In this document: positions 1-64,000 of the stretch, piece by piece | Position numbering within the stretch: the first letter of the stretch is position 1 | How the letters are laid out: every line of letters starts with the position of its first letter | Origin: Gammaproteobacteria bacterium | Lineage (GTDB): Bacteria > Pseudomonadota > Gammaproteobacteria > CBDBNL01 > JAAOII01 | DNA: 64,000 nucleotides | Reading direction: 5' to 3' | Assembly: GCA_965215225.1 (NCBI GenBank) | Contig: OZ244039.1 | Location: 687,771 to 751,770, forward strand | Notes under the pieces: model-generated | Seen by the model: the letters and a program-made list of their open reading frames with translations, nothing else | Databases searched by the model: none | Told to the model about the DNA's origin: nothing | Translations under genes and position numbers: made by a program

Positions 1-582
1 GCCTGGGCGCTTCAGCATACTAAGGAACTAGAGGATCCCGATTTTTGTACTGGTAGTCAAGAGAACAACCGTCTCTTTGTTAAGAATTTAATTGCGCTTT
101 ATGTTTGTATGGAGTCCTTATGGTTTTATACCGGCTTTGCTCAGATTCTATCAATGGGGCGGCGGAATAAGATGACTGGTATAGCGGAACAGTATCAATA
201 TATTATGAGAGATGAATCGCTTCATTTCAATTTTGGCATAGATGTGATCAACCAGATACGGATAGAGAATCCTGGCCTGTGGAGCGGTGTCTTTGAGAAG
301 GAGGTGCTGCGGATGATTCACGAGGCTTTGGAGTTGGAGATTGCCTATGCTCATGATACTATGCCGCGCAATCTATTGGGTATGAATGCCAATATGGTAG
401 AGACCTATATGAAGTATATAGCCAATCGTCGCCTCAAGCAACTTGGCTTACCGCCCGAATTTAAGGATGTATCCAATCCCTTTCCTTGGATGTCGGAGAT
501 AATGGATCTTGGCAAGGAAAAGAATTTCTTTGAAACTCGGGTAACCGATTACCAAACTGGTGGTGCTCTAGAGTGGGATTGA
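1..582 (+). CDS. nrdB: Ribonucleoside-diphosphate reductase beta subunit (class Ia R2), 5'-truncated by window edge
   Basis: Frame-1 translation is open from nt 1; C-terminal NrdB-like sequence (..[18 protein letters not shown].., [18 protein letters not shown]). The track ORF 109..582 is only the internal-Met part. Confidence 0.8.
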
Positions 583-621
583 GACAGCCTGTCTTAATCT
601 GCATTTCTTAATAAGTATTTT

Positions 622-2130
622 TTGGGGTCTATGAAATCTTTTCTTCATCGTTCTACCTCTATAGAGCGATTTGGCGTAGAGAAATTATGGGACCTTCTTA
701 TCATAGGTGGTGGGGCGGCTGGGCTGGGTTGTGCACTAGATGCGGCGCGGCGAGGCTACAAGGTTCTATTGGTGGAGAAAAGAGACTTTGCCTCTGGTAC
801 CTCAAGTCGTAGTAGCAAGATGATTCACGGCGGGGTTCGTTATCTTAAGCAAGGAAATCTCTCATTGGTTCGGAGTGCCCTGCGCGAGCGCAACCTGCTT
901 GTTCGTAATGCTCCTTCGTTAGTTAAGGAGCAGCGCTTTGTCATACCTCTTTATAGTTCAATGCAATTAGCAATCTATGCTATGGGGATGCGCTTCTATG
1001 ATACCCTGGCAAGAGGTCAGCAGATGGAGCCAAGTAAGCTTCTTTCTGTCAATCAGGTCTGCACTCAGCTGACTGGGGTTAGATCGCAAGGACTGAAAGG
1101 AGGGGTTACTTATAGTGATGGGCTGTTTGATGATGCTCGTTTGGCTCTTGCCATAGCTCAGGCTGCAACCAAACAAGGCGCTTGTCTGCTGAACTATATG
1201 GAAGCAGTGTCCTTAGTTGAAACCAGGAATGGAAGAATAGCCGGGGCTCTTATTAAGGACACATTAAGCGGAAAGGAATATGAGGTTAAGAGCAGAGGGG
1301 TCATTAATGCAAGTGGCATATTTGTTGATGAATTACTGGCTAAGACGGCTAAGGCAAGCAGGCGCCAGCGTATAAGTCAGGGAAGTCATATCTTGTTAGC
1401 AAGTGAGTTTTTGCCGGGCAAAACTGCGATGCTCATTCCTCGTACTTCTGACGGTCGGGTGCTCTTTTGTATTCCCTGGCATAATAGATTGCTGGTTGGC
1501 ACCACCGATATAGAAGTTGATAAGCCAGAGGAAGAACCTCGGCCCCAGCCACAGGAGCTTGAGTTTCTCCTTAATACCTGTGGTCATTATCTTGATAGAA
1601 AACCCAGCTCAGCAGATGTCCTAAGCACCTTTGCTGGTCAGCGCCCTCTGCCCGCGCGGCTTGGGATAGTTGCCACCAAGGATATAAGTCGCGAGCATCA
1701 ACTAGAGACCTCGCCTGCTGGCATTATTAGTATCATAGGAGGCAAATGGACAACCTATCGTGCCATTGCCGAGGATGCGGTCTTGGCTGCAGCTGCCCAG
1801 CTTGGCGATCAGCCCTCCAACCAAAACGAAGAGTTTTCTCTCAGGGTGGATTTGCCCCTTAAGGAAGAAGAACTAGACGATGAGCTAATTCATCCCAAGT
1901 TTTCCTATACCAAAGGAGATATTGTTGTCGCAGTTCGCTATGAGATGGCATATAGGCTTGCGGATGTGATGGCAAGGCGAACTCGTATGCTAATGTTGGA
2001 TGTGCGCGCCGCCCGAGAGGCCTCTTCCTCAGTGGCGAAGCTTATGGCGCAGGAGCTCAACAAGGACAATGCTTGGGTCCAGCAGCAACAAGAAGAATTT
2101 TATCGCCTCTCAGCTGGCTATCTTCCTTGA
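622..2130 (+). CDS. glpD: FAD-dependent glycerol-3-phosphate dehydrogenase
   Basis: N-terminal FAD dinucleotide fold DLLIIGGGAAGLGCALDAARRGYKVLLVEKRDFASGTSSRSSKMIHGGVRYL typical of GlpD/GlpA family; 502 aa. Confidence 0.8.
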   Translation: MGSMKSFLHRSTSIERFGVEKLWDLLIIGGGAAGLGCALDAARRGYKVLLVEKRDFASGTSSRSSKMIHGGVRYLKQGNLSLVRSALRERNLLVRNAPSLVKEQRFVIPLYSSMQLAIYAMGMRFYDTLARGQQMEPSKLLSVNQVCTQLTGVRSQGLKGGVTYSDGLFDDARLALAIAQAATKQGACLLNYMEAVSLVETRNGRIAGALIKDTLSGKEYEVKSRGVINASGIFVDELLAKTAKASRRQRISQGSHILLASEFLPGKTAMLIPRTSDGRVLFCIPWHNRLLVGTTDIEVDKPEEEPRPQPQELEFLLNTCGHYLDRKPSSADVLSTFAGQRPLPARLGIVATKDISREHQLETSPAGIISIIGGKWTTYRAIAEDAVLAAAAQLGDQPSNQNEEFSLRVDLPLKEEELDDELIHPKFSYTKGDIVVAVRYEMAYRLADVMARRTRMLMLDVRAAREASSSVAKLMAQELNKDNAWVQQQQEEFYRLSAGYLP

Positions 2131-2207
2131 GGTGCTGGTCAGATCATTTGCCTAGTCTCGGACCTGAACTCTGAGCCCAAGCAAGATAGCAAATTAAGGC
2201 AAAGAAG

Positions 2208-2750
2208 CGGAGAAAGAAGCAAAAAAGAGATAATGGAATCTTAGGAAATAATTTTCATTATTAATCAGCTATTTGCTTTATCGATGCTATAATGCAGTGA
2301 TTAATTGATAACATATGGGGGGTGCTCTCTAATGATTGGGCAAAGCCGATGTACTTATAGTGAGAACTCAGACTATGATTTTTTATCAATTAAAGCTTGA
2401 ATATAAATATGACTAGCATATAAATACAACTAACATGAAAGCTTTGATTAATTAAGAGAGTTTATGAATTTGTGGCAGATTGTGTATAAATCCCTTAATT
2501 TTTTTGATTAAATGCAATTTTTTTTCTTTTTTTATGCGTATCGCGTCTTTTTTTGTATAATCTCTTCCATGATATTAATTATTCAGCGCTTTTTAGCTAT
2601 TTGTTTTATTGATGTTAGAATGTGGCGGTCAATTGATGACATTAGGGGACCTCTCTAATGATTAGTCAGAGCCGATGCACTTATAGTGGAAATTCACACT
2701 ATAGTCTTTTCCATCAATTAAAACTTGAATATAAATACAACTAACATATA
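2208..2750 (+). repeat. Two tandem copies of a ~160-200 bp intergenic repeat module (shared segments agctatttg(c/t)tttat..tg(c/t)tataat..gattaattga..ggggacctctctaatgatt..gcacttatagtg..atcaattaaa.cttgaatataaataca) upstream of GLUG lipoprotein gene 1
   Basis: Direct comparison of 2265-2425 vs 2571-2745 vs 4950-5140; each copy contains an extended -10 (TGnTATAAT-like) box. Confidence 0.7.
2285..2293 (+). promoter_or_regulatory. Extended -10 element tgcTATAAT inside repeat module (second module has tgtTAGAAT near 2611)
   Basis: Sequence motif only; recurs in every module copy. Confidence 0.35.
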
Positions 2751-2831
2751 ATTATGAGCATGTTATATTTCTTTTTAGGCAAAGCCTTTCGTTTGGCTGG
2801 CTCTACACCCCTTCCAATTGTGCTTGGCAAG

Positions 2832-4700
2832 ATGAGGCGGTTCCTCTTCTTATTTGTTGGGGTTGGTTTCTTATCAGTTGCTCTTACTGCTTGTAGCGGT
2901 GGAAGCAATGGGGGCAGTAGCGGTTCAGGTGGGGGCAACAATCCTGCAACCAACGGCACATTGGCGACTGATGAAGAAGGCAATATGTCTGTGAGGGGGA
3001 CGGGCAATCTTTCTATGGATAACATTTCTAATACGGATGAAGGGGGAAGCGTTTCTACTGACTCCGAAGATAACTCTACCGATGAGGAGGGGGATAATGT
3101 GTCTATGGGGGATGAGGCAGGTGGCACATCGGTGATGGATGGCGAGACCAATCAATCAACAAACACGACCGAAGAAGATAATCCTATGGATAAGAAGGGA
3201 GATAATGTATCTATGGGAGATGGGGTGGGCGGGGAAGGTGACCCATCGGGCATGGGTGGCGATACTATGCCAGACGTTAATGAGCCAGATGGTGACAAAG
3301 ATGGAGTGGCGGATGAGTTGGATGTGGATAGAGATGGTGATGGATTGATAGAGATAACCACAGCGGATGGATTGAATGGGGTTCGTTATGCTTTGGATGG
3401 TAGCGGCCGTAGGCTAGCTGAAGGGGATCCGTTGAATACGGCTGGCTGTGGCAATGGTAATACCACTACTTCTTGTGTTGGTTATGAGTTGGCAGCGAAT
3501 ATAAGTCTTGCATCCTATGCGGATGCTGATGGGGGCAAAGGCTGGCAACCCTTGGGTCATGATACAAATAATGCTACAGATGGATGTCAAGGGTCTGCTT
3601 TTGATGGAATTTTTGAAGGCAATGGTTTTGTGATTAGTGATTTAAGAATTCAGCGCCTAAGAACCGATTGTGTCGGCTTGTTCGGTCATATAACTGAAAG
3701 TTCAGAGATACACAACCTGACTCTTCATGCCGATAGAGTGGCGGGTGAGGATAGTGTAGGCGCTTTGGTGGGGGATGGTTCATCGGCGGTTATTGTCTCT
3801 TCATCGGCGGAGGTGCGGAGGGTGAGTGGTTCCAGTAAGGTAGGTGGTTTGGTAGGGGATGGAACGGGCGTGCAGATTGTTAATTCTTCGATCGTGGTCG
3901 GTGAGGTGAGTGCGACCAATACGAATAGTTATGTAGGTGGTTTGGTGGGGGATGGGATGAACGCTCGGATTTTTTATTCTTTTGTTAAGGTAGGTGAGGT
4001 GAGTGGGGAGATTATGTGGGTGGGTGGTTTGATCGGCTATGGTGAAGCGGCTGAGGTTGTCTCGTCATCGGTGATAGCAAATGAGGTGGACGGGATTCGT
4101 AATGTAGGTGGTTTGATCGGCTATGGTGAAGCGGCTCAGGTTGTCTCGTCATCGGTGGTGGTCGGTAGGGTAGGTAGCACTGATCGCCGTTCGGACCAAG
4201 CTATAGGGGGACTGGTGGGCTATGGATTTGATTCGCAAATCTATTCTTCTTCGGTCGTCGCAAGGAAGGTGATTGGTTCTGATGATCAAGTAGGCGGTCT
4301 GACAGGCTATGGCCAAAGAGCGCGTGGGATTTATTCTTATGTGATCTCAAATAGCAACATCACTTTATTTGGTGCCGAGAATGGTGAGGGCGCCTATAAT
4401 AATGCCTCCTATATTAATAATCTTAGCAGCATGCCAACAGACTATACAGGGATCTATGCTTCTTGGAACAAGACAGCCGAGCCATTGGCGGTATGGTGTG
4501 ATAGGGATAATAGTGAGAGTATAGAGTCAGATGAACGAACCAATGACAATCGCATTTGGGATTTCGGCACTGAAAATGAGTATCCCGCCATTCGCTGCAC
4601 TCCCATAGCCCCTGCCGACTGGCGTGATTGGTGGTTCTTGAATAGGACGACTGGCGACCTCCAACTAGACCAAGCTCGTTTGAACGAGCTGCTTCCCTAG
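2832..4700 (+). CDS. GLUG-motif repeat lipoprotein with Asp-rich thrombospondin-type-3-like Ca-binding repeats (paralog 1)
   Basis: Signal peptide + lipobox MRRFLFLFVGVGFLSVALTAC. Acidic/Gly-Ser-rich linker. D-x-D-x-D repeats (DVDRDGDGLIE). Nine or more repeats of VGGLVG(D/Y)G..A.I..S.V.G.V (GLUG motif family). Conserved C-terminal domain shared with paralog 2 (EPLAVWCD..EYPAIRCTPI.PADWRDWWFLN). Track ORF starts at 2754 but the conserved Met is at 2832. Confidence 0.75.
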   Translation: MRRFLFLFVGVGFLSVALTACSGGSNGGSSGSGGGNNPATNGTLATDEEGNMSVRGTGNLSMDNISNTDEGGSVSTDSEDNSTDEEGDNVSMGDEAGGTSVMDGETNQSTNTTEEDNPMDKKGDNVSMGDGVGGEGDPSGMGGDTMPDVNEPDGDKDGVADELDVDRDGDGLIEITTADGLNGVRYALDGSGRRLAEGDPLNTAGCGNGNTTTSCVGYELAANISLASYADADGGKGWQPLGHDTNNATDGCQGSAFDGIFEGNGFVISDLRIQRLRTDCVGLFGHITESSEIHNLTLHADRVAGEDSVGALVGDGSSAVIVSSSAEVRRVSGSSKVGGLVGDGTGVQIVNSSIVVGEVSATNTNSYVGGLVGDGMNARIFYSFVKVGEVSGEIMWVGGLIGYGEAAEVVSSSVIANEVDGIRNVGGLIGYGEAAQVVSSSVVVGRVGSTDRRSDQAIGGLVGYGFDSQIYSSSVVARKVIGSDDQVGGLTGYGQRARGIYSYVISNSNITLFGAENGEGAYNNASYINNLSSMPTDYTGIYASWNKTAEPLAVWCDRDNSESIESDERTNDNRIWDFGTENEYPAIRCTPIAPADWRDWWFLNRTTGDLQLDQARLNELLP

Positions 4701-4744
4701 CTTCACCCGCAATGGCATAGATGAAGTATGAGGGATAAAGTAGC

Positions 4745-5140
4745 TAGATAGAAGAAGAGAAGCAAAGAAAAAATAATAGAACCTTAGCGAATAATTTCCA
4801 CTATTAATTAGCTGAAACCTTTGATTGTTCTAATTAATGAAAGATTTTTGGTGGGGTATGTTGATTATCTAATATTCATTTTTGTTTTTTTTGAATGCGG
4901 ATTTTCTTTGTATGATGTCTTTAATATGGTTAATTAATCGAAACTTTCTAGCTATTTGTTTTATTTGTGTTATAATCTAGCGATTAATTAATAGCATGAG
5001 GGGACCTCTCTAATGATTGGATGGGATTGTATAATCCCGTCCAAGAAGAGAGGTTGCACTTATGATGGAAACTCATGCTGTTAATTAGCCATTTGTTTTA
5101 TTGGTGCTATAATGCAGCTACAATTAAGATACAACCATAA
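4745..5140 (+). repeat. Further copies (1.5-2) of the promoter-bearing intergenic repeat module, here carrying an inserted ~46-bp IS30-family terminal-IR fragment (5020-5065)
   Basis: agctatttgttttatttgtgttataat..ggggacctctctaatgatt + tggatgggattgtataatcccgtccaagaagagaggttgcacttat (matches outer end of the IS30 copies at 35.1/36.2 kb) + partial copy with tgctataat at 5105-5113. Confidence 0.65.
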
Positions 5141-5321
5141 TTGACTTATGTTCGTAAATACAATATTTTTTGGGGGGAGGAAAGCCTTTCGTTTGGCTAA
5201 AGGCTCTTATTTAGCTTTAGATGCCTATTCTTTTATGCCTTCTCTATTTAGGCTTCTATTCGGCCGCTTCTTTATTATGCCCTCTGCCTCTTTTGTGTCT
5301 TTTCCGATTTTGCTTGGCAAG

Positions 5322-7346
5322 ATGAGGCGATTTCTCTTCTTCTTAGTTGGGGTTGGTTTCTTATCAGTTGTTCTTATTGCTTGTGCTGGCGGCGGGGGAG
5401 GTTCAAGCAGCGGTTCGGGCAGTGACAGTTCGGAAGATGATCCGTTTGTCTTAGCATTCAGTCCTTTTGATGGAGGGGTTAATATTACTTTGACAAATGG
5501 GGCGGCCTATGCTGGTAGGAACATAACGGCTGTCCGTATTGACGCCACTTCTTATAAAGTGAATGGGGATGCTGCTCGATTTATGCAGAGGCCAGATATT
5601 TCGTTGGAGGATTTGATATCGGGTTATACTTTCACGGGTCTTATGTCGGGGGAGGAATATAAATTTGATTTTTTCTATGAAGAGACCTTGGTGAATGGCA
5701 CTCAGGTTGAGAGGGAGATAGAGTGGGAGCCGGTAGCGCGGAATTTGGCGGACTATAATGATACGGCAGATGGTTCGGTTCGTGGGCGGATAGCCATAGG
5801 GGAGGATGGAGACGGCAATGGCATAGCGGATTTTTTAGATGAGAAGTTAGCGGGGGGTCCAGGGACTGATCCGGGAACAGGTGGTCCCAGTGATGACGAT
5901 GGTGATGGCAGGGCGAATGCTGCGGATAATTGCCCGCTTGTTGCCAATGCTCCACAGACTGATACTGATGGGGATGGTGCCGGCGATGCTTGTGATGTAG
6001 ATGATGATGGCGATGGGTTGATAGAGATAGCTACAGCAGAGGAATTGAATTCAGTTCGCTATGCTCTAGATGGCAGTGGGCGTAGGTCATTGGATGGTGG
6101 GGCGCTCGACTCCACTGGCTGTGGTGATGGCACTACCACTTCTTGTTCTGGCTATGAGCTGGTTGCGGATATAAGTCTTGCAACCTATGCGGATGCTGAT
6201 GGCGGTAAAGGCTGGCAACCATTAGGGCATGATACAGGTAGTGGCGGCGGATGTCAAGGAACTGCTTTTAGTGGGATTTTTGAAGGCAATGGCTGGACGA
6301 TTAGCAATTTAAGCATTAGTCGTTCAGGTCAGGATTGTGTGGGCATGTTTGGCCATATAGCTGATAATTCAGAGATTCGCAATCTGACTCTTCGTGCCGA
6401 AGCAGTGATAGGTAGGATTGGAGTAGGCGGTCTGGTGGGAAATGGTGGAAATGCTCGGATTGTTTCTTCTTCGGTTGTGGCGGGTGAGGTGAAGGGGACT
6501 GGTGCTAATAGTGTAGGCGGTTTGGTGGGGTTTGGTCAATTGGTTTGGATTCATTCTTCATCGGTTGTGGTGGGTGAGGTGAGTGGGGGTGACGACGTAG
6601 GTGGTTTGGTGGGGTTTGGTCCAGGTGCTCAGATTCATTCTTCTTCGGTTGTGGTGGGTAGAGTGAGAAAGATTGGTAGTGGGCTAGCAAAGGAGATAGG
6701 TGGTCTGATGGGAGATGGTCAATTGGCTCGGATTCATTCTTCATCGGTTGTGGTGGATGAAGTGCGCGGGGGTAGCCGTGATGCTATAGGCGGTTTGATA
6801 GGGAATGGTAATGATGCTCGGATTGTTTCTTCTTCGGTTATGGTAGGTCAGGTGATAGGAAGTGGTTTTGTAGGTGGTCTGGTAGGAAGCTTTGAAAAGG
6901 GCAAGGTTGCTTATTCTTATGTGGTCTCAGGCAGTAATATTAGTATGCTGGTTGATCGAAGCCAAGATGCTCTTGGAGTTGCTTCTTATTGGGACAGTGA
7001 TACTAGTGGGGTCACTAGTGGAAACATCGGTGATCCTCAGACCACTAGTAAGCTTCGCACTCCAACTGACTATACAGATATTTATGCCAGTTGGGTCGAG
7101 GATATGGATATATTTGGCAATGAGGACGAGCCATTGGCGGTTTGGTGTGATGAGGATCATAGTGGGAGCATTGAAGAGGATGAAAAAATCGATGCCAATC
7201 TTATCTGGAATTTCGGCACGAATACGGAGTATCCCGCCATTCGCTGCACTCCCATCCGTCCTGCCGACTGGCGTGATTGGTGGTTCTTGAATGCGACTGG
7301 CAAACCCCAACTAAACCGGGATCGTCTGAACGAGCTGCTTCCTTAA
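5322..7346 (+). CDS. GLUG-motif repeat lipoprotein with thrombospondin-type-3-like Ca-binding repeats (paralog 2)
   Basis: MRRFLFFLVGVGFLSVVLIAC lipobox. DTDGDGAGDACDVDDDGDGLIE Ca-binding repeats. Multiple VGGLVG.G..ARI.SSSVV.GEV GLUG-like repeats. Same C-terminal domain as paralog 1. Conserved 5' leader aaagcctttcgtttggct in both genes. Track start 5148 probably too far upstream. Confidence 0.75.
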   Translation: MRRFLFFLVGVGFLSVVLIACAGGGGGSSSGSGSDSSEDDPFVLAFSPFDGGVNITLTNGAAYAGRNITAVRIDATSYKVNGDAARFMQRPDISLEDLISGYTFTGLMSGEEYKFDFFYEETLVNGTQVEREIEWEPVARNLADYNDTADGSVRGRIAIGEDGDGNGIADFLDEKLAGGPGTDPGTGGPSDDDGDGRANAADNCPLVANAPQTDTDGDGAGDACDVDDDGDGLIEIATAEELNSVRYALDGSGRRSLDGGALDSTGCGDGTTTSCSGYELVADISLATYADADGGKGWQPLGHDTGSGGGCQGTAFSGIFEGNGWTISNLSISRSGQDCVGMFGHIADNSEIRNLTLRAEAVIGRIGVGGLVGNGGNARIVSSSVVAGEVKGTGANSVGGLVGFGQLVWIHSSSVVVGEVSGGDDVGGLVGFGPGAQIHSSSVVVGRVRKIGSGLAKEIGGLMGDGQLARIHSSSVVVDEVRGGSRDAIGGLIGNGNDARIVSSSVMVGQVIGSGFVGGLVGSFEKGKVAYSYVVSGSNISMLVDRSQDALGVASYWDSDTSGVTSGNIGDPQTTSKLRTPTDYTDIYASWVEDMDIFGNEDEPLAVWCDEDHSGSIEEDEKIDANLIWNFGTNTEYPAIRCTPIRPADWRDWWFLNATGKPQLNRDRLNELLP

Positions 7347-7577
7347 ACTAACGACCTGCTTTGGTTAGTCTCTTGGCTTCAACAGCTTCAATCTAATGGT
7401 CTTCCCCAACTAGACCAAACTCGTTGGGAACCAGCTGCTTCCTTCCTTATAAACTGACAACTGACTGCTGGTTAATTTTATTTAAATTAGGGCAACTTCA
7501 AAATATTGTTTCTATATTGTTATAGGATTGCTATAGAAACATTCTTTGATTAGAATAGAATATAACTCTTTTAGCCA

Positions 7578-8165
7578 ATGCATAAACTTTTTACCAATTG
7601 GGCAAGCCTGCCAAATATTCTTACCTATTTAAGAATAGGCGCCATTATATTGGTGGTCTTCTTCTACTACCTCCCCTGGGAATGGAGTCATTGGACGGCG
7701 GCGGGCATTTTTGTTATTGCGGCGGTTACTGATTGGATGGACGGTTATCTGGCTAGGATATGGAAGCTGAGAACGGCTTTGGGGGAATTTCTTGATCCGC
7801 TTGCCGATAAATTACTGATATCCATAAGCCTTATTCTTCTAGTGCAGGCCTATGATAATCTATTGGCGACTCTCATTGCGATGGTCATTATTGGGAGGGA
7901 GCTGAGTGTGATGGCGCTGCGCGGCCTATTGGCAAAGGAAGAGGGAGTTAAGTTGATGATGGGAAGGATTCCAGTTAGTGTTTGGGGTAAGGCTAAGACC
8001 TTTCTTCAGATGTTGGGGATTGCTTGCTTCTTGGCGTTTCCTCCACAAGAAGAGTCCTTATTGCCTGATTGGATTGCCCTGGCTATTCTGACGCTGGCAG
8101 CCTTTATGACTCTTTTATCCGCTTTTCTTTATGGCAGGACCCTGTGGCAGTCAAAAGATGAGTGA
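7578..8165 (+). CDS. pgsA: CDP-diacylglycerol--glycerol-3-phosphate 3-phosphatidyltransferase
   Basis: [10 protein letters not shown]...[10 protein letters not shown]...[13 protein letters not shown]-alcohol phosphatidyltransferase motif; 195 aa. Confidence 0.8.
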
Positions 8166-9351
8166 TATTCAAAAGATAGTTCTTGCCTATTCGGGTGGGC
8201 TAGATACTTCGGCTATTGCCCTGTGGCTACAGGAGGAGTATGATTGTGAGGTGATTGCTTTCACCGCTGACTTGGGTCAAGGAGAGGAGATTGAGGAAGC
8301 TCGTAATAGAGCCCATCAGGCGGGTATAGAGAAGATATATATAGAAGATCTGCGTGAAGAATTTGTTCGTGACTATGTTTTTCCGATGCTGAGGAGCAAT
8401 GCAGTTTATGAAGGGGAGTATCTATTAGGAACAGCCATTGCCCGCCCGCTTATTACTAAAAGACTAGTTGAGATAGCAAAAGAGTCTAAGGCCGAGGCCA
8501 TAGCTCATGGGGCAACTGGCAAGGGGAATGACCAGATTCGCTTTGAGTTGGGCGCTGCTGCTCTGGCGCCCGAACTAAGAGTCATTGCTCCTTGGCGAGA
8601 GTGGTCTTATGGCTCCCGTGCTGAGTTGGTTGCATTCTGTCGTAAGAGAGGAATGCAATTTAGTGATAAAGGCTCTCTCTACTCTATGGATGCTAATCTG
8701 TTTCATATTTCTTATGAAGGCTATGAACTGGAGAATCCAGCTAATCCACCTGATGAAGCCATGTGGCAAAGGACAGTTTCTCCCCAACAGGCAGCGGATA
8801 GAATTATTGAAATTGATATAGAGTTTGAAAGAGGCGATCCTTGTGGCTTGAATGGCGCTAGGATGTCGCCAGCTGAGCTTTTGACTGAGCTAAATCGTTT
8901 AGGAGGGGAAAATGGCATAGGGAGGGTGGATATAGTAGAGAATCGCTATATAGGAATGAAGTCGCGCGGCTGTTATGAGACTCCTGGCGGGACTATCTTG
9001 CTGAGGGCGCATAGGGCGATGGAGTCGTTAACTTTGGATGCCAAGCTCGCTCATCTTAAGGATTCTATTATGCCAACCTATGCCGAGCTGATTTATAATG
9101 GCTACTGGTGGGCTGGCGAACGCCAAGCGCTTCAACAGCTCATTGATTATAGCCAGAAAAATGTAACTGGGCGGGTGCAGGTTCAGCTCTATAAGGGGAA
9201 TGTTACCATTGTAGGACGCCATTCTCCTCATAGTCGCTATGATGAGAAGACTGCTACCTTTGAAGACGGCGGAGGGTCTTATGACCATAAGGATGCAGCT
9301 GGGTTTATCCGCCTTAATGCACTACGTTTTTTACATCAAAAAAGGGCATAA
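8158..9351 (+). CDS. argG: Argininosuccinate synthase
   Basis: [14 protein letters not shown]-loop, ..[20 protein letters not shown].., ~400 aa; start placed at MSDIQK (8158) rather than track 8131 which overlaps pgsA. Confidence 0.85.
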
Positions 9352-9355
9352 GCTT

Positions 9356-10312
9356 ATGACATCTATGGATCAATTAAAGGGGGTCATTTGGTTGGACGGT
9401 AAGATGGTGGATTGGCAGCAGGCTCAAGTCCATGTTCTCACTCATACTTTACACTATGGGCTCGGGGTTTTTGAAGGGGTTCGTGTTTATCCTACCGCCA
9501 AAGGAAGCGCTATCTTTCGTTTGGGAGAGCATACTAAAAGGTTGTTCGACTCTGCTCATATCCTTAATATGAAGATACCTTTCAGTTATGAGGATATTTT
9601 TCAAGCTCAGGTGGAGTCGGTGAGAGCCAATAAAGTAAAGCAAGGCTATATCCGACCCATGTGCTTTTATGGTAGTGAGGAAATGGGGTTGCGCGCCAAG
9701 AATCTGACCGTTCGGACTATGATAGCAGCTTGGGAATGGCCTTCTTATATGTCGCCTGAAGCACTAAAGAACGGTATTAAGGTGCGCACTTCTTCTTATA
9801 CCCGCCATCATGTCAATATTACTATGTGTAAAGCCAAGTCCAATGGTAATTACATCAATTCCATTCTTGCTCTTGAGGAGGCTCAGGCCTGTGGTTGCAC
9901 TGAGGCGCTTATGCTTGATAACGAGGGTTATGTGGCGGAAGGAACTGGCGAGAATGTGTTTATGGTAATTGATGGCGCCCTTCACACCCCGACTCTTACC
10001 TCTTGTCTTAATGGGATTACGCGGCGGACCATCATTGCCCTGGCTAAGGATCTGAACATAGAGTGTGTTGAAAGACAGATTACTCGTGATGAGCTCTATA
10101 TTGCTGACGAAGCCTTCTTTTGCGGGACAGCTGCCGAGGTGGTTCCTATTCATAGCTTAGATGGTCGCACTATCGGCAATGGCAAATGCGGTCAGCTCAC
10201 CAGAAGGCTACAAAGTCTTTACTTCGATTGTGTGATGGGCAAACAGTCTCAGTATGAAAGCTGGCTAACCTATGTAGATGCAGATAAGGCAGCTTATTCT
10301 AAGCAGGGTTAA
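9356..10312 (+). CDS. ilvE: Branched-chain amino acid aminotransferase (class IV PLP enzyme)
   Basis: WLDGKMVDWQQAQVHVLTHTLHYGLGVFEGVRVY.., ..ADEAFFCGTAAEV..; start chosen at MTSMDQ (9356) just after argG stop. Confidence 0.75.
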   Translation: MTSMDQLKGVIWLDGKMVDWQQAQVHVLTHTLHYGLGVFEGVRVYPTAKGSAIFRLGEHTKRLFDSAHILNMKIPFSYEDIFQAQVESVRANKVKQGYIRPMCFYGSEEMGLRAKNLTVRTMIAAWEWPSYMSPEALKNGIKVRTSSYTRHHVNITMCKAKSNGNYINSILALEEAQACGCTEALMLDNEGYVAEGTGENVFMVIDGALHTPTLTSCLNGITRRTIIALAKDLNIECVERQITRDELYIADEAFFCGTAAEVVPIHSLDGRTIGNGKCGQLTRRLQSLYFDCVMGKQSQYESWLTYVDADKAAYSKQG

Positions 10313-10595
10313 GGATCGCTTTAACCCGCTCCATTATGAACTGGTTAATGAGAGCAATCAGCATCTTAGTGGTCGGCAAAATGGTCACGCTGAGACTCAC
10401 TTTAAGCTGGTTGTGGTGAGCGAGAGCTTTTCCTCTTTGAGTCCTATTGAACGCCATAGAGAAGTCTATAGGCTATTAGATGATCTGCTTGCTAAACAGG
10501 TTCATGCTCTTTCATTGCATCTCTTCTCTCCATCTGAGTGGAAAAATACTGTTCCCACTTCTCCACCTTGCGCCCATCAGCCAAAGGAGGCTTGA
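10278..10595 (+). CDS. BolA family transcriptional regulator / stress-morphogene protein
   Basis: HYELVNESNQHLSGRQNGHAETHFKLVVVSESFSSLSPIERHREVYRLLDDLLAKQVHALSLH matches BolA fold signature; overlaps ilvE 3' end. Confidence 0.65.
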   Translation: MQIRQLILSRVKDRFNPLHYELVNESNQHLSGRQNGHAETHFKLVVVSESFSSLSPIERHREVYRLLDDLLAKQVHALSLHLFSPSEWKNTVPTSPPCAHQPKEA

Positions 10596-10611
10596 TATTG
10601 CTTCCCTCATA

Positions 10612-10743
10612 TTCGCTCTGATATGAAGAAGAAAGTCTTGTGTTCTTGGGATAGTATTAAGGGTCATAAACCCGTTCCCTCATATTCGCTCTGATATGAA
10701 GAAGAAAGTCTTGTGTTCTTGGGATAGTATTAAGGACCGCGAA
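10612..10743 (+). repeat. 66-bp direct tandem duplication encompassing the start codon region of the downstream gene
   Basis: ccctcatattcgctctgatatgaagaagaaagtcttgtgttcttgggatagtattaagg occurs twice (from ~10612 and ~10678); first copy gives a 24-codon dead-end ORF, second copy starts the real CDS. Confidence 0.8.
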
Positions 10744-12312
10744 CCCCTTCCCTTCCTAGTAGCCAATGTGGATATCATGGCTATTCGTTATGATGACAAG
10801 GTTTCAGTTCTCTATGGCAGATGCTTGCACCGCGGCGCTATGTTGGTAGATGGTTCTATTGATGGGGATAATATTGTCTGTGGGGTTCACGGTTGGGATT
10901 TTCGTTATGATACTGGCATTAGTTCTTACAACAAGAAAGAAAGGCTACACAAGTTTACCGCTGGAGTAGAGGACGGCAAACTATGGGTGGATGAGGATGA
11001 GATTGCAGCCTGGGAACATACTAATCCCCAGCCCTATAAGAGAACTGAATATCTAGGGCAATATGCAGACTATAGCAGCAAGGAACTTAGGTCTGCCGAA
11101 CCCCATAATAAAGCCATTCAGAATCTTGCCAAACATGGCCTACAAGGGATGCACGGTGAGATGACGGCTATGGGCGTGCCATGGGACCAGCTGCCCAGAT
11201 GGGATGACATCCAATTCATCACTGCCCAGCTGCACCGGCTACCTCTCTTAGACCAGGATAAGGTTGGCACAGAGCTAATCATAGGAAAGACAGCTAAGAA
11301 GCCATTGGTATTAAAGATTCCCCTGCTGGTTTCGGACATGAGCTTTGGCGCCCTCTCCGCTGAGGCGAAAGAAGCCTTAGCCACGGGCGCCGAACTGGCG
11401 GGCACTGGCATATGCAGTGGTGAGGGTGGAATGTTACCCCAAGAGAAGAAGGCAAATTCGCGCTATTTCTACGAGCTGGCTTCTGCTCGTTTCGGTTTTT
11501 CTATGGCTAAGGTCAAGCAATGCCAAGCCTTCCATTTCAAAGGGGGGCAGGCTGCCAAGACCGGCACCGGCGGCCATCTTTCTGGTAACAAGGTCACTGA
11601 GGAGATTGCCAAGGTGAGAGGTCTTAAGAAGGGCAGTGCCGCTATCTCTCCATCTCGTTTCCCCGACTGGACTTCTCTTTCTCAGCTACGCGATTTTGCC
11701 GCTCAGGTCAGTGAGGAGACAGGTGGCATTCCTATTGGCTATAAGCTCTCAGCCCAGCATATAGAGAAGGATATAGATGCGGCTCTGGATATAGGAGTTC
11801 ACTATATTATCTTGGATGGCAGAGGAGGAGCGACTGGCGCCGCGCCTGTTATCTTTCGCGACAATATTTCCGTGCCTACCATCCCTGCCTTGGCTCGCGC
11901 TAGGCGTCATCTTGATCTCTTAGGCCGCTCGGACCTCACGCTTATTATCACCGGTGGGCTGAGAACCCCAGCTGATTTTGCTAAGGCTCTAGCCCTGGGT
12001 GCAGATGGCATTGCCCTATCCAATGCCGCCATTCAAGCCATTGGTTGTCTTGGTATGAGAGCCTGTCATACCAATAATTGTCCGGTCGGCATAGCAACTC
12101 AGAGAAAGGATCTGCGTGCCCGTCTCATAGTCAAGGAATCGGCTAAGCGGTTGGCAAGCTTCTTTGATGCATCGGTCAAGCTCATGCAGGTTATGGCACG
12201 CGCCTGTGGTCATGAGCATCTCAATCAATTCAACTCTGCCGACCTTACTAGCTTCAATCGCGACATAGTCGATTTGACTGGCATAGCCTATGGAGGAGTG
12301 GCTCGGGCTTAG
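10696..12312 (+). CDS. Rieske [2Fe-2S] domain fused to glutamate-synthase-like FMN-binding domain (GltB domain-2 / COG0069 family) oxidoreductase
   Basis: N-terminal CLHRG..CGVHGW Rieske box; central ..VSDMSFGALS..GEGG.. and ..HYIILDGRGGATGAAP.. motifs of GltS FMN domain. Confidence 0.65.
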   Translation: MKKKVLCSWDSIKDREPLPFLVANVDIMAIRYDDKVSVLYGRCLHRGAMLVDGSIDGDNIVCGVHGWDFRYDTGISSYNKKERLHKFTAGVEDGKLWVDEDEIAAWEHTNPQPYKRTEYLGQYADYSSKELRSAEPHNKAIQNLAKHGLQGMHGEMTAMGVPWDQLPRWDDIQFITAQLHRLPLLDQDKVGTELIIGKTAKKPLVLKIPLLVSDMSFGALSAEAKEALATGAELAGTGICSGEGGMLPQEKKANSRYFYELASARFGFSMAKVKQCQAFHFKGGQAAKTGTGGHLSGNKVTEEIAKVRGLKKGSAAISPSRFPDWTSLSQLRDFAAQVSEETGGIPIGYKLSAQHIEKDIDAALDIGVHYIILDGRGGATGAAPVIFRDNISVPTIPALARARRHLDLLGRSDLTLIITGGLRTPADFAKALALGADGIALSNAAIQAIGCLGMRACHTNNCPVGIATQRKDLRARLIVKESAKRLASFFDASVKLMQVMARACGHEHLNQFNSADLTSFNRDIVDLTGIAYGGVARA

Positions 12313-12374
12313 GTGACTTCATTGATGGCAGATTAATTTATGTCTTCAGTATTCACTTTTGCGGGACAAACTAT

Positions 12375-13244
12375 ATGAAGACAGGGCTTAAATATAACAA
12401 CCGACTAGTCAAAGGTGATAGCCTTTCTACATTAAGAAAGATGCCAAACGAGATGGTAGATCTAGGCATAACTTCGCCTCCTTATAACAAACAAGAAAAG
12501 AATAATGGGAAATTAGTTAGTAAGGTGATATATGAGGACTATCAAGACAAGCTACCAGAACCAGAATATCAAAGCAATCAAGTTGAAGTTCTGAATGAGA
12601 TTTTTAGAGTTACTAAAGAGGGAGGCTCCTTTTTCTATAATCATAAGACTAGGTGGGTAGATGGTGAGATGTTTCACCCTATGGATTGGTTAAGAAAGAC
12701 AGAATGGGTGGTGAGACAGGAAATAATATGGGATAGGACTCTTGCTGGCAATATAAGGGGATGGCGGTTCTGGCAGGTAGAGGAGAGAATATACTGGTTG
12801 TATAAACCGGTTGCGGGCAATAAGAAGGGAGCCGAGTTGGATTCTAAGGACGCAAAACTGACCTCAATTTGGCGGGCAGTGCCTGAGAACAAGAACCCTC
12901 ATCCAGCTCCTTTTCCTGTATGGCTACCGGCAAGGATCATCTTGGCAATCTTAACGGAAGGAAAGGGAGGATTGGTTCTAGACCCATATATTGGCAGTGG
13001 CACTACTGCGGTGGCTGCTAAGAGCCTGGGACACAATTACTTAGGGATAGAAATTAGTCAAGCATATCTCGACTATGCTCGAACAAGGTTGGAAAACTAT
13101 CTCAGCGAGACCAAAAAAATAGAGGAGGAAAAAGCGCTCCACTTGGTTAAAAAGACATCTAAGCAAAGACAAGCAGACCATAGCTCCAAGCCAGCAAAAC
13201 TCGCAGACCCTCCTCAAAAGCTGGGTTTATTCAGTAGCATCTAA
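12375..13244 (+). CDS. DNA methyltransferase, N-4/N-6 family (PF01555-like; SPPY motif suggests N4-cytosine or N6-adenine beta-class); no cognate endonuclease seen
   Basis: LGITSPPYNKQ catalytic motif, C-terminal AdoMet motif LVLDPYIGSGTTAVAAKSLGHNYLGIEIS; Lys-rich C-terminal tail. Confidence 0.75.
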   Translation: MKTGLKYNNRLVKGDSLSTLRKMPNEMVDLGITSPPYNKQEKNNGKLVSKVIYEDYQDKLPEPEYQSNQVEVLNEIFRVTKEGGSFFYNHKTRWVDGEMFHPMDWLRKTEWVVRQEIIWDRTLAGNIRGWRFWQVEERIYWLYKPVAGNKKGAELDSKDAKLTSIWRAVPENKNPHPAPFPVWLPARIILAILTEGKGGLVLDPYIGSGTTAVAAKSLGHNYLGIEISQAYLDYARTRLENYLSETKKIEEEKALHLVKKTSKQRQADHSSKPAKLADPPQKLGLFSSI

Positions 13245-13396
13245 ATTTCAATAGCCTGAAGAGGATTGAAAGCTTTTTCCATTTGAGTGCCCAGGACTTG
13301 ACTTCTAGGTGCTTGTCAAATAGGGTTAAGAGATGGCTTATAATGAGGCTTGTGATGACAACTGATATTTCTGATATCTTCTTATCCTTAGCATTA

Positions 13397-13469
<73 letters not shown>

Positions 13470-13491
13470 ATGACTCATCCGCGATCTATTA

Positions 13492-15180
13492 ATGGAGCGA
13501 ATTCCCTTTATTATAGGTTATGGCGGCATAAATGCTGCTGGTCTTTCTTCTACTGATCAAGGCTATCTTAATATGGTGGCTGCTGAGTTGAGTGAAGACA
13601 AACAAAGGTCGCTCATTGCTTCCTTGTGTGCTATTCGTAATCAAAGAGAGCCCACTGAACTGGCTTCTATGAGCGGCGATTCTCTCCAAGCGACCCTAGC
13701 CACCCAACAAGAGCATTTTTTTATCCGCCAGATACCGCCAGATCTTTTTGATACTAAGACAGCTCCTTATTATCGTCTTAACGGCAAGGAAGAGCCATTT
13801 CCAGTTAGCTTTGCTGCAACCCTACCAGATGGCTTTGAGCTGAGCAATTTGTATAATTCACTCCACCATCCGCGCGGCCTTCAACTGGCTGTGTTTGCCG
13901 CCAATGACGCCCTAGGAGTTGCAGGTCTTGACAGCAAGAGGATTCATCAGGTGATTGAACCTCATAGATGCGGGGTATATGCAGGTAGCGCCCTGGGTCA
14001 GCTGGATCAAGATTCGATGGAGGGGATGTTAACTGCGGCTCTCAGAAAGAAGAAGACCATTACTAAGCAGCTTCCTTTCAGCTATCCTCAGATGGCGGCC
14101 GACTTTGTCAATGCCTATGTGCTTAAGAATGTGGGTCAGACGGGCAATCAGTGTGGTGCTTGTGCAACCTTTCTCTATAACCTGAGCCATGCAGTCGCGC
14201 AAATTAAGTCTGGAGAGATAGAGTTGGCATTAGTGGGGGCAAGTGAGGCGCCTATAATGCCTCAGGTCATAACGGCTTTCTATAATATGGGTGCTCTGAC
14301 TTCGGATCAAAAGATAGGTTCATTGAACCCTCGTTATGCCAGCATTCCTTTTGGCGACAATCATGGATTTGTTATGGCGGAAGCAGCCCAGTTTATTGTT
14401 TTAGCCTCGACCGAGGCTGCCTATAATTTAGGCGCTACTATCTATGGGATTGTGTCGGATGTATTCATTAGCGCCGATGGTGGCAAGCATTCTATATCGG
14501 CTCCTGGGCCGGGCAACTATGTCACGGTTGGCAGAGCTGCCAGCGCTTTAGAGAATCTCTATGGCTCTGAGGTCCTGAGACACAGGTCCTATGTGCAAGC
14601 CCATGGCACCTCTACCCCTCAAAATCGCATCACCGAGTCTCACATTTTCTCTTCTGTGGCTGGTGCCTTTGGCATAGACGAATGGAACATAGTGGCAATT
14701 AAATCCTATATAGGTCACTCTCAAGCTGCGGCCGGTGGCGATCAGCTAGTCAATAGCCTTTCTTTCTGGCGACATGGAATATTGCCCGGTATTGAAACCC
14801 TGAACCAGCTTGCTGAAGATGTGGTGACCAAGAATCTGTGCTTCAATCTTACTCATAAGGAAATTGGCATAGATGGGATGGATGCAGTCCTGCTAAATGC
14901 CAAAGGATTTGGCGGCAATAATGCCACTGCGGTTATTTCCTCTCCTAAGCTGGCGCAGGCTCTTTTTGTCAAGCAACTAGGTAGTAAGGCACTAGCGGCA
15001 AACCATAAGGCGATAGACCAGACTGAGAGGAGGCAAGAAGAATATTTGGCGAAGGCGAATGAGGGTAAGTTTAATATTCGCTATGATTTTGATAATGCAG
15101 TTGTTGGAACAGAGGATGTGAAGCTGAGCCGCTCAGGCGTGCGAATTAAGGACTATCCCGAAATTCGCTTTGACAACTAG
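13492..15180 (+). CDS. Beta-ketoacyl synthase family protein (KS domain with ~130-aa N-terminal extension)
   Basis: Cys-His-His triad context: GNQCGACATF, HGTSTPQNRITE, KSYIGHSQAAAG; 562 aa. Confidence 0.65.
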   Translation: MERIPFIIGYGGINAAGLSSTDQGYLNMVAAELSEDKQRSLIASLCAIRNQREPTELASMSGDSLQATLATQQEHFFIRQIPPDLFDTKTAPYYRLNGKEEPFPVSFAATLPDGFELSNLYNSLHHPRGLQLAVFAANDALGVAGLDSKRIHQVIEPHRCGVYAGSALGQLDQDSMEGMLTAALRKKKTITKQLPFSYPQMAADFVNAYVLKNVGQTGNQCGACATFLYNLSHAVAQIKSGEIELALVGASEAPIMPQVITAFYNMGALTSDQKIGSLNPRYASIPFGDNHGFVMAEAAQFIVLASTEAAYNLGATIYGIVSDVFISADGGKHSISAPGPGNYVTVGRAASALENLYGSEVLRHRSYVQAHGTSTPQNRITESHIFSSVAGAFGIDEWNIVAIKSYIGHSQAAAGGDQLVNSLSFWRHGILPGIETLNQLAEDVVTKNLCFNLTHKEIGIDGMDAVLLNAKGFGGNNATAVISSPKLAQALFVKQLGSKALAANHKAIDQTERRQEEYLAKANEGKFNIRYDFDNAVVGTEDVKLSRSGVRIKDYPEIRFDN

Positions 15181-16654
15181 TTTTCTCAGCTCTTTTAGAC
15201 CTATGAGGCTTTCCTTTATCTTTCGGGTAATTGGTATACTGCTTACACTTTTTTGTCTCTCTTTGGTCATTCCTTTGTTATTGTCTTTCTACTATGATGA
15301 TGGCGCCTATGTGGGATTCTCTCTCACCATACTGATTACTCTGATTGTTGGGATTTTGTTTTGGGCTTTGTCCGATAGGCATCAGCAGTCCTTGCGCACC
15401 AGAGACGGCTTGTTGCTTACTATCTTCTCTTGGCTATCATTGAGTTTCTTTGCCGCCTTGCCATTTGTCTTCGTGACCGATTCGCTAAGCCCGATTGACG
15501 CTTGGTTTGAGTCTATGTCTGGCCTCACTACCACTGGTTCTACTGTTATTAAGGATATTAGCTCACTTCCGCCCGCTTTGTTGTTCTATCGCCAATTTCT
15601 TCAGTGGATAGGGGGCATGGGAATCATTCTGCTTGCTGTTGCTATATTGCCGATTCTTGGAGTTGGTGGTATGCAGCTATATAGGTCTGAGATACCTGGA
15701 CCTGTGAAGGACAATAAGCTCACGCCGCGCATAACCGAGACTGCTAAATTCCTTTGGCTGATTTATATAGTCTTGACCCTGTTGTGTGCCACAGCCTATA
15801 AATTGGCGGGCATGTCCTTTTTCGATGCTATAGCCCATAGCTTTTCCACTGTTTCTATCGGAGGTTTTTCTACTTACAATGATAGCTTCCATCACTTTAA
15901 CAACAATGGCTATAACAGTGTGTTGATTCAGTGGATTGCCATTGTCTTTATGATGCTCTCAGCAATGAATTTTGCCCTTCACTTCTATGCTTGGCGAAAA
16001 AAGAGTGTTATGCCCTATGTTAAGGATTCAGAATGCCTCTTCTTCTTTGCTTGGATAGGTCTGATACTCTTCCTTATTTTGCTCTTCACTCTTTTTCATT
16101 TGGATAGCCTTGCTTCAGTAACCGCTGCTATTTTTCAAGGCCTATCTATTGTGACAACTACGGGCTTTACCCTTAGTGACTATAATGGATTTCCCTTTAA
16201 TCTGCTGTTCTTCCTCTTTGTCTTTGCCATGGTGGGCGCTTGCACTGGGTCGGCTGGCGGTGGAGTAAAGGTGATTCGCTTTCTATTGATTATTAAGCAA
16301 GGATATAGAGAGTGTAAAAGAGTAGTCCATCCCCATGGCGTGTTTAATGTTCGGTTGCGCCGGACCATAGTATCAGACCGGATACTGGAAGCGGTGTGGG
16401 GTTTTGGCTCGGTCTATCTTATTGTGTTCTTTGTGGTTATGTCTATCCTGTTACTACTCGGGGTTGATCATCTGACCGCTTGGTCGGCGACCCTTGCAAC
16501 CATCAATAATCTTGGTCCTGGTCTGGGTAGTGTGGCAGATAACTATGCCAATATGGAGCCGGTCATTAAGCTGGTGCTCGCCATTGCGATGCTGGTAGGG
16601 AGGTTGGAAGTATTTACTGTCGCCGTCCTGCTATTGCCGATTACCTGGCGGTAA
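15170..16654 (+). CDS. trkH: TrkH/KtrB family potassium uptake transporter
   Basis: Polytopic membrane protein with repeated pore-loop segments (..GLTTTGSTV.., ..SIVTTTGFTL.., ..GSAGGGVKV..) typical of TrkH; alternative start at Met 15203. Confidence 0.75.
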   Translation: MTTSFLSSFRPMRLSFIFRVIGILLTLFCLSLVIPLLLSFYYDDGAYVGFSLTILITLIVGILFWALSDRHQQSLRTRDGLLLTIFSWLSLSFFAALPFVFVTDSLSPIDAWFESMSGLTTTGSTVIKDISSLPPALLFYRQFLQWIGGMGIILLAVAILPILGVGGMQLYRSEIPGPVKDNKLTPRITETAKFLWLIYIVLTLLCATAYKLAGMSFFDAIAHSFSTVSIGGFSTYNDSFHHFNNNGYNSVLIQWIAIVFMMLSAMNFALHFYAWRKKSVMPYVKDSECLFFFAWIGLILFLILLFTLFHLDSLASVTAAIFQGLSIVTTTGFTLSDYNGFPFNLLFFLFVFAMVGACTGSAGGGVKVIRFLLIIKQGYRECKRVVHPHGVFNVRLRRTIVSDRILEAVWGFGSVYLIVFFVVMSILLLLGVDHLTAWSATLATINNLGPGLGSVADNYANMEPVIKLVLAIAMLVGRLEVFTVAVLLLPITWR

Positions 16655-16675
16655 TCTAGCCATTCATAAATTCAA

Positions 16676-16905
16676 GGACTTATATAGTATCTTCCACAAA
16701 TCGATAAATTCCCTTATTTTTTACCTTTCTTTTGACGAGCGTCTGTAAAAGAAAATCGATGAGGCGGTTAAACTTCGCTTCTTCTATTGGCGGAAGGTCT
16801 GACCGTAAATGGTCTCTCTTTTTATGACTTCTTCGCTTCGGGGCTTTCTTTTTCATAATATTCTCTTTTGTGGAAGATTGGATATAATTCCCTAAATTCA
16901 ATTAG
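16676..16905 (-). mobile_element. MITE-like ~220-bp repeat element, copy A (contains 73-aa basic ORF 16680..16901 of doubtful coding status)
   Basis: Reverse complement ~85-90% identical to 30346-30560; element has own terminal inverted repeats (atatccaatcttccacaaa ... tttgtggaagatact). Confidence 0.6.
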
Positions 16906-17786
16906 TCGTATTCTTTCTTGTGTTCGGTGCGATAGAGTATGCGATAAGACCATTGGTATTGAGTGGGGTAAAGGCGGACACATTTTTCTACGCAGCTAGC
17001 CACAGCTTGAACTGATTGCTGAATATCTTTTGAGTAGATGGCTTTGGGGGGCTCATGAAATTCTACTCTATAGTGACCAGGTGAGGTTTGAACCGCGAAT
17101 ACAGCCACAACCCTTGCGTCGGTGCGAAGGCGTAATTGAGCTAATAGACTCGGGCTTGGCATGTCTATGCCAAAGAAGCGAATCATCTGTTGCGCAGTGC
17201 GCATGCCTGGATTTTGATCCGGCAAGATTATGACGTGCTCTTTGCGTTTGAGCGCTCTTAGTAGACAGCGGATGCCGGCCTTGCTGACGGGGACCAGTTG
17301 CATGCCGTTTTGACTTCGATATTGGCGCAATATCTGGTCAAGGTGATTATTATTGAGCGGCTTGTAAAGAGCAGTGCACTTGAACTCCTTGCCTAGATAG
17401 GGCGCCAATATTTCCCAGTTGCCTAGATGAGGAAGGAGAAAGATCACTCCCTTTCCTTGCTCGCCAGCTGCTAGGGCCAGTTCTTTTCCTTTTACCTCAC
17501 TGATGCGCCTTGTCACCCTGTTCTTTTCTCTCATTAGCAGTCGCGGCATCTGTAAGAATAGCTCAATGAGAAAATAGAGGCTCTCAGCCATCCGCCTGCT
17601 CCTCTTTGCTGCGTCTAGTTCTGGCATGAGTATCCTTAGATTGACGTCTATTCGGTGCCTATAGGGATTTGGTCGCTTGATGAGCTGACCAGCTAGGATC
17701 CTCGCGAACCAGCGGCGGAGAAAGACTGGCATATAGGCGAAGATATAAAAAAGAGGCACTTGGACGGCAAGAATAAATTTTCTCAT
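16902..17786 (-). CDS. Lipid A biosynthesis lauroyl/myristoyl acyltransferase (LpxL/HtrB family)
   Basis: HLGNWE (HX4E/D) acyltransferase motif, ~294 aa, family architecture PF03279-like. Confidence 0.7.
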   Translation of the reverse strand: MRKFILAVQVPLFYIFAYMPVFLRRWFARILAGQLIKRPNPYRHRIDVNLRILMPELDAAKRSRRMAESLYFLIELFLQMPRLLMREKNRVTRRISEVKGKELALAAGEQGKGVIFLLPHLGNWEILAPYLGKEFKCTALYKPLNNNHLDQILRQYRSQNGMQLVPVSKAGIRCLLRALKRKEHVIILPDQNPGMRTAQQMIRFFGIDMPSPSLLAQLRLRTDARVVAVFAVQTSPGHYRVEFHEPPKAIYSKDIQQSVQAVASCVEKCVRLYPTQYQWSYRILYRTEHKKEYD

Positions 17787-17832
17787 GGGATTATTTTACT
17801 TGTTGAAAGCAATCCTTTATAATAGGGTGATT

Positions 17833-18612
17833 ATGTTAGTTCTTATCGCACCAGCGAAGAAATTGGAATATCTAGGGCCGGATCTGCCCAATGGCTCTCA
17901 GCCAGAGTTCATCAATCAGACCAAAGAATTGGTTGAAGTCTTGTGTCCTATGGGGGCAAAGCAACTTGCTTCTCTTATGAATATTAGTCAGTCTTTGGCT
18001 GAACTCAATGAGCGCAGATATGCGAATTTTAGCTTTCCTTTTACTTCTACCAATTCTAGACCCGCTGTCTATTCTTTTCAAGGTGATGTCTATAAGGGGT
18101 TCAATGTCAGCGCTCTATCAGATAAATCATTGCTTTGGCTGAATGACCATTTGCGCATTCTCTCGGGTCTTTATGGCTTGTTGCGACCCTTGGATCTGAT
18201 CCAGCCCTATCGACTTGAGATGGGAGTGCCGCTTGCAACCTCCTATGGTAAGAATCTATATGACTTTTGGGGCGATAAGATTACTAAGGCTTTAGTTAAG
18301 CATATGAAAGAAACAGGCCAATCTCATTTAGTTAATCTTGCCTCCAACGAATATTTTCGATCTATCCATTGCGACCTGCTGCCAACCAAGCCCATTCAAC
18401 CGGTCTTCAAAGACTATAAGAACGGAGTTTATAAGTTCATCTATCTTTTTGCGCGGCAGGCAAGAGGAATGATGGCGAGATATATAATTGAAAATCAGAT
18501 TCAAGAACCAGCTGATCTAGCCGACTTCCACTTAGGCGGCTATAGATTCAGTAAAGAGGATTCATCACCCGAGCAACCAGTCTTTTTACGCAAGAGAGAA
18601 GCCATTGCTTAG
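17833..18612 (+). CDS. yaaA: YaaA family peroxide-stress protein (UPF0246/DUF328)
   Basis: MLVLIAPAKK..., ..LSGLYGLLRPLDLIQPYRLEMG.., ..FYARQARGMMARYIIEN.. strongly resembles E. coli YaaA; start moved to Met 17833. Confidence 0.8.
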   Translation: MLVLIAPAKKLEYLGPDLPNGSQPEFINQTKELVEVLCPMGAKQLASLMNISQSLAELNERRYANFSFPFTSTNSRPAVYSFQGDVYKGFNVSALSDKSLLWLNDHLRILSGLYGLLRPLDLIQPYRLEMGVPLATSYGKNLYDFWGDKITKALVKHMKETGQSHLVNLASNEYFRSIHCDLLPTKPIQPVFKDYKNGVYKFIYLFARQARGMMARYIIENQIQEPADLADFHLGGYRFSKEDSSPEQPVFLRKREAIA

Positions 18613-19351
18613 CAAATTTTTAGCTGCAATTCATATCTCGCGGCTGCTGATTTTTTATGGTGGCTACTATTTGATTATTGCTTGTTGGGCTCTGAGTGTT
18701 TTTACTGTTGCAATTTGGCTGCCTTTACGTAGGCGAATATTTTTCTGTTTTGTTTTTTACCAGCTTTACGAGGCTTGGCTGAGGCTTTGTCTTAATATCC
18801 ATATTCATTATGAATATGAAAGCCCCTTGCCGAAAGACGAAAACTATATTATCATGGCAAATCATCAGGCCGAGTGGGAAGCCTTTGCTCTCAGCTGTAT
18901 AAGAAGACCGGCTATTACGGTTCTTAAGCGAGAACTAATGAGTCTGCCGCTCTTTGGTTGGGCTCTGGCTTGGTTTAATCCTATAGTGGTAGATCGCACT
19001 AATTCAATAAGGTCAATGAAGCGGATCTATCAGCAGGGCAAGAAATACCTGAGACAAGGCTATAATCTAGTGATATTTCCTCAGGGCGGCAGAATTCCAC
19101 CACCTCATCTCGAAAAGTTCTATCCTGGTTCAGAAAGATTAGCATTTGAGACGGGCAAATCCATTTTGTTAATAGCTCATAATAGCGGTCAGAACATGCC
19201 CAAATATTTTGTCGGCGGCTATGCTGGCACTATCCATGTTAAGGTAGCAGCCCCCATCAGTCCTCATAACCATACTAAGAATTCGCTCCATCGGCAGCTA
19301 ATAGAAACTATGGAGCGGATGATGAAAGAAGTACATAGTTTTGCCAAGTGA
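18605..19351 (+). CDS. 1-acyl-sn-glycerol-3-phosphate (lysophospholipid) acyltransferase, PlsC family
   Basis: IIMANHQAEWE (HX4D/E-like) and VIFPQGGR motifs of glycerolipid acyltransferases; N-terminal TM segments. Confidence 0.6.
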   Translation: MLSKFLAAIHISRLLIFYGGYYLIIACWALSVFTVAIWLPLRRRIFFCFVFYQLYEAWLRLCLNIHIHYEYESPLPKDENYIIMANHQAEWEAFALSCIRRPAITVLKRELMSLPLFGWALAWFNPIVVDRTNSIRSMKRIYQQGKKYLRQGYNLVIFPQGGRIPPPHLEKFYPGSERLAFETGKSILLIAHNSGQNMPKYFVGGYAGTIHVKVAAPISPHNHTKNSLHRQLIETMERMMKEVHSFAK

Positions 19352-20439
19352 AAGATATAAAACTATTAGGTTGTAATCATAGGACAGCATCTTTATCAGT
19401 GCGCGAACATATAGCCTTCGGTTCTGATCATATGGATAGCGCTATGAAATCTTTGCATAATCTTGAAGGTATAGATGAGGCATTGATTGTTTCTACTTGT
19501 AACCGAACGGAGATCTGTTATAGCGGGGTGGCTAATATGCAAAAGGTGGTTGAGTGGCTGGCAGATTTTCACGCTATTGATAGGGATCAACTGAGCGATT
19601 GCTTCTATTTTTATACAGCTAGAGAAGCGCTCTTTCACCTTATAAAAGTAGCCAGCGGGTTGGATTCTATGGTTCTTGGTGAGCCTCAGGTATTCGGTCA
19701 GATAAAGACTTCTTATAAGGAAGCGAAGGAAGGTGGCTATCTAGGTGGCTCCTTAGATGGGACACTGCAGCAGATTTTTGCTATCGCCAAAAAAGCGCGC
19801 AGCACTACTGGATTAGGCAACAAACCCTTAAGCCTAGCCTCAGTGGCGGTGCACCTTGCCGCCGACAAGTTGGGAGGGGGGCTAGTGAATGGCGCTGCCT
19901 TAATAGTAGGAGCAGGTCATAATGCATCATTAATTGCCCGCTATCTACACAAGCAGGGCAACCATTCTCTATTTATCGCCAATCGGACTCATGAAAAGGC
20001 AAAGAAGTTGGCCCAGTCCGTCAGTGGCAATGCCATAAGACTCATGGATATAGCAAAATATCTAGGGACGGTAAATATGGTATTTACTTCTACCAACTGT
20101 CCTACTTATATAATTACCAAAGATATGGTGGAAAGGGCGTTGATGAGTGAGTTGGTGAGTGATGAGAAGAAGAAATTCTTCATTGCCGATCTATCTGTGC
20201 CACGCGATGTTGAACCCTCGGTGCGCGAGTTAGCAAATGTTGCCTTTTTCATTATGGATGATATGCAAGGGCTTATTCAAAAGAATCAAGAGTATCGTGA
20301 TCAAGAGGCAAATAGGGCTATAAGGCTTATTGAAACTGAGGTAGGGTCGTTTGCTTCAAGAGGTTCAGAAAACCCTACCAGCTTGACAGGATTAGGAAAG
20401 ATGGCTAATGTTGGAACAGAAGATAAGAGAGAAATTTGA
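19348..20439 (+). CDS. hemA: Glutamyl-tRNA reductase
   Basis: [27 protein letters not shown] active-site region, NADPH-binding [13 protein letters not shown]; followed by prfA as in many Gammaproteobacteria. Confidence 0.85.
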
Positions 20440-21493
20440 TAGAGTCCGTAACCGAGTAAGTGAATTGGAAGGTCTGTTAACCAAACCAGAGATCCTAGCT
20501 GATCATACCAGGATGCGTGACTATAATAAGGAACTGGCAAGGCTGAAGAGGATGCTGCTTGTTTATGACCAATATCACGCGTTGGAACAACAACAGCACC
20601 AAACAACCGAACTTCTTAAGGATGAGGATGAAGATCTTAGAGAACTTGCCAGTCAAGAGCATGAAGACCTGACTAAGCGACTGAATGAAAAATATGATGA
20701 GCTTACTGAATTGTTACAGGAAAAGAATAGAATAGATGAAAGGAATGTTTTTATGGAGATACGACCAGCGGCTGGCGGCGATGAGTCGGCTATTTTTGCT
20801 GGCGATCTATTGCGTATGTATCAATACTATATTGAAAAGAAGAATTGGGATTTGGAAATAGTCTCCCTAAATCCAAGCGAACAGGGAGGATATAAGCTGG
20901 TGGTTATGGCTATTAAGGGCGAGAATGTTTTTGGTCACTTGAAATTTGAATCTGGTACTCATAGAGTTCAGCGAGTTCCTAAAACAGAGGCACAAGGCAG
21001 AGTCCATACCTCAACCTGCACTATAGCGGTTTTGCCAGAGGCCGCTGGTTCGGATGAGCTGGTTATTAATAAAAAGGATTTGCGCATCGATACTTTCCGT
21101 GCCAGTGGTGCTGGTGGTCAGCATGTCAATAAGACCGACTCGGCAATTCGCATCACTCATATACCCACTGGATTGGTGGTGGAATGTCAAGAACAAAGAT
21201 CCCAGCATCGCAATAAGGAAAAGGCAATGGAGTTCTTGCGCGCTCAGTTGTTGCAAAGAGAGGAAGAGAAAAGACAAGCAGAGGAGACTGAACTGAGGCG
21301 TAGTTTGGTTGGCAGGGGAGATAGGGCAGAGAAGATTCGCACCTATAATTTTTCTCAAAACAGGGTAACAGATCATCGTTTGCCCATCACGCTTTATAGT
21401 TTGGGGGATCTGATGTTGGGCGATTTGGATATTATTATTAATCCACTGATGACAGAAGAGCGGGCCTTAGCAATAAAGGAGTCAGCCCAATGA
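20408..21493 (+). CDS. prfA: Peptide chain release factor 1
   Basis: [23 protein letters not shown] motif; RVQRVPKTE (PxT codon-recognition tripeptide, RF1-type). Confidence 0.9.
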
Positions 21494-21861
21494 AATCAAT
21501 GAAAAAAGGGCGGACAGGCTTAGGCTCCTTAGACGATTTTCTTGTCAATCTAAGAGTGCCACAACAAGAGGCAAGTGCTTCGCGTAAGAAGAAAGAAGCT
21601 CCTTTGACAGGTCCTTATTTGATGGACTATTGTAGGACTATGGACAGGTTAGAAAAACTATTTGTGAAAGCCTTGCCAAGCTATATGAGGCAAGAATTTA
21701 AATTAGCCAATTATAGGGAAGGTGAGCTGGTGGTTTTTTGTAGCAATGCAAATTATGCCAGTCATTTGAGGTATCATAGCGAAGAAATAATAGAGGTGTT
21801 GAGGAACCTGACCGAGTTTCACGACCTGATAAAGATTAAGGTTCGCCAAGGGGAAATATGA
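21490..21861 (+). CDS. Hypothetical protein, possibly DUF721/DciA-like
   Basis: 123 aa; C-terminal pattern ..[35 protein letters not shown] reminiscent of DUF721; family call weak. Confidence 0.4.
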
Positions 21862-22772
21862 TAAGACAGAAGACCTTAAGAGAGACTATCGACGCGGTAG
21901 GCATAGGATTGCATACAGGTAAAGAAATTAACCTTAGATTACTACCAGCGGCAGCCAATACTGGCATAGTATTTCGGCGGGTGGATAAAGAATCACCCGT
22001 GGAGATTAAAGCCCATGCACTCAATGTCCATCGCACAGTCCTGTCAACTGAGATTAGCAACGGGAAGGTTTCAATCTGCACCATCGAACATCTGGTATCT
22101 GCATTCGCTGGCTTGGGTATTGATAATGCTTATATTGAGGTGGATGATGCCGAGGTTCCTATAATGGATGGCAGTGCTTCTAATTTTATTTTCTTGCTTC
22201 AATCAGCAGGCACAGTGGAACAAGATGCCGCCAAAAAGTATATCCGTATTCTCAAACCTATAGTCTATGAAATAGATGACAAACGCGGCGAGTTCCATCC
22301 TTTTTTCGGTTATCGCATCAGTGTTGAGATTGACTTCCCCCATCCTTTTTTCAAACAAAAACAACTTAAGGAGGTGGTTGATTTCTCTACTACTTCTTTT
22401 GTGAAAATACTAAGCCGAGCCCGCACCTTTGGTTTTATGAAAGATGTTCGCGATCTACAGGCGAAGGACTTGGCGTTAGGGGGCAGCTTACAAAATGCCA
22501 TCTTATTGGATGATAAAGATATCATAAACAAAGAGGGCTTACGGCATCCTATGGAATTGGTCCTCCATAAGGTGTTGGACGCTATAGGCGATCTTTACCT
22601 TATAGGTCATCATATCATCGGCGAGTTTCGTGGCTATAAATCCGGTCACCACATTAATAACCGTCTCATCCGTAAGCTATTGGAAGATAAAGAGGCATTT
22701 AGGATTGAAGAATTTTCAAAATCGGAAGACCTGCCAATCAACTATCGCACTATGAATAAGGAGGTTGATTAA
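21858..22772 (+). CDS. lpxC: UDP-3-O-acyl-N-acetylglucosamine deacetylase
   Basis: [23 protein letters not shown]..., SRARTFGFMKDV, HKVLDAIGDLYLIGH, YKSGHHINN; collinear with E. coli LpxC. Confidence 0.9.
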   Translation: MIRQKTLRETIDAVGIGLHTGKEINLRLLPAAANTGIVFRRVDKESPVEIKAHALNVHRTVLSTEISNGKVSICTIEHLVSAFAGLGIDNAYIEVDDAEVPIMDGSASNFIFLLQSAGTVEQDAAKKYIRILKPIVYEIDDKRGEFHPFFGYRISVEIDFPHPFFKQKQLKEVVDFSTTSFVKILSRARTFGFMKDVRDLQAKDLALGGSLQNAILLDDKDIINKEGLRHPMELVLHKVLDAIGDLYLIGHHIIGEFRGYKSGHHINNRLIRKLLEDKEAFRIEEFSKSEDLPINYRTMNKEVD

Positions 22773-23208
22773 AAATGAGATTATGTTGTATCTTTGGATT
22801 AAGGCCTTCCATTTGATTTCGGTAGTGGTTTGGTTTGCGGGGTTGTTCTATCTCCCACGCCTGTTTGTCTATCATAGTGCTACTGAGGATGAGAATATGC
22901 AAAAGAGCTATGCGACTATGGAGAGGAGGCTCTATCGTATCATTATGAACCCTGCGGTTATGATGGTTTTTGTTCTCGGGTTTGTTCTTCTCTGGCTAAA
23001 TCCAGCAGTGGCTTATGGCGGTTGGTTTCACATTAAGCTGGTCTTGGTCTTGGCATTGCTGGTATATCATATTTTTTGCGGTAGGATAATGAGATCCTTT
23101 GCTGAAGGAGATAATACTAGGACAACTGGCTTCTATCGTGTTTTCAATGAGGTTCCAACGGTTTTCCTTATAGCTATTGTCGTGCTTGCTGTGGTCAAAC
23201 CCTTCTGA
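22765..23208 (+). CDS. hemJ: Protoporphyrinogen IX oxidase HemJ (CopD/UPF0093 family membrane protein)
   Basis: LYLWIKAFHLISVVVWFAGLFYLPRLFVYH ... FNEVPTVFLIAIVVLAVVKPF, near full-length match to HemJ family. Confidence 0.75.
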   Translation: MIKNEIMLYLWIKAFHLISVVVWFAGLFYLPRLFVYHSATEDENMQKSYATMERRLYRIIMNPAVMMVFVLGFVLLWLNPAVAYGGWFHIKLVLVLALLVYHIFCGRIMRSFAEGDNTRTTGFYRVFNEVPTVFLIAIVVLAVVKPF

Positions 23209-25640
23209 TGAGCGCTCAGGTCCTCGCTCGTATCTGGCGACCAAAGTCTTTCAAAGATATGGTTGGGCAAGAACATATCACGCGAACTCTGATGAATGCC
23301 TTAAGGTTAGAACGCTTCCATCACGCCTATCTTTTTTGTGGCACTCGTGGTGTCGGCAAGACGACCATTGCTCGTATCCTAGCCAAGAGTTTCTTTTGCC
23401 AACAAAGAAAAAACTCAGAGCCCTGTAATGCTTGTTCCTCCTGCCAAGCCATTGATGAGGGCAGCTATGCCGACCTGATAGAAGTGGATGCTGCCTCACG
23501 CACTAAGGTAGAAGATACTCGCGATCTGCTGAGCGACGCTCAGTTTGCCCCAACCGAGGGCAAGTATAAGATCTACTTGATTGATGAGGTGCATATGCTT
23601 TCTGGTCATAGTTTCAATGCCCTGTTGAAGACTCTTGAGGAGCCGCCGCCACATATTATCTTTCTCTTTGCCACCACTGAACCACAGAAGTTGCCTATGA
23701 CTATGATATCTCGTTGTCTAAGATTCAATCTGAAAATGATTACGGAACCAGTGATAGTAGTTAGGCTGCAAGAGATCTTAAAGGCAGAAAAAATCTCTTT
23801 TGAAGAGAGAGCAACTGAATTACTTGCTCATTATGCCCGCGGTAGTATGCGCGATGCGCTGAGTCTGGTTGATCAGGCTATAGCCTATTGTGAGAAAGAT
23901 ATTCTTTACGATAAGGTTGCCTCTATGCTGGGCACCGCTCAGTTATTAACTCCTGAGGAAGCAGTGACTCATTTAATTCATAATCATGTTGATGAGCTGT
24001 TGAAGGCTACTGCTGTGATGGAAGAAAATGGAGTGGATTTCAGTGAGTTTCTTGATAACTTAATGGCATTATTACAAGATATTGCGGTCTTACAGCTAAG
24101 AGATTCAAACTCTCAGTCGGAAGAAAAGAAGTCCTATGTGAAGGATTTAAGTCCAGAGGAGGTTCAGCTTTTCTATCAAATTGCTTTACTAACAAAAAAA
24201 GAATTGCCTTGGGCGCCTTCCCCCCGCCGCGCGGTAGATATGGGATTGCTAAGAATGCTCAGTATGCAACCCCTATTCGCTGGTGAGACCTTGATACCAG
24301 CTCGCGCTGGGGCAGCTGGGGAAGGACTATCCCATGAGGAGGAGCCTATGGGGGTGAATAAGCAACAGAAGATGGAACCCCTTGAAGACGAGAAGGATGA
24401 AAAAGATAAGAAGGATAGAAAGGATGGAAAAGATGAGAAAGATGAAAGAAATGAAAAAGATAAGAGCCCGAAAGAAGAACTAAAACCTGAGATAACAGAC
24501 TCGCCGCAAGAATCTACTGATCTGCTGAAAGGAGAAACTCCTATGGAAGAAACACAGAAAACTGAGAAGATAGAAGAGGCTAAGAAGGAAGATGAGGCGA
24601 TGAAAACAGCGGAAGGAGAGGGTAGCGAGAGGGAAGAGAATAAGGGAGAACAGGAGGAGGAGCAACTTAAGACAGAGATGAAAGAAGAGGCAAAAGAAGA
24701 GGCAAAAGAAGAAGATAAGAAAGAGGAGCAACTTAAGACGGAGATAAAAGAAGAAGCAAAAGAGGAAGATAAGAAAGAGGAACAACTTAAGGCAGAGATA
24801 AAAGAAGAAGCAAAGGAGGAAGAGAGTAGCGAGAAAGAAGAGGAAGAAGAGATAAAGGAAGATAAGAGGGAAGAACAACTTGGGATGGATATCAAGGAAG
24901 AAGAGAAGGAAGCAAAGGGGGAAGAAACCCAGACTCAAGAAGTTGGAGCAATTGAGGGGACAGAGCACAGCAAGGATAGGAAGGAAGCAAGGAAAGAAGA
25001 AGCAACCCAAGGTGAAGGATCTCTTATAGAAGAAGCGCAAAAAGAGGAGCAAGTGGAACAAGCTCAAAAGGTTACAGAGATTGGGGAGACGAGACAGCAA
25101 AGGGATATTGAGGAGGCAAGGAGAGAAGAAACAGCCGAAGCCGAAGAGTCTCCTATGGAAAAGAGACAAGAGGAGGAGCAAGCATCTAGTTCCGCTAGTA
25201 AAGACGCCACACAGGAAGACAAGCCTAGCTCCAATCAGTTAGAAGAGGCTGAAAAGGATTATACACAGCCTTATCACTGGGCTCAATTGGTTGAGAGTCT
25301 TGACCTGTCTGGTTTGCAGGCAAGTTTACTAAGTGATACCAGACTTGTGCATCAGCAAAAGGGGATGTGGCTTTTGCGCATCCCTGCTCATGTTCGTGTG
25401 AATCTAGAGGATAATAGTAGGGAGGCTATAGAACGGGCATTAACTCAGAGGTTGCGCCAATCCATAAAGTTAGATCTTGAGGTTGGTGCTGTTGATGACA
25501 CGCCTAGTATGTTAAGAAATGAACAGCGGCTCCAAATGGTTCGGCAATTAAGTGACAGTCCCTTAGTAAAGGATATAGTTCAGAACTATGATGGTGAATT
25601 GGATGAAGACTCAGTGAGGCAAAAAGATGCATCTCCCTAA
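23208..25640 (+). CDS. dnaX: DNA polymerase III subunits gamma/tau with ~330-aa internal acidic K/E/D low-complexity repeat insertion
   Basis: AAA+ clamp-loader N-terminus (GQEHITRTLMNALRLERFHHAYLFCGTRGVGKTT, Zn module CNACSSC, SRC). Tandem nucleotide repeats encoding EEQLKTE(I/M)KEEAKEE(D)KK about three times. Conserved tau C-terminal segment. Confidence 0.85.
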   Translation: MSAQVLARIWRPKSFKDMVGQEHITRTLMNALRLERFHHAYLFCGTRGVGKTTIARILAKSFFCQQRKNSEPCNACSSCQAIDEGSYADLIEVDAASRTKVEDTRDLLSDAQFAPTEGKYKIYLIDEVHMLSGHSFNALLKTLEEPPPHIIFLFATTEPQKLPMTMISRCLRFNLKMITEPVIVVRLQEILKAEKISFEERATELLAHYARGSMRDALSLVDQAIAYCEKDILYDKVASMLGTAQLLTPEEAVTHLIHNHVDELLKATAVMEENGVDFSEFLDNLMALLQDIAVLQLRDSNSQSEEKKSYVKDLSPEEVQLFYQIALLTKKELPWAPSPRRAVDMGLLRMLSMQPLFAGETLIPARAGAAGEGLSHEEEPMGVNKQQKMEPLEDEKDEKDKKDRKDGKDEKDERNEKDKSPKEELKPEITDSPQESTDLLKGETPMEETQKTEKIEEAKKEDEAMKTAEGEGSEREENKGEQEEEQLKTEMKEEAKEEAKEEDKKEEQLKTEIKEEAKEEDKKEEQLKAEIKEEAKEEESSEKEEEEEIKEDKREEQLGMDIKEEEKEAKGEETQTQEVGAIEGTEHSKDRKEARKEEATQGEGSLIEEAQKEEQVEQAQKVTEIGETRQQRDIEEARREETAEAEESPMEKRQEEEQASSSASKDATQEDKPSSNQLEEAEKDYTQPYHWAQLVESLDLSGLQASLLSDTRLVHQQKGMWLLRIPAHVRVNLEDNSREAIERALTQRLRQSIKLDLEVGAVDDTPSMLRNEQRLQMVRQLSDSPLVKDIVQNYDGELDEDSVRQKDASP

Positions 25641-25658
25641 ACTTGTTGGGTATTCTCA

Positions 25659-25958
25659 ATGGACTTAAAAGATATTCTTAAGCAAGCAGAAGGCTTTCAA
25701 AGTAAATTACGCGGCTTGGAAGAGGAGCTGACCGGGCTAGAGACAATTGGCGAGTCAGGTGGAGGCATGATAGAAGTCCGTTTGAACGGCAAGTATGAGG
25801 TGGTCTCCTTAGTCATCAGTGACCAAGCCCAAAAGGAAGACAAAGAAGTTCTAGCTGAACTAGTGATGGCTGCGATGAACAATGCAGTTGCCAAGATGCA
25901 TGAACTTCGTCAAAAGAAACAGGGGGCGGTGTTATTTGGCGGCTCTGATAATGTCTAA
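25659..25958 (+). CDS. ybaB: Nucleoid-associated protein YbaB/EbfC
   Basis: 99 aa, ..GESGGGMIEVRLNGKYEVVSLVISDQ.. family signature; canonical dnaX-ybaB-recR order. Confidence 0.85.
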   Translation: MDLKDILKQAEGFQSKLRGLEEELTGLETIGESGGGMIEVRLNGKYEVVSLVISDQAQKEDKEVLAELVMAAMNNAVAKMHELRQKKQGAVLFGGSDNV

Positions 25959-26571
25959 ATCGATTGACAGCTTAATTGAGAGCTTTATTGGCTTGCCAGG
26001 CATAGGAACAAGATCGGCACATAGGCTGGTCTTTTATCTGCTCGCCCATAACCGCTCACTAGGACGTTTGATTGCTAAGCACCTTGCCACTGCTATGGAT
26101 GATATCAGAGAATGCGCCCAGTGTCGTAACTTCACCGAGAAAGAAATATGTGATATCTGCTTAGATGAGGGGCGGGAGAAGAAGCTGTGTGTAGTGGAAC
26201 TGCCTATAGATATTCTCGCGATTGAACGCAGTGGCTGTTATAGAGGCTATTATTTTGTCTTGCATGGTCGCCTCTCTCCTATTGATGGCATAGGACCTAA
26301 GCAGCTTTTCATAAGCCAACTGGCTAATCTGGTGAGGGCTAATCACTATGAAGAGGTGATCATAGCAACTAATCTGACTGTTGAGGGCGAGGTGACTGCC
26401 CATTACATCAGCAAGTCTCTTCTTCCCTTTGATGTTCGCGTGACCCGCATAGCTCATGGTGTTCCTATGGGAGGGGAGCTGGAGTATGTAGATGGTGGCA
26501 CTCTGTCTCATGCCTTTACTGGTAGATCCTTATATCAAACAGATGGTGCTGAATCTAAAGCGGGACATTGA
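25951..26571 (+). CDS. recR: Recombination protein RecR
   Basis: HhH N-terminus LPGIGTRSAHRL; C4 zinc finger CAQCRNFTEKEICDIC; Toprim VVELPIDILAIERSG; start set at MSKSID (25951). Confidence 0.85.
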   Translation: MSKSIDSLIESFIGLPGIGTRSAHRLVFYLLAHNRSLGRLIAKHLATAMDDIRECAQCRNFTEKEICDICLDEGREKKLCVVELPIDILAIERSGCYRGYYFVLHGRLSPIDGIGPKQLFISQLANLVRANHYEEVIIATNLTVEGEVTAHYISKSLLPFDVRVTRIAHGVPMGGELEYVDGGTLSHAFTGRSLYQTDGAESKAGH

Positions 26572-27310
26572 AGGATTGCGGGCGGCAGGCAAGGCAACAG
26601 CACAGGTTTTAGAATTCATTGCCAATCACATTCGGCCGGGTATCAGCACAGCTCGGCTAAATGATCTGTGTCATGATTTCATCACAAACAAATTGAATGG
26701 GATTCCAGCCAGTCTAGGCTATCAAGGATTTAGTAAGTCAATATGCACTTCCATTAACAATGTGGTTTGCCATGGTATCCCAGCTGAAAACAAACTGCTT
26801 AGAGCTGGTGATATTATTAATGTAGATGTGGCAGTCATTTTGGACGGCTATTATGGCGATAGCAGCTGCACTTTTTTAGTAGGCAAGACCAACTCTTTTG
26901 CTCGCCGATTAGTTGCTGTATGTCAGCAGTGTCTTTATCATGGCATAAGAGAAGCACTGCCGGGGAAAAGGCTTGGAGATATAGGCGCAGCTATTCAAGC
27001 CAAGGCAGAGACAGAAGGCTTTTCAGTGGTGAAAGAATACTGCGGTCATGGAACGGGCAAGAAATATCATACAACTCCTTCAGTTTTGCATTATGGGGTT
27101 AGGGGGACTGGACCAGTCATTCGTCCAGGAATGTGCTTTACTATTGAGCCTATGATTAATGCCGGACGGGCAGAGACACGGGTTCTAGAAGACGGCTGGA
27201 CGGTGGTCACTCAAGACGGCAGCCTCTCTGCTCAATGGGAGCATACTGTCTTAGTGAGAGAAAAAGGCTGCGAGGTTCTAACCCAAAGAACTGCCGAACA
27301 GATTTGCTAG
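26543..27310 (+). CDS. map: Methionine aminopeptidase type I
   Basis: VVCHGIP, DVAVILDGYYGDSS, YCGHGTGKKYH, FTIEPMIN, SAQWEHTVLV metal-ligand motifs; start set at Met 26543. Confidence 0.85.
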   Translation: MVLNLKRDIEGLRAAGKATAQVLEFIANHIRPGISTARLNDLCHDFITNKLNGIPASLGYQGFSKSICTSINNVVCHGIPAENKLLRAGDIINVDVAVILDGYYGDSSCTFLVGKTNSFARRLVAVCQQCLYHGIREALPGKRLGDIGAAIQAKAETEGFSVVKEYCGHGTGKKYHTTPSVLHYGVRGTGPVIRPGMCFTIEPMINAGRAETRVLEDGWTVVTQDGSLSAQWEHTVLVREKGCEVLTQRTAEQIC

Positions 27311-27311
27311 T

Positions 27312-28763
27312 CTAGCCGCCTATCAGACTCTGAATCAATAGGTGAACAGCAACAGAAGCAAAGTAACCCAAAGCTATTACCGGCGCCCATTTGAGATGGT
27401 AAAAGAAAGTGTAGCTGCCACGCGCATGACCGAGAAGAGCCACTCCAGCCGCCGAGCCAGTTGCCAGCAGACTTCCTCCTATGCCTGCGGTTAGGGTTAC
27501 CAATAGCCATTGGCCATCATCCATCGCTGGATCCATCTGCAGAACGGCAAACATCACTGGAATATTGTCAAGAACAGCCGAGAAGAGCCCTATGAAAATA
27601 TTGGCGATGGTCGGACCAAACTCAGCATAGGTTGCTAAGGATAGGACTTCTAGATAACCAAGAAAACTCAACCCGCCTATACACATTACTATGCCATAAA
27701 AGAAGATGAGAGTGTCCCATTCGGCATGGGCTATGCGATTAAATATATCAAAGGGAACTATATTACCCATACGGACAAACTGGTCTGGGGTGACATGGGC
27801 GCGCTTGGCCTTTTGGGCGATAGAACGGGGAAGGGACATACGGAGGTAATAACCAAAGAATTGTAAATAGCTTAGCCCCATCATCATGCCTACCACTGCT
27901 GGCAGATTGAAAAGAGTGTGAAATAATACTGCGGTCACGATAGTTAAAAAGAAGAGAAAAATAATGGTAAAAGTTCCCCGTTTTAGTTCAATCTCGTCAT
28001 GAGTATGTTGCGGCTTTTCGACTGGTAAGAAGAACTGCATCACCATCGCCGGGATGACAAAGCTAACTAGAGATGGAATAAAAAGGTCAAAGAATTCGTA
28101 GAACGACAGGATCTCGGCTTGCCAAACCATAAGAGTAGTGATATCGCCAAAAGGGCTGAAAGCACCGCCGGCATTTGCCGCTATGACTATGTTGATACAA
28201 CTAAGAGCAACAAATTTCTTGTGGCTGCCTCCTACCGCGATGACCACACTTGCCATAAGCAAAGCAGTGGTAAGGTTATCGGCAAAAGGTGAGATGAAAA
28301 AGGCAAGCAGACCAGTTATCCAAAACAAACTCTTGAAACTGAGACTCTTCCCCACTAACCATTCCTTTAATTTGAGAAAGAGCCGCCTTTCGTCCATAGC
28401 ATTGATATAGGTCATGGCAACCAATAGAAATAGAAGTAGTTCGGCATATTCCAATAGGGTCCTTTCTAAGGATTCCAAAACTAGCGAAGACTTATCACTC
28501 CCCATATAAAGCACAGCAATAGAAGCCCAAATGATACCCGCACATAGTAAGACAGGTTTGGATTTGCGCATGCGGGTATATTCCTCCAGCATCACCAGGA
28601 TATAGGCTATGATGAATATGAAGACATTGATAATCGCAAGGGGATGGGTTGTCAGATTGAGAGGCGCTGCCGTCTCATCCGCAGCAAATACCAACCCAGC
28701 TTGCAAGCAAAGAAAAATGGCGATTAATAGTTTCAACATAGGTATTAATTTAATTTTACTCAT
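27312..28763 (-). CDS. NhaD/ArsB-superfamily ion transporter (probable NhaD-type Na+/H+ antiporter) with N-terminal signal peptide
   Basis: 483 aa, ~12 TM, two-repeat architecture and resemblance to NhaD. Confidence 0.55.
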   Translation of the reverse strand: MSKIKLIPMLKLLIAIFLCLQAGLVFAADETAAPLNLTTHPLAIINVFIFIIAYILVMLEEYTRMRKSKPVLLCAGIIWASIAVLYMGSDKSSLVLESLERTLLEYAELLLFLLVAMTYINAMDERRLFLKLKEWLVGKSLSFKSLFWITGLLAFFISPFADNLTTALLMASVVIAVGGSHKKFVALSCINIVIAANAGGAFSPFGDITTLMVWQAEILSFYEFFDLFIPSLVSFVIPAMVMQFFLPVEKPQHTHDEIELKRGTFTIIFLFFLTIVTAVLFHTLFNLPAVVGMMMGLSYLQFFGYYLRMSLPRSIAQKAKRAHVTPDQFVRMGNIVPFDIFNRIAHAEWDTLIFFYGIVMCIGGLSFLGYLEVLSLATYAEFGPTIANIFIGLFSAVLDNIPVMFAVLQMDPAMDDGQWLLVTLTAGIGGSLLATGSAAGVALLGHARGSYTFFYHLKWAPVIALGYFASVAVHLLIQSLIGG

Positions 28764-28855
28764 AAATACAAGCTATTGCATTTATGATTTGAACACAAGT
28801 AATGTATAGCCATAGAACTCTTTTTGTTCTACTATTAATCAGCTAGAGAGGGGGC

Positions 28856-30241
28856 TTAGCTAGGCCGGTTCAATTTGGCAATCAATAAAGTAAGGGCGCA
28901 AGATACTAAGGATGCCGCTAGAAAAGATTGCAACCACCCGCTGCCAAGAAAGTGAGGGATAAGAGGAGAGAAATCTGGCTTGGGCATAAATAGTATTCCA
29001 GCAGCAATCCCACCTACACATCCGAACAATGCGCTTGCCTCATTGATCCTTTTGTTGTAAAGACCATAGAAAAGCGGAAAAGCCATGCCAGCACAGAGCA
29101 TATCGGCTATCAGAAAGAGATAAAGGACACTATAGCCGGGGACGGCAACTAGAATAGCCAAAATGGTAAGGATTGAAGTCGCCCAACGGGATATCCTAAT
29201 GACCTTTGAGCTTGATTCAATATGAGAGTTGCGTTGCTGAAGTAGCGGCTGCAGAGGTTGAACTATCAAACCAGCAAGCGCATTAAGCAAAGAATCTAAA
29301 CTACTCATCACCAATAACACTGCCAGAATGAGAAGCAACAGGATGAGCCAAACGGGCGCCAAACTATTCACCAGCTCAAACATTGCAGTCTCTGGATGTC
29401 TAGGCGAAAGATCGCCAATTAAGAAACCGAAGCTACCAGCTAAGAAGATGAGAGGTATCATAGCAATACCAGCAATGAGAAAAGATACCCTAAGGGTCTT
29501 ATCGTTGCGACAAGCATAGGCTCTTTGCCATAGGCTCTGATTGAAAAGCTGAGCAGCTACTATCGCAATAATGAGTGTTAGAGCAAAAGTCCAGCCGGGC
29601 AAGTAGGCCGTTCTAAATGCCACTGCTGGCATCTCTTTCGTCTGTAATAGAATAAAGAGGAAAACCAGAATGAGTAGCGGCACTAGTATGCTGAGTTGAA
29701 TCTTATCTGTGAAAACAACTGCTTGAAACCCTCCACGATTAGTATAGGCCCAGGTGGCAATGGCAATGATCGGCACAGTGATGCTTAAAGGAATCTGAGC
29801 TAAAACACTCACCGCCTTTCCTATGGCAGTCAATTCTGCGGTGAGGAATATAAACATATAGAAAAGACAAATAACTAAAACAGCACTTGCCATCTTCCTC
29901 CCATAGCGTTCTTGCGCCCATTGGGGCAGACTGGTGGTCTGTGGCATGAGCCTTAACAACCTCACTCCCAGCACCGCAATCAGAATAAGCGGCAACGCTT
30001 GCCCCAATGCATAGCCTCCCAAAGCAATAATACCAAATTGGATGGTTGTCTCTACTGGTGTAAAGAGTATCCAAACTCCAGCAGCAGAAGCCACAATAGT
30101 AGCGATTGAGGCAAGAGTATTCAGTGACCTCTTAGGAAAAATAAACTCCAGCCCCGCTCCCTCTCTTTTAGCCATAAACACCCCAGCACCAGCCATCAAC
30201 CCAGCAACAACAACCACAGCAAAAAGATAAAAGATACTCAT
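28856..30241 (-). CDS. Sodium:solute symporter family (SSS) transporter
   Basis: RGGFQAVVFTDKIQ SSS signature, 13-14 TM. Confidence 0.65.
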   Translation of the reverse strand: MSIFYLFAVVVVAGLMAGAGVFMAKREGAGLEFIFPKRSLNTLASIATIVASAAGVWILFTPVETTIQFGIIALGGYALGQALPLILIAVLGVRLLRLMPQTTSLPQWAQERYGRKMASAVLVICLFYMFIFLTAELTAIGKAVSVLAQIPLSITVPIIAIATWAYTNRGGFQAVVFTDKIQLSILVPLLILVFLFILLQTKEMPAVAFRTAYLPGWTFALTLIIAIVAAQLFNQSLWQRAYACRNDKTLRVSFLIAGIAMIPLIFLAGSFGFLIGDLSPRHPETAMFELVNSLAPVWLILLLLILAVLLVMSSLDSLLNALAGLIVQPLQPLLQQRNSHIESSSKVIRISRWATSILTILAILVAVPGYSVLYLFLIADMLCAGMAFPLFYGLYNKRINEASALFGCVGGIAAGILFMPKPDFSPLIPHFLGSGWLQSFLAASLVSCALTLLIAKLNRPS

Positions 30242-30345
30242 ATCGGGTTTAGTATATCCTATTGATTTGATCTAATAGGTTGTTTAGCTTGTAGTTTGTA
30301 AGATATCCAACAAACTCTATTCACATTTGATCTAATAGTTTTTGG

Positions 30346-30560
30346 GAATTATATCCAATCTTCCACAAAAGAGAATATTATGAAAAAAGAGCCCCGAAGT
30401 GAAGGAGTCATAAAAAGCGAGACCATTTACGGTCAGACCTTCCGCTAATAGAGGAGGCGAAGTTGACCGCTTTACAGATTTTCTTTTACAGACGCTCATC
30501 AAAAAGAGAGTGAACTAAGAGGATTTATGGATTTGTGGAAGATACTATGTAATTCCCTAG
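30346..30560 (+). mobile_element. MITE-like ~220-bp repeat element, copy B (ORF disrupted)
   Basis: Inverted copy of 16676-16905; same terminal inverted repeats; immediately abuts minisatellite. Confidence 0.6.
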
Positions 30561-31860
30561 TTTTTTTTAGCTTGTAGTTTGTGTAGTTTGTATAGGAGTT
30601 TGTCTTTCCCTTTCTTCACAGCCGCTACCTCTTATTCCTTTCTATTGCCAAGTTGGTATAGGGTTTTGTTTTCCCCTTTCTTTACAGACGCCACCTCTTA
30701 TTCCTTTCTATTGTCAAGTTGGTATAGGATTTTGTCTTTTCCCTTTCTTCGCAGCCGCCGCATTCCTTTATATTGTTAAGTTTGTATAGTTTTTGTCTTT
30801 TCCCTTTCTTCGCAGCCGCCGCATTCCTTTATATTGCTAAGTTTGTATAGGATTTTGTCTGTCCCTTTCTTCGCAGGTATTCATCTACAAGAGTTTACTT
30901 AGTTTGTAATTTGTATAGTTGTATAGGTTCTTGTCTTTCCCTTTCTTCGCAGGTATTCATCTACAAGAGTTTATTTAGTTTGTAATTTGTATAGTTGTAT
31001 AGGTTTTTGTCTTCCCCTTTCTTCGCAGCCGCCTCATTCCTTTATATTGCCAAGTTTGTATAGTTTTTGTCTTTTCCCTTTCTTCGCAGGTATTCATCTA
31101 CAAGAGTTTATTTAGTTTGTAATTTGTATCGGATTTTGTCTTTCCCTTTCTTCGCAGGTATTCATCTACAAGAGTTTATTTAGTTTGTAATTTGTATCGG
31201 ATTTTGTCTTTCCCTTTCTTCGCAGGTATTCATCTACAAGAGTTTATTTAGTTTGTAATTTGTATCGAATTTTGTCTTCTCCCTTTTCTTCACAGCCGCC
31301 CCCTCTCATTCCTTTCTATTGCCAAGTTTGTATAGTTTGTGTGGGGTTTTGTCTTTCCCCTCTTTTTTTCACAGGTATTTATCTATAAGAGTTTATTTAG
31401 TTTGTAGTTTGTATCGAATTTTGTCTTCCCTCTTTTTTTTCACAGCCGCCCCCTCTCATTCGTTTTTATTGCCAAGTTTGTATAGGTTTTTGTTTGTCCC
31501 TTTCTTCGCAGCCGCCGCATTCCTTTATATTGCCAAGTTTGTATAGGTTTTTGTCTTTCCCCTTTCTTCGCAGCCGCCGCATTCCTTTATATTGTTAAGT
31601 TTGTATAGTTTTTGTCTTTTCCCTTTCTTCGCAGCCGCCGCATTCCTTTATATTGCTAAGTTTGTATAGGATTTTGTCTGTCCCTTTCTTCGCAGGTATT
31701 CATCTACAAGAGTTTATTTTGTTTGTAATTTGTATAGTTGTATAGGTTTTTGTCTGTCCCTTTCTTTACAGTCGCCGCATTCCTTTATATTGCCAAGTTT
31801 GTATAGGATTTTGTCTTTCCCCTTCTTCACAGGTATTGATATATAAGAGCGTGAGTTTAC
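30560..31860. repeat. Complex non-coding minisatellite, ~20 units of two interleaved unit types (~61 bp ..tttgtctttccctttcttcgcagccgccgcattcctttatattgccaagtttgtatag.. and ~80 bp ..ttcgcaggtattcatctacaagagtttatttagtttgtaatttgtat..)
   Basis: Direct reading; pyrimidine-rich strand bias; only short spurious ORFs. Confidence 0.85.
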
Positions 31861-32051
31861 ATCCTAAGTGCAATACCTCAAGATTATAATTTGGCAACTG
31901 GTGTGGCACTAGTGGTGGGAATTTGCTTGATGTAAATTCATTCATAAATGATATAATACTCGTATAGCGAAAACTAAAAAGTAAGTCAATTTTTACAAGT
32001 TAATCAAAACTTTGATGGTAAAATTACTTTCATCAATATTATAAGGAGCTT

Positions 32052-33359
32052 ATGATAAGATATTTATTCAGACTGCTTGCCTCTTTCTTTACTAGGGCGT
32101 TTGCCTTTTTTATCAGTGTGGTAGTCTTTCTTATCAGGCAGTTCGTACTCTTTATCAGGCAGCTTGTTTTCTTTGTCAAGCAGCTCGTTTTTTTCTTGAT
32201 CAGGCAGCTCAAGTCTTTATACAGGCAACTCGTTTTCTTTATCAAGCAGCTAGTCTCTTTCTTGATCAGGCAGCTCAACTTTCTCGTTACCAAGGTGCCC
32301 AAGTCGCTCGTGCCTTTCATTGCTGAGAAATTTGGGCCATTTTTGTTAGAGCGGTCTCTCCCTTTCTTTATTGGTGCTGGTATTACAGCGGGGACTACCA
32401 TTCCTTATTATGAGTTTCGTGATGATTCAAAAGTACTCACAAAAATTGAAGCATTGCTTAGGAAAATTGACACTATTTCCGGCACCGTTAACAGGACTGA
32501 AGACACTGTTGAAGGAATATTGGCAAACATTACTTCTACTTTAAACATCACTGCCGAGAATCAGATAGTCATTAGAAGTATATCGGCAAACATTAGCTCT
32601 ATTTCCGACATCACTGCCAAGAATGAGATAGCCATTAGAAATATATCGGTAAAGATTGACTCTATTTCCAACACCACTGCCAGGAACGAGAGAGCTATTG
32701 GAGATATATCGGCAGACATTAGTTCTGTATCGAATTATGTTGTCAATAATATTAATAAGACATTAGCTTTCGCTATTCATACTAAAACTGTAGAGATAGA
32801 TCAAATGAATCAAACTATAAATCAAATCATGAGTCAGGCAAAGGATCAAGGGAAAAAAATGTATAGAAGCAATCAAGAAAAATACCAAGAGTATATAGAC
32901 GCTTTACTTAAAAGACAAGGACAATTAGAAAAAGAAGGGAAGGAACTTAGGCAAAAAAGAGATGAGTTTTTGAAAGACCCTTTAAAACCCCTCAATATGT
33001 ATAATAATGATCCTGATGAAATAGCTTCATCGTCTAACTCTATCGAAGAGTTTAATAGAGCCCAAGATAAGTTTATTGTTTACATAACGGATCCAAAGAC
33101 GAAAAACCTTCCTAAGGCAATTCCCCTGATAGTTAATAATAGGGCAGTGCTACTTAATAGGGCGGTGCCAGTTAGACGTGAAATGGGAAAAATGTCATCT
33201 TCAAGCAGCAGTTGCCCATCAAGAGGGCAAGGGATTTTTCTCGGGGAGCTTCTTGATCCTAAAACGAGGAACCCTTTTAGCATCTATAACAGCAATCAGC
33301 CTTTCTTTCTCAATAATGGGATAGGACTAAATAATAGGTGCTTTCTTTATCTCCCTTAG
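32052..33359 (+). CDS. Hypothetical repeat-containing protein
   Basis: 435-aa ORF immediately downstream of the minisatellite. N-terminal 21-nt (7-aa, (I/V)(R/K)QLVFF) tandem repeats. Internal 60-nt/20-aa repeats (I..NISSISDITAKNEIAIRNIS). K/E-rich predicted coiled coil. Coding status not certain. Confidence 0.4.
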   Translation: MIRYLFRLLASFFTRAFAFFISVVVFLIRQFVLFIRQLVFFVKQLVFFLIRQLKSLYRQLVFFIKQLVSFLIRQLNFLVTKVPKSLVPFIAEKFGPFLLERSLPFFIGAGITAGTTIPYYEFRDDSKVLTKIEALLRKIDTISGTVNRTEDTVEGILANITSTLNITAENQIVIRSISANISSISDITAKNEIAIRNISVKIDSISNTTARNERAIGDISADISSVSNYVVNNINKTLAFAIHTKTVEIDQMNQTINQIMSQAKDQGKKMYRSNQEKYQEYIDALLKRQGQLEKEGKELRQKRDEFLKDPLKPLNMYNNDPDEIASSSNSIEEFNRAQDKFIVYITDPKTKNLPKAIPLIVNNRAVLLNRAVPVRREMGKMSSSSSSCPSRGQGIFLGELLDPKTRNPFSIYNSNQPFFLNNGIGLNNRCFLYLP

Positions 33360-33969
33360 GAAGTCCGAGGATCTATTTACTACTCTAATATCCACTTTAA
33401 GGGTTTATTTTTATTCAAAACAAGATGTATCTATGTTTTTTCAAAGATCATCAGGCGGCATTAAGTTATATGTATCTATAACAGAGATCCATCTCCCATA
33501 GTAATCATAATGGAATGTCGTCCGGGGTGGTGGCGATTTGTTTAGTCTTTTTGCCCCCTTTTGTTTATTCAGCCTTATTATTTGGACTGATCCGCGGGCA
33601 GCTTTTTATTTGGATCTAAGTGCAATGGCTTTGTCCTTCACTATGACAATACCTGCCGCCTTGAGCAGAGATATTGTCATTAGTCCGTAAGAAGGGCTTG
33701 ACCGCACCAATAATACTCAAAAAAACAATCATTGTAAATATTGCTACCATTAGGTGCGAGCAGCAAGAGAACCAACCGTCATTTCATAAGGAAACGAAAC
33801 GGTATGACCCTAATGGAAGCAATTAATCATTAGAAGTCGTCGCCTTGTCTGTTGTCATTCACAAAGGCAATAATTCCCTCTTTTTAAATGCAAATTCGTG
33901 ACTAAGAAACTTGTAAAGAAATGTTTTTTTATTGCTAATTTTAGTTTCTTATGATATAATGGCTTCATT

Positions 33970-34612
33970 ATGAGCATGTTTACGGCAGGATCTTTAGGAT
34001 TAATAGGTGGATTGATTCTTCCACTTGTTAAGATCATAGTTAATTCCTGTAATAACCATAGAGAACGCATACATAAGGAGCGAATGAAAGCATTTGAAAT
34101 AGAAGAACTGAAACAGAAAGTGGCTCTTGCAAAAATACAAGGAAATAGCGAACTAAAATCTCAAATGATTGAAGCTAACAAAGAAGTAAATAAGAGTGAA
34201 CAATAAGCAAATAAAGGCATCTGCAATAGAAGGGAATAGCGAACTAAAATCTCAAATGATTGAAGCTAACAAAGAAGCAAATAAAAATGAAACAGAAGAC
34301 AGAAAGTCGGCAAGGACGCATGATGCAGCTAAATATATTTCAACTTTATCTAAGGAGTCGCCTAAATTCGCGTGGTACCTATTTACTATAGTAGATACTC
34401 TTAGAGGATTAGTAAGGCCAATAGTTACTTTTTGGGTGGTTGGTCTTTTTACAGTATTTATACTCTGCCCTGATGAGGAAACGTCAAATTTGTTGTTGAC
34501 TAATGGTAAGGACATTCAGGACATTAAAAATGCACTAATTGGAGTGTTGTTTGCCTGCATAGCATTTTGGTTTGGGGATAAAGTTGCCGAAGGTATTGAA
34601 AAAAAGAAATAG
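33970..34612 (+). pseudogene. Small membrane protein gene split by a 91-bp tandem duplication (track ORFs 33970..34206 and 34196..34612)
   Basis: GNSELKSQMIEANKE(V/A)NK duplicated (copies start 34141 and 34232, 91 bp apart = frameshift); N-terminal TM + two C-terminal TM helices. Confidence 0.45.
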
Positions 34613-34617
34613 AACCG

Positions 34618-35106
34618 GCCATAACTGTGAGCATAACGGCGTTTTTGATTGCGGAGAAAGCGATGCAAGTCATCGCCCGCTTTTTGATTTTTGCGAATCC
34701 AACGATAAAGTGTGACAAATGAGATGCAACAGCTCCCTTCAGAACTCCACCGCCCTGCTATCTGCTCGGGACTCCAGCTTTGTTTCAACGACGCTTGTGC
34801 CTGCGCTTTCACCTCATCGGTTAGCACAGAATAACGAGAACGCTGTTGTTGCCTTGCTTCACTTATTTGCTGAACTTGCTGATGACGATAGGCTTGCTTC
34901 CCGTTATTGCGCTGAGTTTCTCGGCTAATAGTAGAAGGACAAGGATCTAAAAGCGCCGAACTATAAAGTGCATGCTCTTTCCTCATTTTTTCTATTATTG
35001 CTCGTTATTTCTTTGAAATATGGGCATAATGCTTTTTACACGAAACCTCTTTGTTGATTTTCTTGGATGGGATTATATAATCCCGTCAAAGAGGTGTTGC
35101 ACTTAT
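34618..35106 (-). mobile_element. IS30-family element, truncated copy (outer terminal IR + HTH N-terminal ~125 aa of transposase only)
   Basis: ORF 34516..34986(-): ..PSTISRETQRNNGK..WSPEQIAGRW.. IS30 N-terminal signature; 5' region homologous (inverted) to 36167-36320. Confidence 0.65.
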
Positions 35107-35122
35107 GAAGTAAATTCACGAA

Positions 35123-36166
35123 TTGGGACAAAAAGGAGTCATGTTGGAAAAGGGAATGATAGTGGTGGTGGACACCACTGCCATCGAGCTAATCCGTTCT
35201 CGGCTGGAGGATAGCTGCAAAAGGAAGCCCACCCAGGATCCCGAAGCAGACTACAATGGCAAGGTCGGGCGCAAAGCAACTGATGGTTACAAGCTCCATA
35301 CCAATGCGGATGCCGAGGGATGGATCAGGAAGATCGCCGACATGCCCAGCAGCGTCCACATCCCTCAGATGCTCCCAGAACGGATGAGCGGCAATGAACA
35401 AAACGCCAACAACGGATACGCTGGTCAAAAAATTGCCTCACTGCTTGGCGACAAGAGACGCTTTCTTCATCGTCCTTACCGCGATATTCCATTCACCGGA
35501 CGGCAACACCGAGAAAATGCAGCCCGACAAAAAACGCGCAATCTAGTGAAACTCACCTTCGCCCATCTCAAACGCCATTTTGGCTTAACAAAGACCCGTT
35601 ACCTCGGACAAGCACGGAACTACGCATCCGCGCTTCTCACTACTATTGCCTCCAATCTCAAACGAGCCGCACCTAAGACTAAATACTCAATCACCCTCTT
35701 ATTTGTATTGTTAAGTTTTAATGTTGGTTCTACTGAGTATAAGCAGTTATGGTATGGGCCGTTTTGTGTTCGGGATGACTTGAAATTCTGTATAGATATT
35801 TCTTTAAATCCTTATGCAAATTTAGATATTAAGAATTTTGATGGCATAGAGGTTCGGACTGTTCCTTCTCGTCTTTTTAGTGGCGAGCGTCATCTTCGTG
35901 GTGGGCGTCATCCTCCTAATTTGATTTTGCGTAGTCTGAATGGTAATGGCGCGGCCATATTTGTTAAGGATGCGTTTAATGATTTTACTTATCTTACTTA
36001 TAGGACGGGTTTTGATTTTTGCTTTTTTGCTCGGCGTGTTATTGGTGAGGATTTAGAGATTGAGATTGAGGGAGCTCGTTATATTTTAGTTATTTCCAGT
36101 GACACTTCTTGGTCGAATTTTGCTTTGAGTTGTATAGATTATATTGAGTTGAAAAGTGAGTCATGA
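35123..36166 (+). pseudogene. IS4/IS5-family (DDE_Tnp_1) transposase fragment fused to unrelated low-complexity tail
   Basis: VVVDTTAIE (first catalytic D region) ... RNLVKLTFAHLKRHFGLTKTRYLGQARNYASALLTTIASNLKRA (classic IS4/IS5 C-terminal signature); higher GC than surroundings; residues after ~195 lack homology. Confidence 0.55.
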
Positions 36167-37460
36167 ATTCCCACTATAAGTGCAACGCCTCTTTTTTTTA
36201 GAAGGGATTATACAATCCCATCCAAGAAAACCAAAAGAGAGGTCTCGTGTAAAAAGCATTATTTTGTCTTTCAAAAAAGAACGAGCAATGATAGAAAAAT
36301 GAGGAGAGAAGGAAAGAGCATGCGCTCTATAGCTCGGCGCCTAGATCCTTGTTCTTCTACTATTAGCCAAGAGATGCAGCCCAATAGCGGGAAGCGCGGC
36401 GCCCGTCTTTGCAAGCGCATCAAAGAAGCCAAGCCAGACATTTAGAACCTTCTTACTATGAGGTTTTAACTGATCGGATGAAGGAAAAAGCCCGCACTTT
36501 ATTAGAGCGCCAATAGAGTCCAGTCGGCTGGCGTTATGCAGGGGTGTCCTCTTCTAAAAATACGCTGTATTGGTGGATAGAAAAGAATCGCAAAGCAGGT
36601 GGTGACCTACATCCTGCGATGCAATCAAGGACGCCGTCATGCTCTATGGACGAAAAGCCTATTCGCAGTGCATTCCAGGGCGGGTCGGCATAGAAAAGCG
36701 TCTAGCCATAGTCGAAGAACGAAAGCGTCTAGGCGACTGGGAAGCCGATACCATGCGGCCATCATTGCCCACCATTAAGGCTTCCTGGTGACTCTAGTGG
36801 ATCGAAAACTTCTCGGGTCGGCATAGAAAATCATCCAGCCATAGTGGAAAAACGAAAACGACTAGGCGATTGGGAAGCCGATACCACGCGCCCATCATTG
36901 CCCACCATTAAGACTTCTTGGTGACTCTGGTGGATCGAACTTCTCGTCTCGGCATAGAAAAGCGTCCAGCCATAGTCGAAGAACGAAAGCGTCTAGGCGA
37001 CTGGGAAGCCGATACCAACCATCAAGGATTCTTAGTGACCCTGGTCGAACGAACTTCCCGTACTATTCTGATAGCCAAGGTGCCTCGCAAAGAAAAAGAC
37101 TTAGTCGCAAAAGCTATCCTTGCTATGCTCCAACTCATCGCAGACTATGCCTATACCATCTGACAATGGCTGTGAGTTCAGCGACCATTAGAATATCGCT
37201 GAGAAACTCGATTGCGACACCTACTTCGCCACTCCTTATCGCAGCTGGGGAAGAGGTGCCAATGAAAATGCCAATGGACTCATTCGCCAGTAGCTGCCAA
37301 AAAGAATGTCCATCCGAAATTTATCCAACCAAATAATAACACAAATCACCAACCGATTGAACCACCGACCACGAAAGTGCCTCGGATTCAAAACACTCGC
37401 TGAGGTGTTCCAACAACTCAGCGAGGCAGACTATGATTTAGCAACAGGTGTTGCACTTTA
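36167..37460 (+). mobile_element. IS30-family element, degenerate copy (transposase with multiple frameshifts/stops and ~120-bp internal tandem repeats at 36640-37000); IR-like ends ataagtgcaac / gttgcactttaa
   Basis: Fragments MRSIARRLDPCSSTISQEMQPNSGK.. (HTH), ..KRKRLGDWEADT.., ..FATPYRSWGRGANENANGLIRQ.., ..LNHRPRKCLGFKTLAEVF.. in different frames. Confidence 0.7.
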
Positions 37461-37570
37461 AATGTTAATCCACCATATCCGTATGTGGATAACTTAGCAA
37501 AGCATCTTAATGTAATTGTCAATTGATTCTGTCCAGCATATTAATCGGGATCGAATATGCTTTGAATCGC

Positions 37571-37603
37571 GGGGGGGGGGGGGGGGGGGGGGGGCTTTTT
37601 TTT
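37571..37603 (+). repeat. G24 homopolymer followed by T8 at the boundary between IS cluster and CRISPR array
   Basis: Direct count of 24 consecutive G (37571-37594), c, then 8 T. Confidence 0.9.
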
Positions 37604-37626
37604 GTAAACGAAAATTTAACTAAAAC

Positions 37627-40600
37627 GTTGTGATTTGCGGGCGCTCTCCGATGAGTTAAAATCCGTTTTATATTCATTGGATTGAAGTATCAGTTGTGAT
37701 TTGCGGGCGCTCTCCGATGAGTTAAAATAGCGCTGGGGCGGATCAGCGAAGCATTGGTGTTGTGATTTGCGGGCGCTCTCCGATGAGTTAAAATGCCTCC
37801 CATTTTGAGACCGCGGATGAGAAAGTTGTGATTTGCGGGCGCTCTCCGATGAGTTAAAATGGCGTCTTGAGATGAGAAGCAATGACTTGAGTTGTGATTT
37901 GCGGGCGCTCTCCGATGAGTTAAAATCAACCGAACACAAATCATCCGCTTGGGATTGTTGTGATTTGCGGGCGCTCTCCGATGAGTTAAAATTCGGTAAG
38001 AAAAACAAAGAATGGTGTTGTGGTTGTGATTTGCGGGCGCTCTCCGATGAGTTAAAATAATTGAATTAGACGATGGAAGCTCTTTGCGGTTGTGATTTGC
38101 GGGCGCTCTCCGATGAGTTAAAATTGGACACGGCTTATCCAGGCACGACCCCTTGTTGTGATTTGCGGGCGCTCTCCGATGAGTTAAAATAGTAAAGCCG
38201 TTCAGAGTGCGTTCGAGCGGGTTGTGATTTGCGGGCGCTCTCCGATGAGTTAAAATTAGCTACCCCGCTAAGACTATTTGCTGATTGTTGTGATTTGCGG
38301 GCGCTCTCCGATGAGTTAAAATGCGATGCGCGGGCGATATTTGCATGCGCCCGTTGTGATTTGCGGGCGCTCTCCGATGAGTTAAAATAAATAATAGGAG
38401 GGTGGTAAGAAAAATATTGTTGTGATTTGCGGGCGCTCTCCGATGAGTTAAAATCTGAAACGCAGCAATAGAATCGCCAACGACGTTGTGATTTGCGGGC
38501 GCTCTCCGATGAGTTAAAATTGCTACTTATCAGAAAGCGCTTACCCATCAGTTGTGATTTGCGGGCGCTCTCCGATGAGTTAAAATTCATTCGCCTCTTT
38601 CTTATTGAACTAGGCGTTGTGATTTGCGGGCGCTCTCCGATGAGTTAAAATACTTATGGATTGACAAGAGTGAACTGAGTAGTTGTGATTTGCGGGCGCT
38701 CTCCGATGAGTTAAAATACCGAAGTATACATTTGATTCATCCTTTCGGTTGTGATTTGCGGGCGCTCTCCGATGAGTTAAAATTAAGACACTTTTTTCCT
38801 CCAATCGCTTGAGTTGTGATTTGCGGGCGCTCTCCGATGAGTTAAAATATCACCTTTGCTTGAACGAACGGTTCAAGTGTTGTGATTTGCGGGCGCTCTC
38901 CGATGAGTTAAAATGACTTCTGAACTAGTCCGTGCTAAAATAACAGTTGTGATTTGCGGGCGCTCTCCGATGAGTTAAAATGCAACGCAGGAGCGAACTG
39001 AACGCTATACCGTTGTGATTTGCGGGCGCTCTCCGATGAGTTAAAATCCGTTAAGAATGAGGTAGCGGTCGTGATAAGTTGTGATTTGCGGGCGCTCTCC
39101 GATGAGTTAAAATGCCCTGGCCGCTCGGGCTTCGGCTTCGAGGGTTGTGATTTGCGGGCGCTCTCCGATGAGTTAAAATTTTTTATAAATCGCGTTATTA
39201 TTAGACTCTGTTGTGATTTGCGGGCGCTCTCCGATGAGTTAAAATGGTCGGTGATGGTAGCCGAAGAGAACGGCAGTTGTGATTTGCGGGCGCTCTCCGA
39301 TGAGTTAAAATAGTAAAGCGTGTGCCTCCCCCTCCCGTTATGTTGTGATTTGCGGGCGCTCTCCGATGAGTTAAAATACTGATACCCTACTTGGCAACCT
39401 GCGGAGGGTTGTGATTTGCGGGCGCTCTCCGATGAGTTAAAATTCTACCGCCTGAGACACTTACTGCCTCAGGGTTGTGATTTGCGGGCGCTCTCCGATG
39501 AGTTAAAATTTCACGCTGGCTCGCCAATGGCTAAGTTGGGTTGTGATTTGCGGGCGCTCTCCGATGAGTTAAAATACTTCCCCTGATGAGAACGGGCGGA
39601 ACGCCGTTGTGATTTGCGGGCGCTCTCCGATGAGTTAAAATGCTGAATGGTCGGTGGCATATAAGGAACAAGTTGTGATTTGCGGGCGCTCTCCGATGAG
39701 TTAAAATCGCCAAGCAGCTAAGCCAGATATCATGGGAGTTGTGATTTGCGGGCGCTCTCCGATGAGTTAAAATTTCTTAAGTAAGAAAAGTTAAGAGCAG
39801 AGAGTTGTGATTTGCGGGCGCTCTCCGATGAGTTAAAATCGTTATGATGAGAAAGAACTCAAGGGATTAGTTGTGATTTGCGGGCGCTCTCCGATGAGTT
39901 AAAATCGATATCACTAAGGACGAGACCGAACAAGCGTTGTGATTTGCGGGCGCTCTCCGATGAGTTAAAATCTGTATGACACCAGCAATAACTTCAATGA
40001 TGTTGTGATTTGCGGGCGCTCTCCGATGAGTTAAAATCTTACCCATCAGAAGATGCACGCTCGCAACGTTGTGATTTGCGGGCGCTCTCCGATGAGTTAA
40101 AATCTATTTTTGCTTCTTTGTGGCTAGTTGCCAGTTGTGATTTGCGGGCGCTCTCCGATGAGTTAAAATACCTGAAATTTCAGTGGTGAAATCAGTGAAG
40201 TTGTGATTTGCGGGCGCTCTCCGATGAGTTAAAATGGCTATGTCGGAGTAGATAAGCGTCTGAAAGTTGTGATTTGCGGGCGCTCTCCGATGAGTTAAAA
40301 TCGGCTCTTGGCTGGGTCTTTATAGGCATTAGTTGTGATTTGCGGGCGCTCTCCGATGAGTTAAAATTGCTCTGCAGACCATTGAATTAACATTTGAGTT
40401 GTGATTTGCGGGCGCTCTCCGATGAGTTAAAATACGGAGGTGATACATGAGCCCAGAACTATTGTTGTGATTTGCGGGCGCTCTCCGATGAGTTAAAATC
40501 GCCACCAACCGAGAGAGACGGGCAGGGCAGTTGTGATTTGCGGGCGCTCTCCGATGAGTTAAAATCGATATAAAGGCAAGGGGATGGCAAGATAGGTTGT

Positions 40601-43600
40601 GATTTGCGGGCGCTCTCCGATGAGTTAAAATCGGCAGTATAGGGATACCATTTGAAGCACTGTTGTGATTTGCGGGCGCTCTCCGATGAGTTAAAATAGA
40701 CAAGGGCAGATACGCCCTCGACATTAAGGTTGTGATTTGCGGGCGCTCTCCGATGAGTTAAAATCACCTCTTTAATCAATGACAACTACGCAAGTTGTGA
40801 TTTGCGGGCGCTCTCCGATGAGTTAAAATTAGAAATTAAACGCCCCGCGCCACGCCTGAGTTGTGATTTGCGGGCGCTCTCCGATGAGTTAAAATATATA
40901 GGACGGGCTGGTGCTATTATACCAGTTGTGATTTGCGGGCGCTCTCCGATGAGTTAAAATAAGTCCCTGCTCACAGGCGAGCGCGCCCGCGTTGTGATTT
41001 GCGGGCGCTCTCCGATGAGTTAAAATACGGCAATCGCGATAATCAATGAGATGAACGTTGTGATTTGCGGGCGCTCTCCGATGAGTTAAAATTAAATATG
41101 ATGTGCTGCTTAAAACCATCGCGTTGTGATTTGCGGGCGCTCTCCGATGAGTTAAAATTAAGTAAAGAGGCGATGGTCTATTATGCTAAGTTGTGATTTG
41201 CGGGCGCTCTCCGATGAGTTAAAATCAATATTTGCACCCGGTCTTAATGCCAGCCGTTGTGATTTGCGGGCGCTCTCCGATGAGTTAAAATCTACCTATC
41301 ACGATGTCGAGCGCTACGATAGTTGTGATTTGCGGGCGCTCTCCGATGAGTTAAAATTCCGGGTGATGGAGCATGCCATAGATATAAGTTGTGATTTGCG
41401 GGCGCTCTCCGATGAGTTAAAATGATGGGGTATGATAGAATATTAGTTAGACAGTTGTGATTTGCGGGCGCTCTCCGATGAGTTAAAATTATCTCCAATA
41501 TTAGCCAGCCTTATCCTTAGTTGTGATTTGCGGGCGCTCTCCGATGAGTTAAAATGATAGTCCAACCAATCATTAAACGCTTGCAGTTGTGATTTGCGGG
41601 CGCTCTCCGATGAGTTAAAATCAACTTATCCAAATCTACCAGGTCATAATAGTTGTGATTTGCGGGCGCTCTCCGATGAGTTAAAATCTCTCATATTGTC
41701 TTATAGCACAATAAAGAGTTGTGATTTGCGGGCGCTCTCCGATGAGTTAAAATAATGTGAAAAAGCAAGCGACCTGTTTTATAGTTGTGATTTGCGGGCG
41801 CTCTCCGATGAGTTAAAATTCTTGCGAGCCGCGGGCTTGCGCCAGAACTGTTGTGATTTGCGGGCGCTCTCCGATGAGTTAAAATATAAAAAAGACAATA
41901 GAGCAACAACAATACGTTGTGATTTGCGGGCGCTCTCCGATGAGTTAAAATAGCCAGGTGAAGCGAGCCACCTATTCTTTAGTTGTGATTTGCGGGCGCT
42001 CTCCGATGAGTTAAAATGGCTATCTTGGTATATGTGTTCATAATTTTGTTGTGATTTGCGGGCGCTCTCCGATGAGTTAAAATCTATTCGGCGGAGTAGA
42101 GCTACTACATAAGGTTGTGATTTGCGGGCGCTCTCCGATGAGTTAAAATGACCGCTCCGCCCATTCTTCTTTATGCCGGGTTGTGATTTGCGGGCGCTCT
42201 CCGATGAGTTAAAATGGCGGACCTCTGCCATGGCTTTTCCATATCGTTGTGATTTGCGGGCGCTCTCCGATGAGTTAAAATTAGCCCCAACCCAGATATA
42301 ACTAGAATTAAGTTGTGATTTGCGGGCGCTCTCCGATGAGTTAAAATGCCATCAGCCACCATCCAAACTTCTTATAAGTTGTGATTTGCGGGCGCTCTCC
42401 GATGAGTTAAAATGGTTATCTTCGCCAGTCTCTTCGCAACATTGTTGTGATTTGCGGGCGCTCTCCGATGAGTTAAAATCTATCGGCGATTCAAAAGACC
42501 CGGCTAAAAGTTGTGATTTGCGGGCGCTCTCCGATGAGTTAAAATATTTAATCTATTGCTAATTATCATCATATAGTTGTGATTTGCGGGCGCTCTCCGA
42601 TGAGTTAAAATGTTTGTAGGGCTGGTAGTTTTGAGGTTTGTGTTGTGATTTGCGGGCGCTCTCCGATGAGTTAAAATCTTCTTTGCCGAATTGATACGCC
42701 AGCTTTAGTTGTGATTTGCGGGCGCTCTCCGATGAGTTAAAATCTGTGGTTTCTCTGATGTCTGTGAAGCCCAGTTGTGATTTGCGGGCGCTCTCCGATG
42801 AGTTAAAATAGAGAAAAATAAAGTAGCCCCACCTTTTAGGTTGTGATTTGCGGGCGCTCTCCGATGAGTTAAAATCCTCAGTGTTGCTTATCTTTTCAAT
42901 AGTTCGTTGTGATTTGCGGGCGCTCTCCGATGAGTTAAAATCACCAAGAGTGCTATGAATTTGCGCCTCTTGTTGTGATTTGCGGGCGCTCTCCGATGAG
43001 TTAAAATCACTGAGAACCAAGCCATCCTTTCTCACCTGTTGTGATTTGCGGGCGCTCTCCGATGAGTTAAAATCTCCCTCCTGAACCAGAACATGACCGA
43101 GCCGTTGTGATTTGCGGGCGCTCTCCGATGAGTTAAAATGCGGGTGATCCCGGCGGCTATCTCTACCCGGTTGTGATTTGCGGGCGCTCTCCGATGAGTT
43201 AAAATCACATAGGCATACCTTCTATGCCTCGGCGGGTTGTGATTTGCGGGCGCTCTCCGATGAGTTAAAATACTTGACTGATTAGCAAGGCGTGATTCAA
43301 GGTTGTGATTTGCGGGCGCTCTCCGATGAGTTAAAATCAAAGTAGAACCAATCGAAATAAGAAGTCCGTTGTGATTTGCGGGCGCTCTCCGATGAGTTAA
43401 AATTCAAACTATAAGCTGAACTACTTGGAATATGTTGTGATTTGCGGGCGCTCTCCGATGAGTTAAAATCCAAGAACGGCGCGGGGGAGTATGAGGGGAG
43501 TTGTGATTTGCGGGCGCTCTCCGATGAGTTAAAATTCCCAGCCCGAGTCAGCGTATCTTTCAATGGTTGTGATTTGCGGGCGCTCTCCGATGAGTTAAAA

Positions 43601-46600
43601 TAAGAGGACTGGTCGGCTTGGCGGGTGGTAGTTGTGATTTGCGGGCGCTCTCCGATGAGTTAAAATTCTTAAGGACGAGGTGGCGAAGGGTGATGAGTTG
43701 TGATTTGCGGGCGCTCTCCGATGAGTTAAAATTACGAGTGTAGATGAAGCAGCTCACTATTAGTTGTGATTTGCGGGCGCTCTCCGATGAGTTAAAATAG
43801 AGACCAAAAACGGCCAGAGGATGATAAAGTTGTGATTTGCGGGCGCTCTCCGATGAGTTAAAATTTCTTATGACTGGGGCTCAGCTAGCCCATTGTTGTG
43901 ATTTGCGGGCGCTCTCCGATGAGTTAAAATTCCCTTTTGCCTCTAAATAAGCAGATTGAAGTTGTGATTTGCGGGCGCTCTCCGATGAGTTAAAATTGGT
44001 TCTTTCGAAGAGACCGATGAAAGGGAGTTGTGATTTGCGGGCGCTCTCCGATGAGTTAAAATGGCTTTCAGGTATTCTATTGAAGAGCAGAAGTTGTGAT
44101 TTGCGGGCGCTCTCCGATGAGTTAAAATTGGCGGCTGCTGGGGAGTTGTCAATTTCAGGTTGTGATTTGCGGGCGCTCTCCGATGAGTTAAAATCAGCAA
44201 GGAATTTTCAGAAAAGCTAGAACAGTTGTGATTTGCGGGCGCTCTCCGATGAGTTAAAATGGGCTAGTATGGGGAGGTTATTAATTGGTCGTTGTGATTT
44301 GCGGGCGCTCTCCGATGAGTTAAAATGCCGCCGGAGCATATAGACAAGAATCCGGTGTTGTGATTTGCGGGCGCTCTCCGATGAGTTAAAATGCTGAATC
44401 GCAGGGCAGATGGGTCTGGCAGGTTGTGATTTGCGGGCGCTCTCCGATGAGTTAAAATGTGTTGCCAAAGCTGAGCTAGCTCATCCGCGTTGTGATTTGC
44501 GGGCGCTCTCCGATGAGTTAAAATGAAGCAGTTTATCCGTGCTCTTGAAAGGAAGTTGTGATTTGCGGGCGCTCTCCGATGAGTTAAAATGAAGCAGTTT
44601 ATCCGTGCTCTTGAAAGGAAGTTGTGATTTGCGGGCGCTCTCCGATGAGTTAAAATCACATTCAGAAAGAAATCGGGCTGGAGTTTGTTGTGATTTGCGG
44701 GCGCTCTCCGATGAGTTAAAATTGCCACCAGTTAACGGTCTAGCATATTGGAGTTGTGATTTGCGGGCGCTCTCCGATGAGTTAAAATACCGGGCCAGAT
44801 GAGGAGTATAGGGATTGGGTTGTGATTTGCGGGCGCTCTCCGATGAGTTAAAATCATAGCCTCCTTAGTTAACTCATCCCGCCAGTTGTGATTTGCGGGC
44901 GCTCTCCGATGAGTTAAAATTTAGGAGACTATTATGCGAACTAAAATTCCGTTGTGATTTGCGGGCGCTCTCCGATGAGTTAAAATGAAAGAGACGGCAT
45001 ATGCCCCAAATGGATAGTTGTGATTTGCGGGCGCTCTCCGATGAGTTAAAATAGTAGTAGCCGTGCCCTGTGTGATATTGGAGTTGTGATTTGCGGGCGC
45101 TCTCCGATGAGTTAAAATTTTCTGGGCGATTGGCTTACCAGAAAAGAGTTGTGATTTGCGGGCGCTCTCCGATGAGTTAAAATGTGATAAGAGCGATATA
45201 GTTAAGATACTTCGTTGTGATTTGCGGGCGCTCTCCGATGAGTTAAAATGGCCGGGAAGGTGGTCCCAGCCGGGACCAGGTTGTGATTTGCGGGCGCTCT
45301 CCGATGAGTTAAAATAAGGAACGGCGGAAGGATTGATGGGATTAAGTTGTGATTTGCGGGCGCTCTCCGATGAGTTAAAATGAGCAAATTAGCGAGCAGC
45401 TTAATCAATAAGTTGTGATTTGCGGGCGCTCTCCGATGAGTTAAAATGGTCGCGGTGGCAATCCCGCCGCCAACCTCGTTGTGATTTGCGGGCGCTCTCC
45501 GATGAGTTAAAATGAACATAAGGGAGGACGAGTTGAAGGGGAAGTTGTGATTTGCGGGCGCTCTCCGATGAGTTAAAATCTGCCAAAAATCGTCCCTTCT
45601 CTTGACAAGGTTGTGATTTGCGGGCGCTCTCCGATGAGTTAAAATTTGAATAAAATAAATACCTGTTTTACTATAGTTGTGATTTGCGGGCGCTCTCCGA
45701 TGAGTTAAAATTCAATCATCTTTCTTTCTTTCTCGATTCATGTTGTGATTTGCGGGCGCTCTCCGATGAGTTAAAATGATGAGCCGTGGCATTATACCAG
45801 CCGCGACGTTGTGATTTGCGGGCGCTCTCCGATGAGTTAAAATCGGCTTTAAGGTGCTGAACTGATGAAGTTAGTTGTGATTTGCGGGCGCTCTCCGATG
45901 AGTTAAAATCTATTCGCTTGAACGCCTTGCCTTCTTACTGTTGTGATTTGCGGGCGCTCTCCGATGAGTTAAAATTTTATTGAATATCAGACTTACGAAG
46001 ATGCAGTTGTGATTTGCGGGCGCTCTCCGATGAGTTAAAATATCAAGTATTGCCAATGCCTCTCCTTGATGGTTGTGATTTGCGGGCGCTCTCCGATGAG
46101 TTAAAATTGAGATTAAAGTCAGTATCAGCCAAGAAAGGTTGTGATTTGCGGGCGCTCTCCGATGAGTTAAAATTAACTTTCATAATACTAAACAAAAAAA
46201 GGCGTTGTGATTTGCGGGCGCTCTCCGATGAGTTAAAATAATGCTTTAGGCAAAGTCATCGGCTCGCTAGTTGTGATTTGCGGGCGCTCTCCGATGAGTT
46301 AAAATCGGGAGGGCTGGAGGGTTTTATCACCTACAGTTGTGATTTGCGGGCGCTCTCCGATGAGTTAAAATATGCGAGGGGCTGCCATATCCATATCACC
46401 GGTTGTGATTTGCGGGCGCTCTCCGATGAGTTAAAATATGCACGGAGCGGGGGAGCTGAGCATCTCGGTTGTGATTTGCGGGCGCTCTCCGATGAGTTAA
46501 AATGAACGATTTGGAGCTTCTTGGCGTTTTGCAGTTGTGATTTGCGGGCGCTCTCCGATGAGTTAAAATGCCAGATAATCAAGCCCATCCCAAACCAATG

Positions 46601-49600
46601 TTGTGATTTGCGGGCGCTCTCCGATGAGTTAAAATCCACGCTCAAAAATGAGCTGGCTGAGCTTAGTTGTGATTTGCGGGCGCTCTCCGATGAGTTAAAA
46701 TGGTAGAAAGCGACTGGACTGAAGCAGTAGCGTTGTGATTTGCGGGCGCTCTCCGATGAGTTAAAATGACTATTGACGCGACCCATTATGAACCAGAGTT
46801 GTGATTTGCGGGCGCTCTCCGATGAGTTAAAATGACTATTGACGCGACCCATTATGAACCAGAGTTGTGATTTGCGGGCGCTCTCCGATGAGTTAAAATT
46901 CCTGTTCTTGTAGATCGTTCGACCCGCTAGTTGTGATTTGCGGGCGCTCTCCGATGAGTTAAAATCAGTTGACGCCAACCACACGCGCTCATTAAGTTGT
47001 GATTTGCGGGCGCTCTCCGATGAGTTAAAATGAGCATAAAGATAAGCTGGAATATAAGATAGTTGTGATTTGCGGGCGCTCTCCGATGAGTTAAAATCCA
47101 TCATATACCGGTAACGTGGCTTAGCACGTTGTGATTTGCGGGCGCTCTCCGATGAGTTAAAATCAACTCGCCATTAAGATGACTAAGCTATTGGTTGTGA
47201 TTTGCGGGCGCTCTCCGATGAGTTAAAATACTTTATATGGCGGAATGTATCCGACCAGCGTTGTGATTTGCGGGCGCTCTCCGATGAGTTAAAATAATTT
47301 TTACAGGCGGAAGGAATTTTTAAGAGTTGTGATTTGCGGGCGCTCTCCGATGAGTTAAAATCTCGGACTCATTCGCTAAGCGAGACTCAAGGTTGTGATT
47401 TGCGGGCGCTCTCCGATGAGTTAAAATTTGTTTGGATGGCTATTAATGAAGCGAACCGTTGTGATTTGCGGGCGCTCTCCGATGAGTTAAAATATTGCTT
47501 CGGGGAAGGCGGCCGCCGGGCCGGTTGTGATTTGCGGGCGCTCTCCGATGAGTTAAAATAAGAAGGCGCTGAAATACCACCACCAACCGGTTGTGATTTG
47601 CGGGCGCTCTCCGATGAGTTAAAATTTGATATAAAGGGTCAGATGTAGGATGGCGGTTGTGATTTGCGGGCGCTCTCCGATGAGTTAAAATGCTAGTAAG
47701 ACCATAACTCATCTAGCGCTTGTTGTGATTTGCGGGCGCTCTCCGATGAGTTAAAATCTTCGGTGAGTGAGATGGTGAAGCACGCAAGTTGTGATTTGCG
47801 GGCGCTCTCCGATGAGTTAAAATGGAGGTTCCTGCCTATGATGGCGGGCTGGAGTTGTGATTTGCGGGCGCTCTCCGATGAGTTAAAATACTCAGCTGGC
47901 TAATGAGCTGAGCTTAAAGGTTGTGATTTGCGGGCGCTCTCCGATGAGTTAAAATCACTCGGCAGGCGCTCGCACAACCAACCCAGTTGTGATTTGCGGG
48001 CGCTCTCCGATGAGTTAAAATACAAAACATCGGAGCGTTCCTGCATCGTTCGTTGTGATTTGCGGGCGCTCTCCGATGAGTTAAAATTGATGATACTCCC
48101 ATCTTAAACCCTGAGGAGTTGTGATTTGCGGGCGCTCTCCGATGAGTTAAAATTTGCGCTCTGTCGTGGAATAATGAAGAAGAGTTGTGATTTGCGGGCG
48201 CTCTCCGATGAGTTAAAATCTCGATACTACTATCGCCCGGCAAACCGGCGTTGTGATTTGCGGGCGCTCTCCGATGAGTTAAAATATAGCCATCCTCATC
48301 CTCTATCTCATCCTTGTTGTGATTTGCGGGCGCTCTCCGATGAGTTAAAATGTAAGCGGACGGCGGCGTCTTAAACAATACGTTGTGATTTGCGGGCGCT
48401 CTCCGATGAGTTAAAATTACCAAGCCCAAATCCAAACAACCAAACAAGTTGTGATTTGCGGGCGCTCTCCGATGAGTTAAAATTTTGGGCTGAGGCGAGG
48501 CATCCCATGAGGTGTTGTGATTTGCGGGCGCTCTCCGATGAGTTAAAATGGCGCTTTATCTTGGTCGTTCGGACCGAGTGTTGTGATTTGCGGGCGCTCT
48601 CCGATGAGTTAAAATATCGAGAGAAAATATAAGGTGCATAGAGAAGTTGTGATTTGCGGGCGCTCTCCGATGAGTTAAAATGTTTATTAGCAATACTCAA
48701 TCTGCAAGGCGGTTGTGATTTGCGGGCGCTCTCCGATGAGTTAAAATATACCAAGACCGCTCCCGTGATGATATCGCGTTGTGATTTGCGGGCGCTCTCC
48801 GATGAGTTAAAATACCATAGAACAATATATTGTCATTGTTCCTGTTGTGATTTGCGGGCGCTCTCCGATGAGTTAAAATCATCGCAATTGCATTGATATC
48901 TACTCAGAAGTTGTGATTTGCGGGCGCTCTCCGATGAGTTAAAATACAAATATAGTGAGCCCTCCTCTTATATGCGTTGTGATTTGCGGGCGCTCTCCGA
49001 TGAGTTAAAATATAATACCCGAGCACGCCAAAGCATAATAAGTTGTGATTTGCGGGCGCTCTCCGATGAGTTAAAATTGATTGATCGAGACAAGTTACCA
49101 CTGCTTAGTTGTGATTTGCGGGCGCTCTCCGATGAGTTAAAATACCGTAATGGATTAATATACCCGACCGACCGTTGTGATTTGCGGGCGCTCTCCGATG
49201 AGTTAAAATCGATGTTGATCTGCGGGTAATAAGAACTATGTTGTGATTTGCGGGCGCTCTCCGATGAGTTAAAATCCCGAGAGCATTGAATTATGGCTGG
49301 ACGGCAGTTGTGATTTGCGGGCGCTCTCCGATGAGTTAAAATCCCATATACCGCCAGTAAGACCGGGCGCATGTTGTGATTTGCGGGCGCTCTCCGATGA
49401 GTTAAAATCATGCCACCTATATTGCGGACGCATTGCGCGTTGTGATTTGCGGGCGCTCTCCGATGAGTTAAAATGCAATCCTGCCGTATAATAATAGCTG
49501 AGAGGTTGTGATTTGCGGGCGCTCTCCGATGAGTTAAAATTTATGTGCCGAACGGATGGGAGGAAGGGGAGTTGTGATTTGCGGGCGCTCTCCGATGAGT

Positions 49601-52600
49601 TAAAATCCGCTTGGGAAGAATTAAACATAGTGATAGGTTGTGATTTGCGGGCGCTCTCCGATGAGTTAAAATCGCCGATCACACCACATCAATCGGCTCG
49701 CGGTTGTGATTTGCGGGCGCTCTCCGATGAGTTAAAATATATGGCAGGGGGGACCATTATCCAGCACGGTTGTGATTTGCGGGCGCTCTCCGATGAGTTA
49801 AAATGTCTGTTGATTCAAAATTATCATCGCCATAGTTGTGATTTGCGGGCGCTCTCCGATGAGTTAAAATCGCTATTCCTTTCTCTACTGCCATTATACA
49901 GTTGTGATTTGCGGGCGCTCTCCGATGAGTTAAAATCATAAATAAATGTATTATGCTTACTATTATGTTGTGATTTGCGGGCGCTCTCCGATGAGTTAAA
50001 ATGACTACTGATATTCCGGCATCCGGTCTTGAGTTGTGATTTGCGGGCGCTCTCCGATGAGTTAAAATTGTAGTAAGAACGAGTCGGTTGGGTAGTATGT
50101 TGTGATTTGCGGGCGCTCTCCGATGAGTTAAAATGGATTTGCCGTCCATCAAAATAATAGATTATGTTGTGATTTGCGGGCGCTCTCCGATGAGTTAAAA
50201 TCCATTGGCATCGATTCAGTTCAAACTGAAAGTTGTGATTTGCGGGCGCTCTCCGATGAGTTAAAATCGATTATTGCCCATAAAACCAGAAGGGGCAGTT
50301 GTGATTTGCGGGCGCTCTCCGATGAGTTAAAATCGCTGACTTATGGTGAAGCGGCGACTGTTGGTTGTGATTTGCGGGCGCTCTCCGATGAGTTAAAATC
50401 GGATGATACCGTGGATGTTCTTACCCTCCGTTGTGATTTGCGGGCGCTCTCCGATGAGTTAAAATTGACTTTATGAAGATAAACCAGCATGCGCTGTTGT
50501 GATTTGCGGGCGCTCTCCGATGAGTTAAAATTTCAAACCAAATATCCTTTTCTGAATGTTCGTTGTGATTTGCGGGCGCTCTCCGATGAGTTAAAATCTG
50601 ATGATGTAATTATTGAAGGGTCCCAGGGTTGTGATTTGCGGGCGCTCTCCGATGAGTTAAAATAAAAGTTCTGGGCTACTCATCGCACGGGCGGTTGTGA
50701 TTTGCGGGCGCTCTCCGATGAGTTAAAATGCTCGTTTTGTTGGTTTTTTTGGTGCGTCAGTTGTGATTTGCGGGCGCTCTCCGATGAGTTAAAATAATTC
50801 GTTTCCGCATCGGTCATGTTCTTAGGTTGTGATTTGCGGGCACTCTCCGATGAGTTAAAATTTTTCTTGTATGGGACTTATGAATGCTATTGTTGTGATT
50901 TGCGGGCGCTCTCCGATGAGTTAAAATTACCAATCCTATATTCCCCCCAGATACTAAGTTGTGATTTGCGGGCGCTCTCCGATGAGTTAAAATCCGAGGC
51001 AACCTACATCCTCACCACCCCCGGTTGTGATTTGCGGGCGCTCTCCGATGAGTTAAAATCGGTTGAATTTCAACAATTCAGACAACCCAGTTGTGATTTG
51101 CGGGCGCTCTCCGATGAGTTAAAATCAATAAGAACGGATTGAATGATAACTGAATGTTGTGATTTGCGGGCGCTCTCCGATGAGTTAAAATTAATGGTTT
51201 GTGTTTAGTTTCTTTGCCTTTGTTGTGATTTGCGGGCGCTCTCCGATGAGTTAAAATTATGCCTATAAAGAGCCAATGGCACTACCAGTTGTGATTTGCG
51301 GGCGCTCTCCGATGAGTTAAAATTCTGCGGGCGGAGGAGTGGAATTCTATCATAGTTGTGATTTGCGGGCGCTCTCCGATGAGTTAAAATACACGCTCCA
51401 GGACTTATTTAGTCCTGTGCGTTGTGATTTGCGGGCGCTCTCCGATGAGTTAAAATTGGATGGCTAAGCTGAAGCTCCTTTCATTAGTTGTGATTTGCGG
51501 GCGCTCTCCGATGAGTTAAAATAGCTGGTAGGGATTTATCAGCTGGAGGTTAGTTGTGATTTGCGGGCGCTCTCCGATGAGTTAAAATTATCGGTCGTCT
51601 TATCAATACCTCATTAACGTTGTGATTTGCGGGCGCTCTCCGATGAGTTAAAATGGTCAGCTAGCCCGTTCAGTATAGGCTGGTGTTGTGATTTGCGGGC
51701 GCTCTCCGATGAGTTAAAATGTATATTTTAAGGGCGGCGGGGAGTTTATTGTTGTGATTTGCGGGCGCTCTCCGATGAGTTAAAATAGGCTCACGCTTAG
51801 GCGCTCGGGTTGAATTGTTGTGATTTGCGGGCGCTCTCCGATGAGTTAAAATTCACGGACCGAGGCAATGATTTATTGGGACGTTGTGATTTGCGGGCGC
51901 TCTCCGATGAGTTAAAATGATGATAGCCATGAGGGTTGGTTTTTGAATGTTGTGATTTGCGGGCGCTCTCCGATGAGTTAAAATGCGCCAAAGATGGCAG
52001 CTGAATAATAAAGTGTTGTGATTTGCGGGCGCTCTCCGATGAGTTAAAATATGATTGGCTAGGCAAGGGTATAAAGAGCCGTTGTGATTTGCGGGCGCTC
52101 TCCGATGAGTTAAAATCTCTGTCCCGCTCATACCAATATTCATCTTGTTGTGATTTGCGGGCGCTCTCCGATGAGTTAAAATCCAAACCAAAATGGCGCT
52201 TATAAGCCAAAGGTTGTGATTTGCGGGCGCTCTCCGATGAGTTAAAATGATGACCTTGACACTCTATCGGATAGAGTGGTTGTGATTTGCGGGCGCTCTC
52301 CGATGAGTTAAAATCGGGGAAAACGCCCCCCGTAGCAATAACTTGTTGTGATTTGCGGGCGCTCTCCGATGAGTTAAAATCGCCCGCGCACCGCCTTACT
52401 GCACTATGACGTTGTGATTTGCGGGCGCTCTCCGATGAGTTAAAATGCGCTCGTTAGCTCGGGTCTTTCTTAACTCGTTGTGATTTGCGGGCGCTCTCCG
52501 ATGAGTTAAAATCTTAGCTAATCAGGCAATAACAGGGGCAGCGTTGTGATTTGCGGGCGCTCTCCGATGAGTTAAAATTAATGAACTGAAATCCCCCAGA

Positions 52601-55600
52601 AGCTAATCGTTGTGATTTGCGGGCGCTCTCCGATGAGTTAAAATAAAAGTTCTATCGCTATCCCCATCAGCCTCGTTGTGATTTGCGGGCGCTCTCCGAT
52701 GAGTTAAAATCAAATGAACCGGGTGATCATCTTAAAGAAGGTTGTGATTTGCGGGCGCTCTCCGATGAGTTAAAATCTAGGGTCTCTTCGACCCGCAAGA
52801 CCAAAGGTTGTGATTTGCGGGCGCTCTCCGATGAGTTAAAATCAAGTATTTTATTAAGGCGTGCGCGCGGGTGTTGTGATTTGCGGGCGCTCTCCGATGA
52901 GTTAAAATGATGATTTGTTGGTTATAAATCTCACCAAAGTTGTGATTTGCGGGCGCTCTCCGATGAGTTAAAATTCGCACTCTTGCTTCAATCTCCGCCA
53001 GTCCGTTGTGATTTGCGGGCGCTCTCCGATGAGTTAAAATTGGTCGCCAGGATGATCGAGAAAGTGGGGAGTTGTGATTTGCGGGCGCTCTCCGATGAGT
53101 TAAAATGAAGGGCAAGCCCCACCCTGCCACCGTGGCGTTGTGATTTGCGGGCGCTCTCCGATGAGTTAAAATAAGAGGGGCTTGATCAATTCTTCGACCA
53201 AGGTTGTGATTTGCGGGCGCTCTCCGATGAGTTAAAATTTGCGAGCCAAGTGTTCGCGATCACGGGGGCGTTGTGATTTGCGGGCGCTCTCCGATGAGTT
53301 AAAATGATCAACCGTCGCGTCAATCGGCTCTTGTTGTTGTGATTTGCGGGCGCTCTCCGATGAGTTAAAATCATTTAGTTTGTTTGCCGGGCAAAGTGAG
53401 AGTTGTGATTTGCGGGCGCTCTCCGATGAGTTAAAATACCGATGGCGCGCGGCTCATCCGAGCCGAAGTTGTGATTTGCGGGCGCTCTCCGATGAGTTAA
53501 AATTTGGGGATGGATGCAAATTGGCCGCCCCTAGTTGTGATTTGCGGGCGCTCTCCGATGAGTTAAAATGATGATTTGTTGGTTATAAATCTCACCAAAG
53601 TTGTGATTTGCGGGCGCTCTCCGATGAGTTAAAATGCTGCGCCAGCTGGGGCAAGGGCTTGGCGAGTTGTGATTTGCGGGCGCTCTCCGATGAGTTAAAA
53701 TTTAAGGTTGGTGGGAGTGAGCGTGAGCGCGGTTGTGATTTGCGGGCGCTCTCCGATGAGTTAAAATAGAAGATAAAGGAGGAATTATTACGCCTATGTT
53801 GTGATTTGCGGGCGCTCTCCGATGAGTTAAAATTTATTGCGATCAGGCTTCACCCGAATCTGAGTTGTGATTTGCGGGCGCTCTCCGATGAGTTAAAATA
53901 TCAGCGGCGACTACAAAAGAGGCGCTAGAGTTGTGATTTGCGGGCGCTCTCCGATGAGTTAAAATTTACTTTTCTTTACTTAGTTTACTACAGTAGTTGT
54001 GATTTGCGGGCGCTCTCCGATGAGTTAAAATCCCTATACTCCTCATCTGGCCCGGTATGCAGTTGTGATTTGCGGGCGCTCTCCGATGAGTTAAAATCAA
54101 GCCTGTGGTATCCACTGAATTGGAGCAGTTGTGATTTGCGGGCGCTCTCCGATGAGTTAAAATACTAAAATCGACCAACAAAGGAGAAGGCACGTTGTGA
54201 TTTGCGGGCGCTCTCCGATGAGTTAAAATCGACCTCATATAGAGCCGAAAGCAGACCTAGTTGTGATTTGCGGGCGCTCTCCGATGAGTTAAAATAATAG
54301 CGCATGCGGTTCTCTTTCTTAGGGAGTTGTGATTTGCGGGCGCTCTCCGATGAGTTAAAATTCATTGTATTATACAACGCAGTCAGCACATGTTGTGATT
54401 TGCGGGCGCTCTCCGATGAGTTAAAATCGACCTCATATAGAGCCGAAAGCAGACCTAGTTGTGATTTGCGGGCGCTCTCCGATGAGTTAAAATTTTAAAC
54501 ACATCCAAAGCCGATTCAATAGCGTTGTGATTTGCGGGCGCTCTCCGATGAGTTAAAATGTGAGCGGGACTCTGCCCGACCAATTTGACGTTGTGATTTG
54601 CGGGCGCTCTCCGATGAGTTAAAATGCTCGTACAGCTGATTAGTACCAAACTCTTGTTGTGATTTGCGGGCGCTCTCCGATGAGTTAAAATCGTGAAAAA
54701 CAACACCAGTATTGCTAGGCAGTTGTGATTTGCGGGCGCTCTCCGATGAGTTAAAATAAAATAATCATCCTAGATCTCCGTAGAGGTGTTGTGATTTGCG
54801 GGCGCTCTCCGATGAGTTAAAATAATCCAAAGAAGATCGGCTATTATCTGAAGTTGTGATTTGCGGGCGCTCTCCGATGAGTTAAAATCGATTCCGAGAA
54901 CGAGATGATCTGTGCGAGGTTGTGATTTGCGGGCGCTCTCCGATGAGTTAAAATGGTGCTCGGCCGAGGTATTATTAAAGACCAGTTGTGATTTGCGGGC
55001 GCTCTCCGATGAGTTAAAATCGGCGTAGCTAAGGACATTCAATCGGTAAAGTTGTGATTTGCGGGCGCTCTCCGATGAGTTAAAATCGCCCGCCATCATA
55101 ACTCACCGATTGGCCGGTTGTGATTTGCGGGCGCTCTCCGATGAGTTAAAATTCAACCGAGGGGCGAGTATCTTAATTGATGGTTGTGATTTGCGGGCGC
55201 TCTCCGATGAGTTAAAATTGGTGGGGGGAGATCGAACGGGAGGACAAGTTGTGATTTGCGGGCGCTCTCCGATGAGTTAAAATAAAATTAATGTCAACGC
55301 CATAATGGGTGAGGTTGTGATTTGCGGGCGCTCTCCGATGAGTTAAAATCCCATTTTATTTTACTAGCGTCCATCGATAGTTGTGATTTGCGGGCGCTCT
55401 CCGATGAGTTAAAATTCATAATTTTTCCTCAAAGTTATGATTACTGTTGTGATTTGCGGGCGCTCTCCGATGAGTTAAAATCTATTTTAGGTAGTGATAT
55501 AAGCGCTGAATGTTGTGATTTGCGGGCGCTCTCCGATGAGTTAAAATGAGCAGCAGAAGTCAATAAGTGGCTTTCTAGTTGTGATTTGCGGGCGCTCTCC

Positions 55601-58600
55601 GATGAGTTAAAATAAGGCTAAGACGACCGCGATCACATTCTATGTTGTGATTTGCGGGCGCTCTCCGATGAGTTAAAATGGCAACTCCTTAAAGATTACC
55701 CCGAGCTAGTTGTGATTTGCGGGCGCTCTCCGATGAGTTAAAATGAGAAGGGTAAGGGGCGTTACCAAACCGATGTTGTGATTTGCGGGCGCTCTCCGAT
55801 GAGTTAAAATTCATTCTCAAATTCAGCCGTGAGTGTTACCGTTGTGATTTGCGGGCGCTCTCCGATGAGTTAAAATCCCATGCAACCAGCCCTACAACTG
55901 AGCCCGGGTTGTGATTTGCGGGCGCTCTCCGATGAGTTAAAATCGGGGGCGCCGCAATGATAGATAAGCCCCTGGTTGTGATTTGCGGGCGCTCTCCGAT
56001 GAGTTAAAATAGATTAGTGAAGGCGACTTATCGATGATTGGTTGTGATTTGCGGGCGCTCTCCGATGAGTTAAAATGCTTAGTCACGCTGAATTGACCGG
56101 ATGAGAGTTGTGATTTGCGGGCGCTCTCCGATGAGTTAAAATTCGGTACTAAGGACGGGGCGGCTTCAATAAGTTGTGATTTGCGGGCGCTCTCCGATGA
56201 GTTAAAATTTTTAATAGGGAAGTCGCCTTCTTTGCTGAGTTGTGATTTGCGGGCGCTCTCCGATGAGTTAAAATGAACGCCCCGCGATAAATACGGCATG
56301 GACCGTTGTGATTTGCGGGCGCTCTCCGATGAGTTAAAATCGAGCTAAACTGAATGTGGGCGCGCGGTCGTTGTGATTTGCGGGCGCTCTCCGATGAGTT
56401 AAAATTTATAATCATAAGCCTTACTTCTATTATGAGTTGTGATTTGCGGGCGCTCTCCGATGAGTTAAAATCATAGTCATCGGGGTTTGTTCCCACTGCC
56501 CGTTGTGATTTGCGGGCGCTCTCCGATGAGTTAAAATTATGAATGAGCGATTTAATGAGTTATGCCGGTTGTGATTTGCGGGCGCTCTCCGATGAGTTAA
56601 AATCGGCAATCCTAAGGCGCTCTGGCGGAGTAAGTTGTGATTTGCGGGCGCTCTCCGATGAGTTAAAATCGATAAGCCTAGCTGCACATCAGCGGTCGTG
56701 TTGTGATTTGCGGGCGCTCTCCGATGAGTTAAAATTTGAAGGGTGCTGTGAATAGCACCACTAAGGTTGTGATTTGCGGGCGCTCTCCGATGAGTTAAAA
56801 TTAATCGGGGCTGGATTAAAGAGAAAGAGAGGTTGTGATTTGCGGGCGCTCTCCGATGAGTTAAAATTATAGCTCATTCAACGACTTTATGATGGATGTT
56901 GTGATTTGCGGGCGCTCTCCGATGAGTTAAAATGAATGATATCATAGAGACGCGCTTATCACAGTTGTGATTTGCGGGCGCTCTCCGATGAGTTAAAATC
57001 TTAAATAGTGAGGCGCCCGCGGGGGAGCGTTGTGATTTGCGGGCGCTCTCCGATGAGTTAAAATCGATAAGCCTAGCTGCACATCAGCGGTCGTCGTTGT
57101 GATTTGCGGGCGCTCTCCGATGAGTTAAAATTATTACTCATCGGGTCTTATTACTTTGGTCGTTGTGATTTGCGGGCGCTCTCCGATGAGTTAAAATCTT
57201 CTCTGAGCAGAAGTATAGAATCGTGTTGTTGTGATTTGCGGGCGCTCTCCGATGAGTTAAAATTTATAGCGCGCCTTAAGGCAAGGCGCACGGTTGTGAT
57301 TTGCGGGCGCTCTCCGATGAGTTAAAATAGTTGATAACAATGAGCTTAATCATTATGAGTTGTGATTTGCGGGCGCTCTCCGATGAGTTAAAATCGGGCT
57401 CTAAACCAAATCTTAATAAATTTGGTTGTGATTTGCGGGCGCTCTCCGATGAGTTAAAATACTTATAGCGCGCCTTAAGGCAAGGCGCACGTTGTGATTT
57501 GCGGGCGCTCTCCGATGAGTTAAAATATCGCTATCCCTCACTCGCAAGGCAACAATGTTGTGATTTGCGGGCGCTCTCCGATGAGTTAAAATTGAACTCT
57601 ATGACACGGAGGGTAAATTTGTGTTGTGATTTGCGGGCGCTCTCCGATGAGTTAAAATGTATTATTTAAGGCAGCATTCATAGATGAAGTTGTGATTTGC
57701 GGGCGCTCTCCGATGAGTTAAAATAAGTCGGCTACCTTATCTACCATCATTGCCGTTGTGATTTGCGGGCGCTCTCCGATGAGTTAAAATTACCCGAGAC
57801 GGCTGAGTATCAGTTCTCGCGTTGTGATTTGCGGGCGCTCTCCGATGAGTTAAAATTCGCTAAGCACTGGCGGTCCAGCTTGTCTAGTTGTGATTTGCGG
57901 GCGCTCTCCGATGAGTTAAAATTGATACCTACTCATTCAATCAAGCAGTAGAGTTGTGATTTGCGGGCGCTCTCCGATGAGTTAAAATTTAATCGGGACT
58001 CAATCGTCTGGCTTACTAGTTGTGATTTGCGGGCGCTCTCCGATGAGTTAAAATCCAGCGAGGTGATGCGCCTGCCTTTATAGGGTTGTGATTTGCGGGC
58101 GCTCTCCGATGAGTTAAAATTATTCACTATAATGATGATATAACAATCAGGTTGTGATTTGCGGGCGCTCTCCGATGAGTTAAAATCTTTTATTCCGTCA
58201 GATTGCCTTATAATAGGTTGTGATTTGCGGGCGCTCTCCGATGAGTTAAAATACATCGCTTGGGGATGATGGAGTGCCTTAAGTTGTGATTTGCGGGCGC
58301 TCTCCGATGAGTTAAAATTTGTTGCCTTGCGAGTGAGGGATAGCGATAGTTGTGATTTGCGGGCGCTCTCCGATGAGTTAAAATTAAGAAGCGATTGAAA
58401 GGATGTGCTATCATGTTGTGATTTGCGGGCGCTCTCCGATGAGTTAAAATCTTATCAGCTCAGCTCTACCAGCCGGCAAGTTGTGATTTGCGGGCGCTCT
58501 CCGATGAGTTAAAATGAGCGGGGCCCCGCTAAAGAGATACTGGTGGTTGTGATTTGCGGGCGCTCTCCGATGAGTTAAAATACGCCATACCCCGAACTAG

Positions 58601-61600
58601 ATCGAGCGATAGTTGTGATTTGCGGGCGCTCTCCGATGAGTTAAAATGCTCGGTATATTCATCAATCTGCTCCTTACGTTGTGATTTGCGGGCGCTCTCC
58701 GATGAGTTAAAATAGTCTTTATTATATGAATTAGCCAGCCATTGTTGTGATTTGCGGGCGCTCTCCGATGAGTTAAAATAGTCCATCAATTTGGACCGGG
58801 TGAATAATAGTTGTGATTTGCGGGCGCTCTCCGATGAGTTAAAATAGAGAAATATTAGCTGAGTTAGCTAGTCGAGTTGTGATTTGCGGGCGCTCTCCGA
58901 TGAGTTAAAATTCGATCCAGCCGAGCCGTATCATCCTTATGTTGTGATTTGCGGGCGCTCTCCGATGAGTTAAAATGGTTATCTTCGCCAGTCTCTTCGC
59001 AACATTGTTGTGATTTGCGGGCGCTCTCCGATGAGTTAAAATGAGATTTGTTTTCATCCCGCTAATTCAGTTGTTGTGATTTGCGGGCGCTCTCCGATGA
59101 GTTAAAATTGTAGCGCCTATAAGGAATGTCGCACTTCCGTTGTGATTTGCGGGCGCTCTCCGATGAGTTAAAATGACTACTTAAAACTGCCGAGCTCAGT
59201 GAACGTTGTGATTTGCGGGCGCTCTCCGATGAGTTAAAATATATTCATCAGCCAATCTCTTATAACGCCCGTTGTGATTTGCGGGCGCTCTCCGATGAGT
59301 TAAAATCGATCTAGTAATAACTATTGAAGTATTACCAGTTGTGATTTGCGGGCGCTCTCCGATGAGTTAAAATACCTTTTGTTATTAATATAATTCCATA
59401 GGAGTTGTGATTTGCGGGCGCTCTCCGATGAGTTAAAATTCTTATTCCGCTAGTCCGTGGGTAGGAAAGGTTGTGATTTGCGGGCGCTCTCCGATGAGTT
59501 AAAATCCTCCAACCCAACCACTTCTACCCGACCCAGTTGTGATTTGCGGGCGCTCTCCGATGAGTTAAAATAGCCGGCGCCCGAACCTCGAAAGCGTTAA
59601 AGTTGTGATTTGCGGGCGCTCTCCGATGAGTTAAAATCATTCCCCCCAACTAAATTAAAGTAGTTAGGTTGTGATTTGCGGGCGCTCTCCGATGAGTTAA
59701 AATAACTAAGGGCTCTTTCTAACATTCTTAAAGGTTGTGATTTGCGGGCGCTCTCCGATGAGTTAAAATCGCTCTTGCCATTGCCTCAGCTGCTGGTTGG
59801 TTGTGATTTGCGGGCGCTCTCCGATGAGTTAAAATCCACGCGGGAGGAAGGACTTATTTAATGGGTTGTGATTTGCGGGCGCTCTCCGATGAGTTAAAAT
59901 CCCCGCTCATATTGATGACAACGGATTGTTGTTGTGATTTGCGGGCGCTCTCCGATGAGTTAAAATCACTAGCCCCGTGTGGCTGCAATTAAAGGTGTTG
60001 TGATTTGCGGGCGCTCTCCGATGAGTTAAAATGCAGCAAATCGGCTCTTATAGTCAGGATGAGTTGTGATTTGCGGGCGCTCTCCGATGAGTTAAAATTG
60101 ATGAAACGATCAACCGAGCCGCGGGCTGGTTGTGATTTGCGGGCGCTCTCCGATGAGTTAAAATGACCAGCGTCAAGAAAGAGTCAGTAGAAGCGTTGTG
60201 ATTTGCGGGCGCTCTCCGATGAGTTAAAATCATCACTTCCTATTCCGAATTCATTATTAAGTTGTGATTTGCGGGCGCTCTCCGATGAGTTAAAATTGGG
60301 AGGGATGAGCATAGGGACCTATTGGAGTTGTGATTTGCGGGCGCTCTCCGATGAGTTAAAATGCAATCGGTAATCTCTATATTCAGATATCCGTTGTGAT
60401 TTGCGGGCGCTCTCCGATGAGTTAAAATTCGATCCCAGTCCAAACAGCTGAGGCGGCGGTTGTGATTTGCGGGCGCTCTCCGATGAGTTAAAATGCTATC
60501 GCTCACCAATGTGCCGGGCGCACCGTTGTGATTTGCGGGCGCTCTCCGATGAGTTAAAATCTATTCATTATATCTAGTTGTCAACAATAGGTTGTGATTT
60601 GCGGGCGCTCTCCGATGAGTTAAAATCCTAATGAGGTCCGACAAGGCTTTATCTATGTTGTGATTTGCGGGCGCTCTCCGATGAGTTAAAATCTTTGGTG
60701 TTGGGCAGGGGTTTATCTTACTGTTGTGATTTGCGGGCGCTCTCCGATGAGTTAAAATGCATAGTAGTCTTGCGCCTCAGCATTCCTAGTTGTGATTTGC
60801 GGGCGCTCTCCGATGAGTTAAAATACCCAGCTGACTCATACCTACTATGCGACCGTTGTGATTTGCGGGCGCTCTCCGATGAGTTAAAATTAACACTACA
60901 AGACAAGCTACCACTGCTTAGTTGTGATTTGCGGGCGCTCTCCGATGAGTTAAAATCGATAAAAAGAAGTGGGCCTGGCTCGAAGAGTTGTGATTTGCGG
61001 GCGCTCTCCGATGAGTTAAAATTTGCGCTGCGCTAAGGCGTTTTGGACGGCAGTTGTGATTTGCGGGCGCTCTCCGATGAGTTAAAATATTAGGGTAATA
61101 AATCATAACTCGTTTTGAGTTGTGATTTGCGGGCGCTCTCCGATGAGTTAAAATTTAAATACCTACGCCAAAATAAAATAACCAGTTGTGATTTGCGGGC
61201 GCTCTCCGATGAGTTAAAATTGGGCGTGGTGCGAGGAGTGAGATATACCAGTTGTGATTTGCGGGCGCTCTCCGATGAGTTAAAATGTGAGCCTCCCTGC
61301 TTAGAGCACCAAGACGGTTGTGATTTGCGGGCGCTCTCCGATGAGTTAAAATCTTATTACGTTTCGGGTTAGAGCCAGATCGGTTGTGATTTGCGGGCGC
61401 TCTCCGATGAGTTAAAATTAAAGAGCCGATCCCTAATCCATTCGACCAGTTGTGATTTGCGGGCGCTCTCCGATGAGTTAAAATGAAGTGCGGGCCGAGG
61501 CGATTAAGCGCGATGTTGTGATTTGCGGGCGCTCTCCGATGAGTTAAAATACCCGTCTTGGTCGAGGCATGCGATGGCGGGTTGTGATTTGCGGGCGCTC

Positions 61601-63925
61601 TCCGATGAGTTAAAATAACAACTCATTTGGAGGTTCAGATTCTTGTGTTGTGATTTGCGGGCGCTCTCCGATGAGTTAAAATTCACTTTGGCTTTGGTGA
61701 ATGGCTCTAATGTTGTGATTTGCGGGCGCTCTCCGATGAGTTAAAATTGGCAAGCCAACGAGCGTAAGTCGAGCGGGGTTGTGATTTGCGGGCGCTCTCC
61801 GATGAGTTAAAATAACACGGATAACTTTGCCGAGCCGCCCGAAGTTGTGATTTGCGGGCGCTCTCCGATGAGTTAAAATGGACCGCTTCATAATCCTGCC
61901 CGGCCGCTAGTTGTGATTTGCGGGCGCTCTCCGATGAGTTAAAATGATCGAATTGACGCCCAGCAGGATCTGGGCGTTGTGATTTGCGGGCGCTCTCCGA
62001 TGAGTTAAAATCATCACCGCGACGATCGCGGGATGCAAGTCGTTGTGATTTGCGGGCGCTCTCCGATGAGTTAAAATTTTTTTGGCTAGCTGCCTGAACC
62101 AACTAAAGTTGTGATTTGCGGGCGCTCTCCGATGAGTTAAAATAATATATTAAGGAAGTCGCACGCGCAACCAGTTGTGATTTGCGGGCGCTCTCCGATG
62201 AGTTAAAATCCGACATATATTCATTCCAGCGCGTCTTATGTTGTGATTTGCGGGCGCTCTCCGATGAGTTAAAATCAATCGCCTCAGGTTCTCTTACCTT
62301 CATAGGTTGTGATTTGCGGGCGCTCTCCGATGAGTTAAAATCCCCAGACAAATGACTTCTCTTACTAATGAGTTGTGATTTGCGGGCGCTCTCCGATGAG
62401 TTAAAATCGCGCCCGCCGCTCAAGCTTAGGATTGCCCGTTGTGATTTGCGGGCGCTCTCCGATGAGTTAAAATGATAATCTAATAAGGATGCGAGCGCGG
62501 ATGTTGTGATTTGCGGGCGCTCTCCGATGAGTTAAAATGCTGGCTAAGAACTATCTGTTGGAGTTAGGGTTGTGATTTGCGGGCGCTCTCCGATGAGTTA
62601 AAATCTGAAACTGGCGGGCTTCAAGCCCAGCTGGGTTGTGATTTGCGGGCGCTCTCCGATGAGTTAAAATATGTGCAGGCTGAGATAGGAGCGCACTTCA
62701 GTTGTGATTTGCGGGCGCTCTCCGATGAGTTAAAATGCAAAGGACATACTTATCCCATCAGTGCTAGTTGTGATTTGCGGGCGCTCTCCGATGAGTTAAA
62801 ATGGCGTTTGAAAGTTGGGTATCAAGAAACGGGTTGTGATTTGCGGGCGCTCTCCGATGAGTTAAAATTAGGGATAGGGAAGCGCCAATGCTGAGCTAGT
62901 TGTGATTTGCGGGCGCTCTCCGATGAGTTAAAATGTATGTCCTTTGCCTCGTTTACTGAGTTGCGTTGTGATTTGCGGGCGCTCTCCGATGAGTTAAAAT
63001 CAATAAAGAACGAGGACCTGGTGAATATTGGTTGTGATTTGCGGGCGCTCTCCGATGAGTTAAAATTAGCTACCCCGCTAAGACTATTTGCTGATTGTTG
63101 TGATTTGCGGGCGCTCTCCGATGAGTTAAAATTGACTCAATGGCGGATGTTGTGAGCGGGACGTTGTGATTTGCGGGCGCTCTCCGATGAGTTAAAATCC
63201 TTCCCAATGCCTATAAAGAATGGCTTATGTTGTGATTTGCGGGCGCTCTCCGATGAGTTAAAATAAAAGCACCACAGGGGCTCTTTTAATAGAGGTTGTG
63301 ATTTGCGGGCGCTCTCCGATGAGTTAAAATGGATAGCTTTATGTTAGCCGCCCGCAATCAGTTGTGATTTGCGGGCGCTCTCCGATGAGTTAAAATTCAG
63401 ATTAAGGGAATTACTAGTCAGATTAAGTTGTGATTTGCGGGCGCTCTCCGATGAGTTAAAATCAGTTCAATGCACGCCTTCATCGGCGAGGAGTTGTGAT
63501 TTGCGGGCGCTCTCCGATGAGTTAAAATCCAGGTAGTTCAGATTATCCCACACTAAGAGTTGTGATTTGCGGGCGCTCTCCGATGAGTTAAAATTTCTAT
63601 TAAAGGAGATATACTATGGAGAATGTTGTGATTTGCGGGCGCTCTCCGATGAGTTAAAATTCTTAGTCACATCGTTATCACCAATCTCATGTTGTGATTT
63701 GCGGGCGCTCTCCGATGAGTTAAAATTAACACTACAAGACAAGCTACCACTGCTTAGGTTGTGATTTGCGGGCGCTCTCCGATGAGTTAAAATTATTTTT
63801 TGGGCTTCTGTTCTTGAGCTTAGGTTGTGATTTGCGGGCGCTCTCCGATGAGTTAAAATTGAGGACGAGCACATTTATACCGACATTGAGTTGTGATTTG
63901 CGGGCGCTCTCCGATGAGTTAAAAT
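37627..63925 (+). CRISPR. CRISPR array: ~399 copies of 36-bp repeat GTTGTGATTTGCGGGCGCTCTCCGATGAGTTAAAAT, spacers 30 bp (few 29/31), ~398 spacers; one repeat variant G17A at 50842
   Basis: Exact 66-bp periodicity verified at multiple points (37627, 37693, 37759, 37825, 37891, 37957 ... 63890); unique spacers between identical repeats; array ends 63925 followed by unique sequence. Confidence 0.97.
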
Positions 63926-64000
63926 ACTATCCGCAAAAAACAGCGTGAGCAGTGAGAAAAGCCGCTGAGCAAATAAAAAACTGATTTGTTCTGGCGGCTT

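Follow-up and report, generated by a model that had tools for sequence, protein, structure and literature searches.

The two tandem genes A and B, which lie in a 64-kb window (the whole stretch of DNA that was analysed), probably belong to a very large multigene family that recombines and whose products, Ca-stabilised β-helix lipoproteins anchored in the outer membrane, serve as a coat or adhesin. In our model, each protein would be exported via an SPII signal peptide and acylated at its lipobox cysteine, and the lipid anchor would be followed by a flexible Gly/Ser tether and an exchangeable membrane-proximal module, which can be a disordered acidic stalk, an Fn3-like domain or a Cys-rich TSP3 Ca-binding array. 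The constant body would be a GLUG-type right-handed β-helix of ~7-8 rungs that starts with a DxDxDG Ca-type cap and ends in a disulfide-containing C-terminal cap with an EF-hand-like loop. The proteins would be non-enzymatic and would sit on the envelope of a gammaproteobacterium that is marine and probably lives in association with invertebrates or sponges. They may diversify by three routes: genes may be duplicated or deleted between the conserved sequences at their 5' (leader, signal) and 3' (tail) ends, N-terminal modules may be exchanged, and those residues of the helix rungs that face the solvent may be replaced rapidly.

Both genes were found on the plus strand where a preliminary description had placed two open reading frames. 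Gene A (2832-4700) encodes a lipoprotein of 622 aa and gene B (5322-7346) one of 674 aa, each from an MRRFLF start; the lengths given earlier, 623 and 675 aa, had counted the stop codon. In gene A, the signal peptide with lipobox (2832-2894, +) is followed by a low-complexity acidic Ser/Gly/Asn/Asp stalk (~2895-3332, +), the DxDxDG cap and N-cap (from 3333, +), the GLUG rungs (~3669-4379, +) and the C-terminal cap (~4419-4697, +). Gene B comprises the signal peptide with lipobox (5322-5384, +), an Fn3-like β-sandwich (~5445-5801, +), a TSP3/disordered acidic linker (~5832-5999, +), the β-helix (~6000-7001, +) and the C-terminal cap with an EF-hand-like loop (~7002-7343, +). A Ser/Gly/Asp-rich disordered stalk had been proposed for both proteins, but only A has a long one, while B has a short Gly/Ser linker and then the folded Fn3-like domain, which the preliminary description did not mention. 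A and B are paralogs with 55% identity over 584 columns of a global alignment, which we used because composition filtering left the signal peptide as the sole BLASTP match between them. The gene B protein is identical to a database protein (P0001) located on a 2,317,988-bp contig. A CRISPR array of ~400 repeats adjoins the locus.

Both N-termini consist of MRR, a hydrophobic core and L-[TI]-A-C. We read them by a rule that combines a positively charged n-region, a hydrophobic h-region and [LVI][ASTVI][GAS]C with the cysteine within ~15-35 residues, and this reading gave the lipobox MRRFLFLFVGVGFLSVALTAC in A and MRRFLFFLVGVGFLSVVLIAC in B, with the cysteine at residue 21 in both. This agrees with the lipobox signals described earlier. 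In the alignment, 110 of 121 family members share the cysteine, and the box reads LTAC or LIAC in 97. Judging from these sequences, the cysteine would be acylated and the proteins sorted to the outer membrane.

The body of the proteins is built from repeats with the consensus VGGLVGxGxsArIxSSSVVvgeVsGxxx and a period of 28-29; 58 paralogs contain 353 such units, and of the 295 spacings between them, 231 measure 28 or 29. The earlier assignment of these repeats to the GLUG type stands at the level of the family, but the proposed 9-11 per protein do not, since we counted eight rungs in A and seven in B. GLUG (PF07581) remained below threshold in A in the Pfam search (18.4 bits versus a cut-off of 20.5, E 0.0029) and gave no match in B, but was matched by 6/58 paralogs at E <= 0.01 (best 8.1e-10), and several relatives have precomputed PF07581 matches in the database. 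The AF2 model of B (pLDDT 83, pTM 0.70) was mostly above pLDDT 90 across the β-helix (residues 233-560). When this model was compared with the PDB using Foldseek, the IgA1 protease of G. haemolysans (7uvk) aligned over 558 columns with a weak E of 1.6e-2, and no PDB fold match reached E <= 1e-3; in BFVD, viral GLUG-type proteins were matched at E 6.6e-6 to 4.5e-9, one of them labelled 'putative IgA1 protease'. PDB sequence searches with the family profile or with the helix alone returned weak TSP3 or spurious matches only. As modelled, the constant body is a right-handed GLUG-type β-helix like that of the GLUG-containing IgA1 protease.

At the end of the helix, the C-terminal module is 81-82% identical at the nucleotide level and contains the two invariant cysteines noted before, C609 and C642. 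Its earlier designation as a novel domain could not be upheld, because the module is a widespread helix cap whose profile matches 1,401 protein clusters (cluster representatives). Structure prediction of the module alone, as had been suggested, yielded a poor model with pLDDT 54, compared with >90 within the full B model. Since it folds confidently only together with the helix, we consider it a helix-dependent cap rather than an independent fold. Exactly six core cysteines are present in 85 of the 94 members that have a detected core start motif.

Ca-binding motifs of the kind described earlier were recovered in several parts of the proteins. Pfam TSP_3 (PF02412) matched two stretches of B at 28.1-28.5 bits, above the 25-bit cut-off, but not A, which has the DxDxDG cap only, so that the anticipated TSP_3 match applies to one gene of the pair. 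TSP_3 was found in 13/58 paralogs, some of which carry long arrays of Cys-rich TSP3 repeats (best E 1.8e-26). The EF-hand-like loop CDxDxSGxIxxxE was compared with the PROSITE loop PS00018, D-x-[DNS]-x-[DENSTG]-[DNQGHRK]-x-[LIVMC]-x-x-x-[DE], and positions 1-12 matched in 106/121 members, including B (CDEDHSGSIEEDE), in which PROSITE position 13 is unmatched; A deviates by a Glu at position 6. The DxDxDG cap, the TSP3 repeats and the EF-hand-like loop would all be predicted to bind Ca. For the Fn3-like domain of B, the top PDB matches in Foldseek were Fn3 domains (probability ~1.0, E ~1e-2, TM(target) up to 0.67), and the Pfam search gave no fn3 match in B. The helix-and-caps unit of A and B falls under the cut-off of every Pfam and NCBIfam model covering it, and the only model to pass its threshold in the pair is TSP_3 of B, an optional module.

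The preliminary description saw just two members of a family that comprises no fewer than 58 lipoproteins. Among the best 120 database matches, 57 are located on the 2,317,988-bp contig that carries B, and together with gene A this amounts to at least 58 family genes, which occupy 130.6 kb or 5.6% of the contig and are dispersed among housekeeping genes. Relatives were found when genome contigs were searched with a family-alignment profile; B as a single query found none. Their occurrence centres on two groups of MAGs, those named Ca. Porisulfidus, which is known as a symbiont of sponges (PMC12988363), and those of the JAAOII01 lineage, which is associated with sponges and molluscs (PMC13393909). 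These names suggest an association with sponges or invertebrates. Literature searches for GLUG and for the MAG accessions returned no description of this lipoprotein family in sponge symbionts.

Comparison with a sister genome supported the earlier view that the locus is prone to gain and loss. The corresponding 22-kb locus (L002), the flanks of which are ~97% identical, contains three copies (g1-g3) versus two here. The ortholog of A is g1 (90% protein identity). The N-terminal module of B (Fn3-like domain plus short TSP3; 5402-5993, +), delimited by blastn against L002 and by protein comparison, has no DNA counterpart in L002, and g2 and g3 have a Cys-rich TSP3 array in its place. dN/dS was 0.55-0.62 for the family genes versus 0.03-0.21 for five flanking housekeeping genes. 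Replacements were concentrated at low-information, non-structural repeat positions (33/94 vs 6/84, p=4e-6; 38/93 vs 6/84, p=1e-7) in a between-strain comparison that included B versus g3, which are perhaps not strict orthologs. With dN/dS elevated yet <1, relaxed constraint or gene conversion fits as well as diversifying selection.

In the 5' leader/signal block, A and B agree at 90% of the nucleotides, and a dispersed paralog reaches ~89-92% identity there; at another paralog locus, L083, the leader/signal similarity detected by blastn was only partial. The remnant of a third copy's 3' end, reported as 45 bp at 7400-7445, is real and corresponds to a 37-nt stub of the family's 3'-terminal coding sequence at 7406-7442 (+), 89% identical to 4661-4696 (E 3.6e-6), beyond which similarity runs through a 3'-UTR-like stretch to ~7470. 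The stub, which could be aligned with gene ends and with the stubs of a different locus, is also present in the sister genome, and 3'-end stubs occur downstream of several paralogs (one in the window; four and two in L082). As sequence footprints, the leader/signal block and the stubs are candidate recombination-guiding repeats. Upstream, a pattern search identified a promoter-like module with an extended -10 (TGCTATAAT) at 2267-2293 (+; repeat family D9) and three further copies at 2595-2621, 4950-4976 and 5087-5113, i.e. four matches compared with zero expected in shuffles. It also lies upstream of g1-g3 and may function as a promoter; no exact match to it precedes the dispersed paralogs of L082 and L083, so that it is specific to the locus or to a subfamily. 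A scan for consensus promoters and terminators performed no better than shuffles, and the leaders had no Rfam match. A palindromic module of ~75 nt (5001-5075, +), partly deleted copies of which lie at 2319-2384 and 2645-2710, resembles the ends of an IS-like element at ~35045-36245 (blastn matches at 35063-35118 and 36162-36225; repeat families D14 and D16).

The preliminary description had interpreted the locus as a possible antigenic-variation cassette. Programmed antigenic or phase variation, in which one or a few expressed genes are rewritten from donor copies by gene conversion or switched on and off, would account for the conserved leader/signal block and 3' tail, the stubs that accumulate behind several paralogs, the differences in module and copy number that separate ~97%-identical genomes, and a single poly-T tract that differs in length between the strains (T7 vs T8). 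However, all examined copies (A, B, g1-g3 and those in L082/L083) are complete ORFs with their own signal peptide, promoter-like modules precede each of A, B and g1-g3, and neither promoterless silent cassettes nor a single expression site were seen among these copies. Moreover, the paralogs are scattered among housekeeping genes, the strains share 98-99.6% identity in the sequence upstream of the genes, where just one homopolymer differs, and no invertible element or site-specific recombinase adjoins the genes. We therefore regard a programmed cassette as unlikely.

A different explanation is that the proteins face the periplasm as structural or envelope-tethering outer-membrane lipoproteins and that the family expanded neutrally or through selfish duplication in the vicinity of IS-like repeats. 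At +2, the proteins have Ala/Ser; according to the E. coli Lol rules this is the default signal and, as we assume for gammaproteobacteria in general, it directs lipoproteins to the inner leaflet of the outer membrane, on the periplasmic side. IS-end-like modules upstream of A and B and dN/dS <1 are also consistent with such a scenario, and TSP3 repeats are known from periplasmic linkers of OmpA-like proteins. Besides the sorting signal, two observations speak against a surface coat: no export partner (Slam, T2SS) was seen within the 64-kb window, and the conserved part of the proteins is distal and the swapped module proximal to the lipid anchor, the reverse of many immune-evasion proteins. 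On the other hand, 58 intact paralogs that take up 5.6% of a small genome are hard to explain without selection, replacements cluster at exposed repeat positions, and it is typically extracellular proteins that contain Fn3-like and TSP3 modules. In addition, relatives from Dehalococcoidia, which are monoderm, end in a hydrophobic segment and a basic tail, and these C-terminal membrane anchors imply that the homologous domain is extracytoplasmic and outward-facing. Taken together, a periplasmic orientation seems improbable to us, and we infer that the family proteins are surface-exposed. Finally, although pectate lyases and phage tailspikes also fold into a right-handed β-helix and the N-cap is the most conserved segment among paralogs (mean identity 69%), it is very improbable that the lipoproteins are β-helix enzymes, for example polysaccharide lyases or hydrolases that attack glycans of a host or of algae, given that A, B and the paralogs had no enzyme-family match in Pfam or NCBIfam, that the PDB held no sequence relative, that the fold comparison ranked non-catalytic domains of the GLUG type, and not lyases, first, and that 58 near-redundant enzymes would be unusual.

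As a variable, Ca-stabilised surface coat or adhesin, the family would have a putative ligand and would presumably be selected by host cells or phages. In a 2.3-Mb genome, ~5.6% of the DNA spent on at least 58 intact copies is a heavy investment in the cell surface, the copies vary in number and modules between ~97%-identical strains, and their amino-acid change is several-fold above that of neighbouring genes. If exposed, these proteins are prime candidates for attachment, recognition or evasion in contacts with marine-invertebrate hosts or with phages, the latter being implied as a possible target by the adjoining CRISPR array. More speculatively, and with considerable doubt on our side, they might constitute an undescribed symbiosis determinant, a hypervariable repertoire of GLUG-helix surface lipoproteins in marine-invertebrate and sponge symbionts of several phyla, which binds host matrix or evades phagocytosis or phage adsorption and in which N-terminal modules are exchanged in a cassette-like manner guided by the 5' leader and 3' tail repeats, leaving 3' stubs behind. 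The family further points to a gap in annotation: the combination of DxDxDG cap, GLUG helix and EF-hand-like C-cap is common (the C-cap by itself accounts for 1,401 clusters), and as only the optional TSP_3 of B passes any threshold, most such genes go unnamed.

Among known systems, the closest in structure is the GLUG (PF07581) N-terminal domain of streptococcal and Gemella IgA1 metalloproteases (PDB 7UVK). Our family shares its ~28-aa G-G-L-x-G rung repeat and family-level PF07581 matches, and the predicted right-handed β-helix aligns with 7UVK and with viral GLUG proteins annotated as 'IgA1 protease'. Unlike the IgA1 proteases, it has no protease domain, and it has a lipobox in place of what we take to be a Gram-positive LPXTG-type anchor. 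It further departs from GLUG proteins in its extra caps, one with DxDxDG and one EF-hand-like, in its six conserved cysteines, in that most members, including B, fall under the Pfam threshold, and in the presence of at least 58 copies in one genome. With bacterial TSP3 proteins (PF02412) such as MtsC of Myxococcus cell-cell cohesion (NF047638), B shares a TSP3 stretch (E 1.7e-10, 40 bits), but this match covers ~45 residues only and lies far under the cut-off of 350, a MYXO-CTERM is missing, and TSP3 is an optional module here (13/58 members). In their working mode, variable surface lipoprotein multigene families such as Borrelia Vsp/Vlp and vls and Mycoplasma Vsa/Vlp are similar: here, too, we find many paralogous lipoprotein genes, a signal/5' block that, within subfamilies, is better conserved than the body, and close strains that show footprints of recombination and differ in copy number. 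In contrast to those families, there is no sequence or fold kinship, single expression site, silent cassette or evidence of switching, and the host lineage is a probably invertebrate-associated gammaproteobacterium and not a vertebrate pathogen. Lastly, the Fn3-like and TSP3 modules and the concentration of relatives in sponge-associated MAG lineages (PMC12988363) recall the eukaryotic-like domain proteins of sponge symbionts (ankyrin, Fn3, cadherin, LRR), from which our family differs in that its constant body, the GLUG helix with its caps, is bacterial.

Taken together, the sequence, structure and strain comparisons argue that A and B, two neighbouring paralogous lipoprotein genes, probably belong to a recombining multigene family whose products are GLUG beta-helix lipoproteins, anchored in the outer membrane and stabilised by Ca, that serve as coat or adhesin. 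With B as query, 2,291 of 8,000 scored candidate proteins reached E <= 1e-3. An exact match to the 732-aa ORF of B (100% identity) lies on a 2,317,988-bp contig that carries 57 of the best 120 matches, and 29 more of these lie on a sister contig of 1,806,920 bp. Including gene A, the 2,317,988-bp contig thus holds at least 58 paralogs (130.6 kb, 5.6% of the contig), a lower bound because it rests on the best 120 matches. Across the family the lipobox Cys is kept in 110 of 121 aligned members (LTAC or LIAC in 97), and of the 94 members with a recognised core start motif, 85 have exactly six core Cys. The region between lipobox and core ranges from about 40 to 353 aa and is filled by modules of three kinds, namely an Fn3-like 'LTFAPI' domain, Cys-rich TSP3 arrays or low-complexity Ser/Gly/Asn/Asp/Met stalks. 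Further paralogs occur singly or paired elsewhere on the chromosome, among housekeeping genes. At one such locus in the sister genome (L083, 15327-21944), two family genes, one encoding 665 aa and the other a 1,705-aa double-unit protein (P0127) that the C-cap matches twice, directly follow nqrA-nqrB at the expected place of nqrC-F, which suggests insertion into or beside the operon.

A and B lie on the same strand as ORFs 2754-4700 and 5148-7346, in which internal MRRFLF starts give 2832-4700 (622 aa) and 5322-7346 (674 aa), respectively; in both, this start is followed by a hydrophobic stretch and then L-T/I-A-C. Global alignment gave 55% protein identity over 584 columns, with near-identical peaks at the signal peptide, the core N-cap and the last ~90 residues. 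At the DNA level, identity was 90% in the signal-peptide block (83 nt), ~69% in the core and 81-82% at the 3' end, and module exchange guided by the conserved 5' and 3' blocks is possible. The preliminary description had predicted Pfam GLUG and TSP3 matches for both proteins. Each held for one protein only: GLUG matched A at 18.4 bits, below the cut-off of 20.5, with no GLUG match in B, and TSP_3 matched B at 28.1 bits, above the cut-off of 25, with none in A, while NCBIfam gave partial TSP3-type matches only (e.g. MtsC, 40 bits vs a cut-off of 350). Among the 58 same-genome paralogs, 13 matched TSP_3 (best E 1.8e-26) and six GLUG (best E 8.1e-10), so that judged by these profiles the link to both is firmer across the family than for A and B alone. 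The repeat unit has the consensus VGGLVGxGxsArIxSSSVVvgeVsGxxx with a period of 28-29, and instead of the 9-11 repeats first proposed per protein we counted eight rungs in A and seven in B, the first CVGxFG rung included.

An AlphaFold2 model of B, for which 121 family sequences served as alignment input (pLDDT 83, pTM 0.70), comprises a disordered signal and tether (residues 1-36), a beta-sandwich (42-160), a disordered acidic TSP3 linker (171-207), a regular beta-helix with pLDDT mostly >90 (233-560) and a well-packed C-terminal segment (~610-670, pLDDT 91-97). When modelled alone, the C-terminal module reached a pLDDT of 54, as against >90 within the full model, as would be expected of a cap that packs against the helix. 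Eleven of its residues are invariant (C609, D610, E621, N626, W629, F631, G632, Y637, P638, C642 and W654), its loop CDxDxSGxIxxxE meets EF-hand pattern positions 1-12 in 106 of 121 members, and the helix end motif W-x-F-G-x-x-x-Q/E-Y-P-x-L is common to relatives in other lineages. Conservation of this supposedly novel domain is thereby borne out; its novelty is not, since out of 1.84 billion cluster representatives the profile matched 1,401 at E <= 1e-3 and, of these, 71 at E <= 1e-30. Many of the 1,401 are giant proteins (1,300-7,300 aa) that contain several units. The module is therefore neither an independent nor a novel domain. In P0123 (7,295 aa) and many other matched giant proteins, the helix-plus-cap unit recurs in tandem, with up to seven complete copies or as many as 23 partial matches, and the lipoprotein form is hence just one architecture of a widespread unit.

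The syntenic locus L002 of a ~97%-identical sister genome (ENA ERZ25070776, contig_12) has the same flanks, with an FAD-dependent oxidoreductase gene upstream and pgsA, argG, ilvE-like and bolA genes downstream, and carries three family genes, g1, g2 and g3, of 648, 707 and 732 aa. Window positions 1-5401 align to L002 2113-7515 (97.2% DNA identity), 4661-5401 again to 9517-10251 (96.2%), 5994-12351 to 10841-17224 (93.7%) and 5994-7442 also to 8105-9552 (84.6%); positions 5402-5993, the N-terminal module of B, have no match in L002. In place of B's Fn3-like module, g2 and g3 have a ~200-aa Cys-rich TSP3 array. Very close strains thus differ in both copy number and module content. The remnant of a third copy's 3' end proved to be a real stub (7406-7442; 89% identity over 37 nt, E 3.6e-6) that is also present in the sister genome, where the stub after g2 continues without a break into a complete copy of the intergenic region plus g3, and thus marks a duplication junction with its 5' boundary in the conserved gene 3' end. 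Stubs of the same make-up, in which the final 37-63 nt of a coding sequence are joined to a 3'-UTR-like segment, recur at L082, a locus with dispersed paralogs (four behind one paralog, two behind the other), so that the proposed proneness to recurrent gain and loss is supported and can be generalised.

Programmed antigenic or phase variation, the possible cassette of the preliminary description, we regard as unlikely: among the copies examined, neither of its defining features, silent promoterless copies and a single expression site, was seen. A putative promoter-like module with an extended -10, AGCYATTTGYTTTATYGRTGYTAKAAT, precedes A and B in two copies each (4 matches vs 0 expected); a generic promoter and terminator scan performed no better than chance, and Rfam gave no match in the upstream regions. 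These regions are 98-99.6% identical between strains, the one homopolymer change being a poly-T length difference. A short, conserved leader palindrome, AAAGCCTTTCGTTTGGCT, lies at 2781-2804 (A) and 5181-5207 (B) with an 89% match and could fold into a small hairpin within the 5' UTR.

Identity between the window and L002 varies in a mosaic and is almost complete on the left, where the flank and the stretch preceding A (1-3300) reach ~99.6% (oxidoreductase dS 0.0085); the genes to the right (the 3300-12351 side) have dS 0.10-0.19. This pattern suggests a recent recombination boundary inside or near A. Nei-Gojobori dN/dS was 0.55 for A vs g1, 0.60 for the B core vs g3 and 0.62 for g2 vs g3, compared with 0.03-0.21 for five flanking housekeeping genes, of which four have a similar dS; B and g3 may owe their relationship to conversion rather than being strict orthologs. 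Values below 1 do not prove positive selection in the family genes, and neutral expansion of periplasm-facing structural lipoproteins would be an alternative account, to which we give a low probability. Replacements concentrate in the repeat region, and there at low-information rather than other positions (A vs g1, 33/94 vs 6/84, p=4e-6; B vs g3, 38/93 vs 6/84, p=1e-7).

Behind each promoter-like copy lies a ~65-75-nt module that looks like the terminal repeats found on an IS-like element (~35045-36245), whose ORF (35123-36166) has, by eye, a transposase-like N-terminal half and whose ends are ~75-nt inverted modules, each with an internal hairpin. Upstream of A and B, modules similar to these ends include one at 5001-5075 and partly deleted ones at 2319-2384 and 2645-2710. 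A giant CRISPR-like array with the repeat GTTGTGATTTGCGGGCGCTCTCCGATGAGTTAAAAT (TRF, ~399 copies, period ~66) extends from 37627 to 63929, to or past the window end. No real ORFs occur there, those listed being periodic translation of the repeat; spacers amounting to ~26 kb imply that exposure to phages or mobile elements is very heavy. The stretch 30000-34000 has a low GC content (37% vs ~46% elsewhere) and a 435-aa ORF (32052-33359) without a Pfam match, and may be foreign DNA beside the IS and CRISPR region.

A degenerate pattern run against 185,579 species genomes recovered >206 relatives, all of low identity (29-41%), the best in the JAAOII01 lineage. Among the 80 kept, one gammaproteobacterial chromosome of ~2.06 Mb has 15 loci and another of 1.86 Mb has eight; Ca. 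Porisulfidus, Ca. Oxydemutatoraceae and Dehalococcoidia MAGs account for many, and Leptonemataceae, Desulfobacteraceae, Thalassotalea loyana and Bermanella for a single locus each. Porisulfidus has been described as a known sponge symbiont (PMC12988363), and the JAAOII01 lineage is reported from sediment near sponges and was detected in sponge and mollusc metagenomes (PMC13393909). We infer that the window organism is invertebrate-associated.

Foldseek gave no PDB match to the B model at E <= 1e-3. At weaker E values, the beta-sandwich matched Fn3 domains (probability ~1.0, E ~1e-2) and the helix aligned over 558 columns with the GLUG-containing IgA1 protease of G. haemolysans (7uvk, E 1.6e-2), and PDB sequence searches gave weak TSP3 similarity and nothing further. 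Five viral structure models matched at E <= 1e-3, among them two phaeovirus proteins and a 'putative immunoglobulin A1 protease' from a phage. That the family proteins are beta-helix enzymes is very improbable. In the searchable literature we did not find a description of these parts combined in a family of at least 58 lipoproteins whose copies and modules vary from strain to strain in small genomes of this lineage; the lipobox, the GLUG helix, TSP3 and the Fn3-like domain are each known building blocks.

Follow-up and report, generated by a model that had tools for sequence, protein, structure and literature searches.

Divergent genes flanking a tandem array

The tandem array that we describe lies between two divergent genes near the middle of the window, i.e., the 64-kb stretch of DNA that was analysed. 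To its left is a sodium:solute symporter gene (28856–30241, − strand; Pfam SSF, 9.6e-20; NCBIfam sss), which is oriented away from the array and whose start codon is ~16 nt from the first degenerate repeat unit. To its right is an orphan, repeat-rich ORF of 435 aa from the ORF list (32052–33359, + strand), with a strong Shine-Dalgarno sequence (AAGGAG) and in-frame repeats of 21 bp and 63 bp; its ATG is 219 nt past the last full unit. The only database relatives of this ORF are itself and its allele in a sister strain (464 aa, 75% identity), and the symporter protein has no relative in the genome_contigs collection. Pfam, NCBIfam, and PHROG scans assign the neighboring ORFs to transporters, IS fragments, and orphans.

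The array itself consists of 19 head-to-tail units at 30561–31832, as defined by segmentation on their ...CAG ends. There are 11 A units (61–67 nt, with one of 79 nt), 7 B units (68–76 nt), and a truncated first unit (unit 0), in the order 0-AAAABBABBBABAAAABA. All units share a 36-nt pyrimidine-rich core with CAG at its end. The 18 complete units, AAAABBABBBABAAAABA, occupy 30622–31832 (+ strand) and were delineated with Tandem Repeats Finder, segmentation, core counts, nhmmer, and comparison between units. They are followed by a 17-nt partial B start (GTATTGATATATAAGAG; 31833–31849, + strand), beyond which the sequence is unique; the same junction is found in the sister strain. Tandem Repeats Finder reports overlapping arrays with periods of 61, 66, 68, 76, and 136 over 30585–31849 (scores 298–612). 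A 23-nt core, TTTGTCTNTCCCTTTCTTCRCAG, has 11 matches at ≤3 mismatches (0.00 in shuffles of the window); these are confined to the + strand and to 30599–31832. An earlier note on this DNA had described a 1.3-kb non-coding array of about 20 units of two types, ~61 and ~80 bp, arranged in higher-order blocks. The array is real, the number and lengths of units were close, and the order of the A and B blocks was given correctly.

Units 3–4 (30755–30876) are 100% identical to units 15–16 (31574–31695), unit 8 has the same sequence as unit 9, and identical interior blocks are 122–136 nt long; the edge units have diverged, to 70–88% identity. The motif AGTTTGTAT(A) is present in every unit, including those that are old and diverged. 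The + strand of the array is 68% pyrimidine, bearing out the skew that had been noticed before, and 37% G+C. Reading the array as a minisatellite accounts neither for this strand asymmetry nor for the good conservation of a 19-mer in the A units, TATTGCCAAGTTTGTATAG.

As proposed earlier, the array lacks a credible ORF. Most unit lengths are not divisible by three, and the mini-ORFs are inconsistent. We considered a coding repeat, since the − strand of the A unit reads ATG...MRRLRRKGK..TAA; this was rejected because frames, lengths, and stops are inconsistent across units and strains, and the AAGGA abuts the ATG. The frame of a 132-aa “gene” called in the sister strain is shifted by a 1-nt difference in a run of Ts. 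There are no inverted repeats, hairpins, or REP-like elements inside the units.

Array edges and mobile elements

[quoted passage not shown] The outermost unit (unit −1; 30257–30325, + strand) is a degenerate, B-like stretch of native symporter-proximal DNA (CTATTGATTTGATCTAATAGGTTGTTTAGCTTGTAGTTTGTAAG...), detected by aligning the B consensus locally to 30242–30342 (score 31, shuffle p=0.002) and by a weak nhmmer match of the unit profile at 30271–30300. Unit 0 is interrupted by the MITE, with a B-like left part at 30326–30343 and a right part, ending in ...CTTCACAG, at 30557–30621 (both + strand). Excision in silico of the MITE together with one target-site duplication joins CATTTGATCTAATAGTTTTT to TTTAGCTTGTAGTTTGTGTAGTTTGTATAGG..., yielding a full B-like unit.

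The MITE (213 bp; 30344–30556) has imperfect terminal inverted repeats of ~20 bp (GGGAATTATAT...ATCTTCC), a 9-bp target-site duplication (ATAGTTTTT/CTAGTTTTT, 8/9 matching), and no transposase. A second copy on the opposite strand, at 16676–16892, shows 87% identity, and its own 9-bp duplication is perfect (TTGAATTTA, 9/9); the two copies are 213–217 bp long. On the other side of the array is a remnant of an IS30-family transposase gene, from its 3′ end (31881–31910, + strand), which matches 37428–37457 at 25 of 30 nt, a score reached by 0/3000 shuffles. The matched segment is the end of an IS30-like ORF, assigned to IS30 by domain and family scans.

Variation between strains and distribution among relatives

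A sister-strain locus (L001) was recovered by an exact match of the YbaB protein. With flanks that are 96.4–99% identical to those in the window, it has an array of 13 units rather than 19, comprising three copies of AAB (a 198-nt higher-order repeat) followed by ABA. The array is thus 0.9–1.3 kb long in the two strains. The edge units are orthologous: units 0–2 of the two arrays are 97–100% identical, and units 10–12 of the window are 97.5–100% identical to units 9–11 of the sister strain. By contrast, interior units have been duplicated or moved, e.g., unit 17 of the window is unit 6 of the sister strain. The MITE and units −1 and 0 are present in both strains. Two alleles therefore confirm the expectation that unit number varies between strains, and the order of units differs as well. 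The suggestion that the array is a substrate for recombination is likewise supported.

Outside this strain pair, we found no array upstream of the symporter gene in the sister species L002 and L003 (88–89% symporter identity) or in the relatives L005 and L008 (53–57% identity). A search of the 64-kb window and L001–L011 with nhmmer profiles of the A and B units detected neither unit beyond the array. A pattern search for the core motif gave 0 matches in genome_contigs and metagenome_contigs; the A-unit 19-mer has three single, non-tandem chance matches in metagenome_contigs, all in one unrelated coding sequence. The first 30–40 nt of the B unit do, in shuffle tests, align to syntenic symporter-proximal DNA in the window (p=0.002), L002 (p=0.014), and L003 (p=0.016). 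What occupies the symporter-side junction differs among four related genomes: the array together with an island, ORFs for small membrane proteins, a cas12a gene, or ordinary genes.

Origin, evolution, and possible roles of the array

Could the array control a neighboring gene, as a copy-number-variable “rheostat” or contingency locus acting on the 435-aa ORF or the symporter gene through curvature, upstream-element effects, or promoter insulation? Its position in a divergent intergenic region would suit such a role, as would the derivation of B units from symporter-proximal DNA and the hypervariability of the repeat-rich ORF (75% identity between strains vs 96–99% for its surroundings). However, a consensus scan found no sigma-70-type site within the array on either strand, and an array of promoters was rejected on that basis. 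The earlier suggestion that the array serves as a promoter region for the ORF is not supported, for the same reason and because the gene has its own candidate promoter outside it (31927–31957, + strand). Read from the sequence and identical in the sister strain, this comprises TTGATG, a 19-nt spacer, and an extended −10 element (TGATATAAT, 31949–31957) that is separated from the array by ~100 nt and whose spacing to the gene is unchanged between the two strains; owing to its 19-nt spacer, it is absent from the consensus-scan list. Moreover, known phase-variable promoter repeats have units of 1–7 nt within or between promoter elements, and contingency loci may also have their repeat tract in the reading frame, whereas here the last full unit stops at 31832 and the partial one at 31849, short of the candidate −35 and −10. 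On the other side, at least 380 nt separate the symporter start codon from the variable interior, because units −1 and 0 and the MITE are common to both strains. We regard a cis-regulatory role as unlikely, though it is the strongest of the alternatives considered here. Iteron-like sites at which a nucleoid or other DNA-binding protein recognises GTTTGTATAGG or TATTGCCAAGTTTGTATAG, with a role in titration, in silencing, or in replication and partition, are a distinctly less probable reading. The presence of AGTTTGTAT(A) even in diverged units is the point in its favor, but this motif has no dyad symmetry, neither unit occurs elsewhere in the window or related loci, and sister species lack the array. 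Iterons, which the earlier note had proposed, are direct repeats of ~17–22 bp found where the skew switches, next to the gene for a replication initiator; here, the units are 61–76 nt, there is no adjacent replication, partition, or regulator gene, and cumulative GC skew climbs steadily across the region without a turn. An RNA-level role has slightly poorer prospects still. A long unstructured transcript, from either the purine-rich − strand or the pyrimidine-rich + strand, might act as a CsrA/Hfq-type sponge or as tandem small RNAs, and there are AAGGA, AAGGG, and A-R-N-like runs on the − strand of every unit, as well as a terminator-like hairpin (− strand, 30434–30421) between the array and the symporter gene. 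However, the hairpin is part of the MITE and is also found in its other copy, and the consensus scan gave no promoter-like site reading into the array. Folding is no better than that of shuffles on either strand (z = 0.27 and 1.40) and no Rfam family matches at the gathering threshold or at E≤10, and a structured or small RNA was rejected for these reasons. CsrB/RsmZ-type RNAs have many GGA motifs in hairpin loops, with their own promoter and terminator; the GGA count in the array is what its composition predicts (29 observed vs 26 ± 4 expected), and a CsrA-type sponge was rejected on that basis.

The array resembles CRISPR arrays in its periodicity of 61–76 nt and its conserved 36-nt segment, and each of its B units carries, on the − strand, ...AAATAAACTCTTGTAGAT, which is similar to the 3′ end of a Cas12a repeat. 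We considered whether it could be a decayed and re-amplified CRISPR-Cas12a array. In L003, a cas12a gene encoding REC1, REC2, and PI domains is divergent from the symporter gene, exactly at the position of the array. In the related genome L004, a genuine array lies on the strand opposite cas12a, the same orientation as here, and the last 12 nt of its repeat match the − strand of the B unit at 11 positions (shuffle p = 0.026, uncorrected). Correction for eight comparisons removes this significance. Cas12a repeats end in a handle hairpin, UCUAC-N3-5-GUAGAU; only the 3′ 12 nt of this are resembled here, the 5′ stem arm UCUAC being missing, and TCTAC-N3-7-GTAGAT occurs nowhere in the window. In place of unique spacers there are two inter-core segments (A tail and B tail), each recurring 7–11 times. 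No cas12a remnant was found in the window or L001 by tblastn with the L003 protein, and Pfam, NCBIfam, and PHROG scans of neighboring ORFs gave no cas gene in the window. In three genomes, native symporter-proximal DNA gives a better alignment to the B segment, and the native counterpart reads ATC--CAAGAG or ATAAAAGAG, not a Cas12a handle. The likeness is weak and probably due to chance. An origin in native DNA explains the segment better, and we give descent from a Cas12a array very little credence. The units also have no similarity to the repeat of a 399-repeat CRISPR array 6 kb downstream, and an anti-repeat or tracrRNA relation to that array was rejected accordingly. Least probable of all is that assembly expanded one or two units into many. 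Identical interior blocks of 122–136 nt can confuse assemblers, but contigs of 2.3 Mb and 1.8 Mb, independent of each other, both contain the array, many units have private variants, the diverged edge units are orthologous, and the interiors of the two arrays differ. An assembly artefact is unlikely on these grounds.

We consider it fairly likely that the array is a compound minisatellite (i.e., a variable-number tandem repeat, VNTR) that is non-coding and specific to one lineage, evolves by unequal recombination, and probably serves as a neutral spacer. Its head-to-tail units fall within the class of intergenic VNTRs and minisatellites (roughly 10–150 bp), their number varies between two alleles with conserved flanks, and the array looks like an ordinary bacterial minisatellite, albeit an unusually large one. 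It would have arisen when native intergenic DNA immediately 5′ of the symporter gene was amplified in tandem, at a junction that appears to have been remodelled by mobile elements (the MITE, the IS30 relic, and an island of IS and phage debris). The 36-nt core common to A and B units would be the homology through which replication slippage and unequal homologous recombination act; these processes may duplicate, delete, and reshuffle interior units while older edge units diverge. The reshuffled outcome is evident from the strain comparison, from which we infer the process. The array would then act as a fast-evolving spacer between two divergent genes, each of which would keep its proximal control region. 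Judging only from negative computational results, it most likely has no sequence-specific function. That a long array is kept in both strains, although contraction should be easy, is compatible with some selective maintenance.

Several characterized repeats provide points of comparison. Mycobacterial MIRU-VNTRs are a dispersed family of ~40 loci, usually with few copies each, that are often in operons and overlap small ORFs. The array is similar to these in having intergenic tandem units of 40–100 bp whose number varies between strains, but its 19 copies all lie at one locus within the DNA examined (the 64-kb window and L001–L011). A closer parallel is with the intergenic Wolbachia VNTR-141 and VNTR-105 (PMC3287509), compound repeats of similar size; VNTR-141 has alleles up to ~1.2 kb, internal sub-repeats, and strain-specific copy number. 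In both cases, a non-coding intergenic minisatellite in a small bacterial genome has compound periods built from sub-repeats, some units have internal deletions, and copy number differs among very close strains with conserved flanks. In both cases, too, the variation is attributed to slippage or unequal recombination, and function has been demonstrated for neither. The Wolbachia periods contain 23-bp hairpins and are 98–99% identical within an array, whereas the array described here has no hairpins, edge units with 70–88% identity, and two distinct, interleaved unit types (61 and 68–76 nt); there is no sequence similarity between the two. A physical association between a bacterial minisatellite and a MITE is also described in Porphyromonas gingivalis (PMC4596501). 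There, the minisatellite is reported to lie inside the MITE and to move with it, whereas here the array is fixed at a single locus and the MITE is a later insertion into one of its units.

We saw no evidence that the array opens a new biological mechanism. There is a small chance that it is a maintained element whose copy number tunes the 435-aa ORF, or that an unstructured, strand-biased transcript from it titrates a protein that binds RNA or DNA. Were this true, it would be a minisatellite-scale contingency locus in a small-genome bacterium, with descent from a lost Cas12a locus as a variant of the same reading. As a compound minisatellite, the array would be a clean case of origin from native promoter-proximal DNA, with old edges and an interior that turns over. 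The MITE insertion is common to both strains and so predates their split, which sets a minimum age for the first unit. Because unit order and number differ at ~96.5% flank identity, the array is a potential typing marker of very high resolution for this uncultured lineage, and it marks a hypervariable genome junction beside the symporter gene.

Architecture and extent of the array

The two-unit tandem repeat at 30561–31832 is real and well delimited. Tandem Repeats Finder returned overlapping arrays with periods of 61, 66, 68, 76 and 136 across 30585–31849 (scores 298–612). Unit borders were set by splitting the sequence on its recurring ends (...TTGTCT[Y-rich]RCAG), which gave 19 units in 30561–31832 and a final partial unit of 17 nt (31833–31849), i.e., the right end of the array falls inside the start of a B unit. 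A 36-nt core, GTTTGTATAGGNTTTTGTCTTTCCCTTTCTTCGCAG, is common to all array units, and the sequence 5′ of the core defines two types. The 11 A units start with CCGCCGCATTCCTTTATATTGCCAA and are 61–67 nt long, with one of 79 nt; the seven B units start with GTATTCATCTACAAGAGTTTATTTAGTTTGTAATTTGTAT(AGTT) and are 68–76 nt long. The unit order is 0-AAAABBABBBABAAAABA. With ≤3 mismatches allowed, the core pattern has 11 matches, every one of them within the array and on the + strand, compared with 0.00 in shuffles of the window. The + strand of the array is 68% pyrimidine, with 37% G+C. Together, the repeat search, the unit splitting and the core counts bear out the tandem array described in an earlier note, and the blocks of units reported there agree with the order found here; its unit sizes (~61 and ~80 bp) and its extent require small corrections.

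The left boundary proposed in that note, 30560, is the end of a MITE rather than the start of the array, and B-like units extend further left. The MITE (30344–30556, 213 bp) has imperfect ~20-bp terminal inverted repeats and a 9-bp target-site duplication, and it splits the first array unit. Taking it out restores unit 0 (30326–30343 plus 30566–30621), a diverged, complete B-like unit. Further left, unit −1 (30257–30325), a degenerate B-like unit, comes to within ~16 nt of the start codon of the sodium:solute symporter gene (28856–30241, − strand). A second MITE copy at 16676–16892 is 87% identical to the first and has a perfect 9-bp duplication. Both copies (~215 bp) are common to the window and a sister strain, L001, and the MITE bears a terminator-like hairpin, GACCGTAAATGGTC.

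Strain variation, age and origin

L001, a 1.8-Mb contig, was found by exact-protein look-up with YbaB. It is 96.4% identical to the window in the housekeeping flank and 99% identical in the right-hand island (32580–36279), and its array sits between the same flanks. The L001 array has 13 units, arranged as three AAB blocks, each a 198-nt higher-order repeat, and then ABA. Unit-by-unit comparison revealed orthologous edges: window units 0–2 are 97–100% identical to L001 units 0–2, and window units 10–12 are 97.5–100% identical to L001 units 9–11. The interior is shuffled. Window unit 7 is the same as L001 unit 5, and window unit 17 is the same as L001 unit 6, yet lies near the right end of the window array. 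There are also recent internal duplications in the window, with units 3–4 identical to units 15–16, and unit 8 identical to unit 9. This combination of diverged edges and a homogenised interior that turns over is what unequal recombination or slippage classically leaves behind; thus, the variation in unit number between strains predicted in the earlier note is borne out (19 units versus 13).

The array is absent from more distant relatives. In two sister species, the region upstream of the symporter contains small membrane-protein ORFs (L002; symporter 89% identical) or a cas12a gene (L003; 88%), and no array. In two others, L005 and L008, whose symporters are 57% and 53% identical, this position is taken up by ordinary genes, with no tandem repeat. 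The core motif had zero matches in a species-representative genome collection and in a metagenome collection, and a 19-mer of the A unit had only three single matches, by chance, all in one unrelated coding sequence. Hence, the array is young and restricted to a single species-level lineage. Profile searches with nhmmer found no A or B copy outside the array, be it in the window or in the related loci retrieved. A further relative, L004, has a different, purine-rich intergenic tandem array upstream of dapF (1177–1511; periods of 33, 67 and 100 nt, ~5–9 copies), which is of the same strand-skewed, two-sub-unit style but unrelated in sequence.

The first 30–40 nt of the B consensus align with syntenic symporter-proximal DNA in L002 (shuffle p = 0.014), L003 (p = 0.016) and the window (p = 0.002), at an identical position relative to the symporter start codon in all three cases. 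These alignments suggest native intergenic DNA as the seed of the array. Amplification from such DNA would then have been followed by turnover through slippage or unequal homologous recombination, for which the shared 36-nt core may provide the homology.

The array lies beside mobile-element debris. A relic of an IS30-family transposase 3′ end (31881–31910) begins 32 nt past the array end and matches 37428–37457 at 25/30 nt, a score reached by 0/3000 shuffles. G+C content is lower at 30–35 kb (36–39%) than in the preceding 20 kb (42–49%), and between 30.2 and 37.6 kb lie an orphan ORF, a small PHROG-matching ORF, and IS30-family transposase (34516–34986, − strand; 36599–37461) and IS5-family (35123–35660) fragments. 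The array is thus placed at a repeatedly rebuilt junction. Within the IS30 part, a 133-bp segment is repeated 2.6 times (36681–37017). Between the two strains, identity is 99.0% for the low-G+C island, as against 96.4–96.5% for the left housekeeping flank (15824–31225), which suggests recent exchange, or a sweep, of the island.

A very large CRISPR array occupies 37627–63929 and continues past the window's right end. The 399 copies of its 36-nt repeat in the window, GTTGTGATTTGCGGGCGCTCTCCGATGAGTTAAAAT, are perfectly conserved, with spacers of ~30 nt (period 66) and no cas gene within the window. In repeat and spacer size and in its GTTGTG...AAAAT repeat ends, this array is reminiscent of type II-C arrays. 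A G24 homopolymer followed by T8 (37571–37594), ~30 nt ahead of the first repeat and just past the IS30 fragments, may make the CRISPR flank or leader prone to slippage.

Neighboring genes and alternative explanations

The downstream ORF (32052–33359, + strand) has a strong Shine-Dalgarno sequence and, read by eye, a candidate extended −10 promoter (TGATATAAT, 31949–31957) with TTGATG 19 nt upstream. This candidate lies in unique sequence ~100 nt past the array, and L001 has it unchanged, which argues against the earlier proposal that the array is the promoter region of the 32052 gene. The symporter-nearest part (units −1 and 0 and the MITE) is likewise common to both strains, so the variable interior is unlikely to be the symporter core promoter. 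The downstream ORF is an orphan whose only database relatives are itself and its L001 allele (75% identical; 464 aa versus 435 aa), and it contains in-frame repeats of 21 bp (FLIRQLV-like) and 63 bp. Its first ~530 nt are highly divergent between strains, making the hypervariable stretch one that runs from the array into the ORF; from 32580 on, the DNA is 99% identical. In-frame repeats (27/54 bp) also occur in a long K/E/D-rich insert of dnaX (23208–25640), whose product differs in length between the window, L001 and L002 (810, 865 and 728 aa, respectively).

Searches for a function within the array were negative. Most unit lengths are not divisible by three, and the composition of a purine-poor strand accounts for the two + strand ORFs (66 and 75 aa). 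There is no consistent − strand ATG mini-ORF; frame, length and stop vary among units as well as between strains. A 132-aa "gene" called across the L001 array depends on a T run one base shorter than that of the window, where its frame stops after 16 codons. No sigma-70-type site was found on either strand of the array by consensus scan, and cumulative GC skew does not turn there, as checked for a replication origin. That the array acts as a regulatory rheostat is unlikely. A protein-binding array is more doubtful still: a hairpin search found no inverted repeats inside units, and the defining features of iterons, suggested in the earlier note, are absent. A role as a sponge or other non-coding RNA is highly improbable; the 198-nt A-A-B block shows no folding beyond that of shuffles on either strand (z = 0.27 and 1.40), and the array has no Rfam match at the gathering threshold or at E ≤ 10. 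We infer from these negative results that the array is probably without sequence-specific function. The reading with the least credence is an assembly artefact, which we regard as barely credible.

Only slightly more credible is a Cas12a relic. The − strand of the B unit reads ...AAATAAACTCTTGTAGAT, resembling a Cas12a repeat at its 3′ end, a likeness noted before the L003 locus was seen. In L003 (Logan assembly; 3–2570, − strand), a cas12a gene encoding REC1, REC2 and PI domains, cut by the contig end, lies divergent from the symporter at the exact position of the window's minisatellite and island, making the likeness worth a test. The L003 protein is 58% identical to its closest full-length database Cas12a, that of L004 (1325 aa; locus at 10001–23934). 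Directly after the L004 gene, on the opposite strand, is an array of >140 canonical 36-nt repeats, GTCTAGGCGTGATATAAAATTTCTACTATTGTAGAT, interrupted by a 400-bp insert (15545–15939), with no cas1, cas2 or cas4 between cas12a and the array. The B unit resembles this repeat over the last 12 nt only (11/12 positions; shuffle p = 0.026), and significance is lost after correction for eight comparisons. Moreover, B has no 5′ stem arm, TCTAC-N-GTAGAT occurs nowhere in the window, the array units include no unique spacers, and neither the window nor L001 has a detectable cas12a remnant. Native symporter-proximal DNA fits the B segment better (ATC--CAAGAG in L002, ATAAAAGAG in L003).

Relation to known repeats

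The array lacks what defines CRISPR arrays, CsrB-type RNAs, phase-variable promoter repeats and dispersed families of the MIRU type. Its tandem units, non-coding site and strain-variable copy number between conserved flanks are those of a VNTR. Its closest counterparts are bacterial intergenic VNTRs, the best match being Wolbachia VNTR-141 and VNTR-105. These loci have compound periods with sub-repeats and internal deletions, alleles of up to ~1.2 kb and a copy number that is strain-specific; they are ascribed to slipped-strand mispairing, with no function shown (PMC3287509). The array belongs to an already known kind of element and represents no new mechanism. It is of use as a strain marker and illustrates the birth and turnover of a compound minisatellite.

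Follow-up and report, generated by a model that had tools for sequence, protein, structure and literature searches.

A 398-spacer CRISPR array in an uncultured gammaproteobacterium, probably the cas-distal part of a type II-C CRISPR-Cas9 locus

Type II-C CRISPR-Cas9 systems occur in Neisseria meningitidis and Campylobacter jejuni, the repeats of which carry the -10-like hexamers TACAAT and TAAAAT. In these two species, 36-nt repeats alternate with 30-nt spacers, the repeats start with GTTGT or GTTTT and end in such a hexamer, and cas2 adjoins the array with neither csn2 nor cas4. According to the literature on these two systems, new spacers are acquired at the last repeat and a promoter lies in each repeat, and repeat-embedded promoters have been demonstrated in both species (PMC5965381). 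Across 364 type II-C arrays, one survey tallied 7208 repeats, or about 20 in each. Typical bacterial arrays hold fewer than 50 spacers, and the longest in CRISPRCasdb in 2019 was the 587-spacer array of Haliangium ochraceum DSM 14365.

Here we describe an array of 398 spacers from an uncultured gammaproteobacterium, found in a stretch of 64,000 nt that was analysed as a whole and is referred to below as the window. It shares the repeat and spacer lengths, the GTTGT start, the terminal TAAAAT and the adjoining cas2 of the N. meningitidis and C. jejuni systems, but contains about 20 times as many spacers as the average type II-C array. Very probably these repeats and spacers belong to a CRISPR-Cas9 system of type II-C, with the tail of cas2 at the end of the window and the remaining cas genes beyond nt 64000. 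The locus is an extreme case of a known kind and requires no new system type.

The array and its cas-distal flank

Over 26,299 nt, the array alternates 399 copies of a 36-nt repeat with 398 spacers of 29–31 nt, in exact agreement with the size and limits of the original prediction (Table 1). The repeat, GTTGTGATTTGCGGGCGCTCTCCGATGAGTTAAAAT, is present in 398 exact copies and one variant, and Tandem Repeats Finder resolves the array as 398.6 copies with a period of 66. The single G17A variant at 50842 was already recognized in the original prediction, which found the upkeep of so many near-perfect repeats hard to explain if the array were an orphan. No special maintenance is needed, because each integration of a spacer copies the neighbouring repeat, and this would explain why 398 of the 399 repeats are identical. 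Spacer length is nearly constant, with 367 spacers of 30 nt, 17 of 29 nt and 12 of 31 nt among the 396 that lie between two exact repeats; those on either side of the G17A repeat are 30 nt each. The spacers comprise 391 distinct sequences. Six sequences are present twice, two of them as neighbouring pairs (44525/44591 and 46768/46834), and two further pairs are identical save one additional 3' base. A CRISPR array of any type is recognized by direct repeats of one length between unique spacers that are alike in size, as seen here. The distinct spacers also speak against a satellite, as had been argued beforehand. Neither the repeat nor its reverse complement has a copy in the rest of the 64-kb window. 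Spurious ORFs cross the array; peptides translated from them have no match in the protein collection, from which such ORFs are left out.

The array had been expected to rank among the largest described: it belongs to the extreme tail of array sizes, yet remains below the published record of 587 spacers. Like the H. ochraceum array it is a single array of several hundred spacers, although it is about one third shorter and comes from a different organism, the genome of H. ochraceum being larger. It probably makes up about 1.1% of the genome, taken as ~2.3 Mb on the basis of a near-identical LpxC on an NCBI/ENA contig of 2,317,988 nt.

The poly-G tract at the cas-distal end is the only run of eight or more G or C in the window. 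In contrast to N. meningitidis and C. jejuni, the first (presumably oldest, or ‘extra’) repeat, which is often mutated in type II-C arrays, is unmutated here, and this 24-nt tract flanks it. The poly-G flank gives no support for a degenerate terminal repeat: the local alignment score of 14 is at chance level (shuffles 14.6 ± 2.2). Between 1 and 37.6 kb, ORFs of at least 90 aa contain no Cas domains according to Pfam, NCBIfam and PADLOC; besides housekeeping genes, the region contains a single DNA methyltransferase gene and fragments of IS30 and IS5, much as it had been described beforehand (housekeeping genes and IS debris without cas genes). An Rfam scan of 30–39 kb returned no family.

A search for spacer targets, as had been proposed, came back empty, with no protospacer matches in phage or plasmid records or in six spacer scans of IMG/VR and no self-targets in the window flank. 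Overlapping spacers yield single flanking bases only, too few to derive a PAM.

Table 1 Features of the array and its flanks, with positions in the window.
Feature	Position	Strand	Basis or remark
Poly-G run of 24 nt, then C and T8; the run ends 32 nt short of the first repeat	37571..37594	+	Conserved cas-distal flank; 27 G in the sister strain
CRISPR array	37627..63925	+	Strand is that of GTTGTG...AAAAT, the inferred crRNA sense
Sole variant repeat, G17A	50826..50861	+	Altered base 50842; all other repeats identical
cas2-frame read-through	63875..63976	-	Canonical stop absent; LFAQRLFSLLTLFFADSILTHRRAPANHNSMSV through leader and last repeat; stop at 63875-63877 in the last spacer
Leader-like region, ~48 nt, from last repeat to usual cas2 stop position	63926..63973	+	13 related loci, alignment, fold
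Terminator-like hairpin, ~15 bp, overlapping the cas2 end	63959..64000		On the minus strand, TTTT comes next
Last 8 conserved cas2 codons, KPPEQISF; gene body past the window end	63977..64000	-	Matches Cas2 C-termini, position and strand of related loci

The cas2 terminus and the repeat family

The 75 nt past the array had been regarded as plain non-repeat sequence, although the 3' end of a cas2 gene lies within them on the minus strand. The peptide KPPEQISF, encoded by its eight visible codons, is identical to part of the C-terminus ...EKPPEQISFF, followed by the stop, of six type II-C Cas2 proteins (P0146, P0163, P0164, P0180, P0190 and P0215), and a seventh (P0161, from the genome of locus L127 discussed below) ends in ...APPEQISFF. 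Among 13 close relatives, the distance between the last repeat and the corresponding Cas2 end (...PPEQLSLF or ...APEQLSFF before the stop) is 47–51 nt in 12 and 100 nt in the remaining one (L016). No cas genes were seen at first because the window ends 75 nt after the last repeat.

The repeat, GTTGTGATTTGC...GTTAAAAT, is a member of a large 36-nt repeat family. Scanning for the degenerate pattern GTTGTGAT with a period of 62–70 nt detected 119 loci, many of which have 36-nt repeats shaped GTTGTGATTTG...TAnnnT, and Pfam identified Cas9 (HNH_4, RuvC_III, Cas9_a), Cas1 and Cas2 beside three of these arrays. A phmmer survey took in 35 loci for which 1 kb or more past the array could be read. In 31 of them cas2 is found ~50–120 nt past the array on the opposite strand, accompanied by cas1 and/or cas9 in 28, and by our own count of the survey table cas9 lies behind cas2 in 23 of the 31. 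The hexamer TAnnnT occupies repeat positions 31–36 in 23 of the 35 loci. The exact 36-nt repeat has no match in GTDB genomes, JGI metagenomes, IMG/VR or the literature, and a lineage-specific two-copy repeat pattern has none in JGI metagenomes.

The array has the geometry of type II-C, with a 36-nt repeat, spacers of ~30 nt, and a 5' end of 11–12 nt and a 3' TAnnnT in common with arrays flanked by Cas9, Cas1 and Cas2. As far as the eight visible codons extend, its gene order is also that of type II-C: cas2 adjoins the array on the converging strand, with neither csn2 (II-A) nor cas4 (II-B) in between, and the related loci carry the minimal cas9-cas1-cas2 operon known from N. meningitidis and C. 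jejuni. Of the two explanations originally offered, a cas locus downstream of nt 64000 is supported by the Cas2 C-terminal codons and by the 31 related loci. The KPPEQISF tail and the frequency of cas2 at this position therefore make an orphan array unlikely, as the 3' end of cas2 directly adjoins the repeats. Most likely, cas2, cas1 and cas9 follow just past nt 64000, and the window would hold the cas-distal 99.9% of a type II-C locus.

Unlike in N. meningitidis and C. jejuni, cas2 has no canonical stop here. TTA TTT stands where the relatives show TTY and a stop, and the frame extends 31 codons past the conserved stop position, so the adaptation module could perhaps be decaying. The fold of 63890–64000 is unusually stable (MFE -38.2 kcal/mol, z = -4.06, none of 200 shuffles as stable). 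Hairpins are present at the corresponding position in relatives, and individual folds across 26 loci lean more stable than shuffles (mean z = -1.06); RNAalifold returned no consensus structure for them. Within the leader-like region, 63929–63944 is complementary to repeat nt 1–15. It was rejected as a tracrRNA anti-repeat, given duplex energies no better than those of shuffles and the location of the anti-repeats of nine relatives upstream of cas9, 4.3–5.4 kb past the array end. Nor did the window contain any other convincing anti-repeat, with best scores of 31–35 versus 38–51 for the tracrRNA anti-repeats in 9 of 14 related loci.

The TAAAAT at repeat nt 31–36 matches the -10 consensus at five of six positions. 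The -35 candidate 16 nt upstream of it, TTGCGG, matches at three of six, there is no TG extension, and the repeats yielded no sigma-70 promoter when scanned against the consensus; in these respects the repeat departs from those of N. meningitidis and C. jejuni.

Related arrays and alternative explanations

Five related loci have repeats with the same 5' GTTGTGAYTTG: L127 (ENA ERZ19489113), L128-L130 (ENA ERZ250697xx) and L058, from a Thermodesulfobacteriota MAG (OZ242184.1). Their repeats also end in a -10-like hexamer, within TTAAAAT in L127 and L058 and TTATAAT in L128-L130. Cas2 ends in ...PPEQISFF in L127 and L128-L130, much as here, and in ...APQQITLF in L058, and the leader that separates the array from cas2 measures ~48–50 nt in L058 and L128-L130, again as here, versus 117 nt in L127. 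The L127 array is likewise very long: its locus carries cas9 (1256 aa), cas1 and cas2 beside no fewer than 150 copies of GTTGTGACTTGCGGGCGAATACAGACCGATTAAAAT, in a related genome (LpxC 68% identical). All five differ from the present locus in their chromosomal sites and in having normal cas2 stops. The middle of the repeat is divergent, with 9 mismatches between the window repeat and L058 and 10 between it and L127, and the arrays of L128-L130 are shorter (43–82 spacers).

A much closer comparison is offered by a sister strain (ENA ERZ25070776, contig_12), the flanks of which are 96.5–98.7% identical to those in the window (about 97–98% DNA identity). There the identical repeat begins at the same chromosomal site beside the same poly-G flank, yet none of its 42 visible, cas-distal spacers matches any of the 398 in the window. 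The Cas2 of the sister strain was not among the best 120 matches to a chimeric probe made of the L058 Cas2 and the window tail, and the sole long match, P0170, belongs to an unrelated locus.

Long arrays are difficult to assemble, and with an unusual poly-G run at one end the array might be suspected of being an assembly artefact or a satellite built from concatenated reads. We give this hardly any credence, as 391 of 398 spacers are distinct, the sister strain was assembled independently with the same repeat, site and poly-G flank, and related long-read assemblies contain at least 150 (L127) and at least 119 (L119) repeats. It is just as improbable that the array belongs to another CRISPR type, such as V or VI-B, and resembles type II-C by coincidence. 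Type VI-B and some type V systems do combine 36-nt repeats with 30-nt spacers, and the window includes no effector gene, but the 5' and 3' ends of the repeat are those of arrays beside cas9-cas1-cas2, and the gene adjoining the array is a cas2 with a C-terminus of the II-C kind. Moreover, read in the type VI-B or V orientation, the repeat has neither a terminal stem (GTTG...CAAC) nor a 3' stem-loop.

A different possibility is that the array is functionally orphaned or decaying, with the adjacent cas operon inactivated, beginning with cas2, and the spacers left as a fossil record. The cas2 frame without a stop, which reads across the terminator hairpin and on through the leader and the final repeat, is compatible with such a history, as are the IS30 and IS5 fragments close to the other end of the array; cas1 and cas9 are out of sight in a window that ends at nt 64000. 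In L058, whose repeat is the most similar to the one here, two ORFs stand in place of an undivided cas9, which shows that decay does occur within this repeat family. Nonetheless, a C-terminal extension of Cas2 need not inactivate it, the repeats are identical in all but one copy while the two strains diverge by 1.3–3.5% in their flanks, and the absence of shared spacers between the strains points to acquisition or turnover after their separation. We therefore regard decay as unlikely and favour a type II-C array next to a cas operon beyond the window.

Proposed organization and significance

In our model of the type II-C locus, the plus strand would present, in order, the poly-G flank, the oldest repeat, 398 spacers, the newest repeat, the ~48-nt leader with its hairpin, and cas2. 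Presumably cas1, cas9 and the tracrRNA would come next, and the cas genes would lie on the minus strand and point towards the array. By analogy with established type II-C systems, Cas1-Cas2 would insert spacers at the cas2-proximal repeat, near 63925, duplicating that repeat each time. The crRNAs would be transcribed in the plus direction, probably from the -10-like TAAAAT at the 3' end of each repeat as in Neisseria and Campylobacter, then pair with tracrRNA and direct Cas9 to DNA. Promoters in each repeat would make the 26-kb array independent of a single long transcript. We infer that cas1, cas9 and tracrRNA are present and intact past the window, that acquisition has this polarity and that each repeat carries its own promoter.

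A broader reading, which we put forward tentatively, is that this gammaproteobacterial lineage, which is poorly sampled and has small genomes, characteristically carries very long type II-C arrays with fast turnover. Repeat promoters might lift the penalty on length, and adaptation might work despite, or because of, the 31 residues that leader and newest repeat add to the C-terminus of Cas2. This reading is based on the 398 spacers here, the 150 or more repeats of L127 and the lack of any shared spacer, among those visible, between strains 97–98% identical.

If per-repeat promoters are confirmed, the locus would offer a natural test of whether crRNA dilution and transcript polarity limit array length. 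Its spacers constitute a deep record of the mobile elements met by an uncultured lineage.

Repeats and spacers of the array

The original prediction of about 398 spacers spread over 26.3 kb was borne out in full, and Tandem Repeats Finder resolved the array as 398.6 copies of a 66-nt period. Exact copies of the 36-nt repeat GTTGTGATTTGCGGGCGCTCTCCGATGAGTTAAAAT number 398 in the window, and the single G17A variant noted earlier is the only departure among 399 repeats, which add up to 14.4 kb with one substitution in all. Spacers are 29–31 nt long, most commonly 30, with a GC content of 46.8% versus 44.4% in the flank. With 391 of the 398 spacer sequences distinct and set between constant repeats, the array is a CRISPR with unique spacers, as had been proposed, and a satellite reading was rejected. 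Six spacer sequences occur twice each (two of the six as neighbouring pairs), and two further pairs each stem from a single protospacer taken up once as 30 nt and once as 31 nt. A few window spacers overlap on opposite strands; among those at 57527/58319, 44789/54032 and 53041, and one at 18526 in a sister-strain locus (L123), some trace to one target site, taken from its two strands. Searches of phage and plasmid records and six IMG/VR spacer scans yielded no protospacer.

Features of the window discussed in the text
Feature	Position	Strand	Details
Type II (N6/N4) DNA methyltransferase gene	12375-13244		restriction partner not visible
dnaX	23208-25640		Lys/Glu-rich tandem repeats (27 and 54 nt) in the DnaX linker at 24385-24862
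Intergenic tandem repeats	30585-31849		~1.3 kb; units of 61-76 and 136 nt
Poly-G run	37571-37594		24 nt, then C + T8; end 32 nt upstream of first repeat
CRISPR array	37627-63925		399 repeats + 398 spacers
Variant repeat	50826-50861		G17A, changed base 50842
Read-through cas2 frame	63875-64000	minus	stops at 63875-63877, inside the last spacer
Stable hairpin	63959-64000		between repeat and cas2
cas2 tail KPPEQISF	final 24 nt of window	minus	position as in relatives

Repeat family and the cas2 end of the locus

The exact repeat had no match in GTDB representative genomes, JGI metagenomes, IMG/VR or the literature. When the search was relaxed to a degenerate pattern, three GTTGTGAT words spaced as in a CRISPR, it brought up 119 loci; in many of these the repeats are 36 nt long and fit GTTGTGATTTG(C/A)...TAnnnT. 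Hosts include Gammaproteobacteria (Methylobacter, Methylomagnum, Hydrogenovibrio, a Bathymodiolus symbiont, Ruthturnera, and the sponge-named MAGs Spongiihabitans and Poriferihabitaceae) as well as Kiritimatiellia/Lentisphaerae and Bacteroidota. Pfam identified Cas9 (HNH_4, RuvC_III, Cas9_a; ~1030–1070 aa), Cas1 and Cas2 as neighbours of related arrays. A phmmer survey took in 35 loci whose available sequence extends 1 kb or more beyond the array. An opposite-strand cas2 lies ~50–120 nt past the last repeat in 31 of them (1.6 kb in the related locus L040), and in 28 of these 31 cas1 and/or cas9 can be seen to follow. The layout of the related loci, with cas2 and then cas1/cas9 on the opposite strand, is the type II-C architecture, in which cas9, cas1 and cas2 form a minimal operon that converges on the array. 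By sequence comparison we assign the window array to this known subtype. In the relatives closest as organisms, Cas9 of L127 (5328-9098), from ENA ERZ19489113, and of L128-L130 (5326-9072), from another relative, is 1248–1256 aa long, ~200 aa longer than the protein beside most other arrays of the family.

The original prediction weighed an orphan array against a cas locus downstream of nt 64000. Its observation that the upstream side lacks cas genes stands: Pfam, NCBIfam and PADLOC detected no Cas or other defence effector there except one methyltransferase. Among 13 close relatives, the end of the Cas2 C-terminus (...PPEQLSLF*, ...APEQLSFF*) is separated from the last repeat by 47–51 nt in 12, the exception being L016, a related type II-C locus, at 100 nt. 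The window closes on KPPEQISF at this canonical distance and strand, a string that several Cas2 proteins of type II-C systems complete with one more F and the stop (...EKPPEQISFF*). The orphan alternative is therefore unlikely and a downstream locus is favoured, and the giant array appears to lack cas genes because the window boundary cuts the locus at cas2. As read from the sequence, the array is followed by a ~48-nt leader and then cas2; cas1, cas9 and tracrRNA should lie within the next 5–6 kb past the window end. In relatives the tracrRNA anti-repeat is found upstream of cas9, 4.3–5.4 kb beyond the array.

The window has TTA TTT where relatives show TTY and a stop codon, and its cas2 frame reads ...PPEQISFLFAQRLF... 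versus ...PPEQISFF* in relatives. Beyond the canonical stop this frame stays open for 31 codons, crossing a terminator-like hairpin, then the leader and finally the last repeat. The missing stop could reflect incipient decay, an error in the sequence, or a C-terminal extension that the protein tolerates. The fold of 63890-64000 is stable (z = -4.06), and relatives carry hairpins at the equivalent place. Nucleotides 1–15 of the newest repeat are able to pair with leader positions 63929-63944. The fold of last repeat plus leader in 26 related type II-C loci is on average more stable than that of shuffles (mean z = -1.06); the alignment yielded no consensus structure for this segment. An invariant AA (xTAA motif) occurs in the leader of 15 loci, 12–13 nt from the repeat.

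According to the literature on type II-C systems (PMC12080349, PMC5965381), acquisition takes place at the cas-proximal end of the array, in its last repeat, while the first repeat is the oldest ('extra') one and every repeat has a promoter. Most likely each integration duplicates the adjacent repeat, and this accounts for the identity of 398 of the 399 repeats; G17A is then a point mutation that arose later, inside the array. Transcription may likewise start from each repeat. The repeat 3' end, TAAAAT, matches the -10 consensus at 5/6 positions, TAnnnT is conserved there in 23 of the 35 related repeats compared, and a weak -35 candidate, TTGCGG, lies 16 nt upstream of TAAAAT; a consensus promoter scan called no promoter.

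Flanking sequence and the sister strain

An LpxC search recovered a sister strain (ENA ERZ25070776 contig_12, 1.8 Mb) with flank identity of 96.5–98.7%. An identical repeat begins there at the corresponding chromosomal position, and the flank before it, poly-G included, is shared as well, which rules out the assembly artefact once entertained for the array.

ORFs in the first 30 kb of the window are housekeeping genes (nrdB, glpD-like, argG, ilvE, trkH, hemA, prfA, dciA, lpxC, dnaX, ybaB, recR, map, transporters), and 30.5–37.6 kb holds tandem repeats, one ORF of unknown function, and IS30 and IS5 fragments. The methyltransferase gene is cleanly missing in the sister strain, whose locus L001 joins window position 12348 to 13247. 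DnaX measures 810 aa in the window, 865 aa in contig_12 and 728 aa in a JGI/Logan strain, differences that its linker repeats probably underlie. The intergenic tandem repeats, between a sodium:solute symporter gene and the ORF of unknown function, also occur in the sister strain at only 77–90% identity (mostly 80–87%). They have no Rfam match and are not CRISPR-like because no unique spacers separate the units. The poly-G run is the sole G or C homopolymer of at least 8 in the 64 kb, and is 27 G long in the sister strain (L123 17506-17532). Its possible roles, both hypothetical, are a transcription insulator or a slippage-prone tract; likeness of its flank to a degenerate repeat was no better than chance.

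Array size and spacer content among relatives

The array had been ranked among the largest described. Its size is indeed extreme, as bacterial arrays typically hold <50 spacers and a type II-C survey counted 7208 repeats in 364 arrays (~20 per array), but it is no record, being shorter than the longest array in CRISPRCasdb (2019), with 587 spacers. It would occupy ~1.1% of a ~2.3 Mb genome, a size inferred from a candidate 2,317,988-nt NCBI/ENA contig with near-identical LpxC.

None of the sister strain's first 42 spacers matches the window's 398, so the visible contents compared are entirely different. One spacer from each strain shares a 17-nt core with differing flanks, which suggests from sequence that the two met related but distinct mobile elements. 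Within one and the same span of evolution, the strains' flanks came to differ by 1.3–3.5%, versus one substitution in the window's 14.4 kb of repeats; near-invariant repeats and non-overlapping spacers fit an array that arose, or was renewed, since the two strains diverged.

ENA ERZ19489113, a relative more distant than the sister strain (LpxC 68% identical), encodes cas9 (1256 aa), cas1 and cas2 (...APPEQISFF), and past cas2 an array of at least 150 repeats of GTTGTGACTTGCGGGCGAATACAGACCGATTAAAAT continues off the fetched DNA. Three strains of another relative, with identical Cas2 and two of them ~96% identical in their flanks, carry 43, 82 and 56 spacers, none in common. An 8-kb block of a Flavisolibacter MAG is wholly array. 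Several of the family's long arrays come from apparent long-read assemblies. Given these cases, very long arrays are a recurrent property of this repeat family.

Follow-up and report, generated by a model that had tools for sequence, protein, structure and literature searches.

The window analyzed here, a 64,000-nucleotide stretch of a 2.3-Mb contig, is occupied over its right-hand part by a CRISPR array in which 36-nt repeats, 399 in number, are separated by 398 spacers, as determined by exact and fuzzy pattern counts between positions 37627 and 63925. The array is 26 kb long, or ~1.1% of the contig, and its end lies inside the window, with 75 nt of right flank visible. The preliminary description of this DNA reported repeats from 37627 to 37800; those repeats are real, but their extent was understated, as this interval holds only the first 2.6 units of the 399-repeat array. 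The end of a cas2 gene at the right edge of the window was also overlooked. The features of the locus are listed below by position in the window.

37571-37603, plus strand: G24-C-T8 tract, ending 23 nt before the first repeat
37627-63925, plus strand (inferred transcribed strand): CRISPR array, from pattern counts, with the strand taken from that of the tracrRNA at homologous loci
37627-37662, plus strand: first repeat, cas-distal and unmutated, which would be the oldest, 'extra' repeat by II-C polarity (PMC12080349)
37657-37662, plus strand: TAAAAT, a -10-like hexamer at the repeat 3' end, read from the sequence and present in all 399 repeats
50826-50861, plus strand: sole variant repeat, with G changed to A at 50842
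63890-63925, plus strand: last repeat, cas2-proximal, from the pattern count; the spacer-addition side in II-C systems (PMC12080349)
63926-63973, no strand assigned: leader-equivalent 48 nt that separate the last repeat from the end of the cas2 coding sequence, corresponding to a 47-51 nt spacing in 21 relatives
63959-64000, no strand assigned: strong hairpin, AAGCCGC-U-GAGCAAAU / AUUUGUUC-UG-GCGGCUU, overlapping the cas2 end
63974-64000, minus strand: last nine homologous cas2 codons, KPPEQISFL, from protein and DNA alignment with the Cas2 C-termini of relatives (..EKPPEQLSFF*)

The repeat, GTTGTGATTTGCGGGCGCTCTCCGATGAGTTAAAAT, is found at 37627, 37693 and 37759 with 30-nt spacers in between, a regularity that far exceeds chance. 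Across the whole array the spacers measure 29-31 nt (~368 of 30 nt, 17 of 29 nt and 12 of 31 nt), and the pattern counts thus confirmed the 36/30 layout reported previously. With the exception of the single variant, the repeats are identical (398 of 399), both terminal ones included. Several protospacers were acquired more than once. Folding of the repeat gave -6.0 kcal/mol on the plus strand (z = -0.02) and -2.2 kcal/mol on the minus strand (z = 0.23), neither of which is significant, in agreement with the earlier claim that the repeat forms no hairpin. An unstructured repeat of ~36 nt with spacers of ~30 nt, which is a criterion for type II-C systems, was therefore observed.

The 37 kb to the left of the array contain housekeeping genes and IS debris, and no type I or type III cas genes, the presence of which beside the array would have spoken against a tracrRNA-dependent system. 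A hairpin at 37535-37560 was considered as a terminator upstream of the array and was dropped, as it is not kept in the genome of a sister organism. Searches of the window outside the array for an anti-repeat by wobble-tolerant local alignment gave a best score of 30, whereas shuffled sequences averaged 27 and reached 38 at most; this best alignment sits in the D-arm of a tRNA. Additionally, a covariance model built from the tracrRNAs of related loci had no match in the window outside the array, and an Rfam scan of positions 1-38200 returned tRNA only. All three analyses are in line with the previous statement that the flanks of the array hold no anti-repeat. Such an absence is to be expected, since the tracrRNA of related loci lies ~5 kb beyond the array.

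These related loci were collected by scanning genomes for pairs of GTTGTGATTTGC copies at CRISPR spacing, which yielded 118 loci, and metagenomes for the first 8 nt of the repeat alone, which yielded 120. The exact repeat of the window had no match in collections of genomes, metagenomes and papers. In public contigs, more than 50 distinct repeats that combine the 5' end GTTGTGATTTGC with the 3' signature T..G.TA.A.T adjoin cas9-cas1-cas2. Altogether, ~75 arrays adjoin Cas1 and/or Cas9, with both present at ~50 of them and Cas1 only at ~19 more, where the locus is cut. The tblastn queries used for these assignments were verified as TIGR01865 Cas9 (E = 5e-186) and TIGR03639 type II Cas1 (E = 8e-88). 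Only six of the ~75 cas-linked arrays depart from an arrangement in which the cas genes are downstream and oppositely oriented. Where the repeat begins with GTTGTGATTTGC and the period is 66 nt, the gene order after the array is cas2, cas1, cas9, again on the other strand. In a few arrays (e.g., L121, L135, L163 and L167) cas genes were absent from the several kb of downstream flank. The nearest repeats, all of them Cas9-linked, match that of the window at 24-27 of 36 positions, or at 12-15 of the 24 positions not fixed by the search; the similarity search was anchored on the 5' end of the repeat, and resemblance at that end is partly built in. T26, G29, T31, A32, A34 and T36 are invariant among the nearest repeats and the window repeat.

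The right edge of the window carries what would be the beginning of the same arrangement. The peptide KPPEQISFL occurs once across all six frames of the window, and the array abuts the cas2 end to which it belongs, so that there is no space between them for csn2 or cas4. The cas2 frame has no stop codon at the homologous position and stays open to a TGA at 63875-63877, a read-through of 32 codons into the array; a T6 run is present on the coding strand in the region of the missing stop (63970-63980). Within the leader-equivalent stretch, CCGCAAAAAACAGC (63931-63944) is complementary to repeat positions 1-14, with a duplex energy of -17.9 kcal/mol (z = -3.85). The hairpin that follows folds with z-scores of -4.06 (plus strand) and -2.2 (minus strand) and has an equivalent in relatives; it is probably a terminator, placed where the array and the convergent cas operon meet. 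On the basis of these similarities, the remainder of cas2, and probably cas1, cas9 and the tracrRNA gene, are predicted to lie just right of base 64000 in this genome.

The loci of relatives also provided the anti-repeat that had been proposed as a check, located beside cas9 at homologous arrays and covarying with the repeat. In 16 relatives, a tracrRNA of ~105-115 nt lies next to the cas9 start on the side facing away from the array, ~5 kb from the latter; it has its own -10 box and terminator, diverges from cas9 and is encoded on the strand of the repeat. Its first 22 nt covary with the repeat, and the resulting repeat:anti-repeat helix is 97% paired, with compensatory changes in 15 of 22 pairs. 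This covariation was equaled by none of 500 shuffles, and registers slid from the proposed one paired at 39% or less. As the tracrRNAs of relatives lie on the strand on which the repeat is written, the plus strand would be the transcribed one, and the rightward transcription claimed in the preliminary description can be upheld by homology. The strand that pairs with the tracrRNA in relatives points at cas2 in the window. Production of crRNA from the opposite strand was also considered and was dropped, given the -10 box, the terminator and the lower-stem pairing of the relatives' tracrRNA. Degenerate repeats in relatives occur at the cas-distal end of the array, while the window array is perfect at both ends.

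Altogether, the cas9-linked homologous arrays and the Cas2 codons of the window support the tracrRNA-dependent, type II-C reading proposed previously. We consider it highly probable that this array, which the window covers almost completely, belongs to a type II-C (Cas9) system, with the presence and integrity of cas9, cas1 and the tracrRNA presumed by homology. Other CRISPR types would account for these data less well. Type VI-B loci have cas13b beside an array whose 36-nt repeat has GTTG...CAAC ends, and they typically lack cas1 and cas2. Another class 2 system with a 36/30 layout, such as type VI-B, could be read into the minus strand, where the repeat ends in ..AAUCACAAC and both the layout and the CACAAC end resemble Cas13b repeats; arrays starting with GTTGTGATTACC or GTTGTGATTCCC (L110 and L002), whose flanks lack Cas9 and Cas1 over several kb, would also fit, even though no large effector ORF was visible at these two loci when they were viewed as possible Cas13b controls. 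However, type II Cas2 codons abut the array, the other end of the repeat is ATTTTAAC and not GTTG, and the nearest repeats are Cas9-linked, as are most arrays that share the 12-nt start GTTGTGATTTGC and have enough flank. As the host is, in addition, a gammaproteobacterium, we regard a system of this kind as very improbable. A type I or type III array, with repeats cut by a Cas6-type enzyme, is hardly conceivable: very long arrays are better known from these types, which is the only point in its favor, but the repeat has no hairpin, a ..GAAAC/G 3' handle is present on neither strand, such cas genes are absent from the left 37 kb, and the relatives of the repeat are all type II.

The reference repeats of N. 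meningitidis and C. jejuni quoted in the preliminary description match the literature (PMC4607530). The Neisseria meningitidis system (Nme1Cas9; Zhang et al. 2013, summarised in PMC5965381) has, like the window, an unstructured 36-nt repeat with a GTTGT start and 30-nt spacers, although repeat identity is low apart from the ends. Its repeat ends in a -10-like TACAAT, compared with TAAAAT in the window, and it includes the 'TG' of an extended -10 that is absent from the window repeat. The neisserial locus contains only cas9, cas1 and cas2, and its crRNAs arise from repeat-internal promoters, whereas cas9 and the tracrRNA of the present genome are presumed from homology; its arrays hold tens of spacers, against ~400 here. 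The Campylobacter jejuni II-C system (Dugar et al. 2013; PMC12080349) shares the 36/30 layout and TAAAAT at the repeat 3' end with the window, but its arrays are very short, and its TGGTAAAAT, with an extended -10, corresponds to AGTTAAAAT in the window repeat. Upstream of the array, C. jejuni has a Rho-independent terminator where the window has the G24-C-T8 tract.

Also close are loci of uncultured Proteobacteria with type II-C systems, for example those of a Thiomicrospira MAG (OZ239628.1, L175), Methylococcales MAGs (L126, L148 and L162) and SUP05/Ruthturnera-like MAGs (L134, L138 and L185). These share with the window the first 12-14 nt of the repeat, the 3' signature T..G.TA.A.T, the spacing from the last repeat to the cas2 stop, the hairpin and the Cas2 C-terminus. 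In them the array is followed by opposite-strand cas2-cas1-cas9 and then by the tracrRNA; in the window, the array and the cas2 end could be read. They differ from the window in the central 18 nt of the repeat, in array size (3-60 repeats within 8-kb loci), in a first repeat that is often degenerate and in a normal cas2 stop.

By homology, the type II-C array of the window would be transcribed from left to right on the plus strand, towards an oppositely running cas2-cas1-cas9 operon of which the cas2 end lies in the last 27 bases of the window. The tracrRNA would be expected ~5 kb further right, beyond cas9 and on the plus strand, with a 5' end of roughly ATTTTAACTCATCGGAGAGCGCC and, after it, GCTTTTCATACC-like sequence and a terminator. 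Each crRNA would then carry a spacer joined to 5' sequence from the repeat after it, and would enter Cas9 as a duplex with the tracrRNA. In II-C systems spacers are added at the last repeat, the first being the 'extra' one, as described in C. jejuni (PMC12080349), and new spacers would accordingly enter here at the right-hand, cas2-proximal repeat. Transcription would probably begin, at least in part, inside each repeat at a weak promoter, comparable to those of Neisseria and Campylobacter, so that the 26-kb array could be expressed along its whole length.

The prior claim that each repeat ends in TAAAAT holds for all 399 copies. Upstream of the hexamer are a G at -14 and, at a distance of 16 nt, TTGCGG (TTGcgg-N16-TAAAAT); the -35 element agrees with the consensus at 3 of its 6 positions, and the extended -10 'TG' is missing its T. 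Across 14 relatives, T31, A32, A34 and T36 are invariant, with positions 33 and 35 covarying with the tracrRNA (TAnAnT), and TGnTATAAT or TGnTAAACT occurs at the homologous position in some relatives. A plain sigma-70 scan called no promoter in the repeats. Repeat-internal promoters have been documented in two II-C systems, Neisseria and Campylobacter (PMC5965381); a promoter in each repeat is a trait of these systems and not a formal requirement of type II-C. Repeat-embedded promoters are a plausible proposal for the window array, based on sequence and on conservation in the family.

Two variants of the type II-C reading have to be weighed at this point. In one of them, a single long precursor would be transcribed from a promoter in the left flank and processed by RNase III, with the TAAAAT of the repeat inactive. 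The incomplete -35 and extended -10 elements and the outcome of the sigma-70 scan are consistent with this, and the positions that never vary may have been kept because the Cas1-Cas2 integrase or Cas9 recognizes them. However, one promoter would have to drive 26 kb, and invariance at 31, 32, 34 and 36 combined with covariation at 33 and 35 is the pattern expected of a -10 box; the fuller promoter motifs of some relatives and the documented precedents in two II-C systems also speak against it. The conserved terminator-like hairpin after the last repeat likewise makes sense if that repeat fires towards cas2. We consider a single precursor doubtful, if still a serious candidate. In the other variant, the cas operon is decaying, and the array is either a recent relic or served by Cas proteins encoded elsewhere. 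The lack of a stop in the cas2 frame over 32 codons and the IS debris in the left flank point this way. In addition, a query with the read-through tail alone found it in no called protein of a 5.8-billion-protein collection that includes the proteins of this genome, and none of the best 120 matches to a relative's Cas2 joined to the read-through tail came from this contig or that of the sister genome, for which reason cas2 may be damaged. On the other hand, ORFs overlapping CRISPR arrays may be passed over in gene calling, which makes the missing protein weak evidence, and a Cas2 of ~60% identity would score below 178 bits, the lowest score of those best 120 matches. The identity of 398 of 399 repeats, terminal ones included, also speaks against decay, and the different and equally perfect spacer set of the sister genome indicates recent acquisition; we regard decay of the operon as unlikely.

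The sister genome shows 96-99% identity in the flanking genes and carries the identical repeat at the same locus in at least 100 perfect copies, with G27-C-T9 where the window has G24-C-T8. No spacers were shared when the cas-distal 6.6 kb of the sister array was compared; its at least 99 spacers all differ from the 398 of the window. Different spacers in an equally perfect array argue for recent activity. As to the origin of the spacers, megablast of the whole array against phages and plasmids gave no match, nor did a search of IMG/VR with four 24-mers from repeatedly acquired spacers, and comparison of the spacers with 240 fetched loci and the remaining window sequence gave chance matches of 15-17 nt only. 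Derivation of a PAM from overlapping spacers was attempted and dropped, as dovetails of 10-13 nt are near chance; the PAM would be expected 3' of the protospacer, probably at an offset of a few N.

The locus thus belongs to a known kind, a Cas9 (type II-C) array, and what is new is a very large member of it. Very long arrays exist elsewhere, and that of Haliangium ochraceum DSM 14365 belongs, we assume, to a different CRISPR type from the array of the window. With 587 spacers, it is cited as the longest known (PMC10076291) and serves here as a size comparison only. The 364 non-redundant II-C arrays surveyed previously total 7208 repeats, or ~20 each (PMC12080349), so that the window array is about twenty times the usual length, while otherwise an ordinary kind of bacterial immune memory. 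In Neisseria, rising crRNA leaves less free apoCas9 and thereby damps spacer acquisition (PMC12477760). Because of its 399 repeats, the complete replacement of the spacers read in the sister array and the repeated acquisition of several protospacers, it is conceivable, if improbable, that the present system has escaped the brake that keeps II-C arrays short and acquires spacers at a permanently high rate. Possible causes would be weak repeat promoters, with no extended -10, that keep crRNA scarce, or a changed adaptation module, given the read-through at the Cas2 C-terminus.

These observations suggest that the repeat by itself can be enough to assign an array to a subtype with good confidence, even with the effector outside the sequence, provided that there are homologous arrays in which the cas genes are visible. 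With ~400 spacers, the array is an extreme case among type II-C arrays, and its 398 spacers, together with the at least 99 of the sister genome, constitute a record of the mobile elements attacking an uncultured gammaproteobacterial lineage. It would also offer a natural test of whether repeat promoters enable very long arrays and whether crRNA abundance limits their growth.

The preliminary description placed 36-bp repeats with 30-bp spacers at 37627-37800. This was confirmed, and the interval proved to cover only the initial two and a half units of a much larger CRISPR array. A pattern count over the whole window returned 398 exact copies of GTTGTGATTTGCGGGCGCTCTCCGATGAGTTAAAAT, and one variant repeat with a single G-to-A change lies at 50826-50861, bringing the total to 399 repeats and 41% of the window. 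The array ends inside the window, leaving a right flank of 75 nt. Its 398 spacers are mostly 30 nt long (29 nt in 17 cases, 31 nt in 12). Folding of the repeat was no better than that of shuffled sequence on either strand, in line with the earlier observation that it lacks a hairpin. The first repeat is unmutated; a mutated first repeat has been reported in 60% of II-C arrays (PMC12080349). The features discussed here are listed below.

12375-13244: 289-aa ORF with an SPPY motif, adjoining a tRNA
23208-25640: dnaX, with an acidic Lys/Glu-rich repeat region at 24380-24870
30585-31849: 1.3-kb non-coding tandem array
32052-33359: repeat-rich ORF
34516-37473: transposase debris
37571-37603: G24-C-T8 tract, 23 nt ahead of the first repeat
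37627-63925: CRISPR array
63875-63877, minus strand: TGA closing the predicted cas2 frame
63931-63944: imperfect inverted copy of the first 14-16 nt of the repeat, right after the last repeat
63974-64000 (final 27 bases), minus strand: putative cas2 end

Only about nine repeated spacers were found among the 398. Two pairs are tandem duplicates (44525-44620 and 46768-46863), and the others are dispersed single repeats or re-acquisitions shifted by 1-2 nt, some of them one base longer at the 3' end; spacer comparison within the window placed the distant pairs at 38257/63067, 42414/58977, 60891/63727, 56670/57065 and 57264/57461. No duplicated blocks were detected anywhere in the array, and its length therefore does not derive from segmental duplication. 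This suggests that certain spacers were acquired more than once, from hot protospacers and not by block duplication. No protospacer was found by megablast of the whole array against phages and plasmids, with four 24-mers from repeatedly acquired spacers in IMG/VR, or by comparing the spacers with the rest of the window and 240 fetched loci; overlaps between spacers were too short to be trusted for deriving a PAM. The final spacer base is A in 40% of the window spacers (p = 4e-6), a bias also present in the closest relative, the Thiomicrospira MAG OZ239628.1 (62%), and in some others. Additionally, spacer position 13 is depleted and position 19 enriched in T (p < 0.001).

The preliminary description had named adjacent type I or III cas genes as a finding at odds with its reading; no cas gene was found in the 37 kb left of the array. 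Profile matches there identified nrdB, a glpD-like gene and argG, and domains from the genes of a sister genome (ENA ERZ25070776, contig_12, 1,806,920 bp) added hemA, prfA, lpxC, dnaX, ybaB, recR, map and two transporters. The G-tract recurs just upstream of the first repeat in the sister genome, there as G27-C-T9, which shows the tract to be real and of variable length; it occupies the position where some II-C arrays have a terminator insulating the array from outside transcription. The non-coding tandem array, lying between a transporter gene and the repeat-rich ORF in units of 61-68 nt (136-nt double units) with 69-94% matches, is also present in the sister genome, and was ruled out as a CRISPR because it has no unique spacers. 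Likewise shared is the transposase debris, which includes an ORF with weak DDE transposase matches (35123-36166), a frame-broken transposase-like stretch in which a 133-nt segment recurs 2.6 times (36681-37017), and similar 31-nt end sequences at 35089 and 37443. The two genomes differ in the 289-aa ORF, whose SPPY motif we take to be typical of N4/N6 DNA methyltransferases and which is missing at the same place in the sister, and in the length of the acidic region of DnaX (810 aa in the window genome vs 865 aa).

No exact copy of the repeat was found in genome, metagenome or paper collections. Two relaxed scans, of metagenomes for three copies of its first 8 nt at CRISPR spacing and of species-representative genomes for two copies of its first 12 nt, both returned many arrays with a 36-nt repeat and a 66-nt period. 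For a tblastn census, large neighbouring ORFs from four loci served as queries, confirmed with NCBIfam as Cas9 (TIGR01865, lowest E 5e-186) and type II Cas1 (TIGR03639, E ~1e-88), and every locus was oriented so that the repeat reads GTTGTGAT.... Cas1 and/or Cas9 adjoin about 75 arrays: about 50 have both, and about 19 more have Cas1 only because the locus is cut. A few arrays have no cas gene despite several kb of downstream flank (e.g. loci L121, L135, L163 and L167). Six of the roughly 75 arrays depart from the arrangement of the rest, in which the cas genes are found downstream on the opposite strand; four of the six (L001, L054, L237, L151) have palindromic GTTG...CAAC-type repeat ends that leave their orientation ambiguous. 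In the relatives, cas1 starts about 400 nt past the last repeat with cas9 behind it, and the gap is filled by a Cas2 ORF of about 110 aa; in 21 of the 22 loci examined, 47-51 nt separate its stop from the last repeat. With only cas9, cas1 and cas2, and an array abutting cas2, the relatives are therefore type II-C loci. The closest repeats, all Cas9-linked, belong to the Thiomicrospira MAG, Pyrinomonadaceae and Acidobacteriota MAGs and Methylococcales, among others; they match the window repeat at 24-27 of 36 positions (12-15 of the 24 not fixed by the search) and have T26, G29, T31, A32, A34 and T36 in common with it, which are the most conserved free positions in the non-Bacteroidota subgroup.

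At the right edge of the window, the minus strand reads KPPEQISFL, and Cas2 C-termini of the family read ..EKPPEQLSFF, ..EQPPEQLSLF or ..EKTPEQISLF. This putative cas2 end also aligns with the relatives at the DNA level, as does the hairpin between it and the adjacent downstream sequence. It lies 45-48 nt from the last repeat, as in the family, and is the single match to a permissive motif pattern in six frames of the 64-kb window. We take the window edge as direct evidence of what would be a type II-C cas2 abutting the array. The adjacent inverted copy of the repeat start pairs at 12 of 14 positions (-17.9 kcal/mol, z = -3.85), has weaker counterparts in many proteobacterial relatives (flanks of L028, L224, L123, L133, L168, L125, L140, L169 and others), and may either serve spacer integration as a leader signal or belong to a terminator. 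Because of its repeat, layout and cas2 end, the array can be assigned with good confidence to a proteobacterial branch of type II-C, as the predicted tracrRNA-dependent, II-C-like system had it. It is not a new kind of system, being related in plan to those of Neisseria and Campylobacter; its unusual feature is its size.

The anti-repeat proposed to lie beside cas9 was found in 16 relatives, where the best repeat complement outside the array sits just past the cas9 start codon and shares the strand of the repeat as written; its distance from the start codon is 20-70 nt in most loci and 300-420 nt in four of them. These complements belong to tracrRNAs of about 105-115 nt. A TATAAT-like box precedes the start of each by 7 nt. 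Their first 22-26 nt are complementary to the 3' part of the repeat, and each finishes with a pair of hairpins followed by an intrinsic terminator. In the main proteobacterial subgroup a conserved GCUUUUCAUACCAA follows the complementary stretch and is able to pair with the conserved repeat start GUUGUGAUUUGC, interrupted by an internal U-rich loop; L219, L197 and L147 deviate in this part. In an alignment of 14 pairs, the 22-bp repeat/anti-repeat helix is 97% paired, with both-sided changes at 15 helix pairs (reached by 0 of 500 shuffles), and slid registers are 26-39% paired. Because the tracrRNA carries a promoter and a terminator of its own, its strand is settled, and the crRNA would have to come from the GTTGTGAT... 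strand. We thus predict with good confidence that the window array is transcribed from the plus strand, towards cas2, agreeing with the rightward direction first proposed. In four SUP05/Ruthturnera-like loci (L138, L134, L185, L124), cas9 and the tracrRNA gene are separated by a 300-400-nt spacer, absent from other relatives, that contains a single partial repeat (gttgtgatttgcataagc[ga]atagtc...) some 100 nt ahead of the tracrRNA gene. This partial repeat might act as a natural single guide-like element, e.g. in autoregulation.

No anti-repeat was found in the window itself, as noted previously. Wobble-tolerant local alignment of the repeat complement with all sequence outside the array gave a top score of 30, inside a tRNA (shuffles: mean 27, maximum 38). 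A tracrRNA covariance model built from 12 relatives recognized positive controls outside its training set (L134, 78.6 bits; L219, 24.8; L197, 22.7) and returned from the window a 17-bit match inside the array and a 13.6-bit match at 13634-13719 (E = 0.6, chance level). This absence is expected, because the family tracrRNA lies about 5 kb past the array.

Promoters inside repeats have been shown for the II-C arrays of N. meningitidis and C. jejuni (PMC5965381), and according to a recent survey the II-C configuration combines repeat promoters with the addition of new spacers to the last repeat (PMC12080349). The window repeat shares its terminal hexamer, TAAAAT, with C. jejuni; it has G at -14, A rather than T at -15, and TTGCGG 16 nt upstream. 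The hexamer from which repeat-embedded promoters were predicted is in place; a plain sigma-70 scan requiring at least 4/6 matches in each hexamer did not call it. Comparison with relatives gives the stronger argument. In the 14-relative alignment, repeat positions 31, 32, 34 and 36 are invariant, 33 and 35 vary, and other positions of the repeat/anti-repeat helix change freely with compensation; some relatives have TGGTATAAT, TGCTAAACT or AGTTATAAT there. The resulting TAnAnT pattern is what a -10 element would impose, and the same four positions could alternatively be kept for the integrase or Cas9. On balance we lean slightly towards a promoter in the repeats. Such a promoter in every repeat would explain how a 26-kb array could be expressed, and also the strong hairpin right after the last repeat, which would block that repeat's promoter from firing antisense into cas2.

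At the position homologous to the stop of 21 relatives, the cas2 frame stays open; it runs on for 32 more codons, crossing the last repeat and ending within the last spacer. Genuine loss of the stop, a sequencing error in a homopolymer (a T6 run is present) and decay are all possible explanations. A damaged adaptation module would fit with the read-through tail occurring in no called protein of a large protein collection, and with no Cas2 from the window's contig or the sister contig being among the best 120 Cas2 matches. We nonetheless consider such damage unlikely given the sister genome, which is 96-99% identical across housekeeping genes, with two small proteins identical. Its locus has the same repeat in at least 100 perfect copies, continuing beyond the fetched stretch, and none of its 99 visible spacers, the cas-distal ones and hence the oldest in type II-C, matches the 398 here, exactly or with up to 5 mismatches. 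Since divergence of the two genomes, their arrays have undergone complete turnover. This and the perfect repeats speak for a system that was active recently, even with the unusual cas2 end.

It is the extreme length and turnover of the array that give it moderate interest. A set of 364 non-redundant II-C arrays together held 7208 repeats, about 20 each (PMC12080349), vs 399 here, and 587 spacers are given as the record across all CRISPR types (PMC10076291). In Neisseria, acquisition is damped as an array lengthens, by a feedback of crRNA abundance that acts via apoCas9 (PMC12477760). The present array, with its great length and its complete turnover between near-identical genomes, falls outside this pattern, and its lineage may have a weak acquisition brake.

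Follow-up and report, generated by a model that had tools for sequence, protein, structure and literature searches.

How does a single CRISPR array come to carry the same spacer more than once? The question is raised by a 64,000-nt stretch of DNA (GCA_965215225.1 OZ244039.1:687771-751770; referred to here as the window), in which an earlier note had listed identical, overlapping and related spacers and had attributed them to unit duplications, block duplications, and repeated or independent sampling of one target. Duplicated units and blocks in CRISPR arrays have long been known (review PMC8047081). In this array, duplicates, slips and flips serve as markers for reconstructing its history.

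Results

The window contains a very large CRISPR array

CRISPR arrays are recognized by near-identical direct repeats of 23 to 47 nt, regular spacing, and unique spacers of uniform length. Positions 37627 to 63925 (plus strand) were parsed into 399 repeats and 398 spacers, with regular near-identical direct repeats and unique spacers of uniform length, and are a genuine, very large CRISPR array on the chromosome that spans 26.3 kb, or 1.1% of the 2.3-Mb contig. The repeats are identical in 398 of the 399 copies (Table 1), and the last repeat, at the downstream end, shows no degeneration. Spacers are mostly 30 nt long (n = 369), the others being 29 nt (n = 17) or 31 nt (n = 12), and the 398 spacers comprise 392 distinct sequences. 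The exact repeat was not found in GTDB representative genomes or JGI metagenomes, no CRISPR-DR family in Rfam matched it, and a literature text search for the repeat sequence gave no match; likewise, a chimeric protein built from the three ORFs of the repeat had no match as a spurious array ORF in a set of 5.8 billion proteins.

Table 1. Coordinates of the array, its putative leader, and the duplicate and related spacers (positions in the window)
Feature	Position	Strand	Relation	Basis
Array repeat unit	37627..63925	+	36 nt, GTTGTGATTTGCGGGCGCTCTCCGATGAGTTAAAAT, 399 copies	
Repeat no. 201	50826..50861	+	sole variant repeat, G17A	array parse
Putative leader	37380..37626	+	~89% identical to sister strain	
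Spacers 105/106	44525-44554, 44591-44620	+	tandem identical	array parse, string search
Spacers 139/140	46768-46797, 46834-46863	+	tandem identical	array parse, string search
Spacers 10/386	38257-38286, 63067-63096	+	identical, 376 units apart	array parse, string search
Spacers 73/324	42414-42443, 58977-59006	+	identical, 251 units apart	array parse, string search
Spacers 232/242	52909-52938, 53570-53599	+	identical, 10 units apart	array parse, string search
Spacers 252/255	54230-54259, 54428-54457	+	identical, 3 units apart, A-B-C-A	array parse, string search
Spacers 289 (30 nt)/295 (31 nt)	56670-56699, 57065-57095	+	common start; 295 with extra 3' C	
Spacers 353 (30 nt)/396 (31 nt)	60891-60920, 63727-63757	+	396 with extra 3' G	
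Spacers 298 (29 nt)/301 (30 nt)	57264-57292, 57461-57490	+	shifted register, same protospacer region	
Spacer 174	49078-49107	+	diverged in-register homologue of 353	sequence comparison
Spacers 302/314	57527-57556, 58319-58348	.	reverse complements offset 1 nt, 29-nt overlap	array parse
Spacers 109/249	44789-44818, 54032-54061	.	reverse-complement overlap, 25 nt	array parse
Spacers 381/384	62737-62766, 62935-62964	.	opposite strands, 13-nt 5'-5' overlap	array parse
Spacers 14->37	38521-38550, 40038-40067	+	11-nt suffix = prefix, same strand	array parse
Spacers 387->257	63133-63162, 54560-54589	+	11-nt suffix-prefix overlap, geometry as 14->37	array parse

A repeat of 36 nt with spacers of about 30 nt has the dimensions given for type II-C (PMC4607530). 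The repeat is unstructured, starts with GTTGT at its 5' end, and ends with GTTAAAAT at its 3' end, which on direct reading fits the sigma-70 −10 box gnTAnaaT of a predicted promoter embedded in each repeat (PMC4607530). A two-hexamer promoter scan of the repeat gave no match, as expected, because the repeat has no −35 element. In repeat and spacer size, GTTGT start, and −10 box, the array is like the type II-C arrays of Neisseria and Campylobacter (PMC4607530, PMC12477760). By these repeat features the system looks II-C-like.

In type II-C systems, cas9-cas1-cas2 adjoin the array and are convergent with crRNA transcription, and the tracrRNA is normally located near cas9. No cas domain was found in ORFs of at least 120 amino acids at positions 1 to 37600, as expected if the cas genes lie convergently beyond the downstream end of the array; that cas9, cas1, cas2, and the tracrRNA are missing from view is explained by the end of the window at position 64000, only 75 nt past the final repeat. 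Between positions 1 and 37626 there was no convincing tracrRNA anti-repeat. The only weak partial match (36464-36500) is probably due to chance, being located within IS30-like debris and showing no pairing with the 5' half of the repeat.

Leader-side spacers are wholly strain specific

The comparison of arrays from related strains that the earlier note had proposed was run with a sister strain (ENA ERZ25070776 contig_12, a 1.8-Mb contig; loci L081 and L082), which has the identical repeat at the same locus, flanks that are 97 to 98% identical, and a conserved leader. The sister-strain locus covers 75 repeats with 74 leader-side spacers and stops inside the array; none of these 74 spacers is common to the window. 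The leader-side spacers were fully turned over between strains that are about 97 to 98% identical in the compared flanks. The left flank, as the putative leader, is conserved between the strains, and the spacers adjoining it are wholly strain specific. It includes a poly-G tract of 24 G at 37571-37594 followed by C and T8, and this G24-C-T8 stretch stops 23 nt ahead of the first repeat. New spacers probably enter the array at this left (leader) end.

Duplicate, shifted, flipped, and diverged spacers

A string search together with the array parse recovered every duplicate spacer that had been listed, with all coordinates reproduced apart from one start: the second copy of the spacer at 56670 starts at 57065 and not at 57066, i.e., it had been placed 1 nt off. 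Six of the pairs listed as identical are exact 30-mers. The two others, 289/295 and 353/396, are the same spacer in each case but differ in length (30 versus 31 nt) and are not strictly identical. The frequency of duplicates in the array is about 2% of spacers. The extra 3' G of spacer 396, like that of spacer 298, abuts the first G of the repeat, and the length difference between 353 and 396 could possibly have arisen after duplication, through a 1-nt indel or a miscalled homopolymer. The 31-nt spacers are not G-homopolymer miscalls in general, because only 4 of the 12 end in G. No two adjacent spacers recur together anywhere in the window's array; therefore, the block duplications that had been claimed for the window did not hold up.

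Spacers 298 and 301 come from the same protospacer region, as had been described, and their 5' ends are 2 nt apart; the shift is not uniform, with the 3' ends being only 1 nt apart. The relationship that had been noticed between the spacer at 49078 (spacer 174) and the one at 60891 (spacer 353) was also borne out: it is an in-register homologue with 19 of the last 20 nt matching, and the substitutions between the two are internal and concentrated in one half.

Related pairs that the earlier note did not contain were observed as well, namely, 109/249, 302/314, 381/384, 14/37, and 387/257 (Table 1); the protospacers of spacers 14 and 37 are offset by 19 nt.

Chance cannot explain the duplicate spacers: among 398 spacers, 7e-14 identical 30-mers are expected by chance, and in shuffled spacers about 1 pair had a 13-mer or longer in common and no pair reached 17 nt, whereas 11 pairs of the actual array share at least 25 nt (referred to here as strong pairs). 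Seven of the 11 strong pairs are no more than 12 units apart (binomial p of ∼7e-7), and five of these seven fall between units 232 and 314. In the sister strain, all six related pairs are clustered (7e-4).

The first 74 spacers of the sister strain contain five duplicates of their own, including an A-B-C-B-C-A pattern, which amounts to a duplicate density of about 7%, above the roughly 2% of the window. They also include a two-unit tandem block, E070-E071-E070-E071, in which the 29-nt length of E070 is preserved in the tandem copy, and an in-register diverged pair, E039/E043. As read from its sequence, the E070-E071-E070-E071 block shows slippage.

Protospacers and PAM

Alignment of spacers to phage and plasmid databases, which had been suggested as a way to deduce the PAM side and the acquisition orientation, gave no match in GenBank phages or PLSDB plasmids. 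Six spacer patterns had no match in IMG/VR, one spacer pattern had none in the JGI metagenomes, and neither the sister-strain flanks nor the window itself contained a protospacer. A 15-nt match of spacers 353/396 to the DNA methylase gene of the window was not significant after multiple testing. Flanks rebuilt via the overlapping spacers showed no consensus for a 5'-side PAM (CG, TT, AC, AT, AT, AG, and AA), and the 3' flanks obtained in this way were too few for PAM inference. The sole positional signal was an enrichment of A at the final spacer position (40% versus 28%; chi-square of 30.6).

Discussion

Origin of the duplicate spacers

We consider it likely that the duplicates arose in two ways: by repeat-mediated slippage and by repeated acquisition from the same invader regions, in bursts and with spacers at times slipped or flipped. 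When identical 36-nt repeats misalign, through replication slippage or unequal recombination, whole repeat-spacer units would be duplicated. For the tandem pairs 105/106 and 139/140, the unit duplication that had been proposed is reasonable and the most likely origin, with the E070-E071 tandem block of the sister strain as independent evidence. Back-to-back re-acquisition is the other reading of these pairs: the local re-sampling rate predicts about 0.5 to 1 adjacent pair, and the 2 seen are not significantly more. The repeats are identical in all but one copy, and therefore no polymorphism separates duplicated from re-acquired units. The four distant exact pairs could be products of either re-acquisition or recombination. 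Such tandem or nearby identical units are likewise known from misalignment duplication, and with about 2% of spacers in the window and about 7% of the first 74 in the sister strain, the frequencies are within the published 1 to 11% for duplicated spacers within arrays (Kupczok et al., PMC4524480).

For the second component, the adaptation machinery would sample the same short invader stretches repeatedly during acquisition bursts. This would yield identical spacers separated by a few units, copies with ends shifted by 1 to 2 nt, opposite-strand copies, and in-register variants from diverged invader alleles. Repeated independent acquisition from the same target, which had also been proposed, must have occurred: the evidence comes from 298/301, 289/295, the opposite-strand pairs, 174 versus 353, and, in the sister strain, E039/E043. 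A sizeable share of the redundant spacers in this lineage would then come from burst re-sampling of invader sites, not from slippage alone. Slipped (+1) spacers are known from type II-A, in which uptake next to Cas9 cut sites also brings second spacers close to first ones (PMC10415147); cleavage-driven ("primed") acquisition in type II-A is described by Nussenzweig 2019, as cited in PMC10415147. Shifts of 1 to 2 nt and opposite-strand pairs are found here as in slipped, flipped, and primed acquisition in type I and type II-A, and the related spacers were likewise inserted close in time. We infer that the clustering may reflect acquisition near already targeted sites, like the Cas9-cleavage-driven priming of type II-A. 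To our knowledge, no priming has been described for type II-C.

It is very unlikely that all duplicates are recombinational, i.e., that slippage or unequal crossing-over was followed by deletions and small indels and that no protospacer was sampled twice. The SpacerPlacer survey of CRISPRCasdb found about 3% of spacers to be duplication candidates, mostly simple ones attributed to repeat misalignment, with re-acquisitions or independent insertions making up only about 1 to 2% of the candidates (PMC11472070); its figures of 86% simple duplications and about 1% re-acquisitions speak for a purely recombinational origin, as do the clear block duplication in the sister strain and the extra G of spacer 396, which could be a junction indel. 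However, recombination cannot result in the reverse-complement pairs 109/249 and 302/314, and it can give neither 298/301, in which both ends differ, nor the half-concentrated substitutions of 174/353; 10/386 and 73/324 would each require that hundreds of units were duplicated and then almost completely deleted. In contrast to the survey, at least 5 of the 11 strong pairs must here be independent acquisitions. An assembly artefact, in which heterogeneous metagenome arrays were collapsed, expanded, or merged into a chimeric consensus, is likewise a very unlikely source of the duplicates. The window does come from a 2.3-Mb metagenome-style contig, and CRISPR arrays vary within populations and are difficult to assemble, but the same types of duplicates are present at higher density in a separately retrieved sister genome, which argues against an artefact. 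Moreover, each duplicated spacer has unique neighbours, spanning a tandem unit takes only 168 nt, the frequency of about 2% equals that of finished genomes, and register-shifted and reverse-complement pairs are not products of misassembly.

Selected dosage amplification, in which a second copy against an abundant invader is favoured whether it arose by duplication or by re-acquisition, seems unlikely. With 398 spacers, each crRNA would be diluted about 400-fold, and old spacers would therefore protect poorly; it is accepted that crRNA dilution constrains long arrays (PMC8047081), 10/386 and 73/324 show a protospacer taken anew despite the old copy remaining, and duplicates recur in two strains. 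On the other hand, the duplicate frequency is not above that of ordinary short arrays, slipped or flipped copies are probably nonfunctional, and a neutral explanation is sufficient. A brake on acquisition by crRNA abundance has been described for Neisseria Cas9, and it is conceivable, if very doubtful, that a II-C-like array with a promoter in each repeat escaped a brake of this kind and grew to about 400 spacers, with dilution driving re-uptake and duplicates being selected for dosage. If this were true, the duplicates would be a sign that dilution had cost the array functional memory, and not neutral noise. Under the mix of slippage and burst acquisition that we favour, the duplicate spacers are an ordinary, already documented phenomenon in an unusually large array.

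An unusually large array

The size of the array is more unusual than its duplicate spacers. Type II arrays have about 20 ± 15 spacers (PMC4607530), against 398 here, and hundreds of spacers in one array, where fewer than 50 are typical, are likewise found in giant arrays such as that of Haliangium ochraceum, with 587 spacers (PMC8047081, PMC10076291). Unlike in H. ochraceum, the genome here is small (2.3-Mb contig), and repeat type and lineage differ. The locus thus combines a 398-spacer array with a previously unrecorded, highly homogeneous II-C-like repeat in a roughly 2.3-Mb genome. Should a Cas9 system be confirmed beside it, the array would be an extreme outlier in type II array length and a natural test for ideas on crRNA dilution and Cas9-regulated acquisition. 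Its host is an uncultured, probably gammaproteobacterial lineage.

As for individual proteins, LpxC was closest to Gammaproteobacteria, at 57 to 59% identity, and RF1 had matches of only 44 to 52% that were spread over many phyla.

Architecture of the array

A 26.3-kb CRISPR array occupies 37627–63925 and makes up about 1.1% of the 2.32-Mb contig indicated as its source by two exactly matching proteins. Tandem Repeats Finder reported a 66-bp period over 37627–63929, and parsing with the 36-nt unit GTTGTGATTTGCGGGCGCTCTCCGATGAGTTAAAAT gave 399 repeats, 398 of them identical (the sole variant, repeat 201 at 50826, carries G17A). The 398 spacers, numbered here from the left, putatively leader, end, are 30 nt (369), 29 nt (17), or 31 nt (12) long. 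Beyond the array end at 63925, the window continues for 75 nt that do not resemble the repeat. Typical bacterial arrays hold fewer than 50 spacers, and the record is 587 (PMC8047081); 398 spacers with near-perfect repeat homogeneity in a genome of ∼2.3 Mb are far above typical arrays. The repeat had no match in Rfam, GTDB representative genomes, JGI metagenomes, or the literature searched.

Duplicated and overlapping spacers

Every sequence that the earlier note had listed as duplicated or offset was recovered at the position it assigned, save for three corrections, and all-against-all comparison of the spacers on both strands added further pairs. The sequence beginning cgataagcc is indeed present twice (spacers 289 and 295, at 56670 and 57065), its second copy starting 1 nt earlier than the 57066 reported. 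The pairs 289/295 and 353/396, previously called identical, share their 5′ ends and are 30 versus 31 nt long, with an extra 3′ C or G. For 298/301, the 2-nt shift of the 5′ ends stands, and the 3′ ends are also 1 nt apart.

Exact 30-mers occur in six pairs (10/386, 73/324, 105/106, 139/140, 232/242, and 252/255), against 7e-14 expected by chance, and 11 pairs have at least 25 nt in common on either strand (strong pairs), whereas shuffled spacers gave none at ≥17 nt and ∼1 pair with a common 13-mer. A chance origin of the duplicates is therefore excluded. The additional pairs comprise two sets of reverse complements, 109/249 (5-nt offset, 25-nt overlap) and 302/314 (1-nt offset, 29-nt overlap); 381/384, two opposite-strand spacers with a 13-nt overlap at the 5′ ends; and 14→37 and 387→257, in which an 11-nt suffix of the first spacer is the prefix of the second on the same strand. 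Spacers 174 and 353 (49078 and 60891) match in register at 19/20 positions over the last 20 nt and mostly differ over the first 10, as would be expected if a single PAM-defined site had been sampled from two divergent alleles of an invader. Altogether, 8 of the 398 spacers (2%) are redundant copies.

Seven of the 11 strong pairs lie ≤12 units apart (random-pair probability, 0.059; binomial tail, 7e-7), 5 of these within units 232–314; assuming that spacers were added in order, the redundant sampling was thus clustered in time. No protospacers were found in GenBank phages, PLSDB, IMG/VR (six patterns), or JGI metagenomes (one pattern), and there were no spacer matches to the rest of the window. 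Spacers 353 and 396 (63727) have a 15-nt exact match to the N6/N4 DNA methylase gene of the window (12543–12557) that is not significant after multiple testing; a mobile element carrying a related methylase gene may be their source.

Homologous array in a sister strain

An LpxC search identified a near-identical protein on a 1.8-Mb contig (ENA ERZ25070776 contig_12) of a sister strain, whose flanking genes are 96.5 to 98.9% identical to those of the window. The homologous locus (L082) contains the same 36-nt repeat from the same start point, in at least 75 copies, all identical, and the leaders are 89% identical. None of its 74 leader-side spacers (E001 to E074) is shared with any of the 398 in the window, as predicted for a left end that is leader-proximal and turns over fast. 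The final spacer base of the window array (37627–63925) is A in 40%, compared to 28% overall (chi-square, 30.6), whereas in the sister strain C is enriched at the penultimate base; this bias may reflect a preference in integration or PAM-proximal selection.

The comparison with related strains that the earlier note had proposed yielded the same locus and repeat with its own set of duplicates: E001 equals E005, E002 equals E009, the order E069-E070-E071-E070-E071-E069 occurs, E039 and E043 are in the same register with two internal differences, and a 12-nt suffix of E064 is the prefix of E006. Redundant copies make up 5/74 spacers (7%). The E070-E071 tandem block, which keeps even an atypical 29-nt length in the copy, is hard to explain except by repeat misalignment. 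Since the sister array has redundancy of its own, duplication and re-sampling are habitual in the lineage and not confined to one assembly. A 17-nt stretch is common to E015 (L082, 17397–17426) and spacer 234 (53041–53070), in opposite orientation and with divergent sequence to either side; both strains apparently drew spacers from homologous parts of related invaders.

Origin of the redundancy

Two processes, repeat misalignment and independent acquisition, are required to explain these patterns. Misalignment between repeats copies whole units; it accounts for the sister-strain block and, most simply, for 105/106 and 139/140. About 0.5 to 1 adjacent related pair is expected from the local rate at distances 2 to 12, and 2 were seen; the tandem pairs could not be separated statistically from back-to-back re-acquisition. 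Both are exact, compared to 2/5 near non-tandem pairs, which favors duplication only mildly. Independent acquisition is unavoidable for 298/301, the opposite-strand pairs, and the in-register diverged pairs, and 289/295 is more simply read in that way. In 353/396, the extra base, a G, adjoins the first G of the repeat, so that an indel at the junction after duplication is possible. The distant pairs 10/386 and 73/324 would most simply represent a favored protospacer taken again long after its first uptake. The earlier interpretation was mostly right, its duplicates and re-sampling holding up; block duplications are not seen in the window, where no neighboring spacer pair recurs together.

Type I systems are known to acquire slipped and flipped spacers, and the window array has 1- to 2-nt slips and opposite-strand overlaps. 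Type II-A systems show +1 slipped spacers and preferentially take second spacers near the Cas9 cut site set by the first (PMC10415147). The clustering, slips, and overlaps seen here resemble these described behaviors. In CRISPRCasdb, about 3% of spacers count as candidate duplications; 86% of these candidates are classed as simple duplications, and the candidates are attributed to replication misalignment (PMC11472070); within-array duplicates reach 1 to 11% in several species (PMC4524480), and repeated units and blocks are covered in reviews (PMC8047081). The redundancy of both strains (2% and 7%) lies within this range. Duplicated spacers are a textbook CRISPR feature, and the finding is real but ordinary; it is mildly unusual that a large part of the redundancy must be independent re-sampling, not copying. 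The array size, the unrecorded repeat, and the complete leader-side turnover between close strains merit more attention than the duplicates.

CRISPR type and flanking region

The repeat shows no secondary structure on either strand (z about 0), begins with GTTGT, and ends with GTTAAAAT. According to Pearson et al., type II-C systems have repeats of 36 nt that carry a sigma-70 −10 box (gnTAnaaT) at their 3′ end and spacers of ∼30 nt (PMC4607530); in Neisseria, every crRNA is driven by its own repeat (PMC12477760). The window repeat matches in repeat length, spacer length (30 nt), and 3′-end −10 box and, if this assignment from repeat features only is correct, the array would be type II-C-like. 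Type II-C arrays lie downstream of, and convergent with, cas9-cas1-cas2 (PMC4607530). On this model, the cas genes would be on the minus strand just past 64000, which would account for there being none among the ORFs of ≥120 amino acids in 1–37600. Those ORFs encode housekeeping functions (ribonucleotide reductase, argininosuccinate synthase, ketoacyl synthase, TrkH, lipid A acyltransferase, YaaA, HemA, RF1, DciA, LpxC, DnaX, RecR, methionine aminopeptidase, and transporters) and the N6/N4 DNA methylase. Type II arrays have a mean of ∼20 ± 15 spacers (PMC4607530); a type II-C array of this size would be an extreme outlier, ∼20-fold the usual type II array.

No tracrRNA-like anti-repeat was found in 1–37626. 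A candidate at 36464–36500 (15/16 nt pairing with repeat nt 21–35, plus a 7-nt match to nt 10–16) was rejected as probably due to chance, as it sits in insertion sequence debris and leaves the repeat 5′ half unpaired. The poly-G tract of the leader is real, not a sequencing artifact, because the sister-strain leader also has it (L082, ∼16385–16420; 26 to 27 G, T9); it may be a length-variable, perhaps phase-variable, tract of the CRISPR leader.

Features flanking the array and other repeats in the window
Feature	Position	Remarks
Inverted intergenic repeats	16676–16896 and 30340–30556	∼220 bp, 87% identical; enclose a 13.5-kb housekeeping block
dnaX	23208–25640	Lys/Glu-rich tandem repeat region at 24385–24862
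Complex tandem repeats	30585–31849 and 32125–32726	Periods of 61–137 bp and 21–66 bp, respectively; between a transporter gene and an ORF of unknown function
DDE transposase ORF	35123–36166	
IS30-like transposase pseudogene debris	36300–37400	Directly upstream of leader; 133-bp internal tandem repeat at 36681–37017
Poly-G tract	37571–37603	24 G, then C, then T8; ends 23 nt upstream of first repeat

A third strain's short-read contig (JGI 3300007064, L083) stops at the complex tandem repeats (30585–31849 and 32125–32726). DnaX differs in length by strain (810, 865, and 728 amino acids) through its Lys/Glu-rich repeat region.
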